Source of the DNA: an uncultured Chloroflexota bacterium
GTDB lineage: Bacteria > Chloroflexota > Dehalococcoidia > CAUJGQ01
DNA: 64,000 bases
Direction of reading: 5' to 3'
NCBI GenBank assembly: GCA_937879875.1
Contig: CALFMN010000231.1
Span: 1 to 64,000, forward strand
Positions 1-64,000 of this stretch are shown in pieces. The position numbers and the translations under genes were made by a program. The number at the start of each line of letters is the position of its first letter. Within the stretch, counting starts at the first letter, position 1. The notes beneath the pieces were generated by a model, which searched no databases, was not told where the DNA came from, and saw only the letters and a list, made by a program, of their open reading frames with translations.

Positions 1-57
1 TCTGTCGTGAGCGTGACTCCCGCACCGTAGGCGATAATGGTCACTGTAGTACTAGAA

Positions 58-90
58 CGTGCTCCCCTATACCCTGTTCCCTATTCCCGA
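58..90. repeat. heptad-periodic repeat (CCCTATA/CCCTGTT/CCCTATT); G3N4 tracts on minus strand overlapping argG stop
   Basis: Direct reading: ccctataccctgttccctattccc; reverse complement gives GGGAATAGGGAACAGGGTATAGGGG. Confidence 0.6.
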
Positions 91-1382
91 CCGACGTGCC
101 GCGCCCGCTCGGCGGCCCACATGTGCAGCGCCTGCACGTCGATAAAGCCACGCGCCTTGCGCGGGTCGAAGCCAGAGCCGGTCATGTCGTTGAAGGAGAC
201 GAGGCCAGGATCGTAGAGCGAGGCCGCGCTCCAGCGCGCCACCGGCAGCACCGCGCCCTTGTACAGGCGTACCAGCGACCAGCCGTTCACCCGCTGCTGG
301 TCTTCCGCCAGCGCGGCGAGGTAGCGGCGCAGCTCCTGCGAGAACCAGCCGCCGTTGTAGATCAGCCGCGCCAGCCGCGGCGCCTGCGCGTACTTCTCGT
401 CCAGCACGGGGCCGTCCTGCACGATCCCTTCGAGGTCGGCGTGCGCGGCTTCGAGCAACGTGTGCCCCGGCGCCTCGTAGACGCCGCGCGACTTCAACCC
501 GACATAACGGTGCTCCACCATGTCGAGCAGGCCGACGCCGTGACGTCCGGCCAGCGTGTCCGCCGCCGTGAAGACGCGCACCAGGTCGCCTTCCACCGCG
601 GCCTGCAGGGCGTTGCCGCGTTCGTCCAGCACTTCGAGCCGCACGGGCACGCCGCGCTCGAACCGGACTTTTGCGAACTCCGGCGCGTCCGGCGCGCGGC
701 GCGGGTCGGTCAGCCGCGTGTAGATGACCTTGTCGACGTGCGACTCTTCGGGCTGTTCAAGCGCCATGCCCTCGGAGGAGATGTGCAGCAGGTTCTCGTC
801 CTGGCTATAGGGGTCGGGCTTGTCGGAGCCGCCGGAGGGTACAGGCACGTTCATCGCTTCGAGATAGGCGCGCATCACCTGCCGGCCGCCGTTGCCGAAA
901 CGGGCGAGAAAGGTGTCGTCCTTCCACGGCGCGAAGACTTCGAGGTTGTCGATGTGGTATTGCGGGTCGGCGTTGAGCACCAGCCAGGTCGTCTCGAAGC
1001 GTACCTGGTCGTTGCCCTTGCCCGTTGAACCGTGTGTGAGCACCGTCGCGCCGTACTGCTTCGCCAGGCGCATGGCGGCGCGGGCGGTGGGATAGCGGGC
1101 GAGCGAGGTGCCGAGCAGGTAGCGCCCTTCGAGCTTGGCGTGCGCTTGCATCGCCGGCAGAAAGAACTCTTCGAGCAACTCCTTGCGCAGATCGATCGCC
1201 TCGTGCGCGGCAGCGCCGATGTCGCGCGATTTTTCCGCGGCGACGGCGAGGCTGTCCGACTCGCGCTGGCCGAGGTTGGCGGTGAAAGTGATGACCTCCC
1301 AGCCCTGCTCTTTGACCATCCAGGTGAGAATCGCGCTCGTATCGAGCCCGCCGCTGAACGCCAGCACCGCGCGTTTGGGCAT
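81..1382 (-). CDS. argG: argininosuccinate synthase
   Basis: AFSGGLDTS N-type ATP pyrophosphatase motif, about 430 aa; GGGAGGA RBS 5 nt upstream of ATG at 1382 (the longer ORF to 1406 lacks an RBS). Confidence 0.9.
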   Translation of the reverse strand: MPKRAVLAFSGGLDTSAILTWMVKEQGWEVITFTANLGQRESDSLAVAAEKSRDIGAAAHEAIDLRKELLEEFFLPAMQAHAKLEGRYLLGTSLARYPTARAAMRLAKQYGATVLTHGSTGKGNDQVRFETTWLVLNADPQYHIDNLEVFAPWKDDTFLARFGNGGRQVMRAYLEAMNVPVPSGGSDKPDPYSQDENLLHISSEGMALEQPEESHVDKVIYTRLTDPRRAPDAPEFAKVRFERGVPVRLEVLDERGNALQAAVEGDLVRVFTAADTLAGRHGVGLLDMVEHRYVGLKSRGVYEAPGHTLLEAAHADLEGIVQDGPVLDEKYAQAPRLARLIYNGGWFSQELRRYLAALAEDQQRVNGWSLVRLYKGAVLPVARWSAASLYDPGLVSFNDMTGSGFDPRKARGFIDVQALHMWAAERARHVGRE

Positions 1383-1446
1383 CTTCGTCCTCCCCATCTC
1401 CGTCAATGTTCCGTCCGGCGCGGCTCAGACGGAAGAGGGGAGGCGA

Positions 1447-1668
1447 GCCCTCACCCCCTCCCCTCTCCCAATCCTGGGCGAGGGGCGAGCCGGCGTGAAG
1501 CGGCCCGAGAGGTCGTCGGGTTACCCGATGCGCCGCCGTAGGCGTTCCGGAACGGCATCTGCCATCACCTGGGAGCGCAACGCCTTCTGGAACGCCCTCC
1601 CAAGGATCGCCCCTCTCCCTCTCCCAGGATTGGGAGAGGGAGAGGGGACGGGGGTGAGGGTGAGGGCC
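1447..1668. mobile_element. MITE-like element family A, copy 1 (left and right ~50 bp TIRs, each with CCCCTCTCCCA-ATCC-TGGGAGAGGGG hairpin)
   Basis: Left end GAGCCCTCACCCCCTCCCCTCTCCCAATCCTGGGCGAGGGGCGAGCC and its inverted partner at 1604-1668; internal ~110 nt. Confidence 0.6.
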
Positions 1669-1672
1669 GCGC

Positions 1673-2890
1673 CTACGACGGCTGCTGGTCGGCGAACAGG
1701 TGCAGGTCGAGATGCACGTGCGAATCGACCGACTGCACCACGGGCACGCTGGGCGGCTGCATGCCGAAGTCCTGCATCTGGAAGTCGGTGCTGACGACGG
1801 CTTCGAGCTTGCCGCCGGCCTCCTGCGCCTGGCCCGTCCAGGTGAGCGTCCTGTCCACGCCGTGGATGTTCATCGTGCCCGTGATCGAGACGTTGACCTG
1901 ATCGCCCTCCTTATAGGAGGTCGGGAAGCCGTCGATGCTCGCGATCGTGAACGTCGCATTGGGGAACTGCGCGACTTGCAGGACGTTCTGCTTGATGAAG
2001 CGATCGCGCGGCGCCGCGTCGCTGGTGAGTGTGCTCAGATCCACGATCAACACCGAGGGCGGGTTCGGCGCCAGCCCCTTGCCGGGCTGCAGGTAGAAGT
2101 TGCCTGTTACCGCGTTGGTCTTGCCGATCGCGTCGCTCGGAGCCGGCAGCCGCGTCAGCTTCTCGTGCACGGTGTACGCGGCCTGCGACTGCGGGTTGAC
2201 GGCAAAGTGCAGCGGGCCGGCCGCTGCCGCGGGCGAGGCGGGGGCGGGCGTTGCCGGCGCGGCGGCGCTGCCGCTTGCCGGATTCTGACCGGATGCGGGC
2301 GCGGCGCCCTGCGCCGGAGCTGCCTGCGTGGCCGCGGGCGGCACGGCCAGCTTCGTCAGCGCGAAATGCACCTTCGGCTCGCGGTCGGCCACGGTGACGG
2401 CGACGCCGACGGCGATCGCGGCGGCGACTGCCACGGGCGCGGCCAGTCGCCACGGCGCCCGCAGTCCGACGATCGCCAGGAAGAGCGCGGCGCCGCCCAG
2501 CGCCACGATCAGCGTGAGTGGAATGGCGAGCGACGGCAGCCGGTTGGCGAGGTCGCGCTCCGGCCCGGCGAAGATCACGCTGCCGAGGACCGCGACCACA
2601 AGCGCCGCGCTCAGCAGCCAGATCGCCGCCCGGCCGCCGCGCCGCGCCAGCGCTCCGTAGAGCAGCCCGCCCAGCAGCCAGAGCACCAGCGCCCCGCCCG
2701 CGATCGTGTAGCCGTTGATCACCGCGCGGTCGGTGACGCCGGCCCAGCGCCGCAACGGCACGCAGATCAGCGTGCCGACGATACCGATCGCGCCGCCCGC
2801 GACGAGGCCCGCGCCGAGCGCCCGCGTGAGGGCATTTTCACGCGGCGTTTGCCACGCGGAAACACGCGTTCGTTCCATCGTTCCCGCCAT
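1673..2890 (-). CDS. membrane-anchored YceI-like (polyisoprenoid-binding) domain protein
   Basis: N-terminal TM helices, Ala/Pro-rich linker, C-terminal YceI-like domain (FPNATFTIASIDG...VSITGTMNIHGV). Confidence 0.7.
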   Translation of the reverse strand: MAGTMERTRVSAWQTPRENALTRALGAGLVAGGAIGIVGTLICVPLRRWAGVTDRAVINGYTIAGGALVLWLLGGLLYGALARRGGRAAIWLLSAALVVAVLGSVIFAGPERDLANRLPSLAIPLTLIVALGGAALFLAIVGLRAPWRLAAPVAVAAAIAVGVAVTVADREPKVHFALTKLAVPPAATQAAPAQGAAPASGQNPASGSAAAPATPAPASPAAAAGPLHFAVNPQSQAAYTVHEKLTRLPAPSDAIGKTNAVTGNFYLQPGKGLAPNPPSVLIVDLSTLTSDAAPRDRFIKQNVLQVAQFPNATFTIASIDGFPTSYKEGDQVNVSITGTMNIHGVDRTLTWTGQAQEAGGKLEAVVSTDFQMQDFGMQPPSVPVVQSVDSHVHLDLHLFADQQPS

Positions 2891-3204
2891 ACCGCCGAAC
2901 CTCCCGACCGTTCCCGAACCGTATCACGCCGCTGGCCGTAGCTGGTTAAAGCCTTGTTACCAAAAGTAAGCGTCACGAATGCGGCGTTGCGTCTCTGTGG
3001 AGATAACGGTGTGCGCGGCTTCTGGGATGCATCCGCCTGTGCATGCGCCCGACCGGCCGACGTAGTTTCTCGGCAGGTGGCACCAGGTCGGCAGCCTCAC
3101 GCCACTGCGCCGGCGGCAATGCGCGCCCGTCGCATGTCGCGCGGCTGCCGTGTTTCAGCGGGTTGGAGGCTAAGCCGGGCCGCGTCGGCGAGCGACGGAC
3201 GGCG

Positions 3205-3663
3205 TCAGCGGCCAGAAGAAGGCGCTGCCGCCGGCGCCGCGGCCAGCCGCTGCATCGCTATCGGCGCGTAGGTACGCACTTCGATCTCGTTCTCGTCCGG
3301 GTCGCGGAAGTAGACGCTGACGCCGTTGCCGTGCGCCCCCCAGCGCCGGGCCGGGCCGGTATAGACGTCGATGCCCTGTCCGCGCAGATGCTCGGCAACG
3401 GGCTCCAGTGTCTCATCCGCGATCACCAGGCAGAAGTGGTTGAGGTTGGTGACACGGCTCTCGCGTTCGACGGAATTTTGCAGTTGCACCAGGTCGATCA
3501 GGGTGTCGGCGCTCAGGCGCACGGAAGGGAAGCCGATCGTGCCGGCGCGCCACTCCTCCAGCCGCTCGATGCCCAGGCCGAGCACGTCGCGGTAGAAGGC
3601 GATGCTGCGCTCGACATCGGCCACGTTGAGTACGATGTGGTCCATTCCCAGTACGGTGAGCAT
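3205..3663 (-). CDS. VOC/glyoxalase family protein
   Basis: HIVLNVADVERSIAFYRDVLG glyoxalase-fold N-terminus; 152 aa. Confidence 0.75.
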   Translation of the reverse strand: MLTVLGMDHIVLNVADVERSIAFYRDVLGLGIERLEEWRAGTIGFPSVRLSADTLIDLVQLQNSVERESRVTNLNHFCLVIADETLEPVAEHLRGQGIDVYTGPARRWGAHGNGVSVYFRDPDENEIEVRTYAPIAMQRLAAAPAAAPSSGR

Positions 3664-3953
3664 AGTCTTCCTCCAGGTCGTTCAGCCGCGCTTGCCGTGC
3701 AGTATAGAACCATAACATCGCTATGCGTTGCACAGCGCCTGATCAGCGACACCAGATCGAGCCGCGTTCTTGTAACAAATTCTTCGCAAGGTCGTATACA
3801 CTGGCTGCATCGAGGCCGCAGCGCATTACAGGTATGCTGTTCAGGCGGCTTTAGACCTGGTTTCAAGACCGGCGGTTAGAATTTATCGAGTGCTCAGGAA
3901 TGGGGCAACGGGCCGGTTTTGAAACCGTCTGTTATTGAGGAACATCTGCGTAT

Positions 3954-4145
3954 ATGGACAGCTTCTACTGTGTTGGCTGCCGGGCGCTGCTTCCGCAGTC
4001 GCGGCTTGGCCGCCTCATCGACGCGGCTCATCTGAACGGCGCGCCGGCCGGCTTCTGTCGTAGCTGTCTGCCGAAGCAGCTGCCCGAGTTGGCCGGCGAA
4101 GGCGATGGCGATGATGACGAACGCGACGGCGCGTTGAGCGCGTGA
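3954..4145 (+). CDS. small Cys4 zinc-ribbon protein (hypothetical)
   Basis: 63 aa with CVGC...CRSC; high GC3; sits in 565-bp AT-richer intergenic region; RBS spacing is marginal. Confidence 0.25.
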   Translation: MDSFYCVGCRALLPQSRLGRLIDAAHLNGAPAGFCRSCLPKQLPELAGEGDGDDDERDGALSA

Positions 4146-4229
4146 ACGAGAGCGGGTAGACGCCCGCCGGCCCGGCTGCGATGCTACCCCGCGGCAGGGT
4201 GTGGCCGCCGCCGCGGCGGGAGGGCAGGC

Positions 4230-4892
4230 GTGGACTTCGTCTTCGTGCGACACGGCATTACCGAGAACCTGGAAGGCGGGCGCATCCAGGGCTGGTCGCC
4301 GGCGCCGCTGTCCGCGCGCGGCCGCCAGCAGGCCGAGGCCGCGGCGAAGCGCCTCACGGCCGAGGGCAGCGCCGAGGCGCTCTACAGCAGCCCGGTGGCT
4401 CGCACGCTGGAGACGGCCAGCATCATCGGCGCCGAGCTGGAGCTGCCGGTGCAGCTGCTGCCCGGGCTGGCCGAGCGTCGCATGCCCAGCCGTTTCTGGG
4501 GTCTGCGCCGCGATGAGATTACCGACTATCTGGATGAGTTCGCCAAACACACGCGCGAGCCGGACTGGGCGTACGAAGACGAGGATTCGCTGCGCACGAT
4601 CATCGAACGGGCGCGCACGGTCGTGGACTTCCTGCACGAGCAGGCCGCGACACCCGGCCGCGCGGTGCTGGTGACGCACGGCACGATCCTGCGCTTCATC
4701 GTCGCCACGCTGCTGCTGGGCGAGGCCGCGCCGCCGGCGGCCTACGCCGACCTGCACGATTCGCTGCTCGGCCCGCAGCCCTGCGCTTTCGCCGAGGTCA
4801 CGCTCGGCCCGAAGCGCATGGCGATGCGCGGCTGGAACGACACCAACCACCTTGCCGGCCTGCTGGACTTCGACGGCGGGCCTGGGGCGTGA
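4230..4892 (+). CDS. histidine phosphatase family (phosphoglycerate mutase-like) protein
   Basis: FVRHG...RGRQQAEAAAKRL N-terminal RHG motif; 220 aa. Confidence 0.75.
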   Translation: MDFVFVRHGITENLEGGRIQGWSPAPLSARGRQQAEAAAKRLTAEGSAEALYSSPVARTLETASIIGAELELPVQLLPGLAERRMPSRFWGLRRDEITDYLDEFAKHTREPDWAYEDEDSLRTIIERARTVVDFLHEQAATPGRAVLVTHGTILRFIVATLLLGEAAPPAAYADLHDSLLGPQPCAFAEVTLGPKRMAMRGWNDTNHLAGLLDFDGGPGA

Positions 4893-4896
4893 AAGG

Positions 4897-4931
4897 GGTG
4901 AATGGGGAATGGTGAGTAGTGAGTGGTGAAC
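4897..4931. repeat. heptad-periodic repeat (GGTGAAT/GGGGAAT/GGTGAGT/AGTGAGT/GGTGAAC)
   Basis: Direct reading immediately after stop of histidine phosphatase gene. Confidence 0.55.
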
Positions 4932-5029
4932 GGGAGCCGGCCGCGGGCTCCGGGTTCCGACTCCGGTACGGCGCGCTGCGGGTCGCGGCTGCGCCGCGAG
5001 GGGCGCATGCCATGCGCCCCTACACTCAT

Positions 5030-5084
5030 TCCTCCGCCCTCTATTCCCTGTTCCCTAACCTCTATTCCCTCCGGCTCCCTCCGG
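5030..5084. repeat. heptad-periodic C3N4 repeat (CCTCTAT/TCCCTGT/TCCCTAA...); G3N4 on minus (mRNA) strand spanning stop of enoyl-CoA hydratase
   Basis: cctccgccctctattccctgttccctaacctctattccctccggctccctccgg; stop codon rc at 5062-5064 lies inside it. Confidence 0.6.
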
Positions 5085-5946
5085 CGCGGTAGTCGCCGTA
5101 TGGGCCGTCGCGCCAGGCGAGCGCCTCTTTGAGGCCGCCGCCGCTCTTCATTGAGTCGGCCACCTTCTCCTGCCAGAGATAGCCCTGGCCCGTGAACTGG
5201 TACATCGCGTCGGTATCGGTGGCCGTATGCACGGCGTTGGCGATGCCCATCGCCTCATAGAAGCAGTTGATCGAGCGCTTGATCACCGCCAGCGAGTCGC
5301 CGGTCTGAATGCCGATGCGCTCGGCCCAGCGCAGCGTCGTCGCCTCCAGCTCGTCCGCCGGCACAGCGGCGTTGATCAGGCCGATGCGCGCCGCCTCGCG
5401 CGCGTCGATCGAGTCGCCCGTATACATCAGCTCGTAGGTCTTGCGCATGCCGATCACCAGCGGCAGGATCGCGCAGGTGCGCGAAGTGCCGAGGCCGCGA
5501 ACGCCAGGATGGCCGAAGCGCGCGTCCTCGGCGGCGATCACGATGTCGTGCATCATCGCGAACTCGAGGCCACCCGCGATCGCGTAGCCGTGCACCTGCG
5601 CGATCGTCGGTTTGGCGATGTTGAACAGGTAGAGCTGAAAATCGGAGACGCGCACCATGTTGGTGCGGATCGTGCTCACTGAGCGGCGCTGGTTGTTTTG
5701 CATCGCCGGATACTGGCGGCGCGGGCCGGGTGTCAGGTCGTAGCCGGCGGAGAAGGTGCGGCCGGCGCCGCGCACGACGATCACGCTGACGCCGGGATCG
5801 TCCTCGGCCTCCTCCAGCGCACGGCGGAACTCCTGCAGCAGCTCGAAGCTGAGCGAGTTCATCTTCTCCGGCCGGTTGAGCGTAATCCGCGCGACGCGTT
5901 CGTTCGCGCCGATCTTCTCGTAGGTCAGGTTCTCAAACTCGGGCAT
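5062..5946 (-). CDS. enoyl-CoA hydratase/isomerase (crotonase family)
   Basis: ITLNRPEKMNSLS...SAGYDL crotonase signature; ATG with GGAGG RBS. Confidence 0.85.
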   Translation of the reverse strand: MPEFENLTYEKIGANERVARITLNRPEKMNSLSFELLQEFRRALEEAEDDPGVSVIVVRGAGRTFSAGYDLTPGPRRQYPAMQNNQRRSVSTIRTNMVRVSDFQLYLFNIAKPTIAQVHGYAIAGGLEFAMMHDIVIAAEDARFGHPGVRGLGTSRTCAILPLVIGMRKTYELMYTGDSIDAREAARIGLINAAVPADELEATTLRWAERIGIQTGDSLAVIKRSINCFYEAMGIANAVHTATDTDAMYQFTGQGYLWQEKVADSMKSGGGLKEALAWRDGPYGDYRAGGSRRE

Positions 5947-6021
5947 GGTTGAGCCTCCGGCGCGGGCAGTGGGCAGCAGGCAGTCGGGAGACCGCCCGCG
6001 CCATCGTGCCCGACCCGCGAA

Positions 6022-6708
6022 TTACGGCGAATCGCCGTTCACAGGCGTTGTAGCAGATTCGCGCCGCGACCGCAGCCATCCGCCGACCTCGATGAACGCC
6101 GCGCGGCGCTCGGCGGTAAGCCGGGCGACGCGGCCGCTCGTCGAGGGGACCACGAACACGACGATGCTATCCCAGTCTTCCGGCTGTCGACCCCAGCAGG
6201 CGCGCGGACGTCCCGCGAAGGCGCGAAAAGCCGTGTCGCCCACGAAACAGACGGCGGCCGGCCGAAACAGCCGCAGCCGCGCGGCCAGCGCCGCGCCGCC
6301 CGCGCGCCATTCGGCCGCGGTCACATCGCCCGTGCCGGCGGAAGGTCGCGCGACCACGTCCGTCAGCCCGACGCCGAGGTCGAGCAGGGCCGCATCTTCA
6401 TCCGGACGAAACAGGCGCGGCGTGATGCCTGCTTCGGCTAAAAGCGGCCAGAAGGCGTTGCCCGGCCGCGCGAAGTAGTGCCCGACGGCGGCCGAGAACA
6501 GCCCCGGATTGCAGCCGCAGAGCACGAGGTCGAGGCCGGGCCGCAGGTACGAGGGGAGAGGGTGAAGAGTGAGTGGTGAATGGTGAGTGGGGATAGCCGT
6601 CTGGCGACCACTCGCTGCACAAACGCCGCCAGCGCGATCGCCGCCGTATGGGTTTGCATGGGGCGCCGACGTACGGAATGCCTTCAAAGCACGATCACTC
6701 TTCACCAC
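6022..6708 (-). CDS. mug: G/U mismatch-specific DNA glycosylase (Mug/UDG family 2); start uncertain
   Basis: PGLDLVLCGCNPGLFSAAVGHYFARPGNAFW matches Mug LAPGLRVVFCGINPGLSSA; about 42 aa N-terminal extension read through a heptamer repeat; GTG at 6708 or a later non-canonical start. Confidence 0.65.
   Translation of the reverse strand: MVKSDRALKAFRTSAPHANPYGGDRAGGVCAASGRQTAIPTHHSPLTLHPLPSYLRPGLDLVLCGCNPGLFSAAVGHYFARPGNAFWPLLAEAGITPRLFRPDEDAALLDLGVGLTDVVARPSAGTGDVTAAEWRAGGAALAARLRLFRPAAVCFVGDTAFRAFAGRPRACWGRQPEDWDSIVVFVVPSTSGRVARLTAERRAAFIEVGGWLRSRRESATTPVNGDSP
6555..6592. repeat. heptad-periodic repeat (GGTGAAG/AGTGAGT/GGTGAAT/GGTGAGT) inside/upstream of mug 5' end
   Basis: Direct reading; encodes THHSPLTLHP if translated. 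Confidence 0.55.
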
Positions 6709-6721
6709 TCACCACTCACCA
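6697..6721. repeat. heptad-periodic repeat (TTCACCA/CTCACCA/CTCACCA), inverse orientation of 6555-6592 copy
   Basis: Between the hydratase stop (6722) and the mug GTG start. Confidence 0.55.
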
Positions 6722-7600
6722 CTACGCCCGCGGCTTGCTCTCCGCCGTGCGATAGTCGCGGAACGGGCCGTCGCGCCAGTCGAGCGCGGCCTTGAGGCCC
6801 TTCTCGCGCAGGATCGTGCCGAACATCTTGCCGCTGGGCCGATACGTGCTCAGCGCCTGGATGTCGGCGCCGGCGGCCAGCGCCGTGCGGATGCCCATCA
6901 CCTCGTAGGCGCGGTTGCAGCCGCGCTTCGACATTTGCAGCATGTCGCTTTCGATGTTGGCGATGCGCGCGGCGAAGCGCTCGGTCTCTTCCGCGAGCTG
7001 ATCCGCCGGATAGGCGCGGTTCGCCCAGCCGATGCGCACCGCCTCTTCGCCGCTGATCGAGTCGCCGGTGTAGAGCAGCTCGCGCGCCTTGCGCATCGGC
7101 ATGTGCCAGGGGTGGTAGACCATGTCCACCGTGGTCATCGCGCGCACCGGCGGATAGCCGAGAATCGCGTCTTCGGCGACGAACATCAGGTCGCAGAAGG
7201 TCGCCAGCTCGGTGCCGCCGGCGAGGCAGTAGCCATGCACCTGGGCGATCACAGGCTTGGCCAGCTCCCAGATCTGCCAGTAGCCGGAGAGCAGGTGCTG
7301 CGGCCACTGGCCCTGGCCCGGATGAATCGGACCGACGGCGGGCAGGCCGGAGCGGGTGTCTTGATACTGGCTCACGTCGTCGGTCTGGTTCGCGCCGCCG
7401 AGGTCGTAGCCGGCGGAGAAGGCACGCCCGGAGCCGCGGATGATGGCAACGCGCACGTCGGCGTCGGCTTCTGCGCTCTTCAGCGCGTCGAAGACCTCGG
7501 AGCGCAGCCGGTGTGAGAGCGCGTTCATCTTCTCCGGCCGGTTGAGGGTAATGATCGCCAGCCGGTCCTTCGTTTCGTAGAGGATGTCGCTGTAGCCCAT
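6722..7600 (-). CDS. enoyl-CoA hydratase/isomerase (crotonase family), paralog
   Basis: ITLNRPEKMNALS...SAGYDL; start MGYSDIL at 7600 with AAGGAGG RBS; the track ORF extends further upstream without support. Confidence 0.85.
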   Translation of the reverse strand: MGYSDILYETKDRLAIITLNRPEKMNALSHRLRSEVFDALKSAEADADVRVAIIRGSGRAFSAGYDLGGANQTDDVSQYQDTRSGLPAVGPIHPGQGQWPQHLLSGYWQIWELAKPVIAQVHGYCLAGGTELATFCDLMFVAEDAILGYPPVRAMTTVDMVYHPWHMPMRKARELLYTGDSISGEEAVRIGWANRAYPADQLAEETERFAARIANIESDMLQMSKRGCNRAYEVMGIRTALAAGADIQALSTYRPSGKMFGTILREKGLKAALDWRDGPFRDYRTAESKPRA

Positions 7601-7926
7601 CGCTGCCTCCTTGCTGCCGGATGGGAAGGCACCTTGCCGGCACTGCCGCCCGCCGGCTTGCCGCGCCGGCGGAGCACGTTGCTCGGCCAGCTCTCCGAAG
7701 ACCGGCGCCGTGATGACTGGCTGCCGGCCATGCCCAGTATAGGCACGAAGCGACACTGAGCGCAGACCACCGCATGCCGCGGTTCGGGAATGGCTCTGCG
7801 ATCAGTTGTTCATATCTGCAGATCCGCGCTTGACACGCGTACGTAGAATACCTGCACACGCGGCGCCCGCGCGGCCAGAGGGAAACCGTTGCGGCGGCGG
7901 CGCGCCATGAGCGGGAGGCGGCCGGC

Positions 7927-8154
7927 ATGCTGGTGCGCGACGTGCGCTGCATGGCCTGCGCCCGTCTGCTCGGGCGCTGGGTGATCCTCGACGACCGCCG
8001 GCAGGGGATGCTGCCGCCGACGAAGGGCGAGGCGATCATGGCCTGCCGCGTGGGTAACGCGCTGCGCTGCAAACACTGCCGAGGCCGCGCCTATTTAGAA
8101 GAAGCTGAGCGTGGTGATGCCGTTCTGCAATCGCTGATGGAGAGCGGGCAGTAG
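7927..8154 (+). CDS. small Com-like Cys4 zinc-ribbon protein (hypothetical)
   Basis: VRCMACARLL...RCKHCRG resembles the Mu Com RC-x2-C-x-K/R-LL pattern; GGGAGG RBS 9 nt upstream. Confidence 0.3.
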   Translation: MLVRDVRCMACARLLGRWVILDDRRQGMLPPTKGEAIMACRVGNALRCKHCRGRAYLEEAERGDAVLQSLMESGQ

Positions 8155-8198
8155 CGGCGGAGACATGGCCTCCGGACGGCCGGTCTTGCAGCCTTCTC

Positions 8199-8861
8199 TC
8201 ATGGCACGAAGTGCAGCAGTTTCGCCTCTGCCTGCTGGACGAATGCCCGCGTCAGCGCGGTGTCCGGTCCCGGCGGCGCCGCGATCTGCGCCACCAGCGC
8301 GACCGTGTCTCCGTGGCGGAAGAACACGAGGTCAGCCGCGAGGGGCTGGCGTGCGTTGCCAGCAGTCAACCGTTCGGCCAGCGAGTCGTCGGCCAGACGC
8401 GGGAAGACCAGCGGCGCCGGCGTCCAGTCGATTGAGCCGCCGGCCGGAACCGGCGTGCTCAAGCGGCGGCAACCGCGCAGCACCGTACCCAGCCGCGAGA
8501 ACGCCGGGCTTCCGCCGTCCGCTGCCCGGGTAATGCGCTCGATGCCCCACGGCCCGCTGTCGCCTTTGCTGAACGCGGCCTCCGCCGCCGCGCCGCTTTC
8601 GCGCAGCAGCGACTGTCCGTCGCAGCGCAGATCGCCCAGACTGATGGGAGCGGCCGACACCGGCATCCAGCCGCCGGACAACTGCCCGGCGGCAATGAGC
8701 GCCGCGACGGCCGGAGTTCCAGCCGCAATCGGCGTGCCGGCTGACCCTGTTGCTCTCCCGGAAGCCGCATTGCGTTTGGCTCCGCCACAGGCTACGGATA
8801 CGGCTGCCACGATCGCGAGGGCCGCAACTGTGTTCCACCGCTGCACCCGGCGTCTCCTCAT
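8199..8861 (-). CDS. secreted/lipoprotein-like hypothetical protein
   Basis: MRRRRVQRWNTVAALAIVAAVSVACGG signal/lipobox-like N-terminus; normal composition. Confidence 0.5.
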   Translation of the reverse strand: MRRRRVQRWNTVAALAIVAAVSVACGGAKRNAASGRATGSAGTPIAAGTPAVAALIAAGQLSGGWMPVSAAPISLGDLRCDGQSLLRESGAAAEAAFSKGDSGPWGIERITRAADGGSPAFSRLGTVLRGCRRLSTPVPAGGSIDWTPAPLVFPRLADDSLAERLTAGNARQPLAADLVFFRHGDTVALVAQIAAPPGPDTALTRAFVQQAEAKLLHFVP

Positions 8862-9579
8862 TCCCCGGACCACGCCGCTGCGATGCGGGCGTACTCGAAG
8901 GGTACGGGCAGTTGGTATGAAGACAACAGCGGTGGCGGGCGATCGCGCCGACGCGCTGAGACGCCTCTCAGCGGGCGCGAATCCGCCCAATGGCTCGTGA
9001 ATACCACTAGAGCCGCTGCACCGGCCTGAAATGCGAATAGAGCGTGTCGCGGGGATCGGTGCGGGTACCGGCACGCGGCCAGCGTTGTATCGGCGCCAGG
9101 CGGGCGTACACCCGGCGCCGCGACGCATGACTTGCACGCGAATGGGCCAGCGGTGAGGCAATCGCGTGATGATAACGATTCGGTAACGGCCCCTGCGCCG
9201 CGCGACCGCCATGGGCGATGCTCATACTGCCGGCTGAGCGCAGGCATTCGCCCCGCCGGTGAGCATGAGTCTTGCCACCAGCGGCTGCTCGACTCGCGGC
9301 GCCGTACCGCAGGCTGGCCGCCCTTCCTCCCGCGAACGTCATAGGACGCCGCTCCCCGCGCATCTATGACTGGTGGGAGACGACACGCTGCCGGCGCCCC
9401 CTCGTACGGCGGCTCCCGCCCCTGCCCGGCGCTTCGGCGTCTGGCGGGGGCGGCGCCGTTCTCCGGCGCACCGAGAGGCCGGCAGACGTGCGCTCTCTGC
9501 CCTCGCTGCGAGACCTTACGCGCAGCCAGGCATGGCACGAACGGCTTCCGCGCGGTTCAATGGAAGCGGGAGCAGCGGC

Positions 9580-10092
9580 ATGCGGCGAATCCGGAAGCTG
9601 TTGCGGCGTGGAGTGCTGTTGCGTTGTCCGAGCTGCGGCAAGGCGACGCTGGTGCGCGGCGTGCTGTGCGTGCACCAGCGCTGCCGCGTCTGCGGCCTCG
9701 CCTTCGAGCATGACGAGGGCTTCTTCCTCGGCGCCCTGATCGTGAACTACCTCTTCGCCTTCGTCTTCGGCATCCTGCCGGCGATCGTCGCGGTCGCCGG
9801 GGGCGCTTTGAGCGTGCGCGGTGCGATTCTCGTCGCCTTCGCCGCGGCCCTCTTGTTGCCCGTCGTGTTTTACTGGCACGCGAAGAGCCTGTGGATGGCG
9901 GTCTACTACCTCTTCGTGCCCGACGATCTACGCGCCGCTCGCCTCGAGGCGCTGGCGGCGATCGAGGGCGGACCGGGCACGGGCGAGGCCGCCGGTCCGC
10001 TGAGCGACGCCGAGCGCCAGCGCCGCCAACTCGAAGAGGCGCTGGCCGAACTCGAAGGCGGCAAGCCGGTGTACCGCCGCGGCGGGCGTTGA
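9580..10092 (+). CDS. DUF983 family membrane protein
   Basis: CPSCGK...CRVCG zinc-ribbon-like N-terminus followed by 2 TM helices; start at MRRIRKLL. Confidence 0.6.
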   Translation: MRRIRKLLRRGVLLRCPSCGKATLVRGVLCVHQRCRVCGLAFEHDEGFFLGALIVNYLFAFVFGILPAIVAVAGGALSVRGAILVAFAAALLLPVVFYWHAKSLWMAVYYLFVPDDLRAARLEALAAIEGGPGTGEAAGPLSDAERQRRQLEEALAELEGGKPVYRRGGR

Positions 10093-10256
10093 GGCGTGTG
10101 GCTCTCATACCATCGGATGGGTAGGGGCGCGTGCAACGCGCCTCGCAGCGCGCCGGTTCACCCGACACGCCTTGCCCGCTCAACGCAGGATCGCCCCTGT
10201 CGCCCGTTTCCACGATGTATTCAGATGCATCGGAGGAAAGGACGGGGTCAGGCGCC

Positions 10257-10320
10257 AGAGCGCAGCGCAACCGTCGGCGACTTTGGCCAGAGCGCAGCGC
10301 AACCGTCGGCGACTTTGAAT
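10257..10320. promoter_or_regulatory. tandem direct repeat 2 x AGAGCGCAGCGCAACCGTCGGCGACTTTG(AAT), about 100 nt upstream of amidohydrolase
   Basis: Exact tandem copies at 10257-10286 and 10287-10320; third copy at 11472-11501. Confidence 0.5.
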
Positions 10321-10421
10321 GAGGGCCGCCTCCCGCCTGATTGACCGCGCGCCGCCCGCCGGGGTTAACTACAGCCGTGGCGCGCCTTGCGGCGTTGCCT
10401 CTCAGACTCTCCCGGAGGCGT

Positions 10422-11429
10422 GCCGTGCCGGTCATCGACGTGCACAACCACTACACCACGGTGCCGGCGGCGCTGAACGTCTACCGCGCCGGCCAGATCA
10501 GCGGCGGCAATCAGCCCAGACCGTTCAAATCCAGCAGCATCAGCGACGAGGCGATCGTCGCCTCCGTCAAAGATAAGCAGATCGCGCACATGGCGATGAA
10601 AGGGATCGACCGCCTGATCTTCTCGCCGCAGGCCGGCGCGATGGGCCACCAGTTCGGCGGCGAAAAAGTCAGCCGCTACTGGACGCAGGCCTGCAACGAC
10701 ATGATTCACCGCGTCTGCACGCTCTTCCCGGACAAGCTCTCGCCCTCCTGCCAGTTGCCGCAGTCGCCGGGCGTGCCGCCCGAGCGCTGGCTCGACGAGC
10801 TGGAGTTCCGCGTCAACGAGCAGGGCTTCGTCGCCTGCAACGTCAACCCGGACATCTCCGGCGGTGCGCCGCCGTTCACACCGTCCGTTGCGGACGAATG
10901 GTGGTATCCCCTCTACGACAAGTTGCAGGAGCTGGATGTTCCCGGCCACATCCACGTCAGCGCCACGCTCAACCCCGCCTTTCATATGAACGGCTCGCAT
11001 TACATCGCCTGGCATCACACCGCGGCCTTCGAGATCATGTGGGCGGCCGAACGGATCTTCCACGACTTCCCGCGGCTGAAGCTGGTGATGTCGCACGGCG
11101 GCGGCGCGATGCTTTTGCAGCACAATCGCATCCGCTCGCTGTTCGAGGCGGCGGGCAGAGACTACGATTCGGCGGTCAAAAAGGTTACCTGGGACATGGC
11201 GGTCTACGAGCAGGAGACGATGGCGACGATGGTGCGCCTCGCCGGCGCCGACAGCCTGATGTTCGCCACCGAGATGTGGGGCACGGCGAACGTGATCGAC
11301 CCCAAGACGGGCAAATACTTCGACGACACGCTCGGCATGGTCAAGGCGCTCGGCCTCAGCGTGGAGGACGAGTACAAGCTGCTGGAGGGCAACGCCCGCC
11401 GGCTCTACAGCCGCGCGACGTTCGACTGA
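10422..11429 (+). CDS. amidohydrolase-2 family metal-dependent hydrolase (ACMSD-like TIM barrel)
   Basis: VIDVHNHY metal-binding motif at N-terminus; GTG start with GGAGG RBS. Confidence 0.8.
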   Translation, partial: AVPVIDVHNHYTTVPAALNVYRAGQISGGNQPRPFKSSSISDEAIVASVKDKQIAHMAMKGIDRLIFSPQAGAMGHQFGGEKVSRYWTQACNDMIHRVCTLFPDKLSPSCQLPQSPGVPPERWLDELEFRVNEQGFVACNVNPDISGGAPPFTPSVADEWWYPLYDKLQELDVPGHIHVSATLNPAFHMNGSHYIAWHHTAAFEIMWAAERIFHDFPRLKLVMSHGGGAMLLQHNRIRSLFEAAGRDYDSAVKKVTWDMAVYEQETMATMVRLAGADSLMFATEMWGTANVIDPKTGKYFDDTLGMVKALGLSVEDEYKLLEGNARRLYSRATFD

Positions 11430-11471
11430 CCGGCGATCAATGACGCCGCCCCGCATTGTAGGGGCGCCCAT

Positions 11472-11501
11472 AGCGCAGCGCAACCGTCGGAGACTTTGAA
11501 T
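11472..11501. promoter_or_regulatory. third copy of AGCGCAGCGCAACCGTCGGAGACTTTGAAT motif, about 90 nt upstream of aldolase
   Basis: Near-identical to the tandem copies at 10257-10320; similar spacing to the downstream start codon. Confidence 0.5.
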
Positions 11502-11591
11502 ACTGCGCCCGTCGCGGCAACGCCGCGACACACAGCGCGCGGAACGCAGATCCAGCAGGTGCCGAAGGCGGCACACCGGAAGGGGCGAGGC

Positions 11592-12455
11592 ATGAGCGAA
11601 ATCCCGCGGCTCAATGGCGTGATCGCGGCGCTGGAGGCGGGCAAGCCCGCGTTCACGACCTTCACGCCGCCCGACGTGGAGAGCGCCATCGCCCTCTCGC
11701 AGGCCGACTACGACGGCATCGTCTTCGAGATGGAGCACAATCCCTACGATGTCCGCGCCCTGCGCGACAGCCTGCAATACATGCTCAACCGCCGCCAGAT
11801 CGTCAGCAGCGGCACGCTGGCGCCGCGCGTCACGCCGATCGTGCGCATTCCGCCGAACGGCGTCGAACAGAACTCCTGGGTGGCCAAGCAGGTGCTCGAC
11901 CTCGGCGTCTACGGCGTCGTCTGGCCGCACGTGGGCACGGTCGAAGAGGCGCGCAACGCCGTCTCGGCCTGCCGCTACCCGCGACCGCCGGATGCGGAAC
12001 GCTACGATCCGCCCGGCCTGCGCGGCGACGCGCCCAACAACGCCGCGCGCTACTGGGGCCTGACGCAGCAGGAGTACTACGCCCGCGCTGATGTCTGGCC
12101 GCTGGCGCCGCAGGGCGAGATCCTGGCGATCATCATGATCGAGGAGGTGCGGGCGATCGAAAACCTGCCGCGCATCCTCAAAGAGGTGCCGGGCATCGGC
12201 GTGATCCTGATCGGCGAGGGCGATCTCTCGCAGGAACTCGGCCATCCACGCCAGTACGAGCACCCCGTGGTGCAGGAAGCGATCGGCCAGATCGTGAGTG
12301 TCTGCAAGGACCACAATGTGCCGGTCGGCCATCCACATGTTGATGAGAAGAACGTCGAGCGTGTGCTGGAGCAGGGCTTCCGCTTTTTGATGCCCGCGCC
12401 GGTCCGCAGCTACGGCGCGCTGACGAAGGGCCGCCAACTCGCCGGACGGGCCTGA
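11592..12455 (+). CDS. HpcH/HpaI-family aldolase (citrate-lyase beta-like)
   Basis: GIVFEMEHNPYD...IMIEEVRAIENL family motifs; start MSEIPRLNG with RBS. Confidence 0.8.
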   Translation: MSEIPRLNGVIAALEAGKPAFTTFTPPDVESAIALSQADYDGIVFEMEHNPYDVRALRDSLQYMLNRRQIVSSGTLAPRVTPIVRIPPNGVEQNSWVAKQVLDLGVYGVVWPHVGTVEEARNAVSACRYPRPPDAERYDPPGLRGDAPNNAARYWGLTQQEYYARADVWPLAPQGEILAIIMIEEVRAIENLPRILKEVPGIGVILIGEGDLSQELGHPRQYEHPVVQEAIGQIVSVCKDHNVPVGHPHVDEKNVERVLEQGFRFLMPAPVRSYGALTKGRQLAGRA

Positions 12456-12537
12456 TGGGCGAGCGCCGGCGGCTCCCGATCGCGAGGCCACTGGCGAACT
12501 CACGCACGCTCGCCAGCGCTGCATTGCAGGAGCCGCG

Positions 12538-13863
12538 ATGAGCGTCGCAGCCTCCCGGCCGCCGCTGCGCGACGCCTTTCGCGCGCTGAACACGCCGAAC
12601 TTCCGCCTGTTCTGGTCCGCGCAGCTCTTCTCGCAGATGGGCACGTGGATGCAGCGGCTCGCTCAGGCCTGGCTGGTGCTGAAGCTCACCAACTCGCCGC
12701 TGGCGCTGGGCACGATTACCACCGTGCAGTTCGCGCCGATCCTGTTCCTCTCGCTCGCGGGCGGCGTCTTCGCCGACCGGCTGCCGAAGCGCCGGCTGCT
12801 GTTCGCCACGCAGCTCACGCTGTTCGTGCAGGCGCTTGTGCTTGGCCTGCTGACGGCGGCGGGACGGATCACGATCCCGGAGATCTACCTGCTCGCGGCG
12901 ATCCTCGGCGTCGCCACGGCGATCGACACGCCGACGACGCAGGCCTTCACCGTCGAGCTGGCCGGCCGCGACGACCTGCCCAACGCGATTGCGCTCAACG
13001 CCACGCAGATGACCGCCGCGCGCATCACAGGTCCGGCGATCGCCGGCGTCGGCATCGCCGTGGTCGGCGTGTCCGGCTGCTTTCTGTTCAACGCGGTGAG
13101 CTATCTGGCGGTCGTGGTCTGCCTGCTGCTGCTGCGCGCCGACCGCATGTTCGCCGGCCGGCCGGCGAGCCACGGCGGCATCTTCGCGCAGTTGCGGGAG
13201 GGCATCTCCTTCTCGCTGACGACGCCGGACGTGGCGCTCGTGCTGCTGCTGATGGCGGCGCTGGGCACCTTCGGTTACAACTTCGCGGTCGTGCTGCCGC
13301 TGTTCGACCAATACGTGCTGCACGCGGGCTCGATCGTCTTCGGCCTGCTCAACGTGGCGATGGGAGCCGGCTCGTTGCTCGCCTCGCTGCATCTCGCCTA
13401 CCGCGGCCGGCCGGCGCGGCGCGCCCTGCTGCTGAGCGTGGCCGGCTTCAGCCTGCTGCTGCTGACGTTCGCCTATTCGCAGCGCGTCTGGCTGGCGATC
13501 CCGGTGCTGGTGCCGCTCGGTGTGTGCAGCATCGCCTTCTTGACGACGGGCCAGACGCGTCTGCAACTGGTCACGCCGGCGCAGATGCAGGGACGGGTGA
13601 TGAGCCTCTACCAGGTGCTGATCGGCGGCACCACGCCGATCGGCGCCACGCTGGTCGGCTTTCTGGCGCAGCGCTTCAACGTGCCGTTCGCCGTGACGTT
13701 GATGGCGATGCTCTGCGCGACGGGCGTCGGCATCGCCCTGCTCTACACGCGCCGCAACCAGGCGCGCATGACGCCGGACGACCAGATGTTGACCGTCGCT
13801 GCACTGCGGGCTGATGAGCAGCCCGCAGTGGCGGCGACGGCGCCCGCGGCCGCGTCGGGCTGA
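12538..13863 (+). CDS. MFS transporter
   Basis: 12-TM profile, FRLFWSAQLFSQMGTWMQ N-terminus typical of EntS-like MFS; AGGAG RBS. Confidence 0.85.
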   Translation: MSVAASRPPLRDAFRALNTPNFRLFWSAQLFSQMGTWMQRLAQAWLVLKLTNSPLALGTITTVQFAPILFLSLAGGVFADRLPKRRLLFATQLTLFVQALVLGLLTAAGRITIPEIYLLAAILGVATAIDTPTTQAFTVELAGRDDLPNAIALNATQMTAARITGPAIAGVGIAVVGVSGCFLFNAVSYLAVVVCLLLLRADRMFAGRPASHGGIFAQLREGISFSLTTPDVALVLLLMAALGTFGYNFAVVLPLFDQYVLHAGSIVFGLLNVAMGAGSLLASLHLAYRGRPARRALLLSVAGFSLLLLTFAYSQRVWLAIPVLVPLGVCSIAFLTTGQTRLQLVTPAQMQGRVMSLYQVLIGGTTPIGATLVGFLAQRFNVPFAVTLMAMLCATGVGIALLYTRRNQARMTPDDQMLTVAALRADEQPAVAATAPAAASG

Positions 13864-13879
13864 GCGCGGCGCGGCTATC

Positions 13880-13965
13880 GGCCCTCACCCCCGTCCCCTC
13901 TCCCAATCCTGGGCGAGGGGCGATCCGGCGTGTAGTGTTCCGTGGCCGGCGCGATTAACCGGATG
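13880..13965. repeat. MITE-like family A, solo left-end copy (copy 3)
   Basis: GGCCCTCACCCCCGTCCCCTCTCCCAATCCTGGGCGAGGGGCGATCC + GATTAACCGG tail; between convergent MFS and GT2 genes. Confidence 0.55.
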
Positions 13966-13996
13966 CCGGTGCGTGAAGCGGCCGGCCAGGCGAGCA

Positions 13997-15238
13997 TCAG
14001 GGCGAGCGCCTCAGCGTTTGCCCTTGTGGAGCGTTTTGCTCCCGCGGCGTCACGATGCGGCCGTCGCGGGCGATACGCAGGCGGCGCCCGCGCCAGACGA
14101 CGGTCGTGCTGCACAGGCTCCAGCAATACGCGGCGAGCAAGGCCGACATGGACAGCGGTAACAGCACGTAGCCGCTCGCGCGTGCACGCGTGCCGATGCC
14201 GGCGCGGCCGGTCAAAAGCGGCGAGGCGGCGGCGGCAAGTCCGAACACGGTTAGCGCACGCGCACGCTCGTGCATGGCGTCGCGTTGCAGCGGCAGCGAG
14301 GCAAGCGCCGCGAGCGGCAGCAGCCAGCCGAGCAGGATCAGGGCCATGCAGGCGTACTCGGCCGGCTTCATGCGGCGCAGCCCCACCAGCCAGCGCTGCC
14401 AGTGGCGCAGCAGTTCCGCCCAGCTCAGCGGCGCGGCCAGCACGTCCACCGGCCGGCGCAGCAGCGCACAACGCCAGCCCTGCCGCCGCAGCGCCCGCTC
14501 AAGCGCGATGTCTTCGGTGAGGAAGCGGCCGAGAGCGGCGAAGCCTCCGGCCGCGTCGACGCACTCGCGCCGCACGAGCATCAGCGTGCCCCAGAGGCCG
14601 TGCGCCCCGCGCAGTTGCGCCGACGCATACTCGAATGGCGCCAGCACGTTGTTGACGAGCACCTGCTCCAGCCGCGCCGGCAGCCCCGCGGCGAAGACGA
14701 TCTGCGGCGTGGCCGACACCGCGCCGGTCCGCTCGTCAATCGCGGCAGCGAAGCGACGCAGGGTGTCCCGGTCGGCCAGGGTATCTGAGTCGGAGATCAG
14801 CAGCCAGTCGTGGAGCGCGTCGGCAGCCGCGGCCGCCAGGTTGTGCGACTTGCCGTTCACGCCTGGGTCGGGGTTCGGCCCGGAGAGCACGCAGCGCACC
14901 TGTCCGGCGAACTCGCTGGCCAGGGCAACGGCGAGCGAGTACAGCGGTTCGGCCGCGTCCTCGAAGGCGAAGATCAACTCCCACCCCGCCGGATACTCGA
15001 GCATGCACCACGAACGAAACGCCGCTTCCGCCTGCGGTTCCGTTCCGTGCACCGGCTTGAGGATCGAAATCGGCGGGAAGAGCGTGGCAAGCGGCTCCGC
15101 CCCGTACCGGAAGCGGATCGCCAGCAGATCGCGCAACACAAGCCCGATCGCCACGCACAGCACCGCCTGCGCCAGCGCATCGCCATGCACCAGCCAGTGC
15201 AGCGCGCTACCCGCCGCTTCGCCCATGAGCGCCCGCAC
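13997..15238 (-). CDS. glycosyltransferase family 2 (ceramide glucosyltransferase-like)
   Basis: ISILKPVHG...SDSDT...LTEDIALE GT2/ceramide-GlcT motifs with C-terminal TM segments. Confidence 0.8.
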   Translation of the reverse strand: MRALMGEAAGSALHWLVHGDALAQAVLCVAIGLVLRDLLAIRFRYGAEPLATLFPPISILKPVHGTEPQAEAAFRSWCMLEYPAGWELIFAFEDAAEPLYSLAVALASEFAGQVRCVLSGPNPDPGVNGKSHNLAAAAADALHDWLLISDSDTLADRDTLRRFAAAIDERTGAVSATPQIVFAAGLPARLEQVLVNNVLAPFEYASAQLRGAHGLWGTLMLVRRECVDAAGGFAALGRFLTEDIALERALRRQGWRCALLRRPVDVLAAPLSWAELLRHWQRWLVGLRRMKPAEYACMALILLGWLLPLAALASLPLQRDAMHERARALTVFGLAAAASPLLTGRAGIGTRARASGYVLLPLSMSALLAAYCWSLCSTTVVWRGRRLRIARDGRIVTPREQNAPQGQTLRRSP

Positions 15239-15290
15239 CCTCCGCCCTCCGCCCTCTATTTCCTATTCCCTAACCCCTATTCCCTATCGG
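15236..15290. repeat. heptad-periodic C3N4 repeat in 5' UTR of GT2 gene (G-rich on mRNA strand; includes the SD)
   Basis: accctccgccctccgccctctatttcctattccctaacccctattccctatc. Confidence 0.6.
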
Positions 15291-15344
15291 CTACAATGCA
15301 CCGGCGGCACGGCGCGACCAACGCGCCAGCCGGGGAGCGGAGCC

Positions 15345-16202
15345 ATGCACCACGCGCTGATGATCTTTGCCACGGAGTACGCGATCCCGGTCGATCGGCT
15401 GGCCGCAATCGCCGAGGACCGCGGCTTCGAGTCACTGTTCGTGCCGGAACACCCGGCGATTCCCTACGACCGGCGTACGCCCTATCCGCCGGGCGAGCCG
15501 CTGCCCAAAGAGTACTGGCACATCATCGATCCGTTCGTGGCGCTTGCCTATGCCGCGCGGGCCACGACGCGGCTCAGGCTCGGCACGGGCATCTGCCTCG
15601 TCTCCGAGCACGAGCCGATCCAGCTCGCCAAGACGATCGCCAGCCTCGACCATCTCTCGGGCGGCCGCTTCATCTTCGGCATCGGCGCCGGCTGGCTGCG
15701 CGAAGAAGCGGAACTGTTCGGCACCGATTTCGACAAGCGCTGGGCGATCACCGCCGACCGCATCAAGGCGATGAAGGCGATCTGGACGCAGGAGGAGCCG
15801 GAATATCACGGCAGGCATGTGGACTTCGAGAAGATCGCCGTCAACCCCAAGCCGGCGCAGAAGCCGCACCCGCCGGTGCTGATCGGCGCCGGCTCGCGCT
15901 GGGCGCGGCAGCGCGTGGTGGACTGGGCCGAGGGCTGGATGCCGAACTTCATCACGCCGGCGCGCATGGTGCGCGGCATGGAGGAGATCCGCACCCGCGC
16001 CGCCGAGAAGGGCCGCGACCCGAAGACGATCTCCTACACGGCCTTCGGCGTGCCGCCCGACGCGGACACGCTGCGCGCCTACGCGGACGCCGGCACGGAT
16101 CGCGTGATCTTCGTGCTGCCGCCGAAAGGCGAGGACGAGGTGTTGCCCGTGATCGATCGCATCAGCGCCGCGATGCGCGAGGCAAGCGCCGCTCGGCGCT
16201 GA
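15345..16202 (+). CDS. LLM-class F420/flavin-dependent oxidoreductase
   Basis: Luciferase-like TIM barrel; FIFGIGAGWLREE motif; N-terminal part of the track ORF 14190.. is antisense to the GT2 gene. Confidence 0.75.
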   Translation: MHHALMIFATEYAIPVDRLAAIAEDRGFESLFVPEHPAIPYDRRTPYPPGEPLPKEYWHIIDPFVALAYAARATTRLRLGTGICLVSEHEPIQLAKTIASLDHLSGGRFIFGIGAGWLREEAELFGTDFDKRWAITADRIKAMKAIWTQEEPEYHGRHVDFEKIAVNPKPAQKPHPPVLIGAGSRWARQRVVDWAEGWMPNFITPARMVRGMEEIRTRAAEKGRDPKTISYTAFGVPPDADTLRAYADAGTDRVIFVLPPKGEDEVLPVIDRISAAMREASAARR

Positions 16203-16280
16203 CCGACCCTCGCGTGGATTGCGCGGCAACGGAACGCCGCGGTAACCTACGAACATTCGTTCTTGCGAAGGGAGTGTTCG

Positions 16281-16709
16281 ATGGAACCGCGCATCAGCAT
16301 CATCACGCTTGGCGTCGCGGATCTGCCGCGGGCGATTCGTTTCTACGGTGACGGCCTCGGCTGGCCGCGCTCCAGCACCGGTGGAGACGAGATCGCGTTC
16401 TTCCGCACTCGCGGCGTGGTGCTGGCGCTCTATCCGCGCGATCTGCTCGCCGCCGATGCCAATCTCGCGGAGACGGGCAGCGGCTTCGGCGGCATCACGC
16501 TCGCGCACAACGTCGGCAGCAAGGCAGAGGCCGATGCCGTGCTGGCGCAGGCGGTGTCCGCGGGCGCGACGCTGATCAAGCCGGCGAAGGACGCCGAGTG
16601 GGGCGGCTACTCGGGCTACTTTGCCGACCCCGACGGCTACCCCTGGGAGGTGGCCTGGGCGCCGGGCTTTTCGCTAGCGGCCGATGGCAGCGTACAGTTG
16701 CCAGCCTGA
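16281..16709 (+). CDS. VOC/glyoxalase family protein
   Basis: ISIITLGVADLPRAIRFYGDGLGW. Confidence 0.75.
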   Translation: MEPRISIITLGVADLPRAIRFYGDGLGWPRSSTGGDEIAFFRTRGVVLALYPRDLLAADANLAETGSGFGGITLAHNVGSKAEADAVLAQAVSAGATLIKPAKDAEWGGYSGYFADPDGYPWEVAWAPGFSLAADGSVQLPA

Positions 16710-16780
16710 GCCGCCGCGTTCCATGCTGCGAGGGACGCGGGGCGCATACCGCCCGGCGAAGCATCGGGGGAGAACGTCGA

Positions 16781-17691
16781 TGATGCAGCGCACGGTTCCC
16801 AGCAAAGACGAGGTCATGTCCTGGATTCGGGAGAAGAACAACTGGAACCGCTGGGGCGCGGACGACCAGAAGGGCGCGATCAACCTGATCACGCCGGAGA
16901 AGCGCGTCGCGGCGGCCAGGCTCGTGCGCACGGGTCGCAGCGTCTCGCTCAGCCGCGAGTGGCCCAAGACGCCGGCGCCGAACAACCCCACGCCTGCACA
17001 GCACTGGATCCGCTGGATGAACCGCGGCTCCGGCGGCGCGGCGGTCGACTACTACGGCATTCAGTACCACGGCTGGGCCACCACGCACGTCGATGCGCTC
17101 TGCCACGTCTGGGACGAGAAGGGCCTCTGGAACGGCCGCACCGTCGAGCAGGTGCTGACACCGAGCGGCGCCGTGCTCAACGATATCGACCAGTGGCGCG
17201 AGGGCATCGTCACGCGCGGCGTGCTGCTGGACGTGCCGCGCTTCCGCGGCGAGCCGTACGTTACCGAAGCGAAGCCGGTGCACGGCTGGGAGCTGGAAGA
17301 GATCGCCGCGAAGCAGGGCGTGAAGCTTGAGCCGGGCGATGCGCTCTGCGTCTATTCCGGCCGTGAGGCCTTTCACGCGGCCAATCCGGAGTGGAAGGGC
17401 GGCGTGCCCTCGCCGGGGCTGCACGCGTCGTGTCTGCAATTCCTGCGCGAGCACGACATCGCCGTGCTGAGCTGGGACATGATGGACGCCTCGCCCAACG
17501 AGTACGGCATTCCCTGGACGATGCACGCCGCGATCTTCGCCTTCGGCGTGGCGCTGATCGACAACTCGCTGCTGCAGCCGCTGGCCGAGGCCTGCGCTGA
17601 GGAGGGCCGCTGTGAGTTCATGCTGACGGTGGCGCCGCTGCGCGTGGTTGGCGGCACCGGCTCACCGGCCAACCCGCTGGCGCTGTTCTGA
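16781..17691 (+). CDS. cyclase family protein (kynurenine formamidase-like)
   Basis: HVDALCHV...GVLLDV putative-cyclase motifs. Confidence 0.75.
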
Positions 17692-17703
17692 GGCAGTGCC
17701 GGC

Positions 17704-19254
17704 TCAGGAGACACTGACGCTCCAGTCGCCCTCGGCCTCGACGATGAGAACGTAGACGCCTGAGGCTGGAATCTTGCGCACGGCCGTACCGGTGAACGAC
17801 CCGGCCGCGGTTACCAGCACTTCGGCGGAGGTGCAGGTCTGGTCTAACAGCGTGACGCGGAATCGGCCGCTGGTCCACTGCCGGTGAGAGAGCGCGAAGC
17901 GCACTTCGCCCGCGCGGAGACGGGCGTAGGCAACGCCGTCTCCGTTGCCGCTGGCAAAGGTGTTCGCCTCCGCTTCCAGCTCTGCGTCCGGCGGCTGCGT
18001 CAACTCTACGGACCAAACGCCCGACGTCCGCGCTCCAACCAGAAAGCGCCCACCGCGTGACGGCGCGCAGGCGCGGATACCGTCGTACACGGTATCTCGC
18101 GGCAGGTCGACCAGCGTCGCGGTCGGATCGAGGTGGTTATCAAACAGCCGCAATGAGAACCGCGACGGCGGCTGGGCGCGGTGCGAGATGCGCGCCAGCG
18201 TCAGCCCGGCTTGCAGCGGGAAAGGGTCTGAGTGTCCGTCGCCGTTGCCCGTGATGCGCCAGACGATCGGCCAGGCGTACGCGGGCGACGGCATGCTGCG
18301 AGCGAGGTTGCGTGGCCGCTCGCGCTGAGGCTCCAGGGTCAGGCGTTGCGTCGAAACGGTGCCGGGTCGAGGAATCGCAATTCTGTCGAGATGCCTGTAG
18401 CCCTGCGCGTCGGTCGCAGACGGAGCGGCACGCGGTGCATTGATGGCATTCGATTCTGCGCCGAGCGCACGCACGAGTGCGCCTGCACTCGGCGGCCGGC
18501 GTTCCGGGTCTTTTGCCAACGCCGCTTCCACGGCGGCGCAGACGGCTGGCGGCAGCGCCGAATTGGCCTCGCAAAGCGGCGGCGGCGGCAGGTGCGCCTG
18601 GGCATAGAGCACATGCGCCACGTCGCCAGTGAAGGGCAGGTGGCCGCTCAACAGCTGATAGGCCAACACGCCGAGCGCGTAGACGTCTGCCGGCGGGCCG
18701 ACGGCTTCGCCGCGGATCTGCTCCGGCGCCGCCGTCTCCGGCGTGCCCATACCATAGCCGAGCTGCGTCAGGCGGGCGCGGCTCGTGGCCAGCGCGATGC
18801 CGAAATCCATCAGCACCACGCGGCCGGAAGACTCCAGCATCACGTTGCTGTCTTTGACGTCGCGATGCACCAGCCCCGCCGCGTGCACCGCATCGAGCGC
18901 CGAAGCCAGGTCGCGCAGCAGCGGCAGGGCGCGGTCGAGCGGAACGGCGCCCTGATCGGCGATCAGGCTCGCCAGCGTGCGCCCTTCGACCAGCTCCATG
19001 GCGAAGTAGGGCGTGTCATCTGCTTCGCCCGCCTCAAAGACCGTGACGATATTGGGATGGCGCAGCGCCGCGAGCGCCCGAGCCTCCGCCAGAAAGCGCT
19101 CGCGGTCCTCGGTCTCCGCGCAGAGATGCGGCAGCAGCACTTTGAGCGCCACCTGCCGGTCGAGCAGCGGATCGCGGGCGCGGTAGACCGTGGCGAAGCT
19201 GCCGTGGCCGAGTGCGCCGAGGATCTCATAGCGCCCGAAGGCGGCTGGCGGCAT
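17704..19254 (-). CDS. Ser/Thr protein kinase with duplicated C-terminal module
   Basis: GxGxxG, VALK, HRDVKDSN, DFG, APE kinase subdomains; C-terminal half has two GNGDG...SHR modules. Confidence 0.85.
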   Translation of the reverse strand: MPPAAFGRYEILGALGHGSFATVYRARDPLLDRQVALKVLLPHLCAETEDRERFLAEARALAALRHPNIVTVFEAGEADDTPYFAMELVEGRTLASLIADQGAVPLDRALPLLRDLASALDAVHAAGLVHRDVKDSNVMLESSGRVVLMDFGIALATSRARLTQLGYGMGTPETAAPEQIRGEAVGPPADVYALGVLAYQLLSGHLPFTGDVAHVLYAQAHLPPPPLCEANSALPPAVCAAVEAALAKDPERRPPSAGALVRALGAESNAINAPRAAPSATDAQGYRHLDRIAIPRPGTVSTQRLTLEPQRERPRNLARSMPSPAYAWPIVWRITGNGDGHSDPFPLQAGLTLARISHRAQPPSRFSLRLFDNHLDPTATLVDLPRDTVYDGIRACAPSRGGRFLVGARTSGVWSVELTQPPDAELEAEANTFASGNGDGVAYARLRAGEVRFALSHRQWTSGRFRVTLLDQTCTSAEVLVTAAGSFTGTAVRKIPASGVYVLIVEAEGDWSVSVS

Positions 19255-19297
19255 CTGCGCGGCTCCCCGCGATCAGTATCGCTCGGCGCGGGCGTTC

Positions 19298-19511
19298 GGC
19301 CCTCACCCCCGCCCCCTCTCCCAATCCTGGGCGAGGGGCGATCCCGCGTGGAGCGACCCGCAGCGGCACCGGGTTAACCGTTGTGATCACGCTGTACCTC
19401 ACCCAACAGCAAGGTTAACCGTACCGGCCCCGGAACTTCCTCCCCGGGATCGCCCCTCTCCTTCTCCCAGGATTGGGAGAAGGAGAGGGGACGGGGGTGA
19501 GGATAAGGGCC
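19298..19511. mobile_element. MITE-like element family A, copy 4 (both TIRs intact)
   Basis: Left TIR 19298-19345, inverted right TIR 19445-19511, internal GGGTTAACCG motifs. Confidence 0.6.
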
Positions 19512-19523
19512 GACCGCCGCCGG

Positions 19524-21557
19524 CTACGTGCCCGGCTGCCCCCCGATTCCCGCCGCGCCGTTGTTGGCTGGCGGGGCGAGCTGCGCGCGGTTGCCGGCGA
19601 GGATCTGGGCGAGGAAGGCGGAGAACATGGCGTTGCCGCCGTCCACGCCGCCGCCGACCACGATGTCCGGCGTGATCTTCAGGCCCGCGCCCGCGATCGC
19701 CTTCATCAGCTCGATCGCCGAGAGGTTCGCCTGACCGACGGCTTCCACCTGCTTGTCGTAGGCTTCGGCCGTGGCTTTGCCGACCGCGAGGATCTTCGAG
19801 CCCTCGGCTTCGCCTTCGACGGACACGGCGCGGGCGCGGCCCTCCGCCTCGATGATCGTCTTCTGCCTGGTCTGCTCCGCCACCTGCACGCCGATCTGCG
19901 CCGAGACAAGGTCTTTCTGGCGGTCGGCCGTGGCGCGTGTGTTCTCCGTGGCGATACGCTGCTGCTCCGACTTCTGCTGCTCGATGAACATCGCCTGCTG
20001 CTGCGCGGCGATCACGCGCTTGACCTGAATCTCCATCAGATCTTCCGGCAGGATGATGCGCGAAATCAGCACGGAGACGCACTCGACGTAGTACTTCAGC
20101 AGCTCCTCGCGCGTGCGTTGCTCCGCCTTCGACTGCTCGACGGCGCGATCCTGCATGAAGTTCATCGCCTCGGTCGAAGACGCCTGGTTGCGGAACGAGG
20201 AGTCGATCATCGGATGGATCACGTGCGCGATCAGGTTGTCGATCGAGCCGATCTTCGCCACCATGTAGGGTGCCTGCTCCGGCCGGATGCGAATGACGAC
20301 TTTGACCGAGACCTTCATCACGAAGCCGTCGTGGCTGATCACTTCCAGCGGATCGAAGAGCTGCGCCCGCTTGACGCCCTGCTGCTCGGCGCCGGTGTCG
20401 TCGTCGGCCCAGTCGATCGTCATGTTGGTCGTGGGAATGATGTAGGCGATGTACGCCCAGCGGTTCAAATAGTAGACGCCCGGGCCGAGCACTTCGGACT
20501 GAATGCCGCGGTAGGCCACGGGCACCACGTAGCGCTCCTGGCCGACCGACTCGCGGTCTTCATCAGACATCGTCTCCGAAGGCTTGCCCACGTTGGAGAC
20601 AAGCACGGCGACCTCGCCGCGCTCGACCGTCGCCACGAGATCCAGCTTCACGTCAAACATCATCGGGTTGATGTAATAGGTACCCGGCTTCAGCAGGTCG
20701 TACTGCGGGCCGCGCTGACCGCCGCTCGCCAGGAAGGCCGAGGCGTTCTGGAAGTCGTCGTGGCCCTCCACCGAGGCGGCGACGACCTCGCCGGGCGGCA
20801 GCGGCGCCCCGTCTTTGGCCGTGACCATACCCACCTGGCCGGCGGCCACGATCGTTGCGGGCTGTACTTCGACGGTGAACAGATCGCTGTTGAGGCGGTA
20901 GCGGCCGGGCAACAGCAGCTCGATCTGCGGCCCGCGCTGGCCACCGGAATCGAGGAAGGTCTGGCCGCTCTGGTAGCCCGAGTGGCCAACCACTGACTGC
21001 GCCAGCAGCCGCCCCGCGGCCATCGGCGCGCCGTCGCGGGCGCTGATCAGGCCGACGTGGCCCTGCGGCACCAGCACCGCCGGATCGTTGCGTACATGGA
21101 AGAGATAGGTGTTGATACGGTACTTGCCCGGCGGCAGCACGTCGACCTGCGGGCCTTTCTGGCCGCCGTTGCGCAGAAACGCCTCGCCGTCTTGGAACGA
21201 GTCGTGGCCGTCCACATGCCGGGCGAAAATGCGCCCCGGATCCAGTGGCAGGCCGTCGATCGCCTCAACCAGGCCGACCTCGTCCTCGCCGATCACGATC
21301 ATGTCGCCCTTGGCGACGCGGTAGCGGAAGGGCGGCAGCAGCTTCAGGCCCGGCTGCAGCGCCCGCGCCTGGATGCCGACCTCGCCGGGCAAAGCGACGA
21401 CGCGACCGGGCGGCAGCGGCTTGCCGACGTATTTGCGCTCGACCAGTCCGATCTGCTGGCCGCCGACGTTGACCAGCATGTGCCCGGCGGCGGCGAGAAT
21501 CAGCCCGGCAACCACGATGACTCCGAGAATGACGAGGATTGGGATCAGCACCATCAC
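19524..21557 (-). CDS. flotillin/SPFH (band 7) family protein with N-terminal triple repeat
   Basis: N-terminal TM anchor, three GH(D/S)xFQ...GGQRGPQ modules, SPFH core and EA-rich flotillin coiled coil. Confidence 0.85.
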   Translation of the reverse strand: MMVLIPILVILGVIVVAGLILAAAGHMLVNVGGQQIGLVERKYVGKPLPPGRVVALPGEVGIQARALQPGLKLLPPFRYRVAKGDMIVIGEDEVGLVEAIDGLPLDPGRIFARHVDGHDSFQDGEAFLRNGGQKGPQVDVLPPGKYRINTYLFHVRNDPAVLVPQGHVGLISARDGAPMAAGRLLAQSVVGHSGYQSGQTFLDSGGQRGPQIELLLPGRYRLNSDLFTVEVQPATIVAAGQVGMVTAKDGAPLPPGEVVAASVEGHDDFQNASAFLASGGQRGPQYDLLKPGTYYINPMMFDVKLDLVATVERGEVAVLVSNVGKPSETMSDEDRESVGQERYVVPVAYRGIQSEVLGPGVYYLNRWAYIAYIIPTTNMTIDWADDDTGAEQQGVKRAQLFDPLEVISHDGFVMKVSVKVVIRIRPEQAPYMVAKIGSIDNLIAHVIHPMIDSSFRNQASSTEAMNFMQDRAVEQSKAEQRTREELLKYYVECVSVLISRIILPEDLMEIQVKRVIAAQQQAMFIEQQKSEQQRIATENTRATADRQKDLVSAQIGVQVAEQTRQKTIIEAEGRARAVSVEGEAEGSKILAVGKATAEAYDKQVEAVGQANLSAIELMKAIAGAGLKITPDIVVGGGVDGGNAMFSAFLAQILAGNRAQLAPPANNGAAGIGGQPGT

Positions 21558-21961
21558 GGCCCCTCCGCCAGCAAGAACGCGCTCCGGCGGTTACTCAACG
21601 CGGCGACGGGCTTCGCGCTGCGCCCGACTCTTGCCGAACCGGGCTCGGAACGTCCACCTTGCTGGCGATCTGATCCTACTCCTGTGGCATGCCCTCGGTT
21701 GCCCGGCCGCTCGGGTCGCCTTGCAACGGCCATTGGGGCCGTGTTCGCGCGGCCAACCGACACGGGCACACCTACGCAGGCGTGCGCGCGGCGATCGCGG
21801 AGCTGTACGGCGCGCCTGATGGCAGTTTCGTCGCTCAATCGTTACTCATGCGCCTTATTACGGACTTACCCTGATGCCGCGCACGGGCGCCGGGCTCGAT
21901 GCTCGCGGTGAACGGACCGCTCGCAGGCGAAAGGCGGTCGTTAGCCGTGGGTGAGCTGGCG

Positions 21962-22288
21962 ATGAACGAGACACAGCGCGTCATCCGGCGATTCGAGGGA
22001 ACCTTTGCAGGCCGCGCTCTGCAAGACGACGGCCGCCTGGCCGGCGGGCGCTTCGCGGACACGAGCGGCCCCGCGCTGGGCGTCGCCCTCAAACTGCCGA
22101 CCGCACACCCATCCGCCTGCCGTCGCATTCGCCTGGCCGCGCGCACCGCCTTCGTCGACTACGCGATCGAGCGGCCCACGCTCGGTATCTGCCCGGACGA
22201 TCTGCTCGCGGTGCGCCTTTGGACCGGCGCCTTCGAAGCAGGCGTGATGGCGCGTTCGGAAAACCCCACCAGCCTCCGCGCCGGTTGA
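21962..22288 (+). CDS. hypothetical protein
   Basis: High GC3 and normal amino-acid composition, unlike the overlapping minus-strand ORF; no recognisable domain. Confidence 0.3.
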   Translation: MNETQRVIRRFEGTFAGRALQDDGRLAGGRFADTSGPALGVALKLPTAHPSACRRIRLAARTAFVDYAIERPTLGICPDDLLAVRLWTGAFEAGVMARSENPTSLRAG

Positions 22289-22396
22289 TTCACCCGGACT
22301 GACCAGCGGCGGACATCTTCGGTGGCGGCGCTGCGGCCGATGCCTGTCGTGGGACGCTGGCCGGCCCGGCACTGCGACGATCTGGGCGTTGTCAGT

Positions 22397-23107
22397 TCAC
22401 GACGCCACTGCGCCGGTTCCGACCTCTTCCTGCCAGCGGCGCAGCGCCTGCGAACGGCGCAGCCGGTTCAGCACGCAGTGGCGCACGCGATAGACCTCGT
22501 GCACGCTCGGAAACAGGTCCGGCCGCGCAGCCTGCACCTCCGCCGGCCTCAGGCCCTGGTGAAAGGCCAGACGCATGAACACGCGCTCGTTCGCCGTATT
22601 CAGGTGGCCCTCGATTGCCCGCCAGAGGAACTGCTGGCCGATCTGCTCGATCAGGCCGTCGATCGGCGAAACGGGCTCGCTCAGCAAGGCATCCTCGCCG
22701 AGCACTTCTGCCGCGGTGCGACGCCGGCCGGCGTCGATCGCCACGCTGTTGGCGCAGAGCTTCAGGTAGCGCAGCACCGCACCGGTCTGCGGCGCTTCTT
22801 CAAGCTTCTGCGCTGAGAAGCTGCGCCAGAACTTGGCCCACGCAGAAGAAGCCAGCTCCTCCACGTCGTCGTCGCTGATCCGAGCGCGGGCGCACCAGTA
22901 CGTGACCTGTGCGTTGTAGAGGCCGAGCAGCGCGGCCCAGGCAGCTTCGCTGCCCTCGCACAGAGCCCGCCGGAACAGCTCGAAGGCGAAGCGATCGTCG
23001 TGGGCCTGGCCGCGGCGATAACGCAGGGTTTCCTCGGCGGCGCGGCAGCGGAGCGTGTCGATCGGCAATGCGGACAGCGGCTCGGAGAGGGTCAGGGTCG
23101 TGCTCAT
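22397..23107 (-). CDS. ECF-type RNA polymerase sigma factor-like protein
   Basis: Region 2-like DDVEELASSAWAKFWRSF and region 4-like ERVFMRLAFHQGLRPAEVQA...VYRVRHCVLNRLRR; start MSTTLTL with AAGGA RBS. Confidence 0.55.
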   Translation of the reverse strand: MSTTLTLSEPLSALPIDTLRCRAAEETLRYRRGQAHDDRFAFELFRRALCEGSEAAWAALLGLYNAQVTYWCARARISDDDVEELASSAWAKFWRSFSAQKLEEAPQTGAVLRYLKLCANSVAIDAGRRRTAAEVLGEDALLSEPVSPIDGLIEQIGQQFLWRAIEGHLNTANERVFMRLAFHQGLRPAEVQAARPDLFPSVHEVYRVRHCVLNRLRRSQALRRWQEEVGTGAVAS

Positions 23108-23291
23108 GGCATCGTCCTTCGCGGTTCGGGGCGGCGTATCCCGTGGGGCCATCGTGCGGCCGGCGGGCGAGGCCTGCCACGAACGATCCACCTGAACCGC
23201 CCACATAAACGCGGAAGACGGCCGGTCTGGCCGCGGTGCGTCTGGCTTTCGTCTTCGCTGCTGGTCGTTGGCGGAGGAAGGCGAAGCGACT

Positions 23292-23873
23292 CTAGCTGCC
23301 CGGATAGCGCGCGAAGTCGGCGGCGCGGTCCGGCCTGACCACCGCGCCGAAGTGCTGCCAGAGGTCCGCCGCGAGCCGTTCGATCTCCGCACACAGCTCC
23401 AGAGTTGCGAGCCAGGCGGCCGGAATCGAGCCCGCACCAGGCAACACGCCGAGGATGTTGCCCGCGATTGAGCCGGTGCTGTCGCTGTCGCCGCTATGAT
23501 TCATGGCCAGCAGCACGCCGTGCGCGAAGTCTCGCGCGATGACCGCACAGTAGAGTGCGATCGCCAGCGCCTCTTCACCTGTCCAACCGGAGCCCAGCGT
23601 TTCCACCAGCGCCGACGACGGCGTGGCGCCTGATGTTGCGAGTGCCAGCGCCGCGTCGATGGCCGCGAGGGTGCCGCCCTGCCTCGGCTCGCTCGCGAGC
23701 AATTCGCGCGCCGTGGTCGCGGCGCCCAGCAGCGTCTCACCCCCGATCAGCCTGGAGATCATGGCGGCAAGGAAGCCGGCCGGCAGAGCGCCGTCGCTAT
23801 GGCCGTGCGTGATCGCCGCCAAGCGCAAAGGCCGCGGCCGGGTCGGAACGAGCGAGGCCGGCCGGTGCCACAC
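23292..23873 (-). pseudogene. ADP-ribosylglycohydrolase family, C-terminal fragment (N-terminal ~100 aa absent)
   Basis: ITHGHSDG and GDSDSTG motifs present; only 50 nt separate it from the kinase stop upstream, so no room for the N-terminal domain. Confidence 0.45.
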
Positions 23874-23922
23874 GCATCACGCCGCCGCAGCCCTTGCTGC
23901 GGCCCGCTGCGCCGGTGCAGGT

Positions 23923-25752
23923 TCAGGGCAGCTCGCGCCCAGCCGCTGCTTTGTACGGATTCGGAGCCGAGTTGCCGTGAATGTGGCCCCACGCGAACGG
24001 GACGGCACTGGTGAGGAAGACGAGGAAGAACAGACCGAGCAGGCTGTGGCCCAGCCAGGAGAGATAGCGCCGCCGCGCCGGGTAGTAGCGCACGACGGCG
24101 ATCTTGGCGAAGATCACTGCCACCAGCGCCGTGCCCAGCAGCGAGTGCAGGAAGGTGCGCCACGAGCCGGTGCCGAAGCCGAAGATGCCGAAGCAGGTGA
24201 GAAAGCCGACCGCGAGCGCGATCCAGATCGCCGCCCAGCCGGCGACGCGATGATACTGCCGCAGCTTGCGATAGGTGCGCGGCGCCAGATGGCGGTCGTC
24301 GATGATCGCCATACGCATCGTCAGCACGGCCGCGGCGGCGAACAACAGCGCCAGCAGCGCCATTACGGCTTTGAAGCCGTCGAGCTTGTCATAAATAAAC
24401 GTGGTCAGGCCGGCGGCGAACTTGCCGCTCGCGGCCGAGCGCCCCTCCGCCCACACCCAGAAGCCGATCGCGTTGATGACCAGCACCACGAGGACGCCGA
24501 CGCCGCCCCCCAGCCACTGCGCCGCCGTGAAGCGCGAGGTGCGCCGCGCCAGCCGTTGGCGGCGCTGTACGGGCGCCCGCTGCACCAACAGCTCGCGCAC
24601 CTCCGCATCGGGTACCGGTACCACGGCGGCAGACAGAGCGACAGGCGGCGCGATTGGTGGGCGTGCGGGTATCTGCACGAACCGCGTGCCGTCGAGTTCA
24701 TCGGGCGCTTCGGGGGGCAGCGGGGGCGGCGCAGCAGGTGCAGGCGGTTCAGCCGCTGGCGGCCGCAGCGAGCCGGGGCGCGGCGTAAAGCCCGGCTCCA
24801 CATCCTCGACCACGGGCGACGGCAAGACCGCGACCGTCTCCGCGATCGTTTCCGAAGCGGGAACCGTCGCTGGCGGCCGCGGCTGGGTGGGCGGGAGCGC
24901 GGCGGCGACGGGCAGATCGGGCGCCTCCTGCGCGGCGCGGCGCAGTTCACCGATGAACTGCCCGGCGCTGTCGAAGCGGTCCTCGCGCCGCTTCGCCGTG
25001 GCGCGCACGATCGCCTGCTCCAGCGCCTCCGGTGCCCGCGGAATCACGGCGCGGATCGACGGTGGCGGCGACTTGAGATGCTGCTGCATGACGGCGAGCG
25101 CCGAATTGCCGTCGTAGGGCACGCGGCCGGTGAGGATCTCGTAGGTCAGAATGCCGAAGGCGTAGATGTCGGCGCGCGGGTCCACATCTTCGCCGAGCGC
25201 CTGTTCCGGCGCCATGTAGTACGGCGTGCCCAGGATCATGCCGCCGTCGGTGTTGCCGAGGTCGAGGCTCTCCGACGCCACGCGCGCCAGCCCGAAGTCG
25301 GCAAGCAGCAAGCGCTCCTGCTCGGTGATCAGCAGGTTGATCGGCTTCAAGTCGCGATGCACGATGCCGCTGCGATGCGCGTATTCGAGCGCGTCGGCGA
25401 TCGGCGCCAGTTCCTCGATCGCTTCGGCCAGCGTGCGGAAGCCGCGGGCGCGCTCCTTGAGCGTGCCGCCCGTGGCGATCTCCATCACCAGATAGGCCAG
25501 CTCGCCCTGCTCGCCGAAGTCGTAGACCGTAACGATGTTGGGGTGGCTCAGGCGGGCGACGGCCTTCGCCTCGCGCAGGAAGCGCAGCAGAAAGGTCGGG
25601 TCGGCGTTGAACGAGGGGTTGATGACCTTGATCGCCACCGGCCGCTCGAGCGTGGTGTGGGTGGCGCGATAGACCTCGGCCATGCCGCCCGTGCCGAGCA
25701 GATCCTCGACAGCGTACGACCCGAGGCGCTGGCCCGCGTGCAGAATCGCCAT
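23923..25752 (-). CDS. Ser/Thr protein kinase with Pro-rich linker and C-terminal polytopic His-containing membrane domain
   Basis: Complete Hanks kinase (HRDLKPIN, DFG, APE); about 5 TM helices at the C-terminus with conserved His. Confidence 0.85.
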   Translation of the reverse strand: MAILHAGQRLGSYAVEDLLGTGGMAEVYRATHTTLERPVAIKVINPSFNADPTFLLRFLREAKAVARLSHPNIVTVYDFGEQGELAYLVMEIATGGTLKERARGFRTLAEAIEELAPIADALEYAHRSGIVHRDLKPINLLITEQERLLLADFGLARVASESLDLGNTDGGMILGTPYYMAPEQALGEDVDPRADIYAFGILTYEILTGRVPYDGNSALAVMQQHLKSPPPSIRAVIPRAPEALEQAIVRATAKRREDRFDSAGQFIGELRRAAQEAPDLPVAAALPPTQPRPPATVPASETIAETVAVLPSPVVEDVEPGFTPRPGSLRPPAAEPPAPAAPPPLPPEAPDELDGTRFVQIPARPPIAPPVALSAAVVPVPDAEVRELLVQRAPVQRRQRLARRTSRFTAAQWLGGGVGVLVVLVINAIGFWVWAEGRSAASGKFAAGLTTFIYDKLDGFKAVMALLALLFAAAAVLTMRMAIIDDRHLAPRTYRKLRQYHRVAGWAAIWIALAVGFLTCFGIFGFGTGSWRTFLHSLLGTALVAVIFAKIAVVRYYPARRRYLSWLGHSLLGLFFLVFLTSAVPFAWGHIHGNSAPNPYKAAAGRELP

Positions 25753-26061
25753 CCTCGTCCTCTGCCCGGCCCGGACTTTGGCCGTAGCGATAGCATAGCC
25801 GAGCTGGGCTTCCGGTTCACGCCGCTGTTTCCAGGTGTACGCCTGGCTGCGGGCTGGCGGATCGCGGCCGCTGCGCCGATCGTACCCCGGCGATGCGCGC
25901 GTGCAACGCCTCGCCCAGCGCGCCGAGATCTACGCCGCGCGCGACGTGGCCGAGTTCGAGGGCCAGGTCAATGGCCTCTGGCCGACGGCTGGGCGCAGGC
26001 AGCACGGTTTCCGGCCCGCGGGCTTCCGGTCAGGCCCGCGCCTGCCCGTATACTGGACGGG

Positions 26062-27693
26062 ATGGCTAGCTTGCCTCCCGACCGCCCGCTGCCCGCCGCA
26101 CTCGCGCCGCAGCACCCGCCGCCGGAGCCGAACGCCTCGCCGGCCGCTGCGCCGACACGCTGGCGGCAGCGGCTGCGCGACCTGCAAGGAGACGATACCG
26201 GTGAGCAGATCGCCGCGCTGCTGGTCTGCGGCGTTGCGGCCGAGCTGTTCTTCGTCATCCTTGCCGCCCGCTTCTGGCTGACGAAGTTCTTTCCCAATGC
26301 GCCGGGCAGCGGCGCGATCTCCGTCGGCTTTCCGCAGATGATGAGCGGCGATTGGGCGGCGGATGCCCGCTGGCTGACGCTCGTGCTTGCAGCGCCGTTT
26401 GGGGCGTTCGTCGTGGCGTTGTGGTATGCGCGGGCGGCGCGCTCGCGCCTCGCGGCGGCGATCGTCTTCGGCTTCGCCCTGGTCTTCGGCGTTACCTTGC
26501 TCGGTTGTTATCCGATCACGGCGGCGGACCTGTTCCATTATCTGGCGGACGCGCGCACGCTCTGGGTCTATCACGCGAACCCGATGCAGACGCCGCCCCA
26601 GGCGCACCCCTTCGTGATCGGCATCAGCTGGGCACAGCAGCCATCGCCGTACGGTCCGCTCTGGCAGGTGCTGGCGCTGCTGCCCGTCGCCGTCACCGAC
26701 GACCACTACGTGGCGGGCGTGATCGGTTTCAAGCTGCTGGGTCTCGTCTCATACCTGGCCTGCGGCGCGCTGATCTATCTCACCGTGCGCCGCACCTGGC
26801 CGGGGCGCGAGCTGCCGGCGGCGCTGGTCTTTCTCTGGAACCCGTTTGTCGTCTTCCGCGTGGTGGGCAACGGCCACAACGATGCGACGATGATGGCCTT
26901 CGCGCTGGCGGCGTTCTACTTCATCCCGCAGCGGCGCTGGCGGCTCGCGTTGCCGCTGCTGGCGCTCTCGATCTGCATCAAGTATTCGACGGCGCTGCTG
27001 GTGCCGCCCGTGCTGGTCTACGGCTGGTTCGCATCCAATGCATCCGAGCGGCGGAGGTTGGCGCAGGGCGTGGGGCTCGCGCTGCTGCTGACGCTGGCGA
27101 TCTTCGCGCCGTTCTGGCGCGGCGCCGACACGTTCAAGACCTTCATCCAGAACACGAACCTGATCATTACGTCGGTGCCGGAAGTCGTGACGGTGCTGAT
27201 CCATCCGGCGACGACGCTCGCGGCGCCGGATGCGGATGTGAAGCTCGCGGGCTACCTCGTCTTCGGCCTGGCCTATCTGGCCGTGCTCGTCGCGCTGGCG
27301 CGGCGAGCGACCTTTGAGCGGCTGATCGCCGGCTGCGCGATCGTCTTCATCGTCTATCTCACCGCCAGCACCTGGTGGTTCCGGCCGTGGTACTTCCTCT
27401 GGTTCCTCGCGCTGACGGCGCTGCTGCCGAGTTTCTGGTGGAACGCTCTGGCGCTGGCGGCGACCTTCGGCGCCACGTTTTTCGACATCGTGGAGCAGTA
27501 CCGCACCAACTGGACGTGGGTCTGGTCGAGCAACTTCCGCGCCTACGCGGCGCCGGTGGCATGCGTCTTTGTGCCACTGCTCCTGATGCTGGCGATCGGT
27601 GTGCTCTGGACCCGGAGCTGGACTATGCTTGAGCGCCGACCAGGTGGGCATAGCTGGCTCTCGCGCTTGACGCCGGACCGCGGCACGGTATGA
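26062..27693 (+). CDS. DUF2029/GT87-like polyprenol-dependent membrane glycosyl(mannosyl)transferase
   Basis: Multi-TM protein with PYGPLW and NGHND motifs; upstream part of the track ORF is antisense to the kinase. Confidence 0.7.
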   Translation: MASLPPDRPLPAALAPQHPPPEPNASPAAAPTRWRQRLRDLQGDDTGEQIAALLVCGVAAELFFVILAARFWLTKFFPNAPGSGAISVGFPQMMSGDWAADARWLTLVLAAPFGAFVVALWYARAARSRLAAAIVFGFALVFGVTLLGCYPITAADLFHYLADARTLWVYHANPMQTPPQAHPFVIGISWAQQPSPYGPLWQVLALLPVAVTDDHYVAGVIGFKLLGLVSYLACGALIYLTVRRTWPGRELPAALVFLWNPFVVFRVVGNGHNDATMMAFALAAFYFIPQRRWRLALPLLALSICIKYSTALLVPPVLVYGWFASNASERRRLAQGVGLALLLTLAIFAPFWRGADTFKTFIQNTNLIITSVPEVVTVLIHPATTLAAPDADVKLAGYLVFGLAYLAVLVALARRATFERLIAGCAIVFIVYLTASTWWFRPWYFLWFLALTALLPSFWWNALALAATFGATFFDIVEQYRTNWTWVWSSNFRAYAAPVACVFVPLLLMLAIGVLWTRSWTMLERRPGGHSWLSRLTPDRGTV

Positions 27694-27788
27694 TCGGCGC
27701 GTGGCGTTGCCGCATGGGCGCGCAGCGCTTCCCCCAACGGCAGAGAACACGTCCGGCGATCACACTCCGGCCCCATGCGAGGTGAGCG

Positions 27789-28043
27789 ATGGCGATCCGC
27801 GGCTACGTGCTGATCGAAACCGAGGTCGGGAGCGCCCGCAGCGTTGGCGAGCAGATGCAGCGCATGAACCATCAGGACGCGCGTGTGGTTGCCGTCGATA
27901 CCGTCACAGGGCCGTACGATGTGATCGTGCAGCTCGAAGCCGAGGATCTGGACAAGCTCGGCAACTGCATCACCGACGGCATCCAGGCCGTGGGCGGCGT
28001 CAAGCGCACCACCACCTGCCTCGCCGTGCGCCTGGGCGGATGA
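27789..28043 (+). CDS. Lrp/AsnC ligand-binding-domain-only protein
   Basis: 84 aa RAM/AsnC_trans_reg-like domain; GAGGTGA RBS. Confidence 0.6.
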   Translation: MAIRGYVLIETEVGSARSVGEQMQRMNHQDARVVAVDTVTGPYDVIVQLEAEDLDKLGNCITDGIQAVGGVKRTTTCLAVRLGG

Positions 28044-28065
28044 ACGGCTCTTTGGGATTTGCGGC

Positions 28066-29325
28066 ATGATCAGTGTCGAAGAAGCGCTCGAACGCATCCT
28101 CTCCTTCGTGCACGAGCTGGAGCCCGAGGAGCAGCCGCTGCTGAGCGCGCTCGGCCAGGTGCTGGCGGAAGACGCCGTGGCGTCGTTCAGTATCCCGCCG
28201 CTGGACAACACCGCGATGGACGGCTACGCCGTGATCGCGGCGAGCACGGAGGGCGCCTCTGAGGCGCAGCCGGTGACGCTGCGGGTGATCGGCGAGCTGG
28301 CCGCCGGCTACGTCTATGACGGCGAGGTTTCGCCCGGCACGGCCGTGCGCATCATGACCGGCGCGCCCATGCCGCGTGGCGCTGACTCGATCGTGCCCTT
28401 TGAAGAGACCGATGAAACGGGCTTTGTGCCGCCGAACAAGACGGGCGCCCTCGATACGACCGTGCGCGTGTTCAAGGCTGCGAAGCCCGGCAACAACATC
28501 CGCTGCAGCGGCGAAGATGTGCACGAGGGCGAAGTGGTGCTGCCGCGCGGCACGTTTCTGCGCCCGGCGCACATCGGCGTGCTCGCGTCGCTCGGCCGCA
28601 CCAGCGTGCGTGTAATCCGCCGGCCGGTCGTGGCGATCCTCTCCACCGGCGACGAGATTCTGGAGCCCGGCGAGCAGCGCCGGCCGGGCACGATCTACGA
28701 CAGCAATGCCTACAGCCTCGCCTCGCTGGTGACGCGCGCCGGCGGTGTGCCGCTGCGGCTGGGCATCGCCCGCGACACGATCGAAGACCTGACCGCGAAA
28801 GTACACGCAGGGCTGAGCGCCGATCTGCTGATCACCTCGGCCGGCGTGTCGCGCGGCGATTTTGATGTGGTCAAAGACGTGCTGCAGCGCGAAGGCAGCA
28901 TCGACTTTCATCTCGTCAACATGCGCCCCGGCAAGCCGCTCGCCTTCGGCACGTTTCGCCAGGGCGAGCGCGTGGTGCCGCACATCGGCCTGCCGGGCAA
29001 CCCGGTCAGCTCGATGCTGGTCTTTGAGCTGTTCGGCCGGCCGGCGCTGTACACGATGCTCGGCCGGCCGCAGACGCAGAAGCTGACGGTTCAGGCTGTG
29101 ACCAAAGACCGCCTGCGCATGACGGATGGCCGCCGCTTTTACGCCCGCTGCATCGTCTCGCGCGAAAACGGCGGCTGGGTGGCGCGGCTCGCCGGATCGC
29201 AAAGCTCCGGCGTGCTCACCTCGATGGCCCGCGCCAACGGCCTTGCCGTCGTGCCCGAAGGCAGCCCCGACGTGCAGCCAGGCGAAACGGTGACGGTGAT
29301 GCTGCTCGACAGCGAGATCGAGTAG
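28066..29325 (+). CDS. moeA: molybdopterin molybdenumtransferase
   Basis: Full-length MoeA domains (PLDNTAMDGYAV...; GGVS MoCF-binding region). Confidence 0.9.
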   Translation: MISVEEALERILSFVHELEPEEQPLLSALGQVLAEDAVASFSIPPLDNTAMDGYAVIAASTEGASEAQPVTLRVIGELAAGYVYDGEVSPGTAVRIMTGAPMPRGADSIVPFEETDETGFVPPNKTGALDTTVRVFKAAKPGNNIRCSGEDVHEGEVVLPRGTFLRPAHIGVLASLGRTSVRVIRRPVVAILSTGDEILEPGEQRRPGTIYDSNAYSLASLVTRAGGVPLRLGIARDTIEDLTAKVHAGLSADLLITSAGVSRGDFDVVKDVLQREGSIDFHLVNMRPGKPLAFGTFRQGERVVPHIGLPGNPVSSMLVFELFGRPALYTMLGRPQTQKLTVQAVTKDRLRMTDGRRFYARCIVSRENGGWVARLAGSQSSGVLTSMARANGLAVVPEGSPDVQPGETVTVMLLDSEIE

Positions 29326-29334
29326 CCCGCCCTC

Positions 29335-29524
29335 TATCCCCCGTCCCCCCTTTCTCCCAATCGTTCACATCGCGCACAGCGCGATCTGGAATGGAGAAAG
29401 GGGCGATCGTGCGCAGCACGACTCGGACGCTGCCGGGTTAACCGTTTGGTGCTCGGAACGCTTCAGGCTGGATCGCCCCTCGCCCAGGATTGGGAGAGGG
29501 GACGGGGGTGAGGGCGAGGGCCGG
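29335..29524. mobile_element. MITE-like element family A, copy 5 (left TIR with loop insertion, right TIR intact)
   Basis: Between convergent moeA and hydrolase genes; GGGTTAACCGTTTGGTGCTCGGAACGCT internal motif. Confidence 0.55.
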
Positions 29525-29532
29525 CGACGCTG

Positions 29533-30516
29533 CTACTGCACGGCTCGGAGCGGCATGCGCGCGTCGAGAAAATCGGTGACGTGATTGAGCCATTCGCTGT
29601 CGTTGCGTTTGATCGTGTCGCCGTGCTTCGCGCCGGGAACGAGCCAGAGGTCGCTGGCCGGATTGGCGGACGCCGCACGGAGCTGTGTGCTGTTCTGCGG
29701 CAGCACGTAGTCGTCGGCGGTGCCGTGGATGAAGAGAATCGAGATGCTCGGCGCCCTGCGCACGGCGTCGATCGGCTTGACGGACGGCAGATCGACGCCG
29801 TCCATGAGCCGGATGGCCGTGCTGACGGCGAAGTCCGGCTTTAGCCAGGCCAGCTCCGGGCGTTGCTTGCGAATCTGCCGGGTAATCACAGGCCAGGCTT
29901 CAGCGTAGGCGCTGTCTGAGACCATCGCGCCGATACCTTGCAGTTGTGGCGCCGCCATCAGCATCGCCGCCGCGCCGTACGAGACGCCGATCATGGCGAT
30001 ACGTCCTTGCGCATAGCCCTTGCTCAGCACGAAATGGAAGGCGCCGCGCACGTCGTTCTGCTCGTGCAGGCCGTAGCTCTGCACGCCACCGCCGGAGGCG
30101 CCGTGGGCGCGCAGGTCGAACATCAGCACGGCGTAGCCACGATCGTGCAGGCGGTGAGCGATCTGATCGAAGCCGTAGTCCGAATCGGTGCGGTTCTGCC
30201 CGCGGCCGTGCAGGAGGATGAGCGCTCTACCGCCGATCTCGGTCGGGCCGGGGAACCACCAGCCGCGCAGGGTGAGGTGGTTGCCCTGGCTGGGGAACGT
30301 GACGTCGTCGTACTGCGGCGCGATCGAGCGCGGATCGAGGGTGACAGGCTTGCGCGGCTGGTGCACGATCTGCGTGTCGCCGTAGACGCCAAGGCCGGCG
30401 TAGAAGATGAGGACGACGAGCATGCCGGCGGCGGCGATCGCCAGTGCCAGCCGCCATCGTGGGCGCGAAGCCTCGTTCGCAGCCGAATTGTTCAACGCGG
30501 CGCTGGCGGAGTCCAT
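29533..30516 (-). CDS. alpha/beta hydrolase
   Basis: HGRGQNR...GVSYGAA nucleophile elbow (GxSxG); N-terminal TM; start MDSASAAL. Confidence 0.75.
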   Translation of the reverse strand: MDSASAALNNSAANEASRPRWRLALAIAAAGMLVVLIFYAGLGVYGDTQIVHQPRKPVTLDPRSIAPQYDDVTFPSQGNHLTLRGWWFPGPTEIGGRALILLHGRGQNRTDSDYGFDQIAHRLHDRGYAVLMFDLRAHGASGGGVQSYGLHEQNDVRGAFHFVLSKGYAQGRIAMIGVSYGAAAMLMAAPQLQGIGAMVSDSAYAEAWPVITRQIRKQRPELAWLKPDFAVSTAIRLMDGVDLPSVKPIDAVRRAPSISILFIHGTADDYVLPQNSTQLRAASANPASDLWLVPGAKHGDTIKRNDSEWLNHVTDFLDARMPLRAVQ

Positions 30517-30539
30517 GCGGCAGACCCTCCGCCGCGATC

Positions 30540-31517
30540 CTACGCCGAACGGGCTGCCCCGGCACAGTTTGACCGCCCCGGCGCCTCCACGAAGCAGCCC
30601 TCCAGGAACAGGCCGACGCGATCCATCCATTCGTCCGGCGCGGTGGCGTAGGTCAGCGCGTGCTCGGCCTCGGGCACCTGCCAGAGGTCACTGGCCGGAT
30701 GCGAGGAAACCTGACGCAGCCGCGCGCTGTGCTCTGGCGGAACATAGCTGTCTACCGCTCCGTGGATGAAGAGGATCGGGCATCCCGGCGCTTGCCCGAC
30801 TGCCGCAAGCGGTCGCGCCGCCGCGAGGTTCACATGGAATAGCGCGCGTGCGGCGATGCGGATACCTGGTCCTGGCCGCAGCTGTGCCAACCGGCGGCTC
30901 TGCCGCGGAATCTCGGCCGCGATCACGGGCCATATCTCTGCGTAGGCGCTGTCCGCGACCACGCCGGCAATGCGCGGCATCTCCGGCAACGCCATCAGCG
31001 CCGCCGCCGCGCCGTAGGAGCTGCCGATCAGCGCCACGGCCTCGTCCTGAAAGCCGCGTTCGCGCAGGAAATCCAGCGCACCGAGCACGTCCGCGCGCTC
31101 GCGCACACCATAGCTCAGCCGCGAGCGAGCAGACTCCCCGTGGCCTCGCAAATCGAACATCAGCACCGCGTAGCCGCGGCGCAGCAAGGCGCGGGCGATG
31201 GCGTCGCTCTGCCAGTTGCGGTCGTAACGGTTGTGGCCGCGCCCGTGGATCAGCACCAGCGCCCGGCCTGCCCCGCCGTTGGCAAACCACCAGCCACGCA
31301 GCGCCAGCCCGTCGCCGCGCGCCGGGAAGGTCACATCTTCCCAGTTACCCGCGATCGACTCCGGCGCCAGGCCCAGCGGCCGGTGTCGCAGCCGCGTGGC
31401 GCGGTGAGCGCCGTAGAGTGCAATGGCGGGATAGGCCAAGGCCGCCAGAGCGAGCCCTGCGAAAACCAATGGGCGGCGCAGGATAGGAGCGGCTGCTGAG
31501 CGTCGGCGCTTGCTCAT
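30540..31517 (-). CDS. alpha/beta hydrolase (tandem paralog)
   Basis: Colinear with the 29533-30516 product (LIHGRGHNR...GSSYGAA). Confidence 0.75.
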   Translation of the reverse strand: MSKRRRSAAAPILRRPLVFAGLALAALAYPAIALYGAHRATRLRHRPLGLAPESIAGNWEDVTFPARGDGLALRGWWFANGGAGRALVLIHGRGHNRYDRNWQSDAIARALLRRGYAVLMFDLRGHGESARSRLSYGVRERADVLGALDFLRERGFQDEAVALIGSSYGAAAALMALPEMPRIAGVVADSAYAEIWPVIAAEIPRQSRRLAQLRPGPGIRIAARALFHVNLAAARPLAAVGQAPGCPILFIHGAVDSYVPPEHSARLRQVSSHPASDLWQVPEAEHALTYATAPDEWMDRVGLFLEGCFVEAPGRSNCAGAARSA

Positions 31518-31610
31518 CGCCGGCCTGCCGCGGTTGCAGTATGCCGAGCTGCAGGGTCAACAGCCCGCCAGGTATGAATCGGGCCGCGCCGGGCATTCCG
31601 CATGAGGCGC

Positions 31611-33173
31611 CTACGCCCGCGCGGCGGCGGCGCGCCGCTTCGTCCCGCCGTTGCGCCGCGCCGCGCTCTGCTGCTCGGCGGCAATGCTGAGCACGGTGTG
31701 CACGAGCGTGCGCACGGGCATGCCGCTCGCGCCCTTCGTGATCCAGCCCTTGTCGTGCTCGTAGATGTCCACGCCGGCCATATCGATGTGCGCCCAGGGC
31801 GTCTTGTCCACAAACTCGCGCAGGAACATCGCCGCCGTGATCGAGCCGGCCTTGCGCCCGCCCGTGTTCTTGATGTCGGCCACGTCGCTGTCGATCTGTG
31901 TCCGATACTCCTCAAACATCGGCAGTTGCCAGACCTTCTCACCGCCCTCTTTGCCGGCGGCGATCACGCGGTCGATCAGCGCCTGGTCGTTGCCCATGAT
32001 ACCCATCGCCACATCGCCCAGCGCCGTCGTGATCGCGCCGGTCAGCGTCGCCACGTCGATCAGCGGCGACAGCTCGAGCCGGCGCGCGTAGGAGAGGCCG
32101 TCCGCCAGCACGAGCCGGCCCTCGGCGTCCGTGTTCAGCACCTCGATCGTCGTGCCGTTCATGGCGCGCAGCACGTCGCCCGGCTTGATCGCGTTGCCGC
32201 CGGGCATGTTCTCCGTGGCGGGCACGATGCCGGTGACGTTGACCGTTGGCTTCAGCCGGGCGATGGCCGAGAGCGCCGCGATCACCGCCGCGCCACCGGA
32301 CATATCGCCCTTCATCTCGTGCATGTTGGCCGCCGGCTTGATCGAAATGCCGCCCGTGTCGAAGGTGATGCCCTTGCCGATCAGCCCGACGCCGTGCTCG
32401 CTGCTCGGGTCGCCGCGGTAGTGCAGCACGATGAACGCCGGCGGCTGGGCGCTGCCCTTCGCCACGCCCAGCAATGCGCCCATACCCAGCTCGACCATCT
32501 GCTCGGCGTCGAGCACCTCACAGCGCAGATCGGTCTCGTCGGCGGCGGCACGGGCGCGGGCGGCAAGCTCGGTCGGCGTCATGTAGTTGCTCGGCTCGTT
32601 GGCCAGGTCGCGGGCGAAGTTGGTCGCCTCGGCGAGGATCGTGCCGGTGGCGACGCCGCGCTCAAGTGTCGCTGTCAGCTTGCCATCCTGCTCGACGATC
32701 GTTAGCGCTTCAAGCTCGCGGCGGCCTTCTTCGGGCTTCTGATGACGGGTGAAGCGGTAGAGTCCGAGCAACGTGCCCTCGGCGATCGCCTGCGCCGACG
32801 CCTCGGCGTCGAGCCCGCCGGCGCCGGCGCCATGTGCGACCGTTGCCGCCGGGCTGAAGCCGTTTTTGCGCAGGAAGCGGGCGACGTTGGCCGCGGTGTC
32901 GCGTACGCGGTCGGCCGACAGGTCGGCGGCCTTGCCCAGGCCGGCGACGACGACGCGGCCGGCAGGCAGCTTGCCCAGCGTGTGCACGACGGTGATTTCG
33001 CCGCGCGTGCCGCGGATCTCGCCATCGGCGATCAGCCGGGAGAGCGCGCCGTCCAGCGCCCGATCGGCCGCACCGGTCGCGCCGTCCGGTTTGGCGACGC
33101 CTTCCAGCAGGTTGAGGACGATCGCCTTACCGCCAAAACCGAGAATATCGCCCTGCTCGATGCGGATCTCCAC
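31611..33173 (-). CDS. pepA: leucyl aminopeptidase (M17)
   Basis: NTDAEGRLVLADGL M17 signature; GTG start with GGAGGG RBS; the longer track ORF runs through a repeat. Confidence 0.85.
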   Translation of the reverse strand: MEIRIEQGDILGFGGKAIVLNLLEGVAKPDGATGAADRALDGALSRLIADGEIRGTRGEITVVHTLGKLPAGRVVVAGLGKAADLSADRVRDTAANVARFLRKNGFSPAATVAHGAGAGGLDAEASAQAIAEGTLLGLYRFTRHQKPEEGRRELEALTIVEQDGKLTATLERGVATGTILAEATNFARDLANEPSNYMTPTELAARARAAADETDLRCEVLDAEQMVELGMGALLGVAKGSAQPPAFIVLHYRGDPSSEHGVGLIGKGITFDTGGISIKPAANMHEMKGDMSGGAAVIAALSAIARLKPTVNVTGIVPATENMPGGNAIKPGDVLRAMNGTTIEVLNTDAEGRLVLADGLSYARRLELSPLIDVATLTGAITTALGDVAMGIMGNDQALIDRVIAAGKEGGEKVWQLPMFEEYRTQIDSDVADIKNTGGRKAGSITAAMFLREFVDKTPWAHIDMAGVDIYEHDKGWITKGASGMPVRTLVHTVLSIAAEQQSAARRNGGTKRRAAAARA

Positions 33174-33269
33174 GGCGCGTCCCTCCTGCCTAACTGGCTC
33201 GCTCGCGCATCGAGCATAGCGAGCCATGCCTGACGACGGCAATCGTTGGCGCGCGTCAGGCCGGCGGTC

Positions 33270-33408
33270 GGCCCTCACCCCCGTCCCCTCTCCCAATCCT
33301 GGGAGAGGGGCGATCCCGCGTCGGGCGATCCGATCGGTTTGCGGTTAACCGTTTGCTGCTCGGAACGCTCAGTGCAGGATCGTCTCCTTCCCTCCAGAAT
33401 TGGGGATC
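33270..33408. repeat. MITE-like family A, copy 6 (intact left TIR, decayed right TIR)
   Basis: GGCCCTCACCCCCGTCCCCTCTCCCAATCCTGGGAGAGGGGCGATCCCG ... GCGGTTAACCGTTTGCTGCTCGGAACGCTCAG ... degenerate inverted end. Confidence 0.55.
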
Positions 33409-33697
33409 GTGTCATGAGACAGGAGAGGTTGAGGGCCGAAGGTGGCGCCCGTGCTTCAGCCGCCGCTTGCCTGCAGTCAGTCCGGCGTGCTGATCAACCG
33501 CTCGAAGTCAGGCCCGAAGCGCCGCCGCAGGCCGTCCAGCCGTGCCGCTCCCACAAACTCGATCGCAAGCCGGCCGTTCCCGCCTCCACGTAGGACAATC
33601 CACCGAGCAGGATCGCGGCGGCGAGATCTGCCGAGCTGCTGGCGGGGCCGCGGAAGCGCAGCGGCATCGCATCGCGGGTCGGTTGAAAATAGAAGGC

Positions 33698-33726
33698 TTG
33701 TGCCGCTCGCGGTTGAGTTCTATAAT
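33698..33726 (+). promoter_or_regulatory. candidate sigma-A promoter for the rrf2-cys operon (TTGTGC - 17 nt - TATAAT)
   Basis: Perfect TATAAT at 33721-33726 in an AT-rich patch about 50 nt upstream of the rrf2 start. Confidence 0.45.
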
Positions 33727-33774
33727 GTTGATAAGATTAGTCCACTTTAGGGCGGGCTTGCCGGGGTTGAGGGA

Positions 33775-34209
33775 GTGAAGGTTTCCACCAAAGGCGATTA
33801 CGGCGTGCGGGCGCTGATTGAGCTGGCGCTGCACTACGGCCAGGGGCCGCTGCAGAGCGCCGAGATCGCCGCCCGCCAGCGCATTCCCGAACCGTATCTT
33901 GACCACCTGCTGACCACGCTGCGACGTGCCGGCTTCATCCGCAGCGTGCGCGGGCCGCAGGGCGGCCACGAGCTGGTGCGCGAGCCTGACAAACTGCCGC
34001 TCGACGAGGTGATCGAGTCGCTCGAAGGCTCACTGATCCCCAGCGCCTGTCTGGACGAGGGCAGCCCCTGCGCCAGGCACGGCGGTTGCGCCCAGCGCGA
34101 GATGTGGCAGGAGGTCTACGACGCGACGCGCGAGATCCTGCACCGCACCACGATTGCGGATCTGGCGGCGCGCGAGCGCCAGCCGGCCGGCGGGCGTTAC
34201 TACATTTAG
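33775..34209 (+). CDS. Rrf2 family transcriptional regulator (CymR/IscR-like)
   Basis: MKVSTKGDYGVRALIELA wHTH N-terminus; three Cys in C-terminal half; directly upstream of cysK. Confidence 0.85.
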   Translation: MKVSTKGDYGVRALIELALHYGQGPLQSAEIAARQRIPEPYLDHLLTTLRRAGFIRSVRGPQGGHELVREPDKLPLDEVIESLEGSLIPSACLDEGSPCARHGGCAQREMWQEVYDATREILHRTTIADLAARERQPAGGRYYI

Positions 34210-34257
34210 GGCGTAGGGCGTAGGGCGTAGGGCGTAGGGCGTAGGGCGTAGGGCGTA
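34209..34257 (+). repeat. (GGGCGTA)x7 perfect tandem heptamer; canonical G3N4 quadruplex motif in the rrf2-cysK spacer
   Basis: Direct reading; overlaps the rrf2 TAG stop and ends 8 nt before the cysK ATG (GGAGGG RBS follows). Confidence 0.85.
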
Positions 34258-34265
34258 GGAGGGTC

Positions 34266-35243
34266 ATGAAGCAGGCGGCGCAAGTGGGCGATGGCGTTGA
34301 GGCCGGGGGTGGCACGGCGGCGGTGCGCACGACGTGCGTGGCCGATTCGGTGCTGGATCTCGTCGGCAACACGCCGCTGGTGCGGCTGAACCGGCTGCCG
34401 GGGCCGCGCAGCGCCGCCGTGCTGGGCAAGCTGGAATCGCTCAACCCGGCCGGCAGCGTCAAAGACCGCATCGCCGTGGCGATGGTCGAAGCGGCCGAGC
34501 GCGAGGGGCGCCTGCAGCCTGGCGCCACGATCGTCGAGCCGACCAGCGGCAATACCGGCATCGGCCTGGCAATGGTCGCCGCGGTCAAGGGCTACCGCCT
34601 GATTCTGACCATGCCCGAAGACATGAGCATGGAGCGGCGCAAGCTGTTCACCCGCTTCGGCGCCGAACTGCGGCTCACACCGGCGCTCGAGGGCATGACC
34701 GGCGCCGTCTTCGCCGCCGAAGAACTGGTGCGCGAGCACCCCGAATACTTCATGCCTCAGCAGTTCCAGAATCCGGCCAACCCCGAGATCCATCGCCTGA
34801 CCACCGGCCCGGAGATCCTGCACGCCACCGGCGGCAGGGTCGATGCCTTCGTCGCCGGCGTGGGTACGGGCGGTACGATCACCGGCGTGGGCGAGGTGCT
34901 GCGTGCATACAACCCAAGCACGTTGATCGTCGCGGTTGAACCAGCGCGCTCGCAGATCCTGCGCGGCGGCCGCGCCGGCATGCACGCGATCCAGGGCATC
35001 GGCGCGAGCTTCGTGCCCGGCGTGCTGAACCGGCAGGTCTATCAGGAGCTGATGGCCGTGGGCGACGACGACGCGATCGAGATGTCGCAGCGGCTTGCAC
35101 GGGAGGAGGGGCTGCTGGTGGGCATCTCCTCCGGCGCCAACGTCTTCGCGGCGCTCAAGGTCGCGCGGCGGCTGGGCGCCGGCAAAACCGTCGTGACGAT
35201 GCTCTGCGACACCGGCGAACGGTATCTCAGCGCGGCCGTGTAA
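34266..35243 (+). CDS. cysK: cysteine synthase A (O-acetylserine sulfhydrylase)
   Basis: PLP Lys motif SVKDR, TSGNTGIGLA, full length. Confidence 0.9.
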   Translation: MKQAAQVGDGVEAGGGTAAVRTTCVADSVLDLVGNTPLVRLNRLPGPRSAAVLGKLESLNPAGSVKDRIAVAMVEAAEREGRLQPGATIVEPTSGNTGIGLAMVAAVKGYRLILTMPEDMSMERRKLFTRFGAELRLTPALEGMTGAVFAAEELVREHPEYFMPQQFQNPANPEIHRLTTGPEILHATGGRVDAFVAGVGTGGTITGVGEVLRAYNPSTLIVAVEPARSQILRGGRAGMHAIQGIGASFVPGVLNRQVYQELMAVGDDDAIEMSQRLAREEGLLVGISSGANVFAALKVARRLGAGKTVVTMLCDTGERYLSAAV

Positions 35244-35342
35244 CGGTTTGGACGATCGCGACGACTGAAGATGATTGACGATGATTGACATTTTTGTGGC
35301 TGGGACCGCCGCTCCGTCCGGACCCTGAGGGAGAGAACACGC

Positions 35343-36452
35343 ATGACCGTCCAGGTCTACATTCCGACGCCGTTCCGCCGTCTCACCGGCAACCGCACGC
35401 GCGTCGCAGCCGAAGGCCAGACCGTGGGCGAGGTGCTGCGGCGTCTGAACGAGCACTACCCCGGCTTCAACGAGCTGCTGTACGACGAATCGAAGGCGAT
35501 CCCGGCGCATATCAACATCTACCTGAACAACCAGGAGATTCACAGTCTTCAGGGAGAGGAGACCCCCGTGGCAGACGGAGACGAAGTTGCAGTGATTCCC
35601 GCAATCGCGGGCGGATCGGGCACGGCGCTGCGGCCCGATCAGGTAACGCGCTACTCGCGGCACATCATCATGCCGCAGGTGGGGCCGGTCGGACAGCGCA
35701 AATTAATGGCGGCGAAAGTGCTGATCGTCGGCGCGGGCGGGCTCGGCTCGCCGGTCTCGCTCTATCTGGCGCTCGCGGGCATCGGCACGATCGGCATCGT
35801 CGACTTCGACGTGGTCGATCTGACCAACCTGCAACGGCAGATCCTGCACCAGAACGACGACATCGGCCGGCCGAAGGTCGACTCGGCGCGCGAAACGTTG
35901 AACTCGTATAACCCCGACGTCAACGTGATCACGCACGAGGTGCCGCTCACGTCCGAGAACGCGCTGGAGATCATCCCGCAGTACGACATCGTCGTGAACG
36001 GCGCGGACAACTTCGCCACGCGCTATCTCGTCAACGACGCCTGCTATCTCTCCGGCAAGCCGCTGGTGGACGGCAGCATCCTGCTGTTCGACGGCCAGGC
36101 CTCGACCTATCTGCCGGGCAAGGGCTGCTATCGCTGCCTCTTCCCGGAGCCGCCGCCGCCGGGCATGGTGCCCTCCTGCGCCGAAGCGGGCGTGCTCGGC
36201 GCCCTCTGCGGCACGGTGGGCTCGATCCAGGCGACGGAAGTGCTGAAGCTGATCCTCGGCGTGGGCGAGCCTCTCATCGGCCGGCTGCTGCTGTACGACG
36301 CGCTCTCGATGGAGATGCGTACCGTGAAGACGCGGCGCGACCCGAAGTGCCCGCTCTGCGGCGACAACCCGACCGTGACCGAGCTGATCGATTACGATGC
36401 CTTCTGTGGCGGCCCGCCGCACGTGGCCAACGCGCCGGTTGCGGCCGGCTAG
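35343..36452 (+). CDS. fusion protein: N-terminal CysO/MoaD-like sulfur carrier (ends ...AIAGG) + MoeZ/MoeB/ThiF-type E1 adenylyltransferase (no rhodanese domain)
   Basis: Residues 1-92 align with the stand-alone carrier at 36508; then RYSRHI, GAGGLGS, two CxxC pairs of an E1; single ORF, GAGGGA RBS. Confidence 0.8.
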   Translation: MTVQVYIPTPFRRLTGNRTRVAAEGQTVGEVLRRLNEHYPGFNELLYDESKAIPAHINIYLNNQEIHSLQGEETPVADGDEVAVIPAIAGGSGTALRPDQVTRYSRHIIMPQVGPVGQRKLMAAKVLIVGAGGLGSPVSLYLALAGIGTIGIVDFDVVDLTNLQRQILHQNDDIGRPKVDSARETLNSYNPDVNVITHEVPLTSENALEIIPQYDIVVNGADNFATRYLVNDACYLSGKPLVDGSILLFDGQASTYLPGKGCYRCLFPEPPPPGMVPSCAEAGVLGALCGTVGSIQATEVLKLILGVGEPLIGRLLLYDALSMEMRTVKTRRDPKCPLCGDNPTVTELIDYDAFCGGPPHVANAPVAAG

Positions 36453-36507
36453 CATCCTGAACAGACACGCGGCGGGGCTTTCGCGCCCCGCCGAGGAGTT
36501 GTGGTCA

Positions 36508-36786
36508 ATGGCCGTCGAAGTCCGTGTCACCGCCGTGCTGCAGAAGCTCACGGGAGGCAAGAAGAGCGTGCCCGCCGAGGGCGGCACGGTGGACCAGCTG
36601 CTCAAGAATCTCGACACCAACTACCCCGGCTTCCGCCACCAGGTGCAGGGCGATGACGGCAGGCTGCACCGCTTCGTCAACATCTACCTGAACGACGAGG
36701 ACATCCGCTATCTCAGTCAGCTCAACACGCCGCTCAAAGACGGTGATGTGGTCTCCATCCTGCCGGCGCTGGCGGGCGGCGCATGA
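36508..36786 (+). CDS. cysO: CysO/MoaD-like ubiquitin-fold sulfur carrier ending ...LAGGA
   Basis: 92 aa; paralog of the N-domain of the preceding fusion; C-terminal GG followed by one Ala; GAGGAG RBS. Confidence 0.75.
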   Translation: MAVEVRVTAVLQKLTGGKKSVPAEGGTVDQLLKNLDTNYPGFRHQVQGDDGRLHRFVNIYLNDEDIRYLSQLNTPLKDGDVVSILPALAGGA

Positions 36787-36861
36787 ACCGCCGCCTTTGG
36801 GGGCTGCCCGAGGGCTTCGGCCTGCGCGCCGGGGCGTCGGCGGTGTCGCCGCCGCGCCTAC

Positions 36862-36994
36862 CCCTGCCGGCTAACGCCGGCTGTCCCCTCCCCACAGGGG
36901 AGGGGTTGGTCTGAGGAACCCCGGTAGCCCTCGGACCACCCTTCCCGCGTCGGGAAGGGAGATTTCGCTTAAGCGAAATCGGGGTTAGGTAGCC
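36862..36994. repeat. MITE-like family B, compact copy (serial perfect hairpins)
   Basis: GCCGGCTAACGCCGGC, CCCCTCCCCACAGGGGAGGGG, CCCTTCCCGCGTCGGGAAGGG, GATTTCGCTTAAGCGAAATC, GGGGTTAGGTAGCC; homologous to 42339-42557. Confidence 0.55.
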
Positions 36995-37064
36995 GCGTGG
37001 CTGCCAGAGCCTCGTCCTGCACTATCCCCTGCGACCATGCATTGTGCCCGCCTCGGGAGGCTCC

Positions 37065-38003
37065 ATGCTTTACGCGAACATCCTCGACGCGATCGGCAAC
37101 ACACCGCTGGTCGAGCTGCCGCACACCAGCCCCAACCCGAACGTCAAGATCTACGCCAAGCTCGAGGGCCAAAACCCCTCGGGCAGCGTCAAAGACCGCT
37201 GCGCCAAGTACATGATCGACGCCGCCGAGCGCGATGGCCTGCTCGACGACGACAAGATCATTCTGGAGCCGACCAGCGGCAACACGGGCATCGCCCTGGC
37301 GATGATCGGCCGCGTCAAGGGCTACCAGGTGATGGTCGTGATCCCGGAGAGCGTCAGCGAGGAGCGGAGTCAGCTCCTGCGCGCCTACGGCGCCGAGATC
37401 GTCTACTCCGAGGGGCTGAAGGGCACCAACGGCTCGATCGCCGTGGCGCAGCAGATGGTGGCCGAGGCGCCGCAGCGCTTCTACATGCCGTATCAATACG
37501 GCAACGAGGCCAACCCCCGCGCCCACTACGAAACCACCGGCCCGGAGATCGTGCGTGACCTGCCGGACATCGATGTCTTCGTCGCCGGCCTCGGCACGGG
37601 CGGCACGCTCACCGGCACCGGCCGCTACCTCAAGGAATACAACCCGAAGATCAAGGTCATCGCCACGGTGCCGCACCCTGGCGATTTGGTGCAGGGGCTG
37701 CGCAGCCTGGAAGAGGGCTTCATCCCGCCCGTGCTGGACGAGTCGGTGCTCGACGGCCGCGTGGTGGTCGACAGCCGCACCGCCTTCGCCGCCACCAAAG
37801 AGCTGACGCAGCAAGAAGGCATCTTCGCCGGCATCTCCTGCGGCGCGGCGGTGAAGACGGCGCAGCGCATCGCCGGGCGCATGGAGAGCGGCAAAGTCGT
37901 CGTCTTGCTGGCGGACGGCGGCTGGAAATACCTTTCAACCGCGCTGTGGACGACCGAGTACGGCGATCTGCCCGAGGACATCGACAGCAAGGTCTGGTGG
38001 TAG
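37065..38003 (+). CDS. cysM: cysteine synthase, CysM-type (CysO-thiocarboxylate dependent)
   Basis: SVKDR PLP motif, TSGNTGIALA; ATG at 37065 with GGGAGG RBS. Confidence 0.85.
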   Translation: MLYANILDAIGNTPLVELPHTSPNPNVKIYAKLEGQNPSGSVKDRCAKYMIDAAERDGLLDDDKIILEPTSGNTGIALAMIGRVKGYQVMVVIPESVSEERSQLLRAYGAEIVYSEGLKGTNGSIAVAQQMVAEAPQRFYMPYQYGNEANPRAHYETTGPEIVRDLPDIDVFVAGLGTGGTLTGTGRYLKEYNPKIKVIATVPHPGDLVQGLRSLEEGFIPPVLDESVLDGRVVVDSRTAFAATKELTQQEGIFAGISCGAAVKTAQRIAGRMESGKVVVLLADGGWKYLSTALWTTEYGDLPEDIDSKVWW

Positions 38004-38010
38004 CAGAGCC

Positions 38011-38421
38011 GTGACGCTGACGCTGCCGCGCGACTACGTCGAACAGATCGTCGCCCACGCCCGCCGCGAGGCGCCGAACGAGTGCTGCGGCGTGGTCGCG
38101 GGCAAGGACGGCGCCGCGGTCAAGCTCTGGCAGGCGACGAACGCCGAGCACAGCCCCTACCGCTACAGTATCGAGGGCAAAGAACTGCTGCAGATCATGC
38201 GGCTGCTGCAAGACAACGACTGGGAGATGTTGGCCGTCTATCACTCGCACACGCACACGCCTGCCTATCCAAGCCCCACCGACCGGCGCCAGGTGATGCT
38301 CTCCGGCTGGGACCAGCCGTACTATGTGCTTGTCTCGCTCGCCGAAGAGCCGCCGGACGTGCGCGCCTACACGATCCGCGATGGCGCCATCGCCGAGCAG
38401 CGGTTGATCGTGAATGACTAG
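38011..38421 (+). CDS. mec: JAMM/MPN+ metalloprotease (Mec+-type)
   Basis: E-x(n)-HSHTHTPAYPSPTD JAMM motif; 136 aa. Confidence 0.85.
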   Translation: MTLTLPRDYVEQIVAHARREAPNECCGVVAGKDGAAVKLWQATNAEHSPYRYSIEGKELLQIMRLLQDNDWEMLAVYHSHTHTPAYPSPTDRRQVMLSGWDQPYYVLVSLAEEPPDVRAYTIRDGAIAEQRLIVND

Positions 38422-38604
38422 AATCCTTGTCGATATAGGAAACTCTTATCGGCGAACGGTCCTGGCTGAGGGTCCGGGCCTTGCGATGGTGGCTTCGTTC
38501 CCGTAGCGTGAGCGAGCCGGGGCCGAACCCGGTTGGGCTGACATACCCTGAACCTTTCATGCGGCCGCGCCTGGCGTGGCGGCCGCACACTCGGCGGAGG
38601 CGCC

Positions 38605-40074
38605 ATGGTCGACACGCGCATTCCAGACGCCACGACGAACGAGGTGCATGGCCGCCTCAATATCCCCGTGCAGCCGGTCGCCAAACAGACGGCGGCCGAC
38701 CGCGTCAAGAACTGGAACGAGGTCTACTTCGGCTTCGACCTCGAAGGGGCGATCGTCGAAGCGAACCGCTGCATCGACTGTCCCACGGCGCCCTGCATGG
38801 AGGCCTGCCCGGTTCACAACGACATTCCCGCCGCCTTGCGCCTGCTGGAGCGCGGCGATATCGATGGCGCCGCCAACAAGTTCCGTGAAACCTCGAACCT
38901 GCCCGATATGTGCGGCCGACTCTGCCCGCAGGAGAAGCTCTGCGAAGGCAACTGTGTCGTCGGCTTCGCGATCCGTCCGGGCGGCGTGCAAGAGCCGCCG
39001 GTGACGATCGGCAAGCTCGAAGCGTTCATTGCCGACCATCAGCGCGAACTGCACGGCGGCCTGCAACCGCTGCCCGTGCTGCCCGCGCCCACCGGCCGCC
39101 GCGCCGCGATCATCGGCTCCGGGCCGGCCGGTCTCGCCGTGGCCGAAGAGCTGGCGAAGCTCGGCCACGCCTGCACCGTGTTCGATGCCTGGCCGGAGCC
39201 TGGCGGCGTGCTCGTGTACGGCATCCCGAACTTCAAGATGAAGAAGGAGATCGTAGACGCGAAGATCGAATTCTTGAAGCGACTCGGCGTCGAGTTCGTG
39301 CTGAATACGTGGATCGGCCGCGACATCGGCCTCGATCAGCTATTGGCCGACGGCTTCGACGCCATCTTCCTTGGCACCGGCGCCGGCGTCGGCAACGCAC
39401 TCAAGATTCCCGGCGAAGACGACTTCAGCGGCATCTACGCTGCGACCGACTTTCTCGTGCGCGGCAACCTGCAGCCCGACCAGTTACCGGAGGGCCAACG
39501 CGAACCGCTGATCCCGGGCCGGCGCGTGGTCGTGGTTGGCGGCGGCGATACCTCGATGGACTGCGTGCGCACCGCCGTGCGGCTCGGCTCCGAAGAGGTC
39601 ACCTGCGTCTACCGCCGTACCGAGACGGAGATGCTGGGGCGCGCCGAGGAGCGCAAGCATGCGCGCGAAGAGGGCGTGCACTTCGACTTCCTCACCATTC
39701 CCCTGCGCTTCATCGGCGAAGACGGCCGCGTCACCGGCGTCGAGTGTCAGCGCATGGAGCTGGGCGAGCCGGACGAGTCTGGCAGGCGGCGCCCGGTGCC
39801 GATCCCCGGCTCCGAGTTCATTCTTGAAGCAGACAGCGTCGCGATCGCGATCGGCTACAACGCCGATCCGCTGATTCCGTCGTCCACGCCCGGCGTGAGG
39901 GCCAACCGCTGGCACCTGGTCGAAGTCGATCCCGAAACCGGCCAGACAAGCCGGCCCGAAGTGTTCGCCGGCGGCGACAACGTCAACGGCGCCGATCTGG
40001 TAGTGACGGCGCTGGCGGACGGCCGCCGGGCCGCGGCGGCGATGCACAGCTATCTGGCCGCGCTGCCCGGCTGA
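38605..40074 (+). CDS. GltD-family NAD(P)H-dependent FAD oxidoreductase (glutamate synthase small-subunit/SudA-like) with N-terminal Fe-S Cys cluster
   Basis: CIDCPTAPCMEACP...CGRLCPQEKLCEGNC, two Rossmann GxGxxG motifs. Confidence 0.85.
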   Translation: MVDTRIPDATTNEVHGRLNIPVQPVAKQTAADRVKNWNEVYFGFDLEGAIVEANRCIDCPTAPCMEACPVHNDIPAALRLLERGDIDGAANKFRETSNLPDMCGRLCPQEKLCEGNCVVGFAIRPGGVQEPPVTIGKLEAFIADHQRELHGGLQPLPVLPAPTGRRAAIIGSGPAGLAVAEELAKLGHACTVFDAWPEPGGVLVYGIPNFKMKKEIVDAKIEFLKRLGVEFVLNTWIGRDIGLDQLLADGFDAIFLGTGAGVGNALKIPGEDDFSGIYAATDFLVRGNLQPDQLPEGQREPLIPGRRVVVVGGGDTSMDCVRTAVRLGSEEVTCVYRRTETEMLGRAEERKHAREEGVHFDFLTIPLRFIGEDGRVTGVECQRMELGEPDESGRRRPVPIPGSEFILEADSVAIAIGYNADPLIPSSTPGVRANRWHLVEVDPETGQTSRPEVFAGGDNVNGADLVVTALADGRRAAAAMHSYLAALPG

Positions 40075-40213
40075 TGCGACCCGGCCGGTCCCGCAGTGCC
40101 GGCGGACTACTCCCAAACAGCGGTACGTGCGTGCCCTGCTCATCCTCGCGGGTGACTTTTGGGCGCCGCCCGCATGATTCGAGCGGGCCATTCAGCATCT
40201 ACGCTGATTGGCG

Positions 40214-40984
40214 ATGAACAGCGACCCGCCGCACACCGGCCCACACCAACCCGCAGGCCGCGAGGCCGTTGGCGAGCAGGAGTCGTTCGAGATCCTGCGC
40301 GACCGCGTACGCGCCTGGTGGACGCAGGTGCTCGCCGGCCAGGTCGATCAGGCGCATCCTGTTCAAGGCAGCAACCTCAAGGCGCGGATCGACGGCAGCA
40401 CGCTGGTCATCAGCGGCACCGTGCCATCCGAGGCAGACCGCCGCGAGATTGAATCCGAAGTCGAGCACCTGCGCGGCAACGGCGTCGACAACGTACGCGA
40501 CGAGCTCCAGATCGAGCCACGGGGCGACGAGGAGCCGGGCCTGCTCGTCCAGACCCTGATCGGCGCCTTCGATACCGCGGAACAGGCCGGCTTCGCCGAG
40601 GGCTATCTCCAGGGTCACGCCCACGTCGATCCGCAACGCATGCTCGTCGTTGCGGCCGACGCAGGCGACGAGGCGCGCGTGGCGCTGCGCTCGGTGCTGC
40701 CCGAGGCGTATCAGGAAAAGGCCGAGCAGGCGCTGGCGGCCGGGCGCAGCGTGCTCGTCGTCACGGTGGACGAAACGGAAGCCTTCCAGGCGCGCGAGCT
40801 GCTGGACGAGGAGACGCGCAGCCTTGAGACGATTGTGCTGCCGCCTGAGCCAGCCGAACGCTCGCAGATGATCCGTGCCGGCCTGCGGCGCGGCGCTTCG
40901 GCCCGGCGCAGCCAGGGGATGGAGCGCGCCGACTCGGCCAAAGCCGAGGCCGTCGGCATGGAGGATCGCCAGCATGAGCATTAA
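40214..40984 (+). CDS. BON-domain protein
   Basis: [50 protein letters not shown]-like segment; acidic C-terminus; 3' end overlaps Nramp start by 11 nt. Confidence 0.5.
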
Positions 40985-42293
40985 GCCGCCGCCGCGTGCG
41001 GAGGAGACGCCAGACTCGTCCGATCCGCCCGGCACCGGCGCCCAGGCGCGCGTCGAGCGGGCGCAGCGTGTCTCGCCGCGCGACATCCTCAAGGTCGTGG
41101 GGCCGGGCATCATCACCGGCGGCGCGGACAACGACCCGGCCGGCGTTACCACGTACTCGGTGGTCGGCGCCCAGAACGGCTACTCGCAGAACTGGCTGCT
41201 GCTGATCTCCGTGCCGCTGCTGATCGTGATTCAGCAGATGTGCGCCCGCGTCGGCAGCGTCACCAAGACCGACCTCGCCTCGGCCATTCGCATCCACTAC
41301 GGGCGCAAGATCGCCGCCGCCGCCGTGCTGCTCGTGGTGATTGCGAACATCGCCACGATCGGCGCCGATCTCGTAATGATGGCGTCGGTGCTGGAGCTGA
41401 TTACCGGCGCAAAGTATATCTACTTCATCGTGCCGCTCGCCGCGCTGATGGCCTACGTGACGATCTTTCTCGACTACAAGACGTTCTCACGCTATTTGCT
41501 CTGGCTGGTCGCGGTCTTTGCCGCCTATATTGTTGCAGCCGTGCTCGCGCACCCCGACTGGCCGCAGGTGCTCCAGCAAACGGTGCTGCCGCACATCCAC
41601 CCGAACGCGACCTACTTCCTCGGCGCGGTCGGCCTGCTCGGCACGACGATCACCCCGTATCTGTTCTTCTGGCAGACGAGCGGCGAGATCGAGGAGCGGC
41701 GCGGCGTGCAGGGCATCACCCGCTCCAATCTCGACATCGCCGCCGGCATGATCTGGTCGAACGTCACCGCGTTCTTCATCGTGGTCGTCTGCGGCGCCGT
41801 GCTGTACACGCACGGCACGCAGATTCAGACGGCCGCGGACGCGGCGCGTGCGCTCGAACCGCTGGTCGGGTCTTCGGCGAAGTACCTGTTCTCGGTTGGT
41901 ATTCTTGGCGCCGGTCTGCTGGCGATTCCCGTGCTCGCGGCCTCGACGGCGTACTGTGTCGGCGGCCTGTTCGGCTGGCGGCGCAGCCTGACCCGGCACG
42001 TGAACAACGCTCCAGAGTTTTACCTCGTGCTGGGCGTCGCGATTCTCGTCGGCGTCCAGCTCGCGATCTCCGGCGTCGATCCGATCAAGGCGCTGTTCTA
42101 TTCGCAGGTGCTGGATGGCCTGATCGCTCCCGTGCTCGTGGTTCTGCTCCTGCTGCTCACCTCCAGCCGCACGGTGATGGGCGACTTTGTGAACGGCGCC
42201 TGGACGCGCAATCTCGGCTGGGCCGCGGTTGGGGTGCTGGTCGTCGCCGATCTGGCGATGGTCTACAGCGTCGCGACGAGCGGCTTGCCATAA
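40974..42293 (+). CDS. mntH: Nramp-family divalent metal transporter
   Basis: [20 protein letters not shown] consensus Nramp motif, 11-12 TM. Confidence 0.85.
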
Positions 42294-42338
42294 CGCTGCG
42301 TTCTGGTCATCGACGCGCCGAGTCGCTTGCCCATGCGG

Positions 42339-42557
42339 GGCACCTAACCCTGGTTCCGCTGGCGCGAAACCTGTCCCTTCCCGAGGCGGGAAGGGTGGGG
42401 TTCGAGGACAGCCGGGCGTCAGGAAGATCAGCCCTCCGCTTGCCTCTTAAGGACTTCACACCCACGCCGCCGTCCGGCGCCGCTGGGAGCGCTCCAGAAG
42501 TCCCTTTCCCGTTCCGGGAAGGGACAGACCTCGCTTGCGAGGTCAGGGTTAGGTGCC
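42339..42557. mobile_element. MITE-like element family B, full copy (TIR GGCACCTAACCCTG / CAGGGTTAGGTGCC)
   Basis: Terminal 14-nt perfect inverted repeats; internal hairpins CCCTTCCCG-AGGC-GGGAAGGG and GTCCCTTTCCCG-TTC-CGGGAAGGGAC, ACCTCGC-TT-GCGAGGT. Confidence 0.6.
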
Positions 42558-42656
42558 ACGCGGGTACGGGCTCCCGGTTTTGTAGTGATGGTCGCGCTAC
42601 AATATCCGTGCGCGGCGCCGCATGTGTGCAGGGCGTTGTGCCGGGAGCCAGTGGGC

Positions 42657-43316
42657 ATGGATGCGGCCGATTCGCCCTTCACCGCCGAGCAGTTTCAGCG
42701 CGTGGACGAGGGCGCCGACGAGGCGTTCTACGATGTGCCGCGCCTGGTTACACACATCGACGACGGCGCGATCGCTGCTGCTGGGCGGCTCTACGCCGAG
42801 ACGTTGCCGCCGCACGATGACATCCTCGACCTGATGAGCAGCTGGGTCTCACACTTGCCGCCGGACTTTCCCGTGCGCCGGCTGGTCGGCCTCGGCATGA
42901 ACGCCGAAGAGCTGGCAGCGAACCCGCGGCTGGACAGCTACGTGGTCCACAACCTCAACCGCGAGGCGGCGCTGCCCTTCGCCGACGAGGAGTTCGGCGG
43001 CTGCATCGTCACGGTCTCCGTGCAATATCTGACGCGGCCGGTGGAGGTGTTCCGCGAGGTGCGGCGCGTGCTGCGGCCCGGCGCGCCGTTCATCGTGACC
43101 TTCTCGAACCGTTGCTTCCCAACCAAGGCCGTGGCGATCTGGCGGGCGCTGGGCGATCGTGACCACGCGCGCCTGGTCGGCGCCTATTTTGAGCTGAGCG
43201 GCGGCTGGACCGGCCTCGAAGCCCGCGACTGCTCGCCCTCCGCCAACGGCTACGCCGACCCGCTCTTCGCTGTGCTGGCGCGCAAGGCCGCGCTCGCCGC
43301 ACCGGAGCCGTCATGA
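42657..43316 (+). CDS. class I SAM-dependent methyltransferase
   Basis: Methyltransf_11-like core (VGLGMNAEELA...GGCIVTVS); stop overlaps folP start (ATGA). Confidence 0.7.
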   Translation: MDAADSPFTAEQFQRVDEGADEAFYDVPRLVTHIDDGAIAAAGRLYAETLPPHDDILDLMSSWVSHLPPDFPVRRLVGLGMNAEELAANPRLDSYVVHNLNREAALPFADEEFGGCIVTVSVQYLTRPVEVFREVRRVLRPGAPFIVTFSNRCFPTKAVAIWRALGDRDHARLVGAYFELSGGWTGLEARDCSPSANGYADPLFAVLARKAALAAPEPS

Positions 43317-44173
43317 TCGCGGCCGGCCCCACACCGCGAAGCATGCGCATCGGCGGCCACGAGTTCATCTGGGGCAGCCGCACGTATCTGATGGGCATCG
43401 TCAACGTCACGCCGGACAGCTTCTCGGGCGACGGCGTTGGCCTTGATGTCGAGGCGGCGCTGGCGCGGGCGGTTGCACTCGCCGAAGCCGGCGCGGACAT
43501 CATCGATCTTGGGGGCGAGTCTACCCGACCCGGCCACCAGCCCGTTCCCGCCGAGGAAGAGCTGCGCCGCGTGCTGCCGGCGCTGTGCGCGATCGCCGCC
43601 GCCGTCGCGGTTCCGGTGAGCATCGACACACGCAAGGCGGTGGTCGCGCGAGCAGCGATCGCCCACGGCGCCGCGCTGGTGAACGATGTCTCCGGCCTGA
43701 TCGGCGACGCCGAGATGGCGGATGTCGTGTGCGAGGCGCGTGTGCCCGTGCTGCTGATGGCGCGTGGCGCCGGACGCCAGCAGGACGTGCTGGAGCGCGT
43801 GCGCGGCGACCTCGATCAGAGCCTGGCCGTGGCGGCAGCGCACGGGATCGCACGCGAGCGCCTGCTGATCGACCCTGGCTTCGGCTTCGGCAAGACCTGG
43901 CGGATGAACCTTGAGCTGCTCGGCCGCCTGCGCGAGCTGCGCGGCTACGGCCTGCCGATGGTCGCCGGCCTTTCGCGCAAATCCACGATCGCGCGCGTAT
44001 TGGGACCGGGCGCGGGCAGCCTGCTCGAAGCCAATGCGGCGCTGACCACGCTGGCCATCGCCGGAGGCGCCGACATCGTGCGCGTCCACGACGTTGCGCA
44101 GATGCGGCTCGTGGCGCGCATGGCCGATGCCGTGGTGCGCGGGCCTCCCGCCGACGAGGCCGGCCAGCCATGA
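43313..44173 (+). CDS. folP: dihydropteroate synthase
   Basis: MGIVNVTPDSFSDGG...IIDLGGESTRPG pterin-binding motifs. Confidence 0.9.
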   Translation: MIAAGPTPRSMRIGGHEFIWGSRTYLMGIVNVTPDSFSGDGVGLDVEAALARAVALAEAGADIIDLGGESTRPGHQPVPAEEELRRVLPALCAIAAAVAVPVSIDTRKAVVARAAIAHGAALVNDVSGLIGDAEMADVVCEARVPVLLMARGAGRQQDVLERVRGDLDQSLAVAAAHGIARERLLIDPGFGFGKTWRMNLELLGRLRELRGYGLPMVAGLSRKSTIARVLGPGAGSLLEANAALTTLAIAGGADIVRVHDVAQMRLVARMADAVVRGPPADEAGQP

Positions 44174-44694
44174 GCGAGGCCAGGGCGCAGCGCACCGTGT
44201 ATCTCGCGCTCGGCAGCAATCTCGGCGACCGCCTGCAGAACCTGCAGTCAGCCCTTTCCCGGCTCACGACTCGCGGCAGAGTCGCGGCTGTCGGCGGGCT
44301 CTACGAAACGGCGCCCTCCGGTGTCACGGATCAGCCGGCCTTCTACAACGCCGCCTGTGCCTTCGCCACTGAACTGGCCTTGCCCGCGCTGCTTGGCTTC
44401 GTGAAGCAGATCGAATGGGAACTGGGCCGGCGGCCCTCACGGTTCTGGGGGCCGCGGCCTTGCGACATCGACATCCTGCTCGCGGGCGAGGAGACGCTGC
44501 ACTCGGCGCTGCTGACAGTGCCGCATGCACGTCTTGCCGAGCGCGGCTTCGTACTCGCGCCGCTTGCAGAGATCGCGCCTGACGCAACGGTGCCAGGCAC
44601 CGGCGCGACGGTGCAGGCGCTCTGGTCAGCCCTGCCCGCCGCCGAGCGAGCCGGCGTGCGCCGCGTCGCCGGACCCGAGTGGGCCCTGGTCTGA
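44170..44694 (+). CDS. folK: 2-amino-4-hydroxy-6-hydroxymethyldihydropteridine diphosphokinase
   Basis: VYLALGSNLGDR...GPRPCDIDIL HPPK signature; ATGA overlap with folP. Confidence 0.9.
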   Translation: MSEARAQRTVYLALGSNLGDRLQNLQSALSRLTTRGRVAAVGGLYETAPSGVTDQPAFYNAACAFATELALPALLGFVKQIEWELGRRPSRFWGPRPCDIDILLAGEETLHSALLTVPHARLAERGFVLAPLAEIAPDATVPGTGATVQALWSALPAAERAGVRRVAGPEWALV

Positions 44695-45504
44695 TGCGCG
44701 TTCCGGCAGGGGCAGCCCCGCCGCGACCTCAAGCAGGATGTCCTGAGCGTCGCGTACGCGCTGGCGGTAGAGGTCGTGCAGGAAGGCCGGCGCCCAGGGC
44801 CGAAACAGCTCGTCGGAGATGGCGAGCAGCAGCGACGCCTCGACCTTGCGCACGGCGGCCACCGAGAAGATCGTCGCGGCCTCCATCTCGACCGTGAGCA
44901 CGCCGGTCTGCCGCAGGTGCTCGACCTTCTTCTTGAACTCGCGGAAGATGGCGTCCGTGGACCAGTTTGTGCCCGAGAGCGCCGTAATGCCCCGCCGTTC
45001 GCAGGCCGCGCGGATCTGTTCGGTCAGCGCCGCATCGGGAGCGGGCACGGCGGTGGGCGGCAGGTAATGGAACGAGGCGCCGTCTTCGCGCAGCACGGCG
45101 TCGGGCAGCACCAGCGAGCCGATCGGCGCCCGCTCCTGCAGACTGCCCGCCGCGCCAAGGATCAGGAAGCGCCGGGCGCCGCAGGCGATCAGCACCTCCA
45201 TCACCATCGCGGTCGCCGGCGCGCCGACGGGAAACTTGACGACCGTCACCGGCCGGCCGCCCGCGGCGCCCTGGAAGATGGTGGTTGTTTCGGCAGGCAG
45301 AATCCAGCGCTCGACGCGCTCCGCCCGCGTTTCTTGTGCCAGCCGCTTCCATGTCCGGCCTAGAAACGTGCCGATCACCACGTCGCTGACCTGCACGTCG
45401 GCCGGCGCCCAGCCCGTGGACTCGAGCACGTACTGGAGCATGTGCTGCGCGGTGAAGTGCTCTTCGTCGTTCAGGTCGTGCAGATGGGCGGGCGTCGACC
45501 ACAT
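44626..45504 (-). CDS. PNP/UDP-phosphorylase-fold nucleosidase/phosphorylase family protein
   Basis: ATAMVMEVLIACGARRFLILGAAGSL...VEMEAA family pattern; 3' end overlaps the convergent folK by about 70 nt. Confidence 0.6.
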   Translation of the reverse strand: MWSTPAHLHDLNDEEHFTAQHMLQYVLESTGWAPADVQVSDVVIGTFLGRTWKRLAQETRAERVERWILPAETTTIFQGAAGGRPVTVVKFPVGAPATAMVMEVLIACGARRFLILGAAGSLQERAPIGSLVLPDAVLREDGASFHYLPPTAVPAPDAALTEQIRAACERRGITALSGTNWSTDAIFREFKKKVEHLRQTGVLTVEMEAATIFSVAAVRKVEASLLLAISDELFRPWAPAFLHDLYRQRVRDAQDILLEVAAGLPLPERASDQGPLGSGDAAHAGSLGGGQG

Positions 45505-45555
45505 CGATTATTCCTGCTTAAGCGCGATTGGAGCGGTTGCGCCGTTGCGTCGTTG

Positions 45556-45777
45556 CTACGTAGCCGGCGCTTCCTCCTCCGGCTCGGGGACGTCGGTTTC
45601 CGTGGTCATCATGGTCCAGCCGACCCAGATCGCCAGCGCCGAGATTCCGGCCACGGCGAAGGCGATCGGCAGCGCCAGCGCCAGATAGCTCTTGCGCGCG
45701 ACGCCGATGATGAAAAGCAGGACCTGCACGGCCGCCGCGGCGACGATCGCGGCGCCGGTCATCTGGGAACGATCCAT
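45556..45777 (-). CDS. small 2-TM membrane protein (hypothetical)
   Basis: 73 aa, two hydrophobic helices and an acidic tail. Confidence 0.35.
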   Translation of the reverse strand: MDRSQMTGAAIVAAAAVQVLLFIIGVARKSYLALALPIAFAVAGISALAIWVGWTMMTTETDVPEPEEEAPAT

Positions 45778-45821
45778 CTCGGGGCCTCCGGCGACTGGAT
45801 TGGGATGGGCTTGAGAACGCC

Positions 45822-46013
45822 CTATGCGGGCTGCGAGCGCATGTCCGGCGGCAGCATGTTAGGGATCGTGTCTTCGATCGGATAGCGCTCATTGCAGCGC
45901 ACGCAGAACAGCGAGCCGCTGACGATTTCGCCGTCTCGCTCCTCGTCCACGGTAAGCTGCAGCTCGCCTTTGCACACGGGACAAACCAGGATCTCCATCA
46001 GATCGGCTTTCAC
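45822..46013 (-). CDS. Trm112 family protein
   Basis: LLEILVCPVCKGEL...LFCVRCNERYPIEDTIPNML zinc-ribbon Trm112/YcaR signature. Confidence 0.7.
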   Translation of the reverse strand: MKADLMEILVCPVCKGELQLTVDEERDGEIVSGSLFCVRCNERYPIEDTIPNMLPPDMRSQPA

Positions 46014-46135
46014 GCGGATCGTGTCCTCTCAAGACTCCCGCCACGCGGCGGCTTGCCGTTGCTTCAGCTCCTGCTTCGGATTGTAGAGATGGCCGATCCA
46101 GCCGACAACGTGCCCCCGCCACCAGGGGCCACGGC

Positions 46136-46678
46136 TCAGCCGTGCCCGGTGACGTAGGCCCGCGCCGCCACGAGCGCGAGAAAGAAGCAGATCAGGCCGA
46201 GCACCATCCCCGGCCGGTCGGGAATCCTGCGCCGGTAGTACGAGCCGAGGCTGATGCCGAGCACGGCGCCGATCCCGTAGATGTAGTGCTGCCAGCCGTG
46301 CCAGCCGGCGGGGGCGCGGTGTCCGCCGGCGTAGAGCCCGACGCCGAGCGCAAGCTGCGGCACGAACAGGAACCAGCCGAGCAGCGCGAGATAGAGATAA
46401 CCGCGAATCAGCTTCCAGCCGCGCCACCAGGCGAGCAAGCCCCAGATCGCCGCCACGCCGTTTACCAGCACGATCGCGATCGCCAGCGCGTTGTGCAGAT
46501 CCTTCACGCTCACTCCGATCCAGCCCAGCATTTGCACGATGCGCAGCGCGAGGTAGACGGCGAACAGCGCCCCGAACAGCTTGAAGTGCCAGGGCACGGG
46601 CGGCCGCTCCGCGTCGGGCGGCTGACCGCCGGCATCGGGCGGGCCGGGCAGGTTGCGACTGCCGGGAGGGGCGGCCAT
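46136..46678 (-). CDS. integral membrane protein of unknown function
   Basis: 4-5 TM helices; start chosen at MAAPPGS (the upstream part of the track ORF has non-protein-like composition). Confidence 0.45.
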   Translation of the reverse strand: MAAPPGSRNLPGPPDAGGQPPDAERPPVPWHFKLFGALFAVYLALRIVQMLGWIGVSVKDLHNALAIAIVLVNGVAAIWGLLAWWRGWKLIRGYLYLALLGWFLFVPQLALGVGLYAGGHRAPAGWHGWQHYIYGIGAVLGISLGSYYRRRIPDRPGMVLGLICFFLALVAARAYVTGHG

Positions 46679-46841
46679 AGCAGCTCCGCCGTCGTGACTG
46701 CGGCACGCATCGCTCCGATCGTACGTGCGCCCCACGCGGCCGGGCAAGCCGTCCTGACAGGCGGCGCGCCGAGCCGTCGACGCGCGGCCCTGGCATGCCT
46801 CGAACCCACCGCTCGGCACGCACCCTGGATCGTGGAGGGCG

Positions 46842-47977
46842 TTACCAATTGGTGAACGAGCCGTCGTGCGCCCGCAGGTGCGGCGGTTCCGTGAGGCGGA
46901 ACGGATGGGCGCGGGCCGCCTCACGGTCGAACTCGATGCCGAGGCCGGGCCGCGACGGCGCCAGCAGATAGCCGTCTTGCCACTCGGCCTGCACCGGGAA
47001 CACGTCGATGAGCGTCGTGCCCGGCTTCCAGGGCTGCTCCTGCACACCGACGTTCGGACAGGCCAGATTGAGTTGGAGGCATGCGGCGGTTGAGACGGGG
47101 CTGAGCGGATTGTGGGTGGCGAGCTTGATGTGATGCGCCTCGGCCATCGCAGCGATCTTTTTCGCTTCGGTAATCCCGCCGGCGAGGCAGAGATCGACCC
47201 GCGCGTAGTCGATCAGCTCCTCTTCGATCGGTACGCGGAACTGCCATTTCGAGTGCAGTTGCTCGCCGGCCGCGATCGGCACGGCCGTCTGCTGGCGCAC
47301 GCGGCGCAACGCGGTCAGGTCTTCGGCCCGCACCGGGTCTTCCATGAAGTAGGGGCGGTATGGCTCGACGGCGCGCAGCAACGTGATCGCATCGGCCTGA
47401 TCCAGCCGTGTATGCACGTCCATACACAGTTCGACCTCGTCGCCCAGCGCGGCGCGCAGCGCCTCGAAGCCGCGCACCGCCGTGCGGATCGCCTTGCGCG
47501 GCTCGATCAGGTCGCCCTCGGCCGGCAGGTGCCAGCGCACGAAGCGCCAGCGCTCGGCCACGGCGGCGCGGGCGCGTTCGACTAGCCGCGCCACATCGTC
47601 CTCGTTGCAGTGCGGGTAGCAGACGACGCGCTCGCGGTACAGGCCGCCCAGCAGTTGATAAATCGGCACGCCCAGCGCCTTGCCGCGGATGTCCCAGAGG
47701 GCGATATCGATGGCAGAGAGCGCCGCGCTGATCACGCCGAGGGCGGGAAAGAAGCCGCCGCGCGCGATGAGTTGCCAGAGATGCTCGCCGCGAAACGGGT
47801 CCTGGCCGCGCAGCAGCGGCTCCAGGTGCCGCACAGCTCCTTCGATCGCCAGCTCGCGCCCGGTCAGCCCCGCCTCGCCGATGCCGGAGACGCCATCGTC
47901 CGTGTCCACCGTGACGAAGCAGAAGTTGCGGCCGCCGCCCCAAACGAGGTGCGTCTCGACAGCGGTAATCTTCATCG
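46842..47977 (-). CDS. enolase-superfamily dehydratase (mandelate racemase/muconate-lactonizing, D-galactonate dehydratase-like)
   Basis: MKITAVETHLV...KLATHNPLSPV; metal ligands in MDVH..D..E context. Confidence 0.8.
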
Positions 47978-48085
47978 CGCTGCGCTCCAGTCCAGATTCG
48001 TCCGCGGACGAAGCCAACGATAGCACCTCGGACGCCGTGGGGCGGTAGGCGTGAAGGCGACGAATGCATCTGCTATTGTTCACGC

Positions 48086-49063
48086 ATGGGCACGACTGAT
48101 GCTGAATTCGCCGACCATGTTAGGCGGCTGCATGCTTTCGTCTCACTCGATCTGAACGAGGCCGAGACTCGATACCACCTGGTCGATCCGGTGATCCGGA
48201 TGCTCGGCTACAGCCACATCGAGGATGTGCGTCGCGAGATCTCAACGACGGTCACCAAGGAGCTCTTGGACTACGAGCTCTTCGCTGAAGGACACGGGCA
48301 GGCGGTCGTCGAAGCAAAGGCACTGAAGTATCAACTTACTCCACAGCACGCGGCCCAGGCGGTGCAGTATGCAAGCGTGCTGGGCGTCCGCTGGTGCCTG
48401 ATTACAAACGGCGCGACGTGGGAGATCTACTACCTGTTGCCAGGGAAGGCACTGGCTGACATGAAGATCGTCTCGGTAAGCCTTCGTGGTGACAATGAAC
48501 AGGCAATCCGAGCATGGTCTGTCCTGTCTCTCTTTTCGCGCGATACGATCACGCGGGCTCCGCAGCGCCTGCTGCTGGATCGCGTCGTGGCTGCGGAACT
48601 GAGCAGGCCCAATTCTTCGACGATCGCCGCTCTGCGCCGTGTGGCGAAGGACAGCATTGGCAATCAAATTCCCGGGCAAGCGATCATTGAGGCCATCGCT
48701 CGGGTGTGCGTCAGCCTGATATCGTCGTCATCTGCCGCTGAAACCGAATTTGCCCAGCAGCATCCGGCTGACATGCCGAAGCTGCCGCCAGCGCCGCATC
48801 CGAAGGCGACTTCGGTATCGAAAGGCCAGCTTGGCGCGCTCATTGCGGCAGGACTGCTACCGTCGGATGCTACGTTGACATGCAAAGTGCGTGGCATCAC
48901 TCACACCGCTCAGCTACGTGACGGTGAGCTCGAAATCGACGGCAAGCGCTACCGATCGCCCTCTTCAGCAGCCAGCGAACTGTATGGCACGAGCATTAAT
49001 GGTCTCAAGGCATGGCGCCACAACGGCATCTCGCTGCATGAATTGCGCGCGAAGATGACGTAG
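48086..49063 (+). CDS. PD-(D/E)xK restriction-endonuclease-like (HsdR-N-type) domain + C-terminal DUF4357-like domain protein
   Basis: ETRYHLVDPVIRMLGY plus D...EAK catalytic motif; C-terminal YRSPSSAASELYGTSINGLKAWR; local GC about 58% against about 70% in flanks. Confidence 0.55.
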   Translation: MGTTDAEFADHVRRLHAFVSLDLNEAETRYHLVDPVIRMLGYSHIEDVRREISTTVTKELLDYELFAEGHGQAVVEAKALKYQLTPQHAAQAVQYASVLGVRWCLITNGATWEIYYLLPGKALADMKIVSVSLRGDNEQAIRAWSVLSLFSRDTITRAPQRLLLDRVVAAELSRPNSSTIAALRRVAKDSIGNQIPGQAIIEAIARVCVSLISSSSAAETEFAQQHPADMPKLPPAPHPKATSVSKGQLGALIAAGLLPSDATLTCKVRGITHTAQLRDGELEIDGKRYRSPSSAASELYGTSINGLKAWRHNGISLHELRAKMT

Positions 49064-49067
49064 GTCA

Positions 49068-49340
49068 TCACAGGTCAGTGGGCGGAGTTGGGCGGCTCTC
49101 GTGGCGAATGCGGTCCAGATCGGCCGCAAACTCCTCCCAATCCAGCTCGCTCCAGGCGCCGATCACAGCGAGTGCCGCCTGCAACGTTTCGTCGGAGTCG
49201 CCTGTCATGGCTGCGGCTCGATCGCCGGCCACATACTGCACCATGGGCCGGCCGTCTTCCTCGCACACGATGCCGACCAGTGGTTGGTCCGCGGCGAGCG
49301 TCAGGGTCCGAAGATGATCAGGATCGTCGTTATATTCCAC
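49068..49340 (-). CDS. small acidic hypothetical protein
   Basis: 90 aa, convergent with the nuclease gene, within the lower-GC islet. Confidence 0.35.
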   Translation of the reverse strand: MEYNDDPDHLRTLTLAADQPLVGIVCEEDGRPMVQYVAGDRAAAMTGDSDETLQAALAVIGAWSELDWEEFAADLDRIRHESRPTPPTDL

Positions 49341-49451
49341 GGCGCTCTTCGCCCCCAGGTCAGCATCTCAGGGCAACTGCTGGTTTGGCGTGAACGCACT
49401 GTCCGCTGCGAACCCTCCGCTAACATGCCGGGCGCACGATCGAAGCGGGGC

Positions 49452-50039
49452 TCAGGCCGTGCGGTCTTCGGGGTGGGACAGCATGCCGCGCAGGAAGAGG
49501 GCCGCGTAGGCGCGGGCGCGCTCCTCGGCGCTGCGATGCACGAAGAACGAGGGCTTGAACGAGTTGGCCAGATAGTCGGCGGTCAGCTCGACGTCCAGAT
49601 CGGCGCGGAAGATGCCCGCCGCGATGCCGCGCCGGACCAGCGGCTCCATCCGCGCCACGGGGTTCAGCTCCATGAACAGGGGGATGCAGGCGGCCGGGAT
49701 GTGCCCGCCGATCGCCGCGGCCATGTAGCCGAAACGATCGTGAAGCGCGAAGCCGTGCCGCAGCAGTGCGTGGATCGCCGCGATCGGATCTTCGATCGCG
49801 GCGGCCGTTTCGATCACCTCGCGGATCTGCTCGACCATTTCGGTCACGATCGCGACGATCAGATCGTCTTTGGTGGGGAAGTTGCGGTAGATCGTGCCCA
49901 CGCCCACGCCGGCGCGCTCGGCGATCTCCTTCATCTCGGCGTCGGGACCGCGCTCGCGCAGCACCTCGTGCGCCGCCGCCAGCAGACGGGCGCGGTTGGC
50001 ACGGGCATCCGCACGCGTTACTGGATGGTCGATGGTCAT
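49452..50039 (-). CDS. TetR/AcrR family transcriptional regulator
   Basis: MKEIAERAGVGVGTIYRNFPTKDDL HTH; divergent from the MMPL gene. Confidence 0.85.
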   Translation of the reverse strand: MTIDHPVTRADARANRARLLAAAHEVLRERGPDAEMKEIAERAGVGVGTIYRNFPTKDDLIVAIVTEMVEQIREVIETAAAIEDPIAAIHALLRHGFALHDRFGYMAAAIGGHIPAACIPLFMELNPVARMEPLVRRGIAAGIFRADLDVELTADYLANSFKPSFFVHRSAEERARAYAALFLRGMLSHPEDRTA

Positions 50040-50210
50040 GAACGGTATGCCTCCGGACTCACAGCCCGATCCCGCGCCGTGGGACACCAGCGCCTCACCG
50101 CCGACGGTCGGCGCGCGGGCGGCGGGAGCGATCAACGGTCTGTGGTCCGGTCTCAGTATAGACCAAAAGTACGGGTTGACAAGGAAGCGGAACTGGCGTT
50201 CCAATTAAAC

Positions 50211-50236
50211 GGAAGTGGAATTCCATTTCTGTCAAG
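50211..50236. promoter_or_regulatory. imperfect palindrome AAGTGGAATTCCATTT (candidate TetR operator) with TTGACA -35-like hexamer at 50176
   Basis: In the 267-bp divergent tetR/MMPL intergenic region. Confidence 0.35.
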
Positions 50237-50306
50237 TAGAGAGCTGAACGGCTCAGCCATCATTCGCCGCCCGGGCCGGCGGTCTTTGCACCACGGAGGT
50301 TCAGTT

Positions 50307-52529
50307 ATGCGTATTGCCTCTTCCGCTCCCGCTGCCTCGCCCGGCGCCCTCGCCCGCTGGGCGCGCACGGCCGTGCGTCATCGCCGCGCGGTGCTCGGCG
50401 TCTGGGGCGTGGCGCTGGTGCTGCTGTTTGGGCTGGCGATTCCCTTCGGCGGCACGTTTGCCTCCGACTTCTCGCTTCCCGGCACGGAATCGCAGAAGGC
50501 CCTGGACCTGCTCAAGTCGCGCTTCCCCGCGCAGTCCGGCGACAGCGCCCGCATCGTCTTTCAGGCGAAGGCCGGTGTGAACGACCCGGAGATCAAAGCC
50601 CGCATCAATACGGTGCTCGCACAGGCGAAGGGCTTGTCCGGCGTCGTCGGCGTGCAGTCGCCCTTCGATCCGAACAGCCAGGCCGTCTCCCAGGACGGCA
50701 CAGTCGCCTTCGCCACGCTGCAGTACGCGAAGCAGGCCGATGCGCTGCCGAAGGGCGACGTGGACCAGCTACTCAAGCTGGTCGATCGCTCGAAGGGCGG
50801 CGGGCTGACGGTGGAAGCCGGCGGCCAGGTGGTCGAAGCCACGGAAACGGAGCCGCCCGGCTCGACGGAAGTCATCGGCCTGATCGGGGCGATCTTCATC
50901 CTGCTGATCGCCTTCGGCTCGGTCGTGGCGATGGGGCTGCCGCTGGCGACGGCCCTGGTGGGTATCGGCAGCGCCTTCGCGCTCGTCGCCTTCAGCGCCA
51001 ATTTCCTCTCTTTCCCAACGTTCGTGACGGCGTTCGCATCGATGATCGGCCTCGGCGTGGGTATCGACTACGCGCTGTTCATCGTCACGCGCTTCCGCGA
51101 AGGTCTGCACGCCGGCCATAGCGTCGAAGATGCGGTGGTGCTGGCGATGGGCACGGCGGGCCGCGCGGTCAGCTTCGCCGGCATCGTCGTGGCGATCGCC
51201 TTGCTCGGCCTGATCGCCGTCGGCATTCCTTTTGTCGCGGCCGTCGGCATCGGCGCTTCGGTCGTGGTCGCAATGGCGGTGCTCGTGGCGCTGACGCTGC
51301 TGCCCGCGCTGCTGGGCTTCGCCGGTACGCGGGTGGACCGCTGGCAGTTGCCGCTGTTCAAGACCAAAGGCTCGGGCGACGCCCGCGGCTTCTGGTTCCG
51401 CTTCGCCGGCGGCATTCAGCGCCGGCCCTGGCTGTGGATGCTCGTTTCGCTCAGTGCACTCGTGGTGCTGGCGCTGCCCTTCTTCCGCATCCATCTCGGC
51501 TTCTCCGACGCCGGCAACAGCCCCACCTCGCTGCACTCGCGCCGCGCCTATGATCTGCTGACGGAGGGCTTCGGCAAGGGCTTCAACGGCCCGTTTGAGG
51601 CCGTGGTCGACTTGAAGGGCGCCGGACAGAACGGGCAGACCGTGCTTGGCAGCGTCGAGCAGGCGCTGAAGGCGGCGCCGAACGTCGCACAGGTCTCGCC
51701 GCCGATCCCGAACCCCGCCGGCGACGCGGCGATCATCGCCATCACGCCGAAGACAGCGCCGCAGGACAACGCAACGCAGCAGATGGTGCGCGACCTGCGC
51801 AGCACGACCGTGCCTCCGGCGGTGGCCGGCACGGGCGCCCGCGTCTACGTGGCCGGGCCGACCGCGGCGTTTGTGGACATCGGCGACCGCATCCAGAGCC
51901 GCATGCCGCTCTTCTTCGGCGCGGTGATCGGCCTGAGCTGCCTGCTGCTGATCGCCGTCTTCCGCTCGGTGGTGGTGGCGCTGAAGGCGGCGGTGATGAA
52001 CCTGCTCTCGATCGGCGCCAGCTACGGTGTGATCGTGGCGATCTTCCAGTGGGGCTGGTTCTCGAACATCGTCGGCGTCAAGGCCGGCCCGATCGAAACG
52101 TTCCTGCCGATGATGATGTTCGCCGTGCTCTTCGGCCTTTCGATGGACTACGAGGTCTTCCTGATCAGCCGCATCCGCGAGGAGTACACGCAGACGCGCG
52201 ACAACGCCGATTCCGTGGCGCACGGCCTGGCGGTGACGGCACGGCTGATCACGGCGGCGGCGGCGATCATGGTGGTCGTCTTCCTTACCTTTGTGCTCGG
52301 TGACAACCGCATCATCAAGGAGTTCGGCATCGGCCTCGCCACCGCGATCTTCGTGGATGCGACGATTGTGCGGCTGGTGCTGGTGCCCTCGACGATGGAG
52401 CTGCTGGGCGACGCCAACTGGTGGCTGCCGCGCTGGCTGGATGCGCTGCTGCCGCACCTCGACATCGAGGGGAGCCGTGTGCGCGCCGCCTCGGCGCCGG
52501 CGGTCGAGGCGATCGCGGCCGCGGACTGA
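50307..52529 (+). CDS. MMPL-family (RND superfamily) membrane transporter
   Basis: Two 6-TM bundles with periplasmic domains; ACGGAGG RBS; the track ORF N-terminus is antisense to tetR. Confidence 0.85.
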   Translation: MRIASSAPAASPGALARWARTAVRHRRAVLGVWGVALVLLFGLAIPFGGTFASDFSLPGTESQKALDLLKSRFPAQSGDSARIVFQAKAGVNDPEIKARINTVLAQAKGLSGVVGVQSPFDPNSQAVSQDGTVAFATLQYAKQADALPKGDVDQLLKLVDRSKGGGLTVEAGGQVVEATETEPPGSTEVIGLIGAIFILLIAFGSVVAMGLPLATALVGIGSAFALVAFSANFLSFPTFVTAFASMIGLGVGIDYALFIVTRFREGLHAGHSVEDAVVLAMGTAGRAVSFAGIVVAIALLGLIAVGIPFVAAVGIGASVVVAMAVLVALTLLPALLGFAGTRVDRWQLPLFKTKGSGDARGFWFRFAGGIQRRPWLWMLVSLSALVVLALPFFRIHLGFSDAGNSPTSLHSRRAYDLLTEGFGKGFNGPFEAVVDLKGAGQNGQTVLGSVEQALKAAPNVAQVSPPIPNPAGDAAIIAITPKTAPQDNATQQMVRDLRSTTVPPAVAGTGARVYVAGPTAAFVDIGDRIQSRMPLFFGAVIGLSCLLLIAVFRSVVVALKAAVMNLLSIGASYGVIVAIFQWGWFSNIVGVKAGPIETFLPMMMFAVLFGLSMDYEVFLISRIREEYTQTRDNADSVAHGLAVTARLITAAAAIMVVVFLTFVLGDNRIIKEFGIGLATAIFVDATIVRLVLVPSTMELLGDANWWLPRWLDALLPHLDIEGSRVRAASAPAVEAIAAAD

Positions 52530-52726
52530 CGCCGGTATCGAGTGGCCCGCCTCGGGCGATCCAATTGGCCGTCCTCGCAGTGCTGCGAGGACGGCCTTCG
52601 CTCGGCCGGCGCTGCCCTGGTTTGCCACGGTCCGTGGTGCTCATTCACGGTGTCTTATGGACTGTCGAACAACTGTACGAAAGTATCGGGCGCGTGATGG
52701 CGCACACAGTGGATAATAGGGAGGAT

Positions 52727-53233
52727 TCACCCGCCGGTGATCGAAGGCCAGGCCGGCGCGGCTTCTCGCCCCAGCCTGGAGATTTCGTCCTTCGACACGG
52801 CGCTGGCCCGGTTCACAAAGCCCAGGATCAGCGCAAGCTCGGCGTCGGTGTAGCGCGTGTACAGCGCCTCCACCGCCTGCTGCATCCCGGAAGCGAGCGA
52901 GAGCAGCTCAGCTTCCCGCTCGGAGTTCGAACTGATGATCACGCGCCGGCGGTCGTTGGGATCCTGCTCGCGGCGCACGTAGCCCGCGCGTTCCAGCCGG
53001 TCGATCAGCCCCGTAACGGCGCCAGTCGTGAGGCCGGTGAGTTCCGCGAGCCGGCCGGCGGTGACCGGGCCGTTGCGCATCAGAAGGTCGAGACATTCCA
53101 TGTCGGTTGAACCGATGCCGAGGTGATCCGCCATGGCCTGGCTGAAGAGCACGCCGAGCGCAGTGACCTCCCGCAGCGCCCCGGTGAGCGCGGCGACGAG
53201 CGCCGCACGGTCCGAGCTGTTCGTGCTTGACAT
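52727..53233 (-). CDS. MarR family transcriptional regulator
   Basis: wHTH region GPVTAGRLAELTGLTTGAVTGLIDRLERAGYVRR. Confidence 0.85.
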   Translation of the reverse strand: MSSTNSSDRAALVAALTGALREVTALGVLFSQAMADHLGIGSTDMECLDLLMRNGPVTAGRLAELTGLTTGAVTGLIDRLERAGYVRREQDPNDRRRVIISSNSEREAELLSLASGMQQAVEALYTRYTDAELALILGFVNRASAVSKDEISRLGREAAPAWPSITGG

Positions 53234-53247
53234 GAGCTCTCATTTAT

Positions 53248-53268
53248 CTTAGCATCTAAGATGCTTAG
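53248..53268. promoter_or_regulatory. near-perfect palindrome CTTAGCATCT-A-AGATGCTTAG (candidate MarR operator)
   Basis: 15 nt upstream of the marR start, in an AT-rich divergent region before the ABC operon. Confidence 0.5.
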
Positions 53269-53373
53269 TAAATAAGTAGATGAGCAGATAAGGCAACTTC
53301 CTGAGGCCAGTATAGCCGGAAGCGGACGCTCGCCAAACAGGGCGATCCGCGCAAGCGCCAGGAGGATTCGGAG

Positions 53374-54201
53374 ATGAGTATCAGCACAGCCACGCTCGAA
53401 GCGCCATCGCGCAACGGCGCCAGCGCGCCAACGCAGGCGCTCGTCGTGAGCAATCTGGTGAAGCGCTACGGCGAGTTCACCGCAGTCAAAGGCATTTCCT
53501 TTGGCGTGAAGCAGGGCGAGATCTTCGGCCTGCTCGGTCCGAACGGCGCTGGCAAGACCACGACGATCGAGGTGATCGAAGGGCTGCGCGAGGCGACCTC
53601 GGGCGAGGTCAGCGTGCTGGGCCGCAGCATCACCGCCGACCCGCGCGGCGTGAAGCGGCTGATCGGCGCCCAGCTGCAGCACTCCGACTTCTTCGAACAC
53701 CTCACGCTGCTGGAGCAGCTTGACTATCTCGCGGCCTGCTACGACACGCGCTGCGACGCGCGGGCGCTGCTCACGCTGGTGGACCTGGCAGACCGGCCGA
53801 AGCTGCGCGTGCAGCAGCTCTCGGGCGGCCAGCAGCAGCGCTTCGCCATCGCCGCGGCGCTGGTGAACGACCCGCCTTTGGTGCTGCTGGACGAGCCTTC
53901 AACCGGCCTCGATCCGAAGGCGCGGCTGGACCTGTGGAAGCTGATCCGGGGGCTGCAGAGCGAGGGCCGCACGATCCTGCTCTCCACCCACTACATGGAA
54001 GAGGCCGAGGAGCTGTGCGACCGCGTGGCGATCATGGACCACGGCGCGATCGGCGCCCTCGGCGCGCCGTCCACCCTGATCCAGCAACTGCTCAACACCG
54101 GCTACCGCCGGCCCGCGCCGGTGCGCGAAGCGACGATGGAAGACGTCTTCCTGTCCACCACGGGCCACAGCTTCGCCGAGGCGGAGGAGGAGAAGAAGTA
54201 G
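53374..54201 (+). CDS. ABC transporter ATP-binding protein
   Basis: Walker A GPNGAGKTT, signature LSGGQQQR, Walker B LLLDEP. Confidence 0.9.
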   Translation: MSISTATLEAPSRNGASAPTQALVVSNLVKRYGEFTAVKGISFGVKQGEIFGLLGPNGAGKTTTIEVIEGLREATSGEVSVLGRSITADPRGVKRLIGAQLQHSDFFEHLTLLEQLDYLAACYDTRCDARALLTLVDLADRPKLRVQQLSGGQQQRFAIAAALVNDPPLVLLDEPSTGLDPKARLDLWKLIRGLQSEGRTILLSTHYMEEAEELCDRVAIMDHGAIGALGAPSTLIQQLLNTGYRRPAPVREATMEDVFLSTTGHSFAEAEEEKK

Positions 54202-54203
54202 CA

Positions 54204-54956
54204 ATGCGAGTCTTCCGTGCCACGCTCGACAACCAGCTCAAGAGCTTCTACCGCGACCCGCAGGCGCTGATCTTCACGCTGGTCATGCCTTTGATGATCA
54301 TGCTGGTGCTCAGCCTGTTTAATATCCACGTCACCGGCCCCGGCGGCGCCCGGCGCAACTACATCGATCTGCTGCTGCCGGGCATGGTCGCGCTCACGGC
54401 CACGAACGCCGGTTTCAACAGCGTGATCTTCGGCATTACGCGCTACAAAGAGCGCGGCGTGCTGCGGCGGATTAAGGCCTCGCCGGCCGGCACGCTGGCC
54501 TTCATCAACGGCATCGCCGTCAGCCGCATCGTGGTGGTGGCGCTCTCCTGCATCATCACCTGGGCGATCGGGCGCTTCATCTTCCAGGCGCACATGAGCG
54601 GCAACGCGCTGGCGCTGATCGCGCTTTCCGTCGTGAGCGCACCTGCCTTCATCGCGGTCGGCATGATCGTGGTCGGCCTGGCGAAGAACGAGGACCAGGC
54701 CGGGCCGATGTCCTTCCTCTTCTTCCTGCCGATGCTGCTCTTCTCTGGCATGTTCGTCTCCCGCGCCGGCCTCAACGGCGGCGTCGCCTGGGTGACGCAC
54801 GGCCTGCCGATGACCTACCTGGTGGACGCGCTGCAGCGCGTGGCCTTTTTAGGCCAGGGCTTCTCCGCGTCGCTCTGGACGGACCTCGCGGGCATGGCCG
54901 TCTGGGCGGCGATCGCCACCGCCATCGCCACGCGCACCTGGAAATGGGAATCGTAG
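54204..54956 (+). CDS. ABC-2 type transporter permease
   Basis: 6 TM; 2 nt after the ATPase stop. Confidence 0.8.
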   Translation: MRVFRATLDNQLKSFYRDPQALIFTLVMPLMIMLVLSLFNIHVTGPGGARRNYIDLLLPGMVALTATNAGFNSVIFGITRYKERGVLRRIKASPAGTLAFINGIAVSRIVVVALSCIITWAIGRFIFQAHMSGNALALIALSVVSAPAFIAVGMIVVGLAKNEDQAGPMSFLFFLPMLLFSGMFVSRAGLNGGVAWVTHGLPMTYLVDALQRVAFLGQGFSASLWTDLAGMAVWAAIATAIATRTWKWES

Positions 54957-55050
54957 ATCGTGGTGGGTGTGACAGGTGGTATTTGAGCAGCGCCGCCGTA
55001 TTTCGCCGAAATACGGCGGCGCTTGCCGTTCTGGCTGAAGGAGTTGACCG

Positions 55051-55932
55051 ATGGTGGCGGAGCGCAGCGTGCTCGATTTCTACACTCAGTCCGCCGAGAT
55101 GACGTCAGCAGGCAATCATGCGGCCGGGTTCGCGGCGCTGCCGCACGATATTGCCGGCCTCGCCCGCGTGGCGCAGGGTCTGTACCTGCACGAGCACATC
55201 GCGGAGAACTACGGCGTGGCGATTGCCAACGAGCGCAGAAGTGAGGTCCACATCCGCGCGAACGCGCGGCGGCTGGACTGTCTGCTCTCCCGCGACGGCC
55301 GGCCGCTATCGAGCGCGCGGCAGCCCGATCAGCGGCTGATCGCCAACTGCCGCCACTTCAGCGTGCTGCTGGTTGCGATGCTGCGGAACCAGGGTGTGCC
55401 GGCACGGGCGCGGTGCGGTTTCGCCACATATTTCGAGCCTGGCCGCTTCATCGACCACTGGGTCTGCGAGTATTGGGACGCTGATCAGGCGCGCTGGCTG
55501 CTGGTTGATGCGCAGATCGACGACCTGCAACAAGCGCTGTTCAAGACTGACTTCGACCTGCTCGACGTGCCGCGCGACCGCTTCGTGATCGCGGGCGATG
55601 CCTGGGCGCAGTGCCGCGCGGGCAAGGCCGACCCGGAGACGTTCGGCATTCTCGACATGCACGGGCTCTGGTTCATCGCGGGCAACCTTGTGCGCGATGT
55701 GGCGGCGCTTAACAACGTGGAGATGCTGCCCTGGGACGTGTGGAGAGCGATGCCGCAACCGGGCGAGCCGCTCTCCGACGAGCAGCTCGCCTTCTTCGAT
55801 CGGCTCGCCGCGCTCACGCACGAGCCGGACGCCGCGTTCGCCGAACTCCACGCGCTCTACGAGGGCGACGACCGCCTGCGCGTACCAACGACCGTCTTCA
55901 ACGCCGTGCTGAACCGCCCCGAAGCGCTTTGA
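55051..55932 (+). CDS. transglutaminase-like cysteine-protease-fold protein
   Basis: CRHFSVLLVAMLRNQGVPARARCGF catalytic Cys context with downstream His/Asp; GAAGGAG RBS. Confidence 0.7.
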   Translation: MVAERSVLDFYTQSAEMTSAGNHAAGFAALPHDIAGLARVAQGLYLHEHIAENYGVAIANERRSEVHIRANARRLDCLLSRDGRPLSSARQPDQRLIANCRHFSVLLVAMLRNQGVPARARCGFATYFEPGRFIDHWVCEYWDADQARWLLVDAQIDDLQQALFKTDFDLLDVPRDRFVIAGDAWAQCRAGKADPETFGILDMHGLWFIAGNLVRDVAALNNVEMLPWDVWRAMPQPGEPLSDEQLAFFDRLAALTHEPDAAFAELHALYEGDDRLRVPTTVFNAVLNRPEAL

Positions 55933-55964
55933 GCAGGCGAACGGGCTGACAGAGTGCGCCAATG

Positions 55965-56426
55965 CTACTGACGCCGCGCCGCCCGTCCGCCGCCCGCTAT
56001 CGGCTGGCCCACGGTCAGTGGCTGCAGCGTTGGCCTGTTGCCGGAGTCGAGATACAGCAAGAACCAGCGCGGTCCACGCGCCTGACGGACCGCATCGGCG
56101 ATCTGGTCGAGCTTCACCGTGAGCATGAGATGCAGCTCCTTCGCGTCAATCCGGTTCTTGCGCCGGTCAAGACCCCGAATCCAGACCACGCTCAGGCGAT
56201 GCTGTTCGAGGATGGAACGATGCTGGGTTCGAGCGGCATCGTCTTTCGTGATCCAGACGTAGCCCTGATCAGCGAGCCACGGGATCAGGCGTTCGTCGAG
56301 TTCGCCCAGTCTGCTCTCCGCTCGCGCCGACGTGATCGGATGCCCAACCAGTTCGAGTGCTTCGGCCACCGCGTACGGCAGCCCCTCGTCCAGATAGAAG
56401 CGCGGCGCATCAGGCCGCGCGGGCAA
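55965..56426 (-). CDS. DUF5615 PIN-like nuclease (toxin-like)
   Basis: FYLDEGLPYAVAEALELVGH...YVWITKDDA pattern; overlaps the upstream DUF433 gene by 17 nt. Confidence 0.55.
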   Translation of the reverse strand: MPARPDAPRFYLDEGLPYAVAEALELVGHPITSARAESRLGELDERLIPWLADQGYVWITKDDAARTQHRSILEQHRLSVVWIRGLDRRKNRIDAKELHLMLTVKLDQIADAVRQARGPRWFLLYLDSGNRPTLQPLTVGQPIAGGGRAARRQ

Positions 56427-57165
56427 GGATCGCTTCCCAGTTGATTGCCGCCTCTATCTGCCGCCTCTCGACTCCGTAAAGGCGGGCAAGTTCGTCGGCG
56501 GCATCGCCGGCCTGATGTAGCTCCCAGAGCACCTCCGTTTGTATCCTGGTGCCTTCGATGCAGGGGGCGCCAAACGCGATGCCGCCAGTCATGAGCACGC
56601 CCTCGGCTGGCCGCCATGCGCTCGCCTGCCCTCCGGTATCGAATTCCAACCCGTGATTCACCGACCGCATGTAGTCGCGCAAAAATTCCATCCCAAGCTG
56701 GCCGCCTCGGGACGCGCTCAACAGCATTTCAGCCAAGCCAACGAAGACCTCGGTCGAGTATGTCCAGATCTGCTCGGTGATGAACGGCTGCGGGCTGCCC
56801 GTCAACTGACGCGCCCACAACTCTGCACGGAGGATCGCAGCGAGCGGCACGCCGCGGGTGCGCATCACGGTGATCAGCCGCAGACGGATCAGCTCCTCGA
56901 ACGAGACGATGCGCCGCCGCGCCGGCACGGTTGCAATCTGTTCGCCTTCCAGCCCGCGCGTAATCCAGGCATGGAGCTGCCGCGATGTGGGCCTGATGAA
57001 GCGGTCGCGCGACTGTTTCCAGCGGGACAGGACAACGCCGGGCGGCGGGGTCGTGGCGCGCAGGTAGAGGGCAACGTCTAGCACCGCGTAGGCTCCCGAA
57101 GAGCCTCGCCGGTCGACTCTGACAATTGGTTCCCGCTGCGCGCCCATCAGTTTGGTCACGATCAC
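56410..57165 (-). CDS. DUF433-domain protein with about 170 aa N-terminal extension (antitoxin-like)
   Basis: C-terminal PCIEGTRIQTEVLWELHQAGDAADELARLYGVERRQIEAAINWE = DUF433; start uncertain. Confidence 0.55.
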   Translation of the reverse strand: MIVTKLMGAQREPIVRVDRRGSSGAYAVLDVALYLRATTPPPGVVLSRWKQSRDRFIRPTSRQLHAWITRGLEGEQIATVPARRRIVSFEELIRLRLITVMRTRGVPLAAILRAELWARQLTGSPQPFITEQIWTYSTEVFVGLAEMLLSASRGGQLGMEFLRDYMRSVNHGLEFDTGGQASAWRPAEGVLMTGGIAFGAPCIEGTRIQTEVLWELHQAGDAADELARLYGVERRQIEAAINWEAILARAA

Positions 57166-57208
57166 TCTGCACTAACCGAACATACGTTTGGAACAAGGGC
57201 CACTGCTA

Positions 57209-60153
57209 CTATAACGCCTGCTCCGCGCCGTCCGCCAGTTCGCGTTCCAACTCCGCCGCGACGGCCAGCCCGTACTCGATGGAGGCATGGGGCGAGAGTG
57301 CCGCACCAGTCGCCCACGCTTCGGCGAACGCCGCATCATCCAACGCGGCCCGAACCCGTTCCACCGCAGCCTGCTGCTGATCCGGTAAGCTGAGCGACGC
57401 CGCGGCGAACTGCTGCTGCTGCGCGTCGACGGCGGCCAGGAGACGCGCACTCTCGACAAGCCGGTCACACCGCTCCGCCGCCTGGGCGAGCACATTCAGC
57501 AGCGCTGGGAGAGAGACCGAGGGAGCGCTGCTGCGCTCCACCGTGAGACTCGCCGCGCAGGTGGCGACGGCCGCCCGCGTGTCCCCCTGGCGCAGCATGA
57601 CCCGCGCAAGCACGACGACGTGGTGCAGGAGGGCAGGACCTTTCTCACTCTGTTCAGCGACGACTTGTCGCACGGCCACCTCCATGAACGCGCGTGCCCG
57701 GGCAGCGTCGCCGAGCGCCTCCGCCAGATGTGCCTCACCCCGCAGACCCTCGGGCGAGCGGGTCGTGGCCTCAAGCGCCCGATTGGCCGCGGCCAGCCCT
57801 TTCGCGGCAACGAGATCGCCGCGGGCTGCTGCTGCCTCGATGAGATTCCCCCGTACCGCGGCAGCCATTCCGGCATTCCCTCCAGCGAGATAGAGACTGA
57901 GCGCTTCTTCGGCCAGCGGGATCATCGCGGCAGATCGGCCCTGAGACACGCGCAGCAACGAAAGGTGGTGGAGCGCGTCAGCAAGGCCATGCAGGTCACC
58001 CAGCGCGCGGCTCAGTGCGATGGCTTCCTCCATCTCGGCCGCCGCACGTTCCTGGTCCGCAGCGGAGGTCAGGACATAGGACGGAACTGCGAGCAGTCGA
58101 GCCCGTGAGATACTCGGTAGCGCGGCCTCCGGCAGGGCAAGGAAGCGCCGGCGCCACTCCTGCTGTTCGTTCCCGTGACCGCGGTTGGTCAGGTACCAGC
58201 ACAGCGCCCAGTACAGGCGCACTCCCACCGAGAGCTCTGCCTGCTCCACGCACCAGCCCAACACCACCCGCGCGTTGTCCAGCTCGTCGTCCAGCCGCGC
58301 CCAGCCACCCAGCTGCGCCCAGGTGTTCGGGGCCACGGCGCGCCGAGCCAGCTGCAGCACTTGCAGCGCGAGCTGGCGGCGAAGCTGCTCGGCTTCGCCG
58401 TTCGCCTCCAGCTCGCCCAGCGCGAACTCGCGGATCGTCTCCAGCATCGCGTAGCGCGGCTCGCCGTCGGCGCCGCCGACTTCGCGCAGCAGGCTCTTCT
58501 CCACCAGCGAGGCGATGCCGTCCAGGATCGCTTCCTTCGGAATGACCGGTAGGGGCGGTTCGTGCACCGCCCGCGCTGCGTCCGCGGGTGCAGGCGCCCC
58601 GTTCGGCGGTTCAGGGTTCGCGGAGGCTGGCGCTCGCGGCTGCGCATCATGTGTCATGGGGGGCCGTTCACGAACGGCCCCGACCGTGCTCTGGTCGTCG
58701 GCGCAGACGGCTTCGGCCAGCTCCAGCGTGCAGCCGCCGGCGAAGACCGCGAGCCAGCGGAACGGCCGCTGCTCAGCCGGGTTCAGCAGGGCGTAGCTCC
58801 AGGCGATCGCGTCGCGCAGGGTCTGCCGCGCGGGAGCGTCGCGGGCGCCACCGGTCAGCAGCGGCAGCCGCTGCTCCAGCCGCGCCAGCAGCGCCGCGGG
58901 CGGCAGCGCCCGCACCCGCGCCGCCGCCAGCTCGATCGCCAGCGGCAGACCGTCGAGCCGGGCGCAGATCGCGGCCACGGCCGGAGCGTTCTCCAGCGTC
59001 AGCTTGAAGCCGGCGCGCACGGCCTCCGCTCGCGCCGCGAACAGCGCCATGGCCGGGTTGGCGGTGATATCTGTGGTCGGGCTGGGCGTCTCGTCCGGCA
59101 GCGGCAGCGGCGGTACGGCGTACTCATGTTCGCCGGCGACGCGCAGCGGTGCCCGGCTTGTCACCAGCAGCGATACTCCGGGCGCGGCTCGCAGCAGCGC
59201 CGCGGCGAACTCGGCGGCCGAGAGCAGATGCTCGTAGTTGTCGAGGAGGAGCAGCAACCGCTTGCCGCGCAGGAAACGGGCCACGCTCTCGCGCAACGGC
59301 ACGCCCGGCAACTCCTGCACGCCCAGCGCCCTGGCCACGCCCGACGGCACGAAGTCCGGCTCCTGCAACGGAGCGAGGTCCACGAGGAACACGCCGTCCG
59401 GAAACTCCTCAAGCGCCTCGGCCGCGGCCTGCAGCGCCAGCCGTGTCTTGCCTGTGCCGCCCGGACCGGTGAGCGTCAGCAGGCGATGCCCTCGCAGCAA
59501 CGCGCCGATTTCGGAAAGCTCGCGTTCGCGGCCGATGAAGCTGGTGAGCGCCAGCGGCAGGTTGTTCGGGCGAGCGTCGAGTGTCTTCAGCGGCGGAAAC
59601 GTTTCCGGCAGACCGGCCGCGACCAGTTGAAAGAGTTGCTCCGGCTCGCGGAGATCGCGCAGCTGGTGGCGGCCGAGGTCGCGCAGCGCCGCGCCGTCAG
59701 GCAGCGTTTCACGTACCAGCTTCGCCGTCGCCTCGGAGAGCAGGATCTGGCCGCCGTACCCGGCGGCGCGGACGCGGGCACAGCGGTTCACCGCCGAGCC
59801 GTAGTAGTCACCGTCACGCAGGTCCGCCTCACCGGTGTGCAGCGCCATGCGCACGCGCAGCACACCCACAACACCCCAGTCCTCAGTCGCGAGCGCCCGC
59901 TGCCCGGCAAGCGCGGCGGCCACGGCGTCTGAGGCGCGCACGAAGACGCAGAACAGGAGTCGCCCTCGCCGCGCGGTCGGACAACGACGCCGTCGTGCCG
60001 CGCGAAGACCGCGGTGAGCAGCGCGTCGTGGCGGGCCATGACGGCACGCATCGCTTGTGGGTGCTGCTCCCACAGCCGGGTGCTGCCCTCGACGTCGGTG
60101 AAGAGAAAGGTGACCGTGCCTGTTGGCAACGGGGAACCAGGCCAGGTGCTCAT
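57209..60153 (-). pseudogene. class III adenylate/guanylate cyclase - NB-ARC/AAA ATPase - TPR regulator with a 1-nt frameshift in the cyclase domain
   Basis: FLFTDVEGSTRLWE...GEGDS in one frame, continuing as LFCVFVRASDAV...RVRMALHTGEA in the -1 frame near 59940; then GPGGTGKTRLAL Walker A and C-terminal TPR-like helices. Confidence 0.55.
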
Positions 60154-60625
60154 CGCTTGCCGTCCCGCCGGCGGCCCCGCCTCCCAGTCGACGCCTGCTC
60201 CGCCTCTCCCGAGTGTACGGAGCCTGTCAATCTTGCTGCAGGCGCGGGACCCTTGCACGGCAACGGCTGCGAGGCCGCAGGGCCGCGCCACGAATGCGGG
60301 CATCCGCAGCAGGGGCAATACGCGGCCCGGACCACGGGGGCCTGCAGCCAAACCCGCGATCTGCGCCCGCAAAACTCCGGCCCGGATCTGGCAATTATCT
60401 TGCAGCTTACCTGTGTGAGACGAGCGAGCGCCCATGGCCACCACGTGAACCCGGGCGGACACGAGCTTCAGCACGCGTCACGCAAGCAACATCGCACTGT
60501 GGCACAACCGCGGGCTTTGTGGTCGCTGTCCTGGCCGCTCGTTCAGGACTGCTGCACGGCGCCGACAGCACCGCGGCCCGGCCATGTCTTCCGAGACCGC
60601 AGCGCTGCGCGAGCGTGACCACCAC

Positions 60626-61723
60626 CTACCGCCCGCCGCTCACGAACACGGCGATGCCCGTGCCGGCGCCGGGATCGAAGATGTGGTTGTTGCCCGCGTA
60701 GGCGGCGACGGAGTGGCTGCCTCTGCCGCTCAGGATCTGTACAAGGTGGTCGTTGTCGGCGTTCACCACGCCGAGCTTGGGTCCCCGGAAGATGGCGAGA
60801 TAGAAGTTGTCGTCGCCGGGGTTGAACCAGATCTCGTCGGCGCCGCCTACGCCCGCGACGAAAGCATGGATGCGCCCGGTGCGAAGCTCGACAGCGACCG
60901 CGCCGTTGCCGCAGGCGCCGAGGAAGCGCTCGTTATGGCCGAGGGCGAGCCCCGTTGGCCCCGCGTCGCAGCCGGGCACCGGAAAGCTGGCGACGAGGCT
61001 TTCGCTTACGGGATCGAACACGTCGATAAAGCCGGTCGTGCCTCCGGCAGGCACCGCCTGATAGAACAGCCCGGTCTGCGGATCCCACACAGACTGTTCG
61101 AGGCCGCCGCCCGCGGTCGCATGCCCGGCAGCGCTCGCCGGCTGCATGAGCGTGTTGTCGGCGTAGTAGAAGTGCCCGGCGACCGTCCGCGTGGTCACGT
61201 TAATGAAGGTCAGGAAGCCCTCGGCATCATTGGCGATCAGGATGAGCTGGTCGCGAGGGTCGTATGAGAGCTCATCGGCCCGGCAGTGCCCACCGGTGTC
61301 GATCGAGGTCAGAAAGGTCGTGCCAGGCGTGGGGTTCAGCACTTTGATCGTGCTGTTGCCGTCGCCCGCCCAGACGAGGCCGCTGCTATCGGTCACCACA
61401 CCGTCGGGCCCGGCGCCCGCGAAGGGGTCGCCGTTGCAGGCACCGTTGCCGCTGAATGTGCCCTTGCCGATGTAGCCGATGAAGGTGTCGGTCCGGGCAT
61501 CAAACAGGTCGATCGCTTTGTTCGAGCGGTCGGCCAGGAAGTAGCGCCCGGTGGCATTCTCAACCCAGCTAATGTCCACGCTCGCCGGCGCGGGCGGCGT
61601 GATCGTGGTGCTGAACCGCACCAGATGGTCCTTCGGGGCAGCCAGGGCAGTGGCGGCGGCGAACAGCAGGGCGAGACCGAGGACGAGCGAGCCCGGGAGG
61701 GCGCGGCGCAACGGCCATGACAT
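60626..61723 (-). CDS. secreted beta-propeller-like protein (YncE/YVTN-type repeats)
   Basis: Signal peptide MSWPLRRALPGSLVLGLALLFAAATALA; repeated ...G.I.VFD... strands; AAGGA RBS. Confidence 0.55.
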   Translation of the reverse strand: MSWPLRRALPGSLVLGLALLFAAATALAAPKDHLVRFSTTITPPAPASVDISWVENATGRYFLADRSNKAIDLFDARTDTFIGYIGKGTFSGNGACNGDPFAGAGPDGVVTDSSGLVWAGDGNSTIKVLNPTPGTTFLTSIDTGGHCRADELSYDPRDQLILIANDAEGFLTFINVTTRTVAGHFYYADNTLMQPASAAGHATAGGGLEQSVWDPQTGLFYQAVPAGGTTGFIDVFDPVSESLVASFPVPGCDAGPTGLALGHNERFLGACGNGAVAVELRTGRIHAFVAGVGGADEIWFNPGDDNFYLAIFRGPKLGVVNADNDHLVQILSGRGSHSVAAYAGNNHIFDPGAGTGIAVFVSGGR

Positions 61724-61899
61724 GTGCGACCATCCTTCTTACTGATCGAAGCGCCCTGCAGCGCAGGTCGCTGCAGGAACGCCGCGCAGACGCGGCGCGG
61801 CGCGCCTGCACTCTGCTGCCGCTTGCGGGAGATGACAAGCCACCGTGGGGGTAATTATCGGATTCGGCAGATTTTTCAGCCGATAGCGGCCGAGGCCAC

Positions 61900-61984
61900 G
61901 GCTGCGGGCGTAGCGGTTGACGGCGGATCCGTAGTAGTCGCCCTCTCGGAGATCGGCTTCGCCCGTGTGCAGCGCCATGCGCAC
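61900..61984 (-). other. remnant of a paralogous cyclase domain (RMALHTGEADLREGDYYGSAVNRYAR)
   Basis: About 80% nt identity to 59790-59870 of the frameshifted regulator; no extended ORF. Confidence 0.4.
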
Positions 61985-62293
61985 CTGCCGCGGTCAGACC
62001 ATGGCCCAATCCTTAGCTGGTAGCGCCCGCTGGTCTCCGAGTGCGGTCAAGGGTGCGTCGTGTCTTCGCATCGGCGAACGGAACGGTGATCGTCCCGGCC
62101 GGAAGTCTGGGCATTGCTGCACCTGCCGTCAATGCAAGACAGGACAAGCGCCGAAGACAGCGCGAGCATAGGCGCGAGATGGACGCCTCTGCAACGATAA
62201 ACGCGCTAAGATAGCCGCGGCGGCCGCGATTTGCGGCGCACGCGCATATCGAATTCGCCCGCGGCGAAGCAGAATGCTACGGAGACGATCACG

Positions 62294-64000
62294 ATGACGA
62301 CGACTGCCGACCGCGAGACCGCAACCGGGCCGAAGCGAGCGTACCGTGTCCTGGGCACGCGGCCGATCCGGCACGATGGTTTGGACAAAGTAACCGGCCG
62401 CGCGAAGTACGGCGCCGACATCCACCTGCCCGGCACGCTCGCCGGCAAAGTGCTGCGCAGCCCCTACGCCCACGCCCGCATCAAGCGGATCGATGCGAGC
62501 AAGGCGCTGGCGCTGCCCGGCGTCAGGGCTGTGATCACCGGCGCGGATTTTCCCATCCTGCACGACCGCCAGATCGACTTCGGCGAGACGCTGGGCAACG
62601 TGCGCGTCGTCGCTGAGAACGCGATGGCGAAAGGCAAGGCGCTGTACAAGGGCCACGCTGTGGCCGCCGTGGCCGCAACGAGCGCCAGCATCGCCGAAGA
62701 GGCGCTGAAGCTGATTGAGGTCGAGTACGAGCCGCTGCCCGTGGTGCTGACCTGGCGCGAGGCGATGGCCGAGGGCGCCGTGCTTTTGCACGAAGACCTG
62801 ACCACGCGGACCACTGCCGAGCGCTTCGGCCGCGGCACCGACAGCGGCGTGCAGAGCAACGTCGCCAGCCACCTGATCTTTCACAGCGGCGATTTGGACC
62901 AGGGCTTCAAAGAAGCAGAGGTCATCCTGGAGCGCGAGTACAGCACCAGCACGGTGCACCAGGGCTACATCGAGCCGCATACGAGTACGGCGCGCTGGGG
63001 CGAGGACGGCCGCGTCACGGTCTGGACCAGCTCGCAGGGCCACTTCGGCATGCGCGACCAGACGGCGGCGATCCTCGGCCTGCCCGCCGGCCAGGTGAAA
63101 GTCATCCCGATGGAGATCGGCGGCGGCTTCGGCGGCAAGACGGTGACGTATCTCGACCCGCTCACGTCGCTGCTCTCGAAGAAGACAGGCGCGCCGGTCA
63201 AGATCACGATGAGCCGGACAGAAGTCTTCGAGGCGAGCGGGCCGACCTCCGCCACCTTCATCCGCGTCAAGCTCGGCGCCAGGCGCGACGGCACGCTCAC
63301 CGCGGCGCAGCTCTACATGGTCTACGAGGCGGGCGCCTTCCCCGGCTCGCCGATGGGCGCGGGCGCGGGCTACGGTCTGGCGCCGTACCGCATCGAGAAC
63401 TTCCTCGTCGATGGCTACGACGTGGTTTGCAACAAGCCCAAGGTCGCGGCGTATCGCGCTCCGGGTGTGCCGCAAGCCGCCTTCGCGATCGAGAGCGCGA
63501 TGGACGAGCTGGCCCAGCAGCTTGGCATGGATCCGCTGGCGCTGCGCCGCCTCAACGCCAATGGCGAGGGCGACCGCCTGCCTAGCGGCGTCAAACTCGG
63601 CCCGGTCGGCAATATCGAGATCATCGAACGCATGCAGGCGCACCCGCACTACAACGCGCCGCTCGCAGGGCCGAACCGCGGCCGCGGCATAGCGCTCGGC
63701 TTCTGGGGCAACGGCGGCAACCAGTCGTCCTGCACGATCAACGTCAACGCCGACGGCACGATCGCCGTGATCAGCGGCTCGGTGGACATCGGCGGCACAC
63801 GCCCGGCGGTTTCCATGCAGGCCGCCGAGGTCCTGGGCCTGCGCGCCGAGGACGCGATTCCCAGCGTGGGCGACACAGACTCGGTCGGCTGGACCGGCGT
63901 TACTGGCGGCAGCCGCACCGCCTTCTCCACCGGCATCGCCGCGATCGCCGCCGCGGAAGAGGTCAAGCGCCAGATGATCGCCCGCGCCGCGCTGCTCTGG
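62294..64000 (+). CDS. xanthine dehydrogenase/CoxL-family molybdopterin-binding subunit (3' partial, runs off window)
   Basis: Hand translation: MTTTADRETATGPKRAYRVLGTRPIRHDGLDKVTGRAKYGADIHLPGTLAGKVLRSPYAHARI...; GGAGA RBS; no stop before 64000. Confidence 0.85.
   Translation, partial: MTTTADRETATGPKRAYRVLGTRPIRHDGLDKVTGRAKYGADIHLPGTLAGKVLRSPYAHARIKRIDASKALALPGVRAVITGADFPILHDRQIDFGETLGNVRVVAENAMAKGKALYKGHAVAAVAATSASIAEEALKLIEVEYEPLPVVLTWREAMAEGAVLLHEDLTTRTTAERFGRGTDSGVQSNVASHLIFHSGDLDQGFKEAEVILEREYSTSTVHQGYIEPHTSTARWGEDGRVTVWTSSQGHFGMRDQTAAILGLPAGQVKVIPMEIGGGFGGKTVTYLDPLTSLLSKKTGAPVKITMSRTEVFEASGPTSATFIRVKLGARRDGTLTAAQLYMVYEAGAFPGSPMGAGAGYGLAPYRIENFLVDGYDVVCNKPKVAAYRAPGVPQAAFAIESAMDELAQQLGMDPLALRRLNANGEGDRLPSGVKLGPVGNIEIIERMQAHPHYNAPLAGPNRGRGIALGFWGNGGNQSSCTINVNADGTIAVISGSVDIGGTRPAVSMQAAEVLGLRAEDAIPSVGDTDSVGWTGVTGGSRTAFSTGIAAIAAAEEVKRQMIARAALLW

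Follow-up and report, generated by a model that had tools for sequence, protein, structure and literature searches.

What are the tandem 7-nt repeats that lie on gene ends in this stretch of DNA, and why do they so often place a G-rich strand on the mRNA? The window analyzed here—64,000 nucleotides from an uncultured Chloroflexota bacterium—had been proposed, from its letters alone, to carry heptad-periodic G3N4 repeats at three gene boundaries. The periodicity was confirmed at 58–92, 5022–5084 and 15233–15292, with the minus strand being G-rich at all three positions. Further arrays were found beyond these sites (termed A2, A5, A6 and the weak A4) which, together with an array in the cys operon (A8), bring the number in the window to eight. 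Repeats were scored by lag-7 matching in 21-nt windows, a strict 14-nt scoring being too stringent for degenerate arrays. At a threshold of at least 17 matches out of 21, period 7 yielded 44 positions and each other period from 3 to 12 yielded between 0 and 2—i.e., only period 7 is enriched at this strict threshold. With at least 16 matches, period 7 gave six regions against 0.42 in dinucleotide shuffles (shuffle maximum, 2), and period 6 also exceeded its shuffles at this looser setting (five regions against 0.68). Strict C3N4×3 and G3N4×3 patterns occurred 10 and 9 times, respectively, with an expectation of ~0.6, and TRF called period 7 at 65–88, 6569–6590, 6702–6723, 15238–15287 and 34207–34259. 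Two independent assemblies, L005 and L006, carry the arrays in identical form, which rules out an assembly artefact and leaves no array-length polymorphism to be observed. A look-up of the Rrf2-family protein for array-length variants returned the same contig only, and an Rfam 15 scan at gathering scores over positions 1–36000 of both strands gave no match.

Five of the eight arrays touch a stop codon. A1 (58–92, minus strand) reads GGTCGGGAATAGGGAACAGGGTATAGGGGAGCACG from 92 to 58, with GGGAATA, GGGAACA and GGGTATA heptads followed by GGGG, and the argG stop codon (81–83) is the TAG within its first GGGAATAG unit. A2 (4886–4934, plus strand; GTGAATG, GGGAATG, GTGAGTA, GTGAGTG and GTGAA) begins on the TGA stop (4890–4892) of a plus-strand histidine-phosphatase gene, on the sense strand of which it is G-rich. 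A3 (5022–5084, minus strand) is degenerate, reading ...GGAGGGAATAG AGGTTA GGGAACA GGGAATA GAGGGCG GAGGAAT... from 5084 to 5022, with units GGGAATA, GAGGTTA, GGGAACA, GGGAATA, GAGGGCG and GAGGAAT; it keeps a G3 tract in about half of them and encloses the TAG stop (5062–5064) of an enoyl-CoA hydratase gene. A 10-nt duplication (5066–5085) was also observed in the last codons of this gene. A6 (6690–6727, minus strand) begins with the TAG stop (6722–6724) of a second enoyl-CoA hydratase gene and continues as TGGTGAG, TGGTGAG, TGGTGAA and GAGTGAT. A8 (34204–34268, plus strand) consists of 7.6 TAGGGCG units, the first TAG of which is the stop (34207–34209) of an Rrf2-family gene, while its last unit is altered to GGAGGG, the Shine-Dalgarno sequence of a cysteine-synthase-like gene starting at 34266. 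The remaining three arrays lie elsewhere. A4 (5962–5992, plus strand; weak CAGTGGG, CAGCAGG and CAGTCGG heptads) sits between the hydratase start and the stop of a UDG gene called at 6022–6525 on the minus strand; it has a unit related to that of the (CCTACTG)15 array in a relative (L002). A5 (6556–6598, plus strand; GGTGAAG, AGTGAGT, GGTGAAT, GGTGAGT and GGGG) occupies the 31–73 nt upstream of the UDG start (6525), with its G-rich strand being the non-coding strand of UDG, and is the inverted partner of A6. Finally, A7 (15233–15292, minus strand) is a composite in the divergent spacer between the minus-strand GT2 gene and a plus-strand luciferase-like gene starting at 15345. Its GGGAATA-type part (15256–15290; ATAGGGA, ATAGGGG, TTAGGGA, ATAGGAA and ATAGAGG) is followed by three GGAGGGC units (15233–15256) that hold the GT2 Shine-Dalgarno sequence and start (GTG at 15238 or ATG at 15226). 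Across these loci, GGGAATA-type units recur at three sites, GGTGAGT-type units at three, and GGGCGTA at two (one in the window, one in L006).

At least 80% of the window is coding, and all eight arrays are located at or between ORF boundaries. The placement on gene ends with a G-rich sense strand held for all six arrays carrying a stop codon (A1, A2, A3, A6 and A8, plus the L006 array): in each, the mRNA carries the G-rich, C-poor strand, and the gene ends on a TAG or TGA that belongs to the array. C makes up 4–12% of the array sense strand in a genome of 68% G+C. A4 and A5 depart from this pattern, being placed in front of start codons with their G-rich strand as the non-coding one and C-rich on the mRNA of the surrounding genes; the strand rule is therefore strong, yet not absolute. 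A7 breaks the published position and strand rule with respect to GT2 and fits it with respect to the divergent luciferase-like gene. Replication-strand bias was rejected as an explanation because the two inverted pairs of the window (A2/A3 and A5/A6) have arrays of opposite orientation no more than a few hundred bases apart. Nor do the arrays behave as phase-variation contingency repeats—they fall outside ORFs, and the neighboring genes (argG, enoyl-CoA hydratases, histidine phosphatase, UDG and cysteine synthase) are housekeeping or metabolic.

To which family do these repeats belong? The phenomenon, together with the quadruplex hypothesis, has already been published for Xanthomonas and Nostoc by Rehm et al. 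(2015, PLoS One; PMC4692102), who described G-rich heptameric simple-sequence repeats with the units GGGAATC and GGGGA(C/T)T, respectively. The window arrays share with that class the tandem units of exactly 7 nt (of G3N4 form in some of the arrays), genome-wide dispersal with over-representation in non-coding DNA, the position and strand rule, frequent convergent inverted pairs, a preference for four units, highly variable unit numbers between close relatives and ordinary metabolic genes as neighbors. They differ in their loops (AATA, AACA and CGTA here, AATC or GAYT there), in their phylum, in that units carrying TAG or TGA let the array itself provide the stop codon, and in that arrays of the GGTGAGT type, in which G3 tracts are few or absent, occur alongside the others and behave in the same way. 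On this basis, the arrays very probably belong to the known dispersed class of G-rich heptameric repeats, with earlier examples in Xanthomonas, Nostoc and Chloroflexus. The cyanobacterial STRR heptamers and the TAACTGA repeats of Beggiatoaceae, cyanobacteria and Bacteroidetes (MacGregor 2015; PMC4679880) are likewise intergenic tandem heptamers near translation starts or stops, with one or a few unit types dispersed in many copies per genome; their units, however, are not G3-rich, and TAACTGA sets mostly sit forward-oriented immediately before start codons, while the window arrays are mainly on stops. Within the same phylum, Chloroflexus aurantiacus has a (GATAGRA)n satellite family with 22 dispersed arrays (Subirana and Messeguer 2019; PMC6749651), a purine-rich, C-free heptamer that contains ATAG but no G3 tract, and which was catalogued there with gene position and strand left unanalyzed. 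REP elements and intrinsic terminator hairpins occupy the same niche as the arrays (3' UTRs and convergent spacers), and the paired arrays A2/A3 and A6/A5 are, like them, predicted to form long stems; single arrays, in contrast, are direct repeats with neither self-complementarity nor a following T tract.

We then considered the capacity of the arrays to form G-quadruplexes, with the canonical motif defined as (G≥3 N1–7)×4 on the mRNA strand. The assignment of A1 as a canonical four-tract motif was correct (64–88), and the only other arrays with an unaided G3 motif are A8 (two motifs) and the GGAGGGC part of A7 (15232–15254). A2 fits the pattern only if two G tracts at the end of the coding sequence are included, and no canonical four-tract motif with loops of up to 7 nt was present in A3, A5 or A6. 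As to tract content, each unit of A1 and A8 and most units of A7 have a G3 tract, A2 and A5 largely lack it, and A6 has none. Over the whole window, 13 quadruplex motifs were counted against 3.0 ± 1.9 in shuffled sequences, all at or between gene boundaries. In ViennaRNA predictions, a three-layer quadruplex was part of the minimum-energy structure only for A1 and tied with it for A8; for A1 alone, the energy model moves from −1 to −11 kcal/mol once a quadruplex is allowed. The argument that direct repeats cannot form hairpins applies to a single array such as A1, but not to the inverted pairs, as A2/A3 and A6/A5 are predicted to base-pair in read-through RNA (A6/A5 stem, z = −2.6). The G-quadruplex reading of the arrays, as judged from motifs and predicted folds, appears partly supported: it may hold for A1, A8 and part of A7, and it does not extend to A3, A5 and A6.

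The view that the arrays are not classical terminators was upheld by a consensus promoter and terminator scan of positions 1–16000, which gave no hit at any array. Instead, classical hairpins lie beyond several of them. A hairpin-plus-T terminator is located ~65 nt beyond A1 (11383–11412 in L005) and most likely forms the end of the argG mRNA. Likewise, a 10-bp GC palindrome immediately follows A3, and a ~43-nt double-hairpin element (4982–5024, minus strand; GTAGGGGCGCATGGCATGCGCCCC TCGCGGCGCAGCCGCGAC) sits directly after the array on the mRNA strand. The same element also directly follows the (GGGCGTA)n array in L006, and several other dispersed hairpin repeats were noted in the window. Because the argG terminator and the A3 palindrome lie further downstream, the arrays are internal to the 3' UTR rather than the 3' end itself. 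With classical hairpins behind several of them, the arrays are not needed to protect mRNA 3' ends.

The position and strand rule was then tested in a metagenomic sample of 129 arrays, with gene calls from a heuristic finder that misses some genes. The gene that precedes an array within 30 nt is on the same strand in 57 cases and on the opposite strand in 8, in line with the window; read along the G strand, the median distance is 12.5 nt to the 5' neighbor and 116.5 nt to the 3' neighbor. Only 4 of the 129 lie inside genes. The stop codon is the array's own in-phase TAG in 42 of 62 cases, a count of exactly-on-stop arrays that is inflated by the presence of TAG in all three frames of the G strand, since any ORF reaching the array ends there. 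Polarity was also strict among paired arrays: a C-rich partner lies downstream in 29 of the 129 and upstream in 0 (29 G-then-C pairs against 0 C-then-G). G-sense arrays cluster within ~15 nt of the stop although the spacer extends a median of 128 nt further, and C-sense arrays come no closer to a stop than 29 nt. Heptad arrays without G3 tracts showed the same behavior (16 against 2 within 30 nt), which makes the rule independent of quadruplex capacity. An explanation by the strand that carries stops in all frames was also considered: in a small sample, bystander arrays oriented in this way showed no asymmetry (11 of 24), whereas an asymmetry did appear when G-richness set the orientation (35 of 52). 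In bystander DNA, strict G3N4 runs were in excess at exactly four tracts (49 runs of three, 26 of four and 7 of five), and the same few heptad units appear at many loci and across phyla.

Comparison with related genomes revealed a rapid turnover. Conservation at orthologous gene ends was not borne out in relatives at 63–93% protein identity. The argG array is absent from relatives at 93%, 91% and 84% ArgG identity (an ATG start at 1382 was used for the argG look-up), and, in relatives at 84–93%, arrays are missing or present only as two- or three-unit seeds, from which arrays expand. At the argG end of the 93% relative (L128), translation simply runs through the G3N4 units (GEGTGR*). G3N4 units number seven in L006 and two in L128; at the DUF7064 site of the latter, no more than two heptad units accompany the hairpin element, which indicates that the array at this site grew in place. 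The orthologous convergent spacer of L002 has REP-like hairpins instead of arrays, and a heptad array of L003 abuts a REP-like element. Heptad units in relatives include CCTACTG and GTGCTGA. Non-conservation at orthologous ends therefore argues against locus-specific regulation, and it fits non-function and generic function equally well.

Several explanations could account for these observations. That every array is a functional RNA G-quadruplex, protecting mRNA 3' ends or tuning the translation initiation of a neighbor, seems unlikely to us. The canonical motifs of A1 and A8, with quadruplexes in or tied with the minimum-energy structure, the overlap of the A7 GGAGGGC motif with the GT2 Shine-Dalgarno sequence and start, the motif excess at gene boundaries, the four-tract excess and the in vitro folding of GGGAATC oligonucleotides into quadruplexes (PMC4692102) all speak for it. 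However, A3, A5 and A6 lack the motif (A6 has zero G3 tracts), A2 depends on coding G tracts, G3-less arrays obey the same rule, relatives build arrays from units such as CCTACTG or GTGCTGA, orthologous sites do without arrays, and a separate terminator most likely sets the 3' end of the argG mRNA. Somewhat less improbable, albeit still doubtful, is that the arrays are neutral by-products of slippage, biased in orientation since only the all-frame-stop orientation can overlap the 3' end of an ORF; in the other orientation, the C-rich strand contains no stop in any frame, and a protein read into it would gain a long C-terminal tail. Among the long repeat units of many bacteria, heptamers are the most frequent, which has been put down to polymerase slippage (PMC4679880, PMC4692102), and rapid turnover, growth from seeds, the translated units at the argG end of L128, the high share of array-derived TAG stops and the distance kept by C-sense arrays from any stop agree with neutrality. 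It does not readily explain why G-sense arrays gather so close to stops in spacers that extend much further, why so many loci, in different phyla, have the same few units in common, why asymmetry follows G-richness and not the all-frame-stop strand, or why strict runs peak at four tracts.

Two further readings are, in our judgment, highly improbable. Rho prefers C-rich, G-poor unstructured RNA, and the arrays could act as putative strand-asymmetric insulators, with G-rich sense RNA blocking Rho loading and C-rich antisense RNA loading it, such that convergent or antisense transcripts would be stopped before entering an ORF. The low C content of the sense strand and the G-then-C polarity, by which a transcript entering an ORF from outside would carry a C-rich array, favor this idea; yet the arrays (25–60 nt) are shorter than a typical Rho-loading site, and the same repeat class abounds in cyanobacteria, which to our knowledge lack Rho. 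Equally doubtful is that the arrays are variable 5' tails of composite REP-like or miniature mobile elements inserted at gene ends. The shared double-hairpin element behind A3 and the L006 array, the other dispersed hairpin repeats of the window, and the REP-like structures in L002 and L003 would fit such an origin, but A1, A6, A7 and A8 have no adjoining hairpin element, the DUF7064 site of L128 points to growth in place, and neither a transposase nor a target-site duplication was seen.

The explanation that we tentatively favor, and to which as a whole we give slightly less than an even chance, is that these are known-class heptad arrays made by slippage and kept behind stops as a generic RNA-structure module. 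Replication slippage would make and resize the arrays, which may survive only in places where the RNA immediately after the stop codon is the G-rich strand. On the RNA, an array would form a segment unable to pair with itself, and wherever four G3 tracts are available, as in A1, A8 and part of A7, this segment might fold into a G-quadruplex; alternatively, pairing with an inverted C-rich partner (A2/A3 and A6/A5) could form a long stem that encloses the intergenic terminator hairpins. The outcome would be a structural module of 3' UTRs or intercistronic regions, one that delays 3'-to-5' decay or read-through, rather than a gene-specific regulator. The candidate RNA-structure role, taken by itself, is a possibility that we hold with less confidence than the explanation as a whole.

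These findings add an uncultured Chloroflexota lineage to the taxa known to carry heptameric repeats. The question of heptamer-repeat function in bacteria, which dates from 1990, is not made newly testable by this case because the organism is known only from metagenomes, and Xanthomonas or Nostoc are still better experimental systems. In the metagenomic sample, the position and strand rule spans loci of 35–73% G+C as well as units without G3 tracts, which points away from a purely quadruplex-based explanation. We consider it improbable, more so than the neutral or the quadruplex reading, that the arrays constitute a cross-phylum functional module anchored on stop codons, with the strict polarity reflecting a shared mechanism—for which quadruplex- or R-loop-assisted transcript-end formation, or a strand-asymmetric control of Rho loading, would be candidates. 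If true, such a module would represent a general and still unrecognized signal of bacterial gene boundaries.

The DNA analyzed here has a G+C content of 68% and comes from an uncultured member of the Chloroflexota (GTDB class Dehalococcoidia). In the genome collection, its enoyl-CoA hydratase is closest to those of Dehalococcoidia and Chloroflexota MAGs (82-83% identity), and ArgG homologs at 91-93% carry the annotation Dehalococcoidia bacterium. Eight arrays with a 7-nt period, A1 to A8, are found in the window. Three of them were described in the original prediction, with which the sequence agrees; the gene identities it used—argG, enoyl-CoA hydratase, GT2 glycosyltransferase, Rrf2 and a PALP enzyme—are all supported by Pfam. 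A1 (58-92, minus strand) reads GGTC GGGAATA GGGAACA GGGTATA GGGG, and the argG stop codon (TAG, 81-83) is the TAG of GGGAATAG. A3 (5022-5084, minus strand) reads GGAGGGAATAG AGGTTA GGGAACA GGGAATA GAGGGCG GAGGAAT and holds the hydratase stop (TAG, 5062-5064). A7 (15233-15292), in the spacer between the GT2 gene and a luciferase-like gene, is composite: after ATAGGGA ATAGGGG TTAGGGA ATAGGAA ATAGAGG come GGAGGGC-type units bearing the glycosyltransferase Shine-Dalgarno sequence and start. Four arrays were absent from that prediction, namely A2 (4886-4934, G-rich on the plus strand), which begins at the TGA stop of a plus-strand histidine-phosphatase gene; the weak A4 (5962-5992, G-rich on plus), flanked by the start of the hydratase gene and the stop of the UDG gene; A5 (6556-6598, G-rich on plus), which precedes the UDG start by 31-73 nt; and A6 (6690-6727, G-rich on minus), which begins at the stop (TAG) of another hydratase gene. 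The cys-operon array A8 (34204-34268) was already known. The array sequences are the same in two independent metagenome assemblies of this organism (L005 from ENA and L006 from JGI), and L006 holds one further array, (GGGCGTA)n, beginning at the stop codon of a DUF7064 gene.

The heptad periodicity of the window exceeds chance. When lag matches were counted in 21-nt windows for periods 3-12, at least 17 matches were reached at 44 positions for period 7 and at only 0-2 for any other period. At a threshold of at least 16 of 21, six period-7 regions were found vs. 0.42 in dinucleotide shuffles (shuffle maximum 2); period 6 also stood above the shuffles, with five regions vs. 0.68. Strict C3N4x3 and G3N4x3 runs occur 10 and 9 times, respectively, against an expectation of ~0.6.

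The proposal that the G-rich strand is the coding strand of the gene touched holds for all six stop-codon arrays (A1, A2, A3, A6, A8 and the L006 array), with A2 as an independent confirmation on the opposite strand, but fails for A4 and A5, which precede gene starts and have their C-rich strand on the local mRNA. For A7, the G-rich strand is that of the GT2 5' UTR; relative to the divergent luciferase-like gene, 55 nt downstream of the array, the sense strand is the C-rich one. For a larger sample, metagenome contigs were scanned for GGGVRTAGGGVRTAGGGVRTAGGG, yielding at least 120 loci spanning 35-73% G+C; genes were called by a heuristic codon-model finder that, checked on the window, gave reliable stops but missed a few genes. 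The analysis set comprised 129 arrays among the matches listed, only four of which lie inside genes. Among these listed matches, the median distance to the neighbor 5' of the G strand was 12.5 nt and to the 3' neighbor 116.5 nt, the 5' side being the closer one for 77 of 96 arrays. Within 30 nt of the array 5' end, the listed matches have 57 same-strand genes, with the array behind the stop on the coding strand, vs. 8 opposite-strand genes; at the 3' end, the same distance covers only six genes among them, counting both orientations. Where the coding strand carries the C-rich side of a listed array, at least 29 nt separate the array from the stop of that gene, and the position and strand rule is present in all three G+C classes of this listed sample. 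Long ORFs ending at a listed array use TAG in 47 of 62 cases, and in 42 of 62 this TAG keeps the heptad phase, which makes the array the source of the stop—although any ORF reaching an array must terminate there, given that TAG occurs in every frame of the G strand. A second, inverted array within 250 nt lies downstream in 29 of the listed cases and upstream in none; the same G-then-C order is seen in both pairs of the window, A2/A3 and A5/A6.

The arrays do not appear to form the 3' ends of transcripts. A classical terminator (GGCCGCC...GGCGGCGGCC GTTTT, L005 11383-11412) lies ~65 nt beyond A1, and directly behind A3 come a GC palindrome of 10 bp and then another hairpin (5024-4982, minus strand). 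The argument that direct repeats cannot form hairpins is correct for single arrays but not for array pairs: in the predicted read-through RNA fold, a G-array pairs with its inverted C-array and encloses the hairpins between them, the predicted A6/A5 stem reaching -81.5 kcal/mol (z = -2.6). A dispersed hairpin element, GTAGGGGCGCATGGCATGCGCCCC TCGCGGCRCAGCCGCGAC, stands directly behind two different heptad arrays (window 4982-5024, minus strand, and L006 13412-13455); its copy in the relative L128 has a ~30-nt insertion in the loop.

Quadruplex capacity is not common to all arrays. Canonical motifs exist in A1, A8 and the GGAGGGC part of A7 (15232-15254, over the GT2 Shine-Dalgarno sequence and start); A3, A5 and A6 have none—A6 lacks any G3 tract—and A2 requires coding G tracts. 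The 13 canonical motifs of the window (vs. 3.0 ± 1.9 in shuffles) are all located at gene boundaries or between them, and 7 of the 13 come from a separate REP-like element. With quadruplex energies, ViennaRNA gave -11 kcal/mol for A1 alone vs. -1 kcal/mol without, and retained the quadruplex in context; for A8 the result was a tie. In ~0.9 Mb of bystander DNA, strict G3N4 runs number 49 with three tracts, 26 with four, 7 with five and 6 with six, a surplus at four that resembles the four-unit preference of Rehm et al. 2015 (PMC4692102). G3-less heptad arrays in the same DNA (n=32) follow the same positional rule (16 vs. 2 within 30 nt), and the units in relatives include CCTACTG x15 (L002) and GTGCTGA or GAGCGAT (L003). 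Together with the motif-less arrays of the window, these observations indicate that the arrays share a period of 7 nt and a transcript strand rich in G and poor in C, whose C content is 4-12% in the better arrays. Outside any heptad array, a canonical motif (GGGCGGGCTTGCCGGGGTTGAGGG, 33750-33773, plus strand) ends 2 nt ahead of the start of the Rrf2-family regulator (33775).

The arrays were missing at the hydratase and argG stops of the relatives examined for conservation. At the hydratase stop, none was found in L001, L002 or L003 (82%, 83% and 63% identity), REP-like hairpins occupying the orthologous convergent spacer of L002 instead; at the argG stop, none was found in relatives with 93%, 91% and 84% ArgG identity. 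The 93% relative translates GGGCGAGGGAACAGGGCGGTAA as codons at its argG end (tail GEGTGR*), so an extra GGGAATAG unit in the window organism made the earlier stop. At the DUF7064 stop, this relative has two units (GGGCGCA GGGAAGA) vs. seven in L006, and heptad arrays were absent altogether from L128, L130 and L131 (45 kb together). This pattern of absence or short seeds indicates that the arrays are young, lineage-specific expansions of short seeds, as would be expected of simple-sequence repeats. The heptad arrays noted above in relatives, whose units are not of the G3N4 type, lie at 7240-7345 in L002 ((CCTACTG/CCCACTG)x15, with a gene start 65 nt downstream) and at 9753-9860 in L003 (a G-then-C inverted pair of the GTGCTGA and GAGCGAT units, abutting a minus-strand gene start). 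In the window, 10 nt within the last hydratase codons are exactly duplicated in tandem (5066-5085, TCCCTCCGGC x2), which extends the C-terminal tail to AGGSRRE*, vs. AARRE* in L002.

Further dispersed repeats occur in and next to the window. The ~50-nt REP-like element, GCCCTCACCCCCGTCCCCTCTCCCAATCCTGGG(A/C)GAGGGGCGATC, has four near-identical copies (13882-13913, 19300-19331 and 33272-33303 on the plus strand, 29483-29514 on the minus strand; none expected), a hairpin (CCCCTCTCCCA/TGGGAGAGGGG) and a G-quadruplex-prone tail on the complementary strand; degenerate copies occur at ~1445-1490, 1600-1672 and 29325-29400, and variants in L002, L003 and L128. An intergenic spacer (10254-10317) carries a perfect 32-bp tandem duplication, GCCAGAGCGCAGCGCAACCGTCGGCGACTTTG x2, whose core AGCGCAGCGCAACCGTCGG.GACTT recurs at ~11440-11470 (minus strand) and in the hairpin-element loop of L128 (10785-10815), so this is a third dispersed repeat of small size. 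Past the argG terminator, outside the window next to position 1, L005 and L006 share an inverted repeat, CTAGGGCGTGTCTGAATAAT ... TTTTTCAGACACGCTCTAG (11447-11604). Right after it, the two differ completely in gene content, which could reflect an island that varies among strains or a junction made by the assembly at the repeat.

The window arrays are securely placed in a known class of heptameric repeats. Rehm et al. 2015 described such heptamers, GGGAATC in Xanthomonas and GGGGA(C/T)T in Nostoc, enriched in non-coding DNA, with 70-75 inverted pairs in convergent orientation in each genome, a preference for four units, in vitro quadruplex formation shown by CD and extensive length differences among close relatives (PMC4692102). 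Our findings agree with theirs. Related reports concern TAACTGA heptamers (PMC4679880) and the 22 (GATAGRA)n satellites of Chloroflexus aurantiacus (PMC6749651). Rehm et al. concluded that the functional role "still remains to be elucidated" (PMC4692102), and our search of the literature library found no later mechanistic work.

Pure neutrality combined with a filter on orientation, under which an ORF end can be overlapped only by arrays in the stop-rich orientation, explains much of the pattern; yet this leaves unaccounted for both the concentration of G-sense arrays within ~15 nt of the stop and the recurrence of a few units across loci and phyla. Two minority readings are also possible: an asymmetric insulator acting through Rho, and a mobile element of composite type. 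We favor an account, inferred from these patterns, in which the arrays would arise by slippage and be kept at sites where transcription right behind a stop codon yields the G-rich, C-poor strand. On the RNA, they would then act as a generic structural module, which may take the form of a quadruplex if four G3 tracts are available, or of a long stem if a C-rich partner array is present.

What the first reader, a model, noticed from the sequence alone, without database searches (positions are those of the whole stretch)
1447..33408. Family of six MITE-like elements with ~50-bp hairpin-containing terminal inverted repeats (family A)
Copies lie at 1447-1668, 13880-13965, 19298-19511, 29335-29524 and 33270-33408. 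Each shares the end GGCCCTCACCCCCGTCCCCTCTCCCAATCCTGGGMGAGGGGCGATCCCG, which is itself a stem-loop (CCCCTCTCCCA/ATCC/TGGGAGAGGGG), plus internal GGTTAACCGTTTGSTGCTCGGAACGCT. Three copies have the same end inverted at the other side, giving 190-220 bp elements with no coding capacity. The 13880-13965 copy is a solo left end, and the 33270-33408 copy has a decayed right end. The 29335-29524 copy carries a 30-nt insertion exactly in the hairpin loop. All are intergenic and mostly between convergent or tandem gene ends. Six copies in 64 kb is a high density and implies a large genome-wide family that may act as terminators or recombination hotspots.
Basis: seen in the sequence. Interest (0 to 1): 0.65.

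Follow-up and report, generated by a model that had tools for sequence, protein, structure and literature searches.

The report
BoxC-like triplex-motif palindromic repeat family
Six copies of a roughly 175-bp non-coding palindromic repeat lie between genes on this uncultured Chloroflexota contig; their "terminal inverted repeats" are the already described G/C-rich intrastrand-triplex motif (BoxC/PIT/TM of E. coli and cyanobacteria), and they lack the insertion footprints of a classical MITE.

Summary
The repeats are real. The 26-nt hairpin core occurs 6 times where 0 are expected, and a profile of the half-unit finds 10 half-units at six intergenic loci: the five listed plus a degenerate one at about 10165-10330. 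Each "TIR" is a three-block module, a C-rich block, a 3-4 nt spacer and a hairpin. This is the reverse complement of the published BoxC/PIT/TM intrastrand-triplex motif (Holder et al. 2015, PMC4666352). Variant arms change all three blocks together and keep the purine-motif triad rule (10/10, 12/13, 16/17). A full element has two non-identical arms in inverted orientation around an asymmetric core centred on GGTTAACC. The family is abundant in related metagenome contigs (69 doublets and 19 singlets in 627 kb). The hairpin 25-mer recurs in four phyla. Elements are absent from orthologous spacers of relatives, and sub-variants recur at many loci, so they are copied. I found no target-site duplication, no sharp termini, no one-sided target motif, no transposase or RAYT, no Rfam hit and no covariation in the interior. 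Copies favour gene 3' ends, abut stop codons and show no orientation bias. Verdict: a new member of a known but mechanistically unexplained repeat class. It resembles a REPIN more than a MITE. Interest is modest.

The parts
1447..1669 (.). Element 1, a doublet. The left type-A triplex arm is 1447-1485 (third block 1448-1458, hairpin 1460-1485). The right arm is 1610-1668, with a 17-bp hairpin at 1610-1647 and a doubled third block GGGGGTGAGGGTGAGGGCC at 1650-1668. It lies between the stop of gene 1673-2890(-) and the start of gene 81-1406(-).
10165..10330 (-). It is a degenerate solo half-unit read on the minus strand: GGCCCTCATT, then two 32-nt units, then CCCCGTCCTTTCC, a hairpin with a nested loop hairpin, GGGGCGATCC and CGGGTGAACC. 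Its third block is split by the tandem 32-nt repeat at 10254-10317. It lies between genes 9373-10092(+) and 10341-11429(+).
   Evidence: D14; E=0.0015
13873..13960 (+). Element 2, a solo half-unit. It has a type-A triplex arm at 13881-13920 plus the interior up to GATTAACC at 13953-13960. It lies between convergent genes 12538-13863(+) (MFS) and 13997-15238(-) (glycosyltransferase).
19291..19518 (.). Element 3, a doublet. The left type-A arm is 19299-19338. There are two GGTTAACC centres, at 19372-19379 and 19413-19420. The right arm is 19453-19511, with a 17-bp hairpin CCCCTCTCCTTCTCCCA/TGGGAGAAGGAGAGGGG and a third block at 19493-19511. It lies between the Band_7 stop (19524) and the Pkinase start (19254). 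The orthologous spacer in relatives is 55-99 nt and carries no call-13 25-mer match.
29326..29529 (.). Element 4, a doublet that fills the whole spacer between convergent moeA (stop at 29325) and a hydrolase gene (stop at 29533). The left type-C arm is 29329-29403 and has a roughly 30-nt nested hairpin in its loop. The centre GGTTAACC is at 29437-29444. The right type-A arm is 29475-29522.
33263..33444 (.). Element 5, a doublet. The left type-A arm is 33271-33310. The centre GGTTAACC is at 33344-33351. The right arm is 33380-33441, type B interrupted by ATGACACGAT. It lies in the divergent spacer between pepA-like M17 (start 33173, minus strand) and Rrf2 (start 33775, plus strand).

Best explanation
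**What it is (shown).** Each arm is a three-block module. Read on the G-rich strand it is C-stem, loop, G-stem, spacer ACG(G), then a G-rich third block. An example is CCCCTC(T/G)CCCA-GGAT-TGGGAGAGGGG-ACG-GGGGGTGAGGGC. This is the BoxC/PIT/TM intrastrand-triplex motif class described in E. coli, other Proteobacteria and cyanobacteria. A full element of about 175 nt joins two non-identical arms in inverted orientation, usually one type-A arm plus a type-B or type-C arm. The arms flank an asymmetric core of about 75 nt: CGATCC ... GCGTTCCG ... CGGTTAACCCGACGCC ... GGATCG. The elements are non-coding and non-autonomous.

**How it most likely works (inferred).** The elements are copied as units. 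Sub-variants recur at many loci, and copies are present or absent between relatives. They settle in 3' intergenic spacers, mostly directly after stop codons, by a process that leaves no target-site duplication. I think the most likely process is REPIN-like. A trans-acting, structure-specific enzyme, HUH/RAYT-like or other, would recognise the folded arm (hairpin plus third block) on single-stranded DNA. The coordinated variation of all three blocks argues that the triplex-capable fold, and not only the hairpin, is what is recognised or selected.

**Likely consequences.** Non-B DNA at gene ends and local instability, with no direction-dependent function.

**Confidence by part.** Assignment to the TM/BoxC class is about 0.85. 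Copied mobile or selfish DNA without target-site duplication is about 0.65. A REPIN-like single-strand mechanism is about 0.35.
For: **Class assignment.**
- The published pattern is CCCTCNCCC-N3-6-GGGNGAGGG-N3-GGGNGAGGG, and the 23 E. coli copies are tabulated. The five type-A arms (one in each listed copy) match a version relaxed only in the second loop.
- The window arms carry the same G.A stem mismatch (CCCTCGCCC opposite GGGAGAGGG) as the E. coli "mm" types.
- E. coli also has inverted pairs in intergenic DNA. The hrpB-mrcB pair starts 12 nt after the hrpB stop codon.

**Triad rule holds in variant arms.**
- Type A: 10/11.
- TCTCCTTCTCCCA with GCCCTCATCCTCTC: 12/13.
- 17-nt stems with lengthened third blocks: 15-16/17.
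- One arm: 15/15.
- Across the 23 non-A variants, the mirror register scores 85%, the direct register 70%, and pairing with type-A third blocks 73%.

**Abundance.** 157 half-units, 69 doublets (mostly 174-191 nt) and 19 singlets in 627 kb from 4 metagenomes plus the window.

**Copy descent.**
- The loop-insert variant sits at 9 loci with unrelated flanks.
- There are two main subfamilies, A/C with 18 members and B/A with 17.

**Gain or loss.** L102 versus L129 and L131 versus L137 differ in presence. The Band_7-Pkinase spacer is 55-99 nt in relatives and 269 nt here.

**No insertion footprint.** No target-site duplication and no one-sided target motif.

**Location.**
- 29 convergent, 38 tandem and 7 divergent, against a background of 80, 248 and 74. 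My chi-square on these counts is 18.4, p about 1e-4.
- 55 of 96 ends that face a gene 3' end lie within -7 to +19 nt of the stop codon.
- No orientation bias in tandem contexts, 14 versus 15.

**Fold.** Single-strand folding gives z = -4.9 and -7.9.

**Wider distribution.** The exact 25-mer occurs in at least 94 stretches from Chloroflexota, Gemmatimonadota, Armatimonadota and Cyanobacteria. The sequence beyond the module is lineage-specific. Inverted doublets also occur in those other genomes.
Against: - The strict TM_ECO pattern is not matched. There are 5 nt between the 9-nt G blocks, or equivalently 10-nt stems with an ACG(G) spacer.
- Triplex formation is inferred from sequence rules only. 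The G-rich strand also fits a G-quadruplex motif.
- The blocks are nearly self-symmetric, which weakens the contrast between mirror and direct registers for type A (10 versus 9 of 11).
- No mobilising enzyme was found. There is no RAYT-like ORF in 1.4 Mb, but that sample is small and RAYTs are single-copy.
- The REP hallmark 5' GTAG/GTGG is absent.
- Empty and filled sites are too diverged to show exact junctions.
- Holder et al. found no transposase association in E. coli. Earlier work they cite found no in vivo polymerase block, promoter activity or terminator activity.
- Copy counts are inflated because the loci were chosen for carrying the motif. Gene calls used for context come from a crude GC3 filter.
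Confidence: 0.6

Rival explanations
1. Classical MITE. On this reading the element is a deletion derivative of a DDE-transposase insertion sequence (IS630/Tc1, IS5 or similar). It would be mobilised in trans through its roughly 50-bp terminal inverted repeats by cut-and-paste transposition, generating target-site duplications.
For: - The elements are small (170-240 bp), non-coding and have inverted ends.
- They are abundant and dispersed.
- They differ in presence between relatives.
- Solo ends exist.
Against: - No direct repeat of 3-9 nt flanks the elements at any offset from 0 to 25 nt in 37 doublets with both ends anchored. The best signals fall inside the weakly conserved outer consensus.
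- The outermost 11 nt are the least conserved part (0.3-0.9 bits, against about 2 bits for the inner 47 nt). In transposase-bound TIRs, from general knowledge, the tips are usually the best conserved.
- The two arms are normally different sequence types.
- No transposase lies in the annotated 2.5-39 kb of the window. No pair of arms enclosing an ORF was seen in 1.4 Mb.
- The same motif has no transposase association in E. coli.
Confidence: 0.1
2. Host-selected 3'-end element. On this reading the doublets serve as bidirectional transcription terminators without a U-tract ("I-shaped") or as 3' mRNA-stabilising hairpins in this high-GC lineage. Their abundance would reflect selection for that role, whatever spreads them.
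For: - They are enriched between convergent genes and depleted from divergent spacers.
- 57% of ends that face a gene 3' end lie within -7 to +19 nt of a stop codon.
- Element 4 fills a whole convergent spacer.
- The hairpins are very stable, -22 to -43 kcal/mol as RNA.
- The symmetric design fits the lack of orientation bias.
Against: - No T/U run follows any arm, as read directly.
- The third block has no role in a terminator hairpin, yet it co-varies with the stem.
- Seven of 74 elements, including element 5, sit in divergent promoter spacers.
- E. coli PIT elements showed no terminator or promoter activity.
- Relatives manage with spacers of 55-99 nt that lack the element.
- A 3'-end bias is also what purifying selection produces for any neutral insertion.
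Confidence: 0.15
3. No dedicated enzyme. On this reading the copies spread and turn over through host recombination, gene conversion or template switching. Non-B DNA (triplex, cruciform or G4) at the arms would provoke these events. That makes it a structure-driven instability hotspot and not a transposon.
For: - Holder et al. link TM loci to elevated local rearrangement in E. coli and found no mobility genes.
- Element boundaries here are fuzzy, and flanks at filled and empty sites are rearranged and not cleanly interrupted.
- Hairpin loops are occasionally flipped, in 2 of 104 arms here and about 13% of cross-phylum hits. Template switching within a palindrome would produce this.
- Other small repeats are nested inside arms.
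Against: - Recombination alone does not readily place about 175-nt units with conserved internal polarity into dozens of unrelated spacers.
- Discrete subfamilies with shared idiosyncratic inserts at 9 unlinked loci look like replication of master copies.
Confidence: 0.12
4. Conserved structured non-coding RNA gene.
For: The predicted fold is strong and several interior motifs are conserved.
Against: - No Rfam family reaches its gathering score anywhere in the window.
- In 16 oriented elements the RNAalifold covariation term is -0.33 kcal/mol, with 1 compensatory pair among 44. The interior is variable and unpaired.
- Orientation relative to neighbouring genes is random.
- There are tens of copies per 600 kb.
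- According to Holder et al., a purine-motif triplex cannot form in RNA.
Confidence: 0.03

Closest known systems
BoxC / PIT element / TM_ECO G/C-rich intrastrand-triplex motif (Bachellier et al. 1990s; Hoyne/Maher 2000; Holder et al. 2015, PMC4666352)
   Same: - The three blocks have the same sequence logic: CCCTC(T/G)CCC, a loop, GGGAGAGGG, a spacer, GGGTGAGGG.
- It has the same optional G.A stem mismatch.
- It is strictly intergenic and multi-copy.
- It is often found as inverted pairs about 100 bp apart.
- It shows no strand bias.
- No transposase is known for it.
- Presence is patchy among relatives.
   Different: - The second spacer is one or two nt longer, or equivalently the stems are 10 triads long, so the strict published regex fails.
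- Arms of 12-17 triads and with loop inserts exist.
- Pairs are embedded in a conserved asymmetric unit of about 175 nt with a GGTTAACC centre and GATC-containing junctions.
- The third blocks face outward, whereas in the E. coli hrpB-mrcB pair they face inward.
- The host is an uncultured Chloroflexota lineage. The strict motif was reported from Proteobacteria.
REPIN / REP-RAYT systems (Bertels & Rainey 2011, PMC3116915; PMC3337134)
   Same: - Two palindromic units lie in inverted orientation around a spacer, and singlets also occur.
- They are extragenic and biased towards gene 3' ends.
- They leave no target-site duplication.
- There are tens to hundreds of copies.
- Conserved arms flank a variable spacer.
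   Different: - No RAYT gene was found in the sequence available.
- There is no 5' GTAG/GTGG tetranucleotide.
- Each unit has an extra third block.
- The element is about twice as long as typical REPINs.
- The two arms are heterotypic.
Bacterial MITEs (for example Correia/NEMIS, ERIC, or Nezha of cyanobacteria; from general knowledge)
   Same: The size, the inverted ends, the lack of coding capacity, the intergenic dispersal and the ability to fold into a long hairpin all match.
   Different: There are no target-site duplications, no sharply conserved tips and no cognate insertion sequence.

Membership tests
BoxC/PIT/TM (G/C-rich intrastrand-triplex motif) | The strict TM_ECO regex: CCCTCNCCC-N3-6-GGGNGAGGG-N3-GGGNGAGGG. 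| tested here: not met
   There are 0 matches in the window. Five type-A arms match once the second spacer may be 2-7 nt. The window arms have GGGAGAGGG-GACGG-GGGTGAGGG, which is equivalent to 10-nt stems with an ACG(G) spacer.
BoxC/PIT/TM (G/C-rich intrastrand-triplex motif) | The general ITxF definition: three consecutive blocks of 6-15 nt, loops of 1-6 nt, at most one mismatch, obeying purine-motif triads (G*G-C, A*A-T, T*A-T). | tested here: met
   Type A scores 10/11 and type B 12/13. Long-stem arms score 15-16/17, and one arm scores 15/15. The spacers are 2-4 nt.
BoxC/PIT/TM (G/C-rich intrastrand-triplex motif) | Always intergenic, multi-copy, without strand bias, and sometimes in inverted ("palindromic") pairs. 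| tested here: met
   All six window copies are intergenic. There are 69 doublets and 19 singlets. Orientation in tandem contexts is 14 versus 15. The E. coli comparison is.
BoxC/PIT/TM (G/C-rich intrastrand-triplex motif) | [quoted passage not shown] | not testable with these tools
   Only Watson-Crick folding can be computed here. The published demonstration is for E. coli oligonucleotides.
MITE | Target-site duplications flank the element. | tested here: not met
   No direct repeat of 3-9 nt exceeds shuffled expectation at offsets 0-25 on either side in 37 doubly anchored doublets. An earlier test on 13 doublets gave the same result.
MITE | Terminal inverted repeats with conserved tips that match a cognate transposase-encoding insertion sequence. 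| tested here: not met
   Inverted arms exist, but conservation falls from about 2 bits to 0.3-0.9 bits over the outer 11 nt. The arms are usually of different types. No transposase lies in the annotated 2.5-39 kb, and no ORF bounded by arms occurs in the held loci. The whole genome was not available.
REPIN/REP-RAYT | Two REP units lie in inverted orientation around a spacer, with singlets as remnants. Location is extragenic. | tested here: met
   The definition is taken from the abstract of PMC3337134.
REPIN/REP-RAYT | A single-copy RAYT (HUH Y1 transposase) gene is present in the genome and flanked by the repeats. | tested here: inconclusive
   phmmer --max with E. coli RayT against 12,353 six-frame ORFs from 1.4 Mb gave a best E-value of 5. 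A crude motif scan returned one long candidate ORF that was not checked further. Only a fraction of any one genome was sampled.
REPIN/REP-RAYT | A conserved GTAG/GTGG tetranucleotide lies at the 5' foot of the REP hairpin (from general knowledge of group 2/3 RAYT-associated REPs). | tested here: not met
   The arm consensus is CGCGGCnnTCG-GCCCTCACCCCCGT-CCCCTCTCCCA..., which has no GTAG/GTGG.
Intrinsic (Rho-independent) terminator | A G+C-rich hairpin followed directly by a T/U run. | tested here: not met
   Read directly from the sequence, the hairpins are followed by CGATCC on one side or ACGGGGGTGAGGG on the other.
Rfam structured RNA | A match to a curated covariance model, or covariation that supports a structure. 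| tested here: not met
   No family reaches its gathering score. The covariation term is -0.33, with 1 compensatory pair among 44.

The most novel reading that the evidence does not exclude
TM doublets may be a trans-phylum class of selfish DNA. Its recognition determinant would be a triplex-capable three-block fold and not a linear sequence or a simple hairpin, and an unidentified structure-specific enzyme would copy it. This Chloroflexota family has at least three arm types that change the stem, its complement and the third block in concert. It also has propagated sub-variants. Together these provide the natural "compensatory mutation" series that the E. coli data lacked. It could make the roughly 30-year-old question of what BoxC/PIT elements are directly testable.
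Probability: 0.2. Interest if true: 0.7.

Novelty: new member of a known kind. Interest (0 to 1): 0.35.

Why it matters
BoxC/PIT/TM motifs have been known since the 1990s. They are widespread and form triplex DNA in vitro, yet their origin, means of spread and function remain unexplained.

This family adds four things:
- It places the motif in uncultured Chloroflexota, at roughly one element per 13-20 kb. The identical hairpin 25-mer also occurs in Gemmatimonadota, Armatimonadota and Cyanobacteria.
- It shows coordinated variation of all three blocks across arm types. This argues that the triplex-type geometry itself is maintained.
- It shows copy descent without target-site duplication and with a tight association to stop codons.
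- It gives a concrete data set for phylogenetic profiling to find the responsible enzyme.

For genome annotation the practical point is that these are not MITEs of a known insertion-sequence family and not genes. The C-rich arms generate spurious proline- and serine-rich ORFs.

Tried and rejected
**Searches that found nothing.**
- Rfam at gathering thresholds and tRNA/tmRNA scans of the window gave nothing.
- The strict TM_ECO regex gave 0 hits. It was replaced by a relaxed spacer and an explicit triad test.
- Target-site duplication tests were run first on 13 doublets and then on 37 doubly anchored ones, over all offsets and lengths. There was no signal.
- A one-sided target motif, as in IS200/IS605, was sought after orienting 56 elements by core polarity. 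None was found.
- BLAST of whole elements against plasmids and phages gave only a 40-nt motif hit on a Stanieria plasmid and no phage hit.
- Literature searches for the motif strings and for BoxC or "intrastrand triplex" gave only Holder et al. 2015 as relevant. The term "BoxC" mostly returned unrelated "BoxCar" papers.

**Tests that were inconclusive.**
- Exact junctions at empty versus filled sites could not be read. The two polymorphic pairs among metagenome loci, and the Band_7-Pkinase spacers of relatives, are too diverged to give nucleotide-level boundaries.
- The RAYT search was negative, using a crude HUH/Y motif scan and then phmmer with E. coli RayT. The sample is only 1.4 Mb from many genomes.
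- One contig look-up failed because the assumed start codon did not reproduce a recorded protein. As a result, 39-64 kb of the window has no Pfam annotation here.

**Reading rejected.** Interior RNA structure was rejected by RNAalifold on 16 oriented elements, which showed no covariation.

Full report

Yes. The hairpin core CCCCTCTCCCAATCCTGGGMGAGGGG occurs six times in the window, at 1460+, 1616-, 13895+, 19313+, 29476- and 33285+. None is expected from 100 dinucleotide-preserving shuffles. I read all five listed loci, and they are as described.

Nine half-units align over about 90 nt to this consensus:

(CGCGGCnnTCG)GCCCTCACCCCCGTCCCCTCTCCCAATCCTGGG(A/C)GAGGGGCGATCC...GCGTTCCG...CGGTTAACC

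The generally shared interior feature is the central palindrome GGTTAACC.

A profile HMM of the half-unit recovers all nine. At a permissive threshold it finds a tenth at 10243-10165 on the minus strand (E=0.0015). Alignment shows this to be a degenerate solo half-unit spanning about 10165-10330. Its third block is interrupted by two tandem 32-nt units.

The window has 68% G+C. By third-position GC and by the Pfam-annotated gene calls of the source contig, all copies are intergenic.

**2. Where the window comes from**

It is part of a 137-kb metagenome contig, ENA ERZ27245795 k141_445711. The same sequence is present in JGI metagenome 3300007982, contig Ga0102924_1000440.

The nearest named homologues of its Band_7 protein come from Dehalococcoidia/Chloroflexota MAGs, at only 70-78% amino-acid identity. 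The host is therefore an uncultured Chloroflexota lineage.

**3. What the "TIR" is**

Read on the G-rich strand, an arm is CCCCTC(T/G)CCCA-GGAT-TGGGAGAGGGG-ACG-GGGGGTGAGGGC. That is a hairpin followed by a G-rich block that mirrors the purine stem.

A full-text search for the block strings led to Holder et al. 2015 (PMC4666352). This is the G/C-rich intrastrand triplex motif, first noted in E. coli as BoxC and then as the PIT element. The paper names it TM_ECO and gives the pattern CCCTCNCCC-N3-6-GGGNGAGGG-N3-GGGNGAGGG.

The paper reports the following:
- E. coli K-12 has 23 copies, all intergenic and without strand bias. Several form inverted pairs.
- There are 3610 copies in 262 proteobacterial genomes.
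- Related G/C-rich motifs are abundant in cyanobacteria.
- NMR shows a triplex in vitro.
- The loci are associated with local genome variability.
- No transposase, integrase, phage or plasmid association was found.
- Earlier work cited there found no promoter or terminator activity.

I read one E. coli pair directly, in the hrpB-mrcB spacer. It begins 12 nt after the hrpB stop codon.

The window arms fail the strict regex only because the second spacer is longer. There are 5 nt between the 9-nt blocks, which is equivalent to 10-nt stems with an ACG(G) spacer. They even share the G.A stem mismatch (CCCTCGCCC opposite GGGAGAGGG) of the E. coli "mm" types.

**4. The three blocks vary together**

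Among 104 arms from the window and related loci there are 48 distinct combinations of third block and stem. I scored the purine-motif triad rule: identity in mirror register, with A or T allowed opposite the stem's T.

| Arm | Triads obeying the rule |
|---|---|
| Type A | 10/11 |
| Type B, TCTCCTTCTCCCA with GCCCTCATCCTCTC | 12/13 |
| CCCCTTTCTCCCA with GCCCTCATTCCCC | 12/13 |
| 17-nt stems of elements 1 and 3, with third blocks lengthened to match | 15-16/17 |
| One arm | 15/15 |

For the 23 non-A variants, the mirror register scores 85%. The direct register scores 70%, and pairing with type-A third blocks scores 73%.

For type A the blocks are almost self-symmetric, so that contrast is weak. 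The type B, type C and long-stem arms carry the argument.

This supports the view that the triplex-type geometry is maintained, and not just a hairpin. It does not show that a triplex forms in vivo. The G-rich strand also fits a G-quadruplex motif. Holder et al. excluded a quadruplex for the E. coli oligonucleotides by NMR.

**5. Anatomy of the whole element**

A scan of metagenome contigs with a family-specific 25-mer returned 56 stretches from four JGI metagenomes. In these plus the window (627 kb) the profile finds 157 half-units. They form 69 inverted doublets, mostly 174-191 nt long, and 19 singlets.

Information content per position is as follows:

| Region | Information content |
|---|---|
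| GCCCTCACC... to ...GGGGCGATCC (47 nt) | about 2 bits |
| Outer 11 nt (CGCGGCnnTCG) | 0.3-0.9 bits |
| Beyond the outer 11 nt | none |
| Interior | low |
| CGGTTAACC centre | about 1 bit |

Elements have an internal polarity. An "alpha" side reads ...GCGTTCCGA-N7-(A/G)CGGTTAACC and a "beta" side reads CCGACGCC...GGATCG. Of 67 distinct doublets, 56 can be oriented by this.

The arms are usually heterotypic. The main combinations are A on alpha with C on beta (18 elements) and B on alpha with A on beta (17). E. coli pairs are likewise mixed A/B types.

As single strands the elements fold far better than shuffles, with z = -4.9 and -7.9. The interior shows no covariation. The RNAalifold covariation term is -0.33 kcal/mol, with 1 compensatory pair among 44. 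No Rfam family matches.

**6. Are they copied, and how?**

Three lines of evidence point to copy descent and turnover.

- *Shared idiosyncratic variants occur at unlinked loci.* The roughly 30-nt nested hairpin in the loop of element 4's left arm recurs at 9 loci with unrelated flanks. It defines a subfamily and is not a private insertion.
- *Presence differs between relatives.* L102 3561-3744 is absent from L129, and L131 6884-7106 is absent from L137. Flank identity is 83-93%.
- *The orthologous spacer in relatives is short.* The Band_7-Pkinase spacer is 55 and 99 nt in two syntenic relatives. It is 269 nt here with element 3.

The junctions are too diverged to be read at nucleotide level.

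Several results count against a classical MITE.
- No direct repeat of 3-9 nt flanks the elements at any combination of offsets from 0 to 25 nt in 37 doubly anchored doublets.
- No one-sided target motif appears after orienting the elements.
- The tips are the least conserved part.
- The two arms differ in type.
- No transposase is annotated in window positions 2.5-39 kb.
- No ORF bounded by arms was seen.
- A search for a RAYT with E. coli RayT against all six-frame ORFs of 1.4 Mb of held loci was negative, with a best E-value of 5 (crude motif scan). This sample is far too small to exclude a single-copy gene.

**7. Genomic context**

I used crude GC3-based gene calls on all loci. Of 74 classified elements, 29 lie between convergent genes, 38 between tandem genes and 7 between divergent genes. 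The figures for all spacers are 80, 248 and 74. My chi-square on these counts is 18.4, p about 1e-4.

Of 96 element ends that face a gene 3' end, 55 lie within -7 to +19 nt of the stop codon. Element 4 occupies the whole spacer between moeA and a convergent hydrolase gene.

In tandem contexts the alpha-to-beta polarity runs with the genes 14 times and against them 15 times. This argues against any direction-dependent function. No arm is followed by a T run.

The 3'-end bias fits both purifying selection on insertions and a symmetric 3'-end role. The data cannot separate the two.

**8. Distribution beyond this lineage**

The hosts are:
- Chloroflexota: Thermomicrobiales, Sphaerobacter, Anaerolineae
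- Gemmatimonadota: Longimicrobiaceae
- Armatimonadota
- Cyanobacteria: Petrachloros, Lusitaniella, Lyngbya, Limnospira

What is shared across phyla is only the module GCCCTCACCCC-(N2-4)-hairpin. In Gemmatimonadota a 25-nt insert replaces the short spacer. The sequence beyond the module is lineage-specific.

Three-block motifs and inverted doublets are common in the Chloroflexota and cyanobacterial loci.

The hairpin loop has a preferred orientation relative to the third block. Here AATCC occurs 85 times and GGATT twice. About 13% of the cross-phylum hits are flipped.

The search required that exact loop, so this says nothing about how many other loop variants exist. Whether the shared 25-mer reflects horizontal transfer or constraint remains open.

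**9. Verdict**

The MITE interpretation is only partly supported. These are small, copied, inverted-repeat, non-coding elements. They lack the defining insertion signatures of a MITE, and their ends are the known BoxC/PIT/TM triplex motif.

I file them as a new, lineage-specific composite member of that known class. I commit to a REPIN-like, structure-recognising, single-strand mechanism without target-site duplication as the most likely mode of spread, at about 0.35.

The rivals are:
- enzyme-free instability driven by non-B DNA
- a host 3'-end function
- a DDE-type MITE
- a structured RNA gene, which is close to excluded

Interest is modest, because the motif class and its puzzle are already published. 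The added value lies in three things: the coordinated three-block variation, the evidence for copy descent without target-site duplication, and the wide phyletic reach. Together these make the old question more tractable.

Noticed in passing
window 10254-10317 (two exact tandem copies) and 11467-11498; also L098, L102, L105, L106, L117, L119, L122, L126, L128, L133, L148, L151: There is a second small repeat of about 32 nt, GCCAGAGCGCAGCGCAACCGTCGGCGACTTTG (reverse complement ...GTCTCCGACGGTTGCGCTGCGCTCTGGC). It has 18 copies in 627 kb. About half lie nested inside triplex-motif arms, between or within the third block and the hairpin, sometimes as tandem dimers. About five others sit in a different conserved context, CCTAACCCC-hairpin-...-unit-CCCACGGGGGAAGGGTT. 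It may be a separate mini-element that targets the arms, or part of an unrecognised RNA.
   Followed up: partly
window 5014-5070 and 15229-15285; L131 about 6830-6860: There is a third repeat family made of pyrimidine-rich heptad-like units, ...CCGCCCTCTATTCCCTGTTCCCTAACCTCTATTCCCT. It lies at gene ends. In L131 its complement, GGGAACAGGGAACAGGGAATAGGGAAG, lies directly beside a triplex-motif doublet. It is another polypurine/polypyrimidine tract with non-B DNA potential.
   Followed up: no
L001-L094 (genome-contig hits): The identical 25-nt hairpin, including its loop, is amplified in genomes of four phyla. The neighbouring sequence is lineage-specific. Gemmatimonadota copies carry a conserved insert of about 25 nt (GGCTCGCTTGAGGCTCGCCA) between the third block and the hairpin. 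Horizontal transfer and constraint were not distinguished.
   Followed up: partly
window 29533-31517; 5062-7756; 34266-35243 with 37000-37938: There are diverged paralogue pairs at about 71-74% DNA identity. They are two adjacent Peptidase_S15/alpha-beta-hydrolase genes, two enoyl-CoA hydratase genes, and two PALP (cysteine-synthase-like) genes.
   Followed up: no
window about 33775-38420: The gene order is Rrf2 regulator, PALP enzyme, ThiS-ThiF fusion, ThiS, PALP enzyme, then a JAB/MPN protease. This looks like a sulfur-carrier-protein (CysO/ThiS-type) cysteine or thiocarboxylate biosynthesis cluster. Element 5 sits in its divergent promoter region.
   Followed up: no
all arms, e.g. window 13921-13926, 19339-19344, 29470-29475: Every arm is joined to the interior by a highly conserved CGATCC/GGATCG (1.4-1.9 bits), so each doublet carries two symmetric GATC sites. 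The E. coli hrpB-mrcB BoxC pair also has GATC next to one hairpin (GGGGACCGATCG). The relevance, for example to methylation or mismatch repair, is unknown.
   Followed up: no

Follow-up and report, generated by a model that had tools for sequence, protein, structure and literature searches.

A JAMM-linked fusion of a ubiquitin-fold sulfur carrier with an E1 enzyme in a Dehalococcoidia cysteine operon

In the 64-kb stretch of DNA analyzed here (the window), a complete ubiquitin-fold (Ubl) sulfur-carrier domain is joined in frame to the N terminus of an E1 activating enzyme, within an operon that also encodes cysteine synthases and a JAMM metalloprotease. We establish the domain identities, the reading frame, the conservation and the gene neighborhoods of this fusion, and we infer from the sequences the cleavage of the chain, the formation of a thiocarboxylate and the pairing of carriers with synthases. 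The best explanation, which we hold to be rather probable, is that the protein is a Ubl-E1 proprotein processed by JAMM; in this Dehalococcoidia host, the neighboring JAMM most likely has to cut the carrier-E1 chain. The arrangement is real and widespread, yet it modifies known systems and is not a new kind.

Gene content of the operon

ORF and domain searches recovered all the parts of the Rrf2-cysK-[CysO::E1]-cysO-cysM-mec cluster that the original prediction had called complete, on the + strand and in the order Rrf2, CysK, Ubl-E1 fusion, stand-alone CysO (CysO2), CysM and JAMM. The Rrf2-family regulator (33775-34209; PF02082, E = 2e-37; TIGR00738, 4.7e-36), which also opens the conserved block in loci L001, L002, L081 and L082, probably controls the operon; it carries a Cx6Cx5C motif that may ligate an Fe-S cluster, and it scores under the cutoffs of both the CymR and the IscR equivalog models. 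CysK (34266-35243) is of the O-acetylserine sulfhydrylase type (TIGR01139 cysK, 434 bits against a cutoff of 351), its translation may in fact begin about 20 codons further downstream, and its orthologs (71-75% identity) are found immediately 5′ of the fusion in five of five related loci.

Downstream of the fusion (35343-36452; 369 aa, PF02597 and PF00899 in one frame) and of CysO2 (36508-36786; PF02597, 1.6e-18) lies CysM (37065-38003), of the M. tuberculosis O-phosphoserine/CysO-thiocarboxylate type. The first start of this ORF is a GTG at 37044; the ATG at 37065, preceded by the Shine-Dalgarno sequence GGGAGG, is the more likely one. The protein aligns with M. tuberculosis CysM (3dki/3dwg, 1.7e-85) over its full length, residues 9-318, including the C-terminal tail (...VWW), and retains the equivalent of Arg220 (GLRSLEEGF, with the arginine of LR(S/N) aligned), two features by which its predicted substrate is O-phosphoserine. 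Both cysteine routes, through CysK and through CysM, are encoded, as had been proposed.

The JAMM/MPN+ metalloprotease, which is Mec+-like (38011-38421; PF14464, 2.2e-23), starts 7 nt past cysM and matches 2kks_A (1.5e-19) and the archaeal JAMM1 5lda (2.7e-08). Its catalytic motif, E...HSHTHTPAYPSPTD, is intact (E...HSH...S..D), as predicted, and the 1.5 kb given for its distance needs refining: the gene begins 1.56 kb from the fusion stop codon and 1.2 kb from the stand-alone carrier. Between the fusion stop codon and the CysO2 Shine-Dalgarno sequence there is a GC-rich hairpin with a 9-bp stem (36470-36493), with no T-run following it on the + strand. The 257-bp spacer 5′ of cysM holds three perfect inverted repeats (36885-36905, 36939-36959 and 36961-36980), and an Rfam scan of this spacer gave no family at threshold.

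The fusion protein and the two carriers

The fused CysO/MoaD-like domain (aa 1-91, 35343-35615; PF02597 over aa 5-91, 5.5e-16) begins at an ATG with a Shine-Dalgarno-like GGGAGAG 7 nt on its 5′ side, and ends AIAGG, the Gly-Gly codons lying at 35610-35615 (G90 and G91). It is followed by the linker SGTA (35616-35627), where G91/S92 is the proposed JAMM cleavage site, and the junction reads ...VIPAIAGG(90-91)-SGTA-LRPDQVTRYSRH. In the alignment, residue 6 of E. coli MoeB pairs with fusion residue 98, from which it follows that the linker is about four residues long, in agreement with the original prediction. The MoeB/MoeZ-type E1 adenylyltransferase domain (35628-36452; PF00899 over aa 104-337, 1.6e-84) matches E. 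coli MoeB over its full length (1jw9_B, 3.4e-56; Foldseek TMt 0.87) as well as ThiF (1zfn, 1.3e-55), and conserves the E1 hallmarks, namely GxGxxG (G130/G132/G135), R103/R106, the CxxC pairs C262/C265 and C336/C339, and C279. The lack of a C-terminal rhodanese was read correctly from the start, with no rhodanese match in the protein or anywhere in the 64 kb; a conserved C-terminal stub, IDY..FCG, is the remnant of an E1-to-rhodanese linker. The stretch between G91 and M110 lacks an in-frame ATG, GTG or TTG; an E1 bearing the N-terminal Arg103/Arg106 helix can therefore be made only as a fusion. An AF2 model is confident for both domains but not for the junction, with pLDDT values under 50 for residues 88-91 and 102-113.

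Across alignments of 16 diverse and of 90 close homologs, neither G90 nor G91 varies, while the linker differs in sequence and in length, from some 2 aa to over 25; the 28 genomic fusions likewise combine a fixed Gly-Gly with a variable linker. A related pattern is seen in CysO2, a 92-aa protein that ends ALAGG-A-stop, one residue past the Gly-Gly as predicted, and whose orthologs carry post-GG tails of 0, 1, 4 or 25 residues (none, A, RGGR or 25 aa). This variation supports the view that the tails would be trimmed off.

The fused carrier and CysO2 share 39% identity over 92 residues without a gap. Both align with the sulfur-carrier family, the check that had been suggested for them (PF02597), and the best PDB relative of both is M. 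tuberculosis CysO (3dwg_C; 1.6e-22 for CysO2 and 4e-15 for the fused domain); CysO2 also matches Amycolatopsis orientalis CysO (4n6e_B, 1.9e-21). In a neighbor-joining tree of Ubls, which carries no support values, CysO2 clusters with characterized CysO proteins, and the two carriers fall into separate paralog lineages; they are not recent duplicates, and their roles may therefore differ. With CysO2 adjoining CysM in the window's lineage, there is no obvious need there for the fused copy to act as a carrier.

Association with JAMM genes and readings of the fusion

The fusion had been described as unusual; it is in fact not rare, an N-terminal Ubl being present on 20 of the best 150 50%-identity cluster representatives. 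Fused forms occur in Chloroflexota, where the rhodanese-free fusion is seen, in Acidobacteriota, Gemmatimonadota and Elusimicrobia, where the rhodanese-bearing form is found, and in Thermoplasmata. In split relatives, the carrier ends in GG plus 0-6 residues and its gene lies directly 5′ of the E1 gene, sometimes in the same frame, and in neighbor-joining trees of Ubl and E1 (no support values) fused and split states are intermixed. Polyproteins of the types JAB-Ubl-RHD-E1 and JAB-Ubl-E1-RHD also exist, with JAB motifs and GG intact.

Of the 28 fused loci, 23 have a JAMM gene no more than 3 kb away, compared with none of 36 loci with a Ubl-less E1 (Fisher p = 7e-13, for loci that are not phylogenetically independent); the other five lack one at this distance, and the close relatives L082 and L083 have none inside 6 kb. 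A cysteine-synthase-like gene adjoins the fusion in 23/28 loci. No second carrier is found nearby in 20 of the 28, and the fused domain must therefore be the carrier there; 18 of these 20 have both a JAMM and a cysteine-synthase-like gene. Locus L002, sister to the window's lineage, consists of just Rrf2-CysK-fusion-JAMM. In the window's own operon the JAMM gene is weak evidence for cutting of the fusion, since a Mec+ role predicts a JAMM anyway. The predicted JAMM processing of both precursors is thus backed by the invariant GG, the variable linker, the varied tails, the 23/28 against 0/36 loci and the 20 fused loci in which no second carrier is near, and cleavage itself we infer; a search of the literature returned no experiment on cleavage of any Ubl-E1 fusion.

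Based on these observations, we propose that the operon serves cysteine synthesis in two ways, directly through CysK and, as in M. tuberculosis, by way of a protein thiocarboxylate with CysO, CysM and Mec+. The E1 would be translated solely as the proprotein Ubl(1-91)-SGTA-E1, and the operon JAMM would cut past Gly91, leaving the carrier with its Gly-Gly carboxylate exposed and the E1 with Ser92 as first residue, and would also strip Ala92 from CysO2. Both carriers would then be adenylated by the E1 dimer, and the adenylates converted to thiocarboxylates by a persulfide or sulfide donor encoded elsewhere; the E1 lacks a rhodanese, and none is found in the 64 kb. CysM would join O-phosphoserine to the carrier thiocarboxylate, and the carrier-cysteine adduct would be hydrolyzed by JAMM. 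Service of several carriers by one E1 has a precedent in MoeZR, which acts on both CysO and MoaD (PMC3227635). Cleavage had originally been argued from the shortness of the linker, with trans-adenylation within an E1 dimer as an alternative; the reason lies instead in the chemistry, since E1 adenylates a free alpha-carboxylate, and trans-adenylation, which still needs that carboxylate, is no substitute. The fusion may be the end point of a series that starts from a carrier gene lying immediately 5′ of its E1 partner and encoding a short tail that can be cut off: since post-GG residues are trimmed by JAMM in any case, loss of the stop codon would cost nothing and would yield carrier and activator 1:1.

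For Ubl-ThiF fusions that occur alongside solo ThiS, Iyer et al. 2006 inferred a Ubl that stays in place (PMC1779556), and a similar reading, which we regard as unlikely, would make the fused Ubl here a permanent module of the E1, never released, with CysO2 as the sole carrier in this lineage; it might, for example, plug the E1 as a pseudo-substrate or regulator, or serve as a dock for CysM, JAMM or a sulfurtransferase. It would fit the coexistence of fused and solo Ubl, seen only in the window's lineage among the 28 fused loci, the old paralogy of two carriers of which CysO2 alone groups with characterized CysO, and the JAMM-less neighborhoods of L082 and L083. However, a structural domain needs no invariant C-terminal Gly-Gly followed by a freely varying linker, the fused domain is the only Ubl in most fused operons, and L002 has a fusion and a JAMM with no free carrier. 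Moreover, switching between fused and split forms is frequent, which speaks for their functional equivalence.

It is quite unlikely that the released domain is MoaD or another carrier, serving molybdopterin synthesis, tRNA thiolation or SAMP-like conjugation, with the E1 as a general MoeB shared with CysO2. Public annotation and a fusion catalog do name such proteins MoaD-MoeB (PMC11237513), MoeA lies 4.5 kb upstream (27925-29325), the 64 kb holds no second E1 or MoaD, NCBIfam models for SAMP1, UbaA and desampylase give sub-threshold matches, and the dual use of MoeZR would suit a shared enzyme. Yet among solved structures the fused domain is closest to CysO and not to MoaD, genes for E2-like or target-specifying proteins are absent, and none of the 28 loci has an adjoining MoaE, MoaA/C or tRNA-thiolation gene, against the 23 with a cysteine-synthase-like one.

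Finally, although some relatives (L009, L026 and L035) have adjacent carrier and E1 genes in frame across a single stop codon, we give practically no credence to an assembly or sequencing artefact, such as a lost stop or a frameshift between adjacent genes, which is ruled out by the identical 369-aa protein on three independent public contigs and by the same fused frame in 119/120 of the nearest 90%-identity protein clusters and in the 28 genomic loci, which come from several phyla; other N-terminal beta-grasp-E1 fusions, for which a database check had been proposed, thus exist.

Comparison with known systems

The M. tuberculosis CysO-CysM-Mec+ system with MoeZ (Rv1334-1336, Rv3206c) resembles this operon in its ThiS/MoaD-fold carrier ending GG, its O-phosphoserine-type CysM, its adjacent JAMM hydrolase and its MoeB/MoeZ-family E1. 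Here, by contrast, the E1 gene is in the operon, its product lacks the C-terminal rhodanese of MoeZ and bears a fused paralog as second carrier, CysK and Rrf2 belong to the same block, and the free carrier extends one residue past GG. In the QbsE/QbsD, HcyS-Ala/HcyD and PdtH/PdtG systems, tailed carriers are trimmed by JAMM on the way to quinolobactin, homocysteine and PDTC, respectively, and the E1 is not fused to the carrier. CysO2, with its GG-A end and its 0-25-residue tails among orthologs, and the JAMM in its operon are alike in this respect. Operon types of tailed-carrier/JAMM systems are listed in PMC1779556.

Experiments show JAMM cutting of linear sulfur-carrier fusions by D. radiodurans DR0402 on MoaD-MoaE (DR2607; PMC8832034) and by H. 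volcanii HvJAMM1 on SAMP1-MoaE (PMC4443979), and JAMM cutting of M. tuberculosis MoaX (PMC4326299); in these fusions a cut by a JAMM/MPN+ enzyme is needed before the carboxylate is free. As in our fusion, the carrier is N-terminal to its partner with GG at the junction, and here the JAMM is also genetically linked to the fusion, in the operon and in 23/28 loci. In our case the activating E1 takes the place of the sulfur acceptor MoaE as partner, the pathway is that of cysteine and not of Moco, and cleavage is a prediction.

MoaD-MoeB and MoaD-MoeB-rhodanese fusions, which share the order PF02597 then PF00899, with or without rhodanese, have been cataloged in Thaumarchaeota, Rokubacteria/NC10 and Poseidoniales (PMC11237513), and a "Ubl-E1-TBP" fusion was listed before (PMC2948915). 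The bacterial rhodanese-free form was reported only in Rokubacteria and NC10, and a relationship from Acidobacteria to archaea was suggested (PMC11237513), a link also seen here in the Thermoplasmata loci. These surveys file the fusions under Moco biosynthesis, with no link to JAMM or cysteine synthases. The Ubl-ThiF fusions belong to thiamine operons of delta/epsilon-proteobacteria and Firmicutes (PMC1779556); they share the N-terminal Ubl on an E1 and a second solo carrier gene, and by their description they are set apart by a Ubl distinct from ThiS and by the lack of a JAB association, whereas the window has a CysO-like Ubl, a cysteine context and a JAMM, and no thiamine genes (ThiG, ThiH/O, ThiC/D/E) were found in the operon, in the scanned window genes (1-48 kb) or in related loci. 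New here are the setting among cysteine and JAMM genes and the occurrence of a fused carrier together with a free one.

A further reading, which we consider quite improbable, is that the fusion is a zymogen-like switch in which the uncleaved Ubl blocks the E1 until JAMM cuts, with the carriers dedicated to different synthases. If so, the uncleaved Ubl would occupy the carrier groove of the partner subunit of the E1 dimer, and the arginine-finger helix, about five residues past the GG, would hold the GG near the active site. In this lineage the fused carrier would serve the CysK-like enzyme, whose gene is always the next one upstream, as in L002 with just CysK, fusion and JAMM, and CysO2 would serve CysM. 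A single cut would then both activate the E1 and hand over a pre-docked carrier, such that JAMM would control the relay as a whole.

Gene content of the cluster and of related loci

Six co-directional genes occupy 33775-38421 on the + strand of the window. Their upstream neighbour is a divergently oriented gene for an M17 aminopeptidase, and downstream they are followed by one for a GltD-like oxidoreductase. The six encode an Rrf2 regulator (33775-34209), CysK (434 bits against the NCBIfam cysK equivalog, cutoff 351), a 369-aa fusion of a ThiS/MoaD ubiquitin-fold domain (Ubl, aa 5-91) to a ThiF/E1 domain (aa 104-337; gene at 35343-36452), a stand-alone 92-aa ThiS/MoaD carrier, CysO2 (36508-36786), a second cysteine synthase, and a Prok-JAB/JAMM protease with an intact E...HSHTHTPAYPSPTD motif (38011-38421). 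The second synthase matches M. tuberculosis CysM over its full length (1.7e-85), including the C-terminal tail and the Arg220-equivalent arginine; M. tuberculosis CysM is an O-phosphoserine sulfhydrylase using the CysO thiocarboxylate. ORF, domain and junction analysis bore out the original prediction of this cluster, its fusion and its carriers in every detail. The same exact proteins are present in public data on a 137-kb contig of a Dehalococcoidia MAG, where the annotation reads merely "MoeB." The Rrf2 protein carries a Cx6Cx5C motif (SACLDEGSPCARHGGC) resembling that of the Fe-S-binding members IscR and NsrR, and the position of its gene beside cysK is reminiscent of the B. subtilis CymR-CysK regulatory pair.

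A Rrf2-CysK-[Ubl-E1]-CysO2-CysM block is common to four loci of this lineage (L001, L081, L082 and L083), whose fusions are 69-77% identical to that of the window. Among the loci found, only these combine a fused and a free carrier with an E1 lacking rhodanese. Gene content varies around this block: L082 and L083 have no JAMM gene within 6 kb, locus L002 holds only Rrf2-CysK-fusion-JAMM, and in L012, L014 and L015 an unfused E1 adjoins CysM with no Ubl nearby. In L081 (167-4522), a relative with 77% identity, the Rrf2 gene is directly preceded by sulfate-assimilation genes encoding sulfite reductase, PAPS reductase, APS kinase and ATP sulfurylase, and cysM is followed by a separate two-domain rhodanese gene; the window has neither. 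A third ThiS/MoaD gene, ending exactly in GG, occurs in L082 (1407-3196) and L001 (3646-4131); in L082, a short way upstream of the Rrf2-CysK-fusion block, it neighbours genes for a threonine-synthase-like PLP enzyme of 417 aa and a NIL-domain protein, and may belong to a separate carrier-dependent pathway, e.g., homocysteine synthesis.

Several noncoding elements accompany the cluster. The 257 bp that separate cysM from the free carrier gene contain three consecutive perfect inverted repeats (36885-36980): CCCCTCCCC-ACA-GGGGAGGGG, CCCTTCCCG-CGT-CGGGAAGGG and the 20-bp palindrome GATTTCGCTTAAGCGAAATC. A perfect hairpin with 11-bp arms (CCCCTCTCCCA-N4-TGGGAGAGGGG, 33285-33310), similar in style to the C/G-tract hairpin at 36885-36905, is located upstream of the Rrf2 gene. 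Directly after the fusion stop codon comes a GC-rich hairpin (9-bp stem, 36470-36493) that extends up to the Shine-Dalgarno sequence of the gene for the free carrier; no T-run follows it on the + strand, and it might influence how the downstream carrier is translated or how stable its mRNA is. The cysK-fusion spacer contains a tandem 10-bp direct repeat, GATGATTGAC GATGATTGAC (35270-35289), which has a TTGACA hexamer at its end and may act as an operator or as an internal promoter. Searching the intergenic hairpins, including the 36885-36980 repeats, against Rfam gave no match at gathering thresholds and, in an E-value scan, sub-threshold chance hits only. A sigma-70 scan returned no promoter-like sites, and a terminator scan returned one hairpin, a frequency no higher than in shuffles.

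Architecture and distribution of the fusion

The fusion junction reads VIPAIAGG-SGTA-LRPDQVTRYSRH. Since residue 6 of E. coli MoeB aligns to fusion residue 98, the E1 begins about four residues past the Gly-Gly, confirming the predicted four-residue linker. Over its entire length the E1 can be aligned with MoeB and ThiF, with the nucleotide loop, N-terminal arginines, loop cysteine and both CxxC motifs all preserved. The stretch G91-M110 holds no in-frame start codon, so that an E1 with its N-terminal arginine helix is obtainable solely as the fusion. The AF2 model, a monomer that cannot show cis or trans docking, displays two confident domains joined by a low-confidence junction (pLDDT <50 at residues 88-91 and 102-113). 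Its E1 part superposes on 1jw9_B (TMt 0.87), and only this part was matched in a Foldseek search, which returned no solved structure with the fused architecture. As had been predicted, the E1 lacks a C-terminal rhodanese domain; nor did we find a rhodanese-like ORF, additional Ubl domains, or another E1 or JAMM in the 64-kb window. The segment that joins E1 to rhodanese in three-domain relatives is present as a conserved C-terminal stub (L348 I349 D350 Y351 ... C355 G356; aa 347-369, 36380-36449), suggesting that a rhodanese domain was lost while the conserved cysteine was retained.

Both Pfam domains occur in 119 of the 120 nearest 90%-identity clusters. Together with the fused genomic loci and the identical public protein, this rules out an assembly or sequencing artefact. 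The search for other E1s with N-terminal beta-grasp fusions, proposed with the original prediction, found such a Ubl in 20 of the best 150 representatives of 50%-identity clusters: nine are Ubl-E1, eight Ubl-E1-rhodanese and one Ubl-rhodanese-E1, while two have a JAB domain before the Ubl. Two representative proteins, P0131 (634 aa, JAB-Ubl-rhodanese-E1) and P0198 (619 aa, JAB-Ubl-E1-rhodanese), each unite protease, carrier, sulfurtransferase and activator in one polypeptide, with an intact HSHPD...S..D JAB motif and a Ubl terminating in GG. A scan of one genome per species located fused genes in Chloroflexota, Acidobacteriota, Gemmatimonadota, Elusimicrobia, Thermoplasmata archaea and others, and the fusion also occurs in complete genomes, e.g., CP070722.1. 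Three Thermoplasmata MAG loci (L022, L023 and L034) have the order synthase-JAMM-[Ubl-E1-rhodanese] and are 50-54% identical to bacterial ones, which is consistent with inter-domain transfer, as also suggested previously (PMC11237513).

The two carriers of the window share 39% identity over 92 residues without gaps, and M. tuberculosis CysO is the best solved relative of both (free, 1.6e-22; fused, 4e-15). In a NJ tree without support values, CysO2 clusters with characterised CysO proteins and the fused copy with E1-linked Ubls of other phyla. These separate clades rule out a recent duplication and indicate that the two are old paralogues. CysO2 ends ALAGG-A-stop, one residue past the Gly-Gly as first noted, and its orthologues have 0, 1, 4 or 25 residues at this position.

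Proposed processing of the fused domain and competing explanations

We consider it probable that the protein is a carrier-E1 proprotein which is cut by the JAMM protease and feeds the CysM route. JAMM would cut the fusion after G91 and also remove A92 from CysO2; the freed E1 would then activate both carriers, a sulfur donor encoded elsewhere would turn them into thiocarboxylates, and CysM would use these with O-phosphoserine. Like Mec+, JAMM would also free cysteine from the carrier adduct. E1 enzymes adenylate a free C-terminal carboxylate, so the fused domain, if it is a carrier, must be cut first whatever the linker length. Such a need for cleavage follows from the chemistry and not, as the original prediction had it, from the short linker, and trans-adenylation within an E1 dimer, which that prediction offered as an alternative, cannot replace it. 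In the MoeB-MoaD structure of Lake et al. from 2001, one subunit's N-terminal arginine reportedly reaches the ATP site of the other; if this arrangement holds, docking of an uncleaved Ubl in trans could place its GG close to the active site of the partner.

Comparison across loci supports this model. The Gly-Gly ending the fused domain is invariant in every alignment, and the stretch following it, from about 2 to more than 25 residues, has no conserved sequence; judged from these alignments, this pattern is one needed by a carrier or a JAMM substrate, not by a purely structural domain. A JAMM gene lies within 3 kb in 23/28 fused loci, 12/21 loci with a separate Ubl gene adjoining E1 and 0/36 E1 loci without Ubl, counts that are not independent because the last group consists mostly of actinomycete MoeZ genes. 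Of the 28 fused loci, 20 lack any further Ubl gene in the vicinity, which makes the fused domain the sole candidate carrier of these operons; 18 of the 20 have a JAMM and a cysteine-synthase-like gene, usually in the order synthase-JAMM-[Ubl-E1-rhodanese]. Where a separate Ubl gene lies directly upstream of E1, its product usually ends in GG plus 1-6 extra residues. Moreover, fused and split states intermingle in the NJ trees of both Ubl and E1, which suggests that the genes have fused and split repeatedly and, by extension, that both forms function equivalently. In three loci, a single stop codon 0-2 residues past the Gly-Gly divides the Ubl gene from an in-frame E1 (L009, 7926-9434, GG*AMT...; L026, 1722-3245, GGMY*MANV...; L035, 7833-9455, GGC*KME...), an arrangement that may reflect a recent split or fusion, or perhaps read-through of the stop codon.

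The PLP enzymes encoded beside the fusions of other phyla, upstream of JAMM (L004-L037, L057, L066 and L076), are 40-45% identical to the window's CysK and CysM alike, and this near-equal distance fits neither assignment. Those of Acidobacteriota, Gemmatimonadota and Thermoplasmata lack the G(F/Y)(I/V)P motif, end in ...KYLSE.FW(D/E) and look like a third, uncharacterised subfamily.

Two other explanations are kept alive by the varying gene content of the lineage's loci. The first, which we regard as unlikely, is that in the window's lineage the fused domain has turned into a permanent regulatory or docking module. Less likely still, the domain is released yet serves another pathway, such as Moco synthesis. 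A gene for MoeA (molybdopterin molybdenumtransferase), with an 85-aa ORF ahead of it, is found 4.5 kb upstream of the cluster (27786-29325); its presence implies that the organism makes Moco, for which a MoaD and an E1 are required, and the 64-kb window contains no other candidate for either. A link between the fused carrier and CysK, for which conserved gene order is the sole basis, was set aside, co-regulation accounting for that order equally well. The precursor interpretation is the best-supported of the proposed readings, and the assignment of the cluster to its pathway is much firmer than the putative cleavage step.

Precedents and significance

The Ubl-E1 architecture is already catalogued and widespread, and the proposed processing has direct precedents. 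An operon type with JAB, ThiS/MoaD, E1-rhodanese and cysteine synthase has been defined, in a study that also described thiamine operons in which a solo ThiS accompanies a Ubl-ThiF fusion and proposed that the fused domain has a function other than that of a carrier (PMC1779556). "Ubl-E1-TBP" fusions are common to Thaumarchaeota and bacteria (PMC2948915), and a catalogue of MoaD-MoeB and MoaD-MoeB-rhodanese fusions, noting an Acidobacteria-archaea link, assigns both kinds to Moco and says nothing of JAMM in connection with them (PMC11237513). JAMM cleavage of linear MoaD-MoaE fusions is experimentally established (PMC8832034, PMC4326299, PMC4443979); no experiment on any Ubl-E1 fusion was found in the literature searched, which did not cover the 2009 E1-superfamily survey. 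New here are the consistent tie to JAMM and cysteine synthases instead of Moco genes, the gradation between carriers with a tail after the GG and full fusions, and the pairing of fused and free carriers with a rhodanese-less E1 in the window's lineage. Documented precedents exist for each element, and the finding would not upset current understanding.

Should JAMM indeed cut Ubl-E1, the E1 of a bacterial sulfur relay would start out as a proprotein whose pro-domain is its own substrate and is freed by an enzyme of the deubiquitinase type. Among prokaryotes, this would closely parallel the translation of ubiquitin as fusion precursors. This would account for JAMM genes travelling with these E1 genes, and "MoeB" or "MoaD-MoeB" (Moco) proteins of Chloroflexota, Acidobacteriota, Gemmatimonadota and some Thermoplasmata would be reassigned to cysteine biosynthesis. 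With a fused and a free carrier in one operon, the cluster is a simple setting in which to ask how two carriers are distinguished by one E1, one protease and two synthases.
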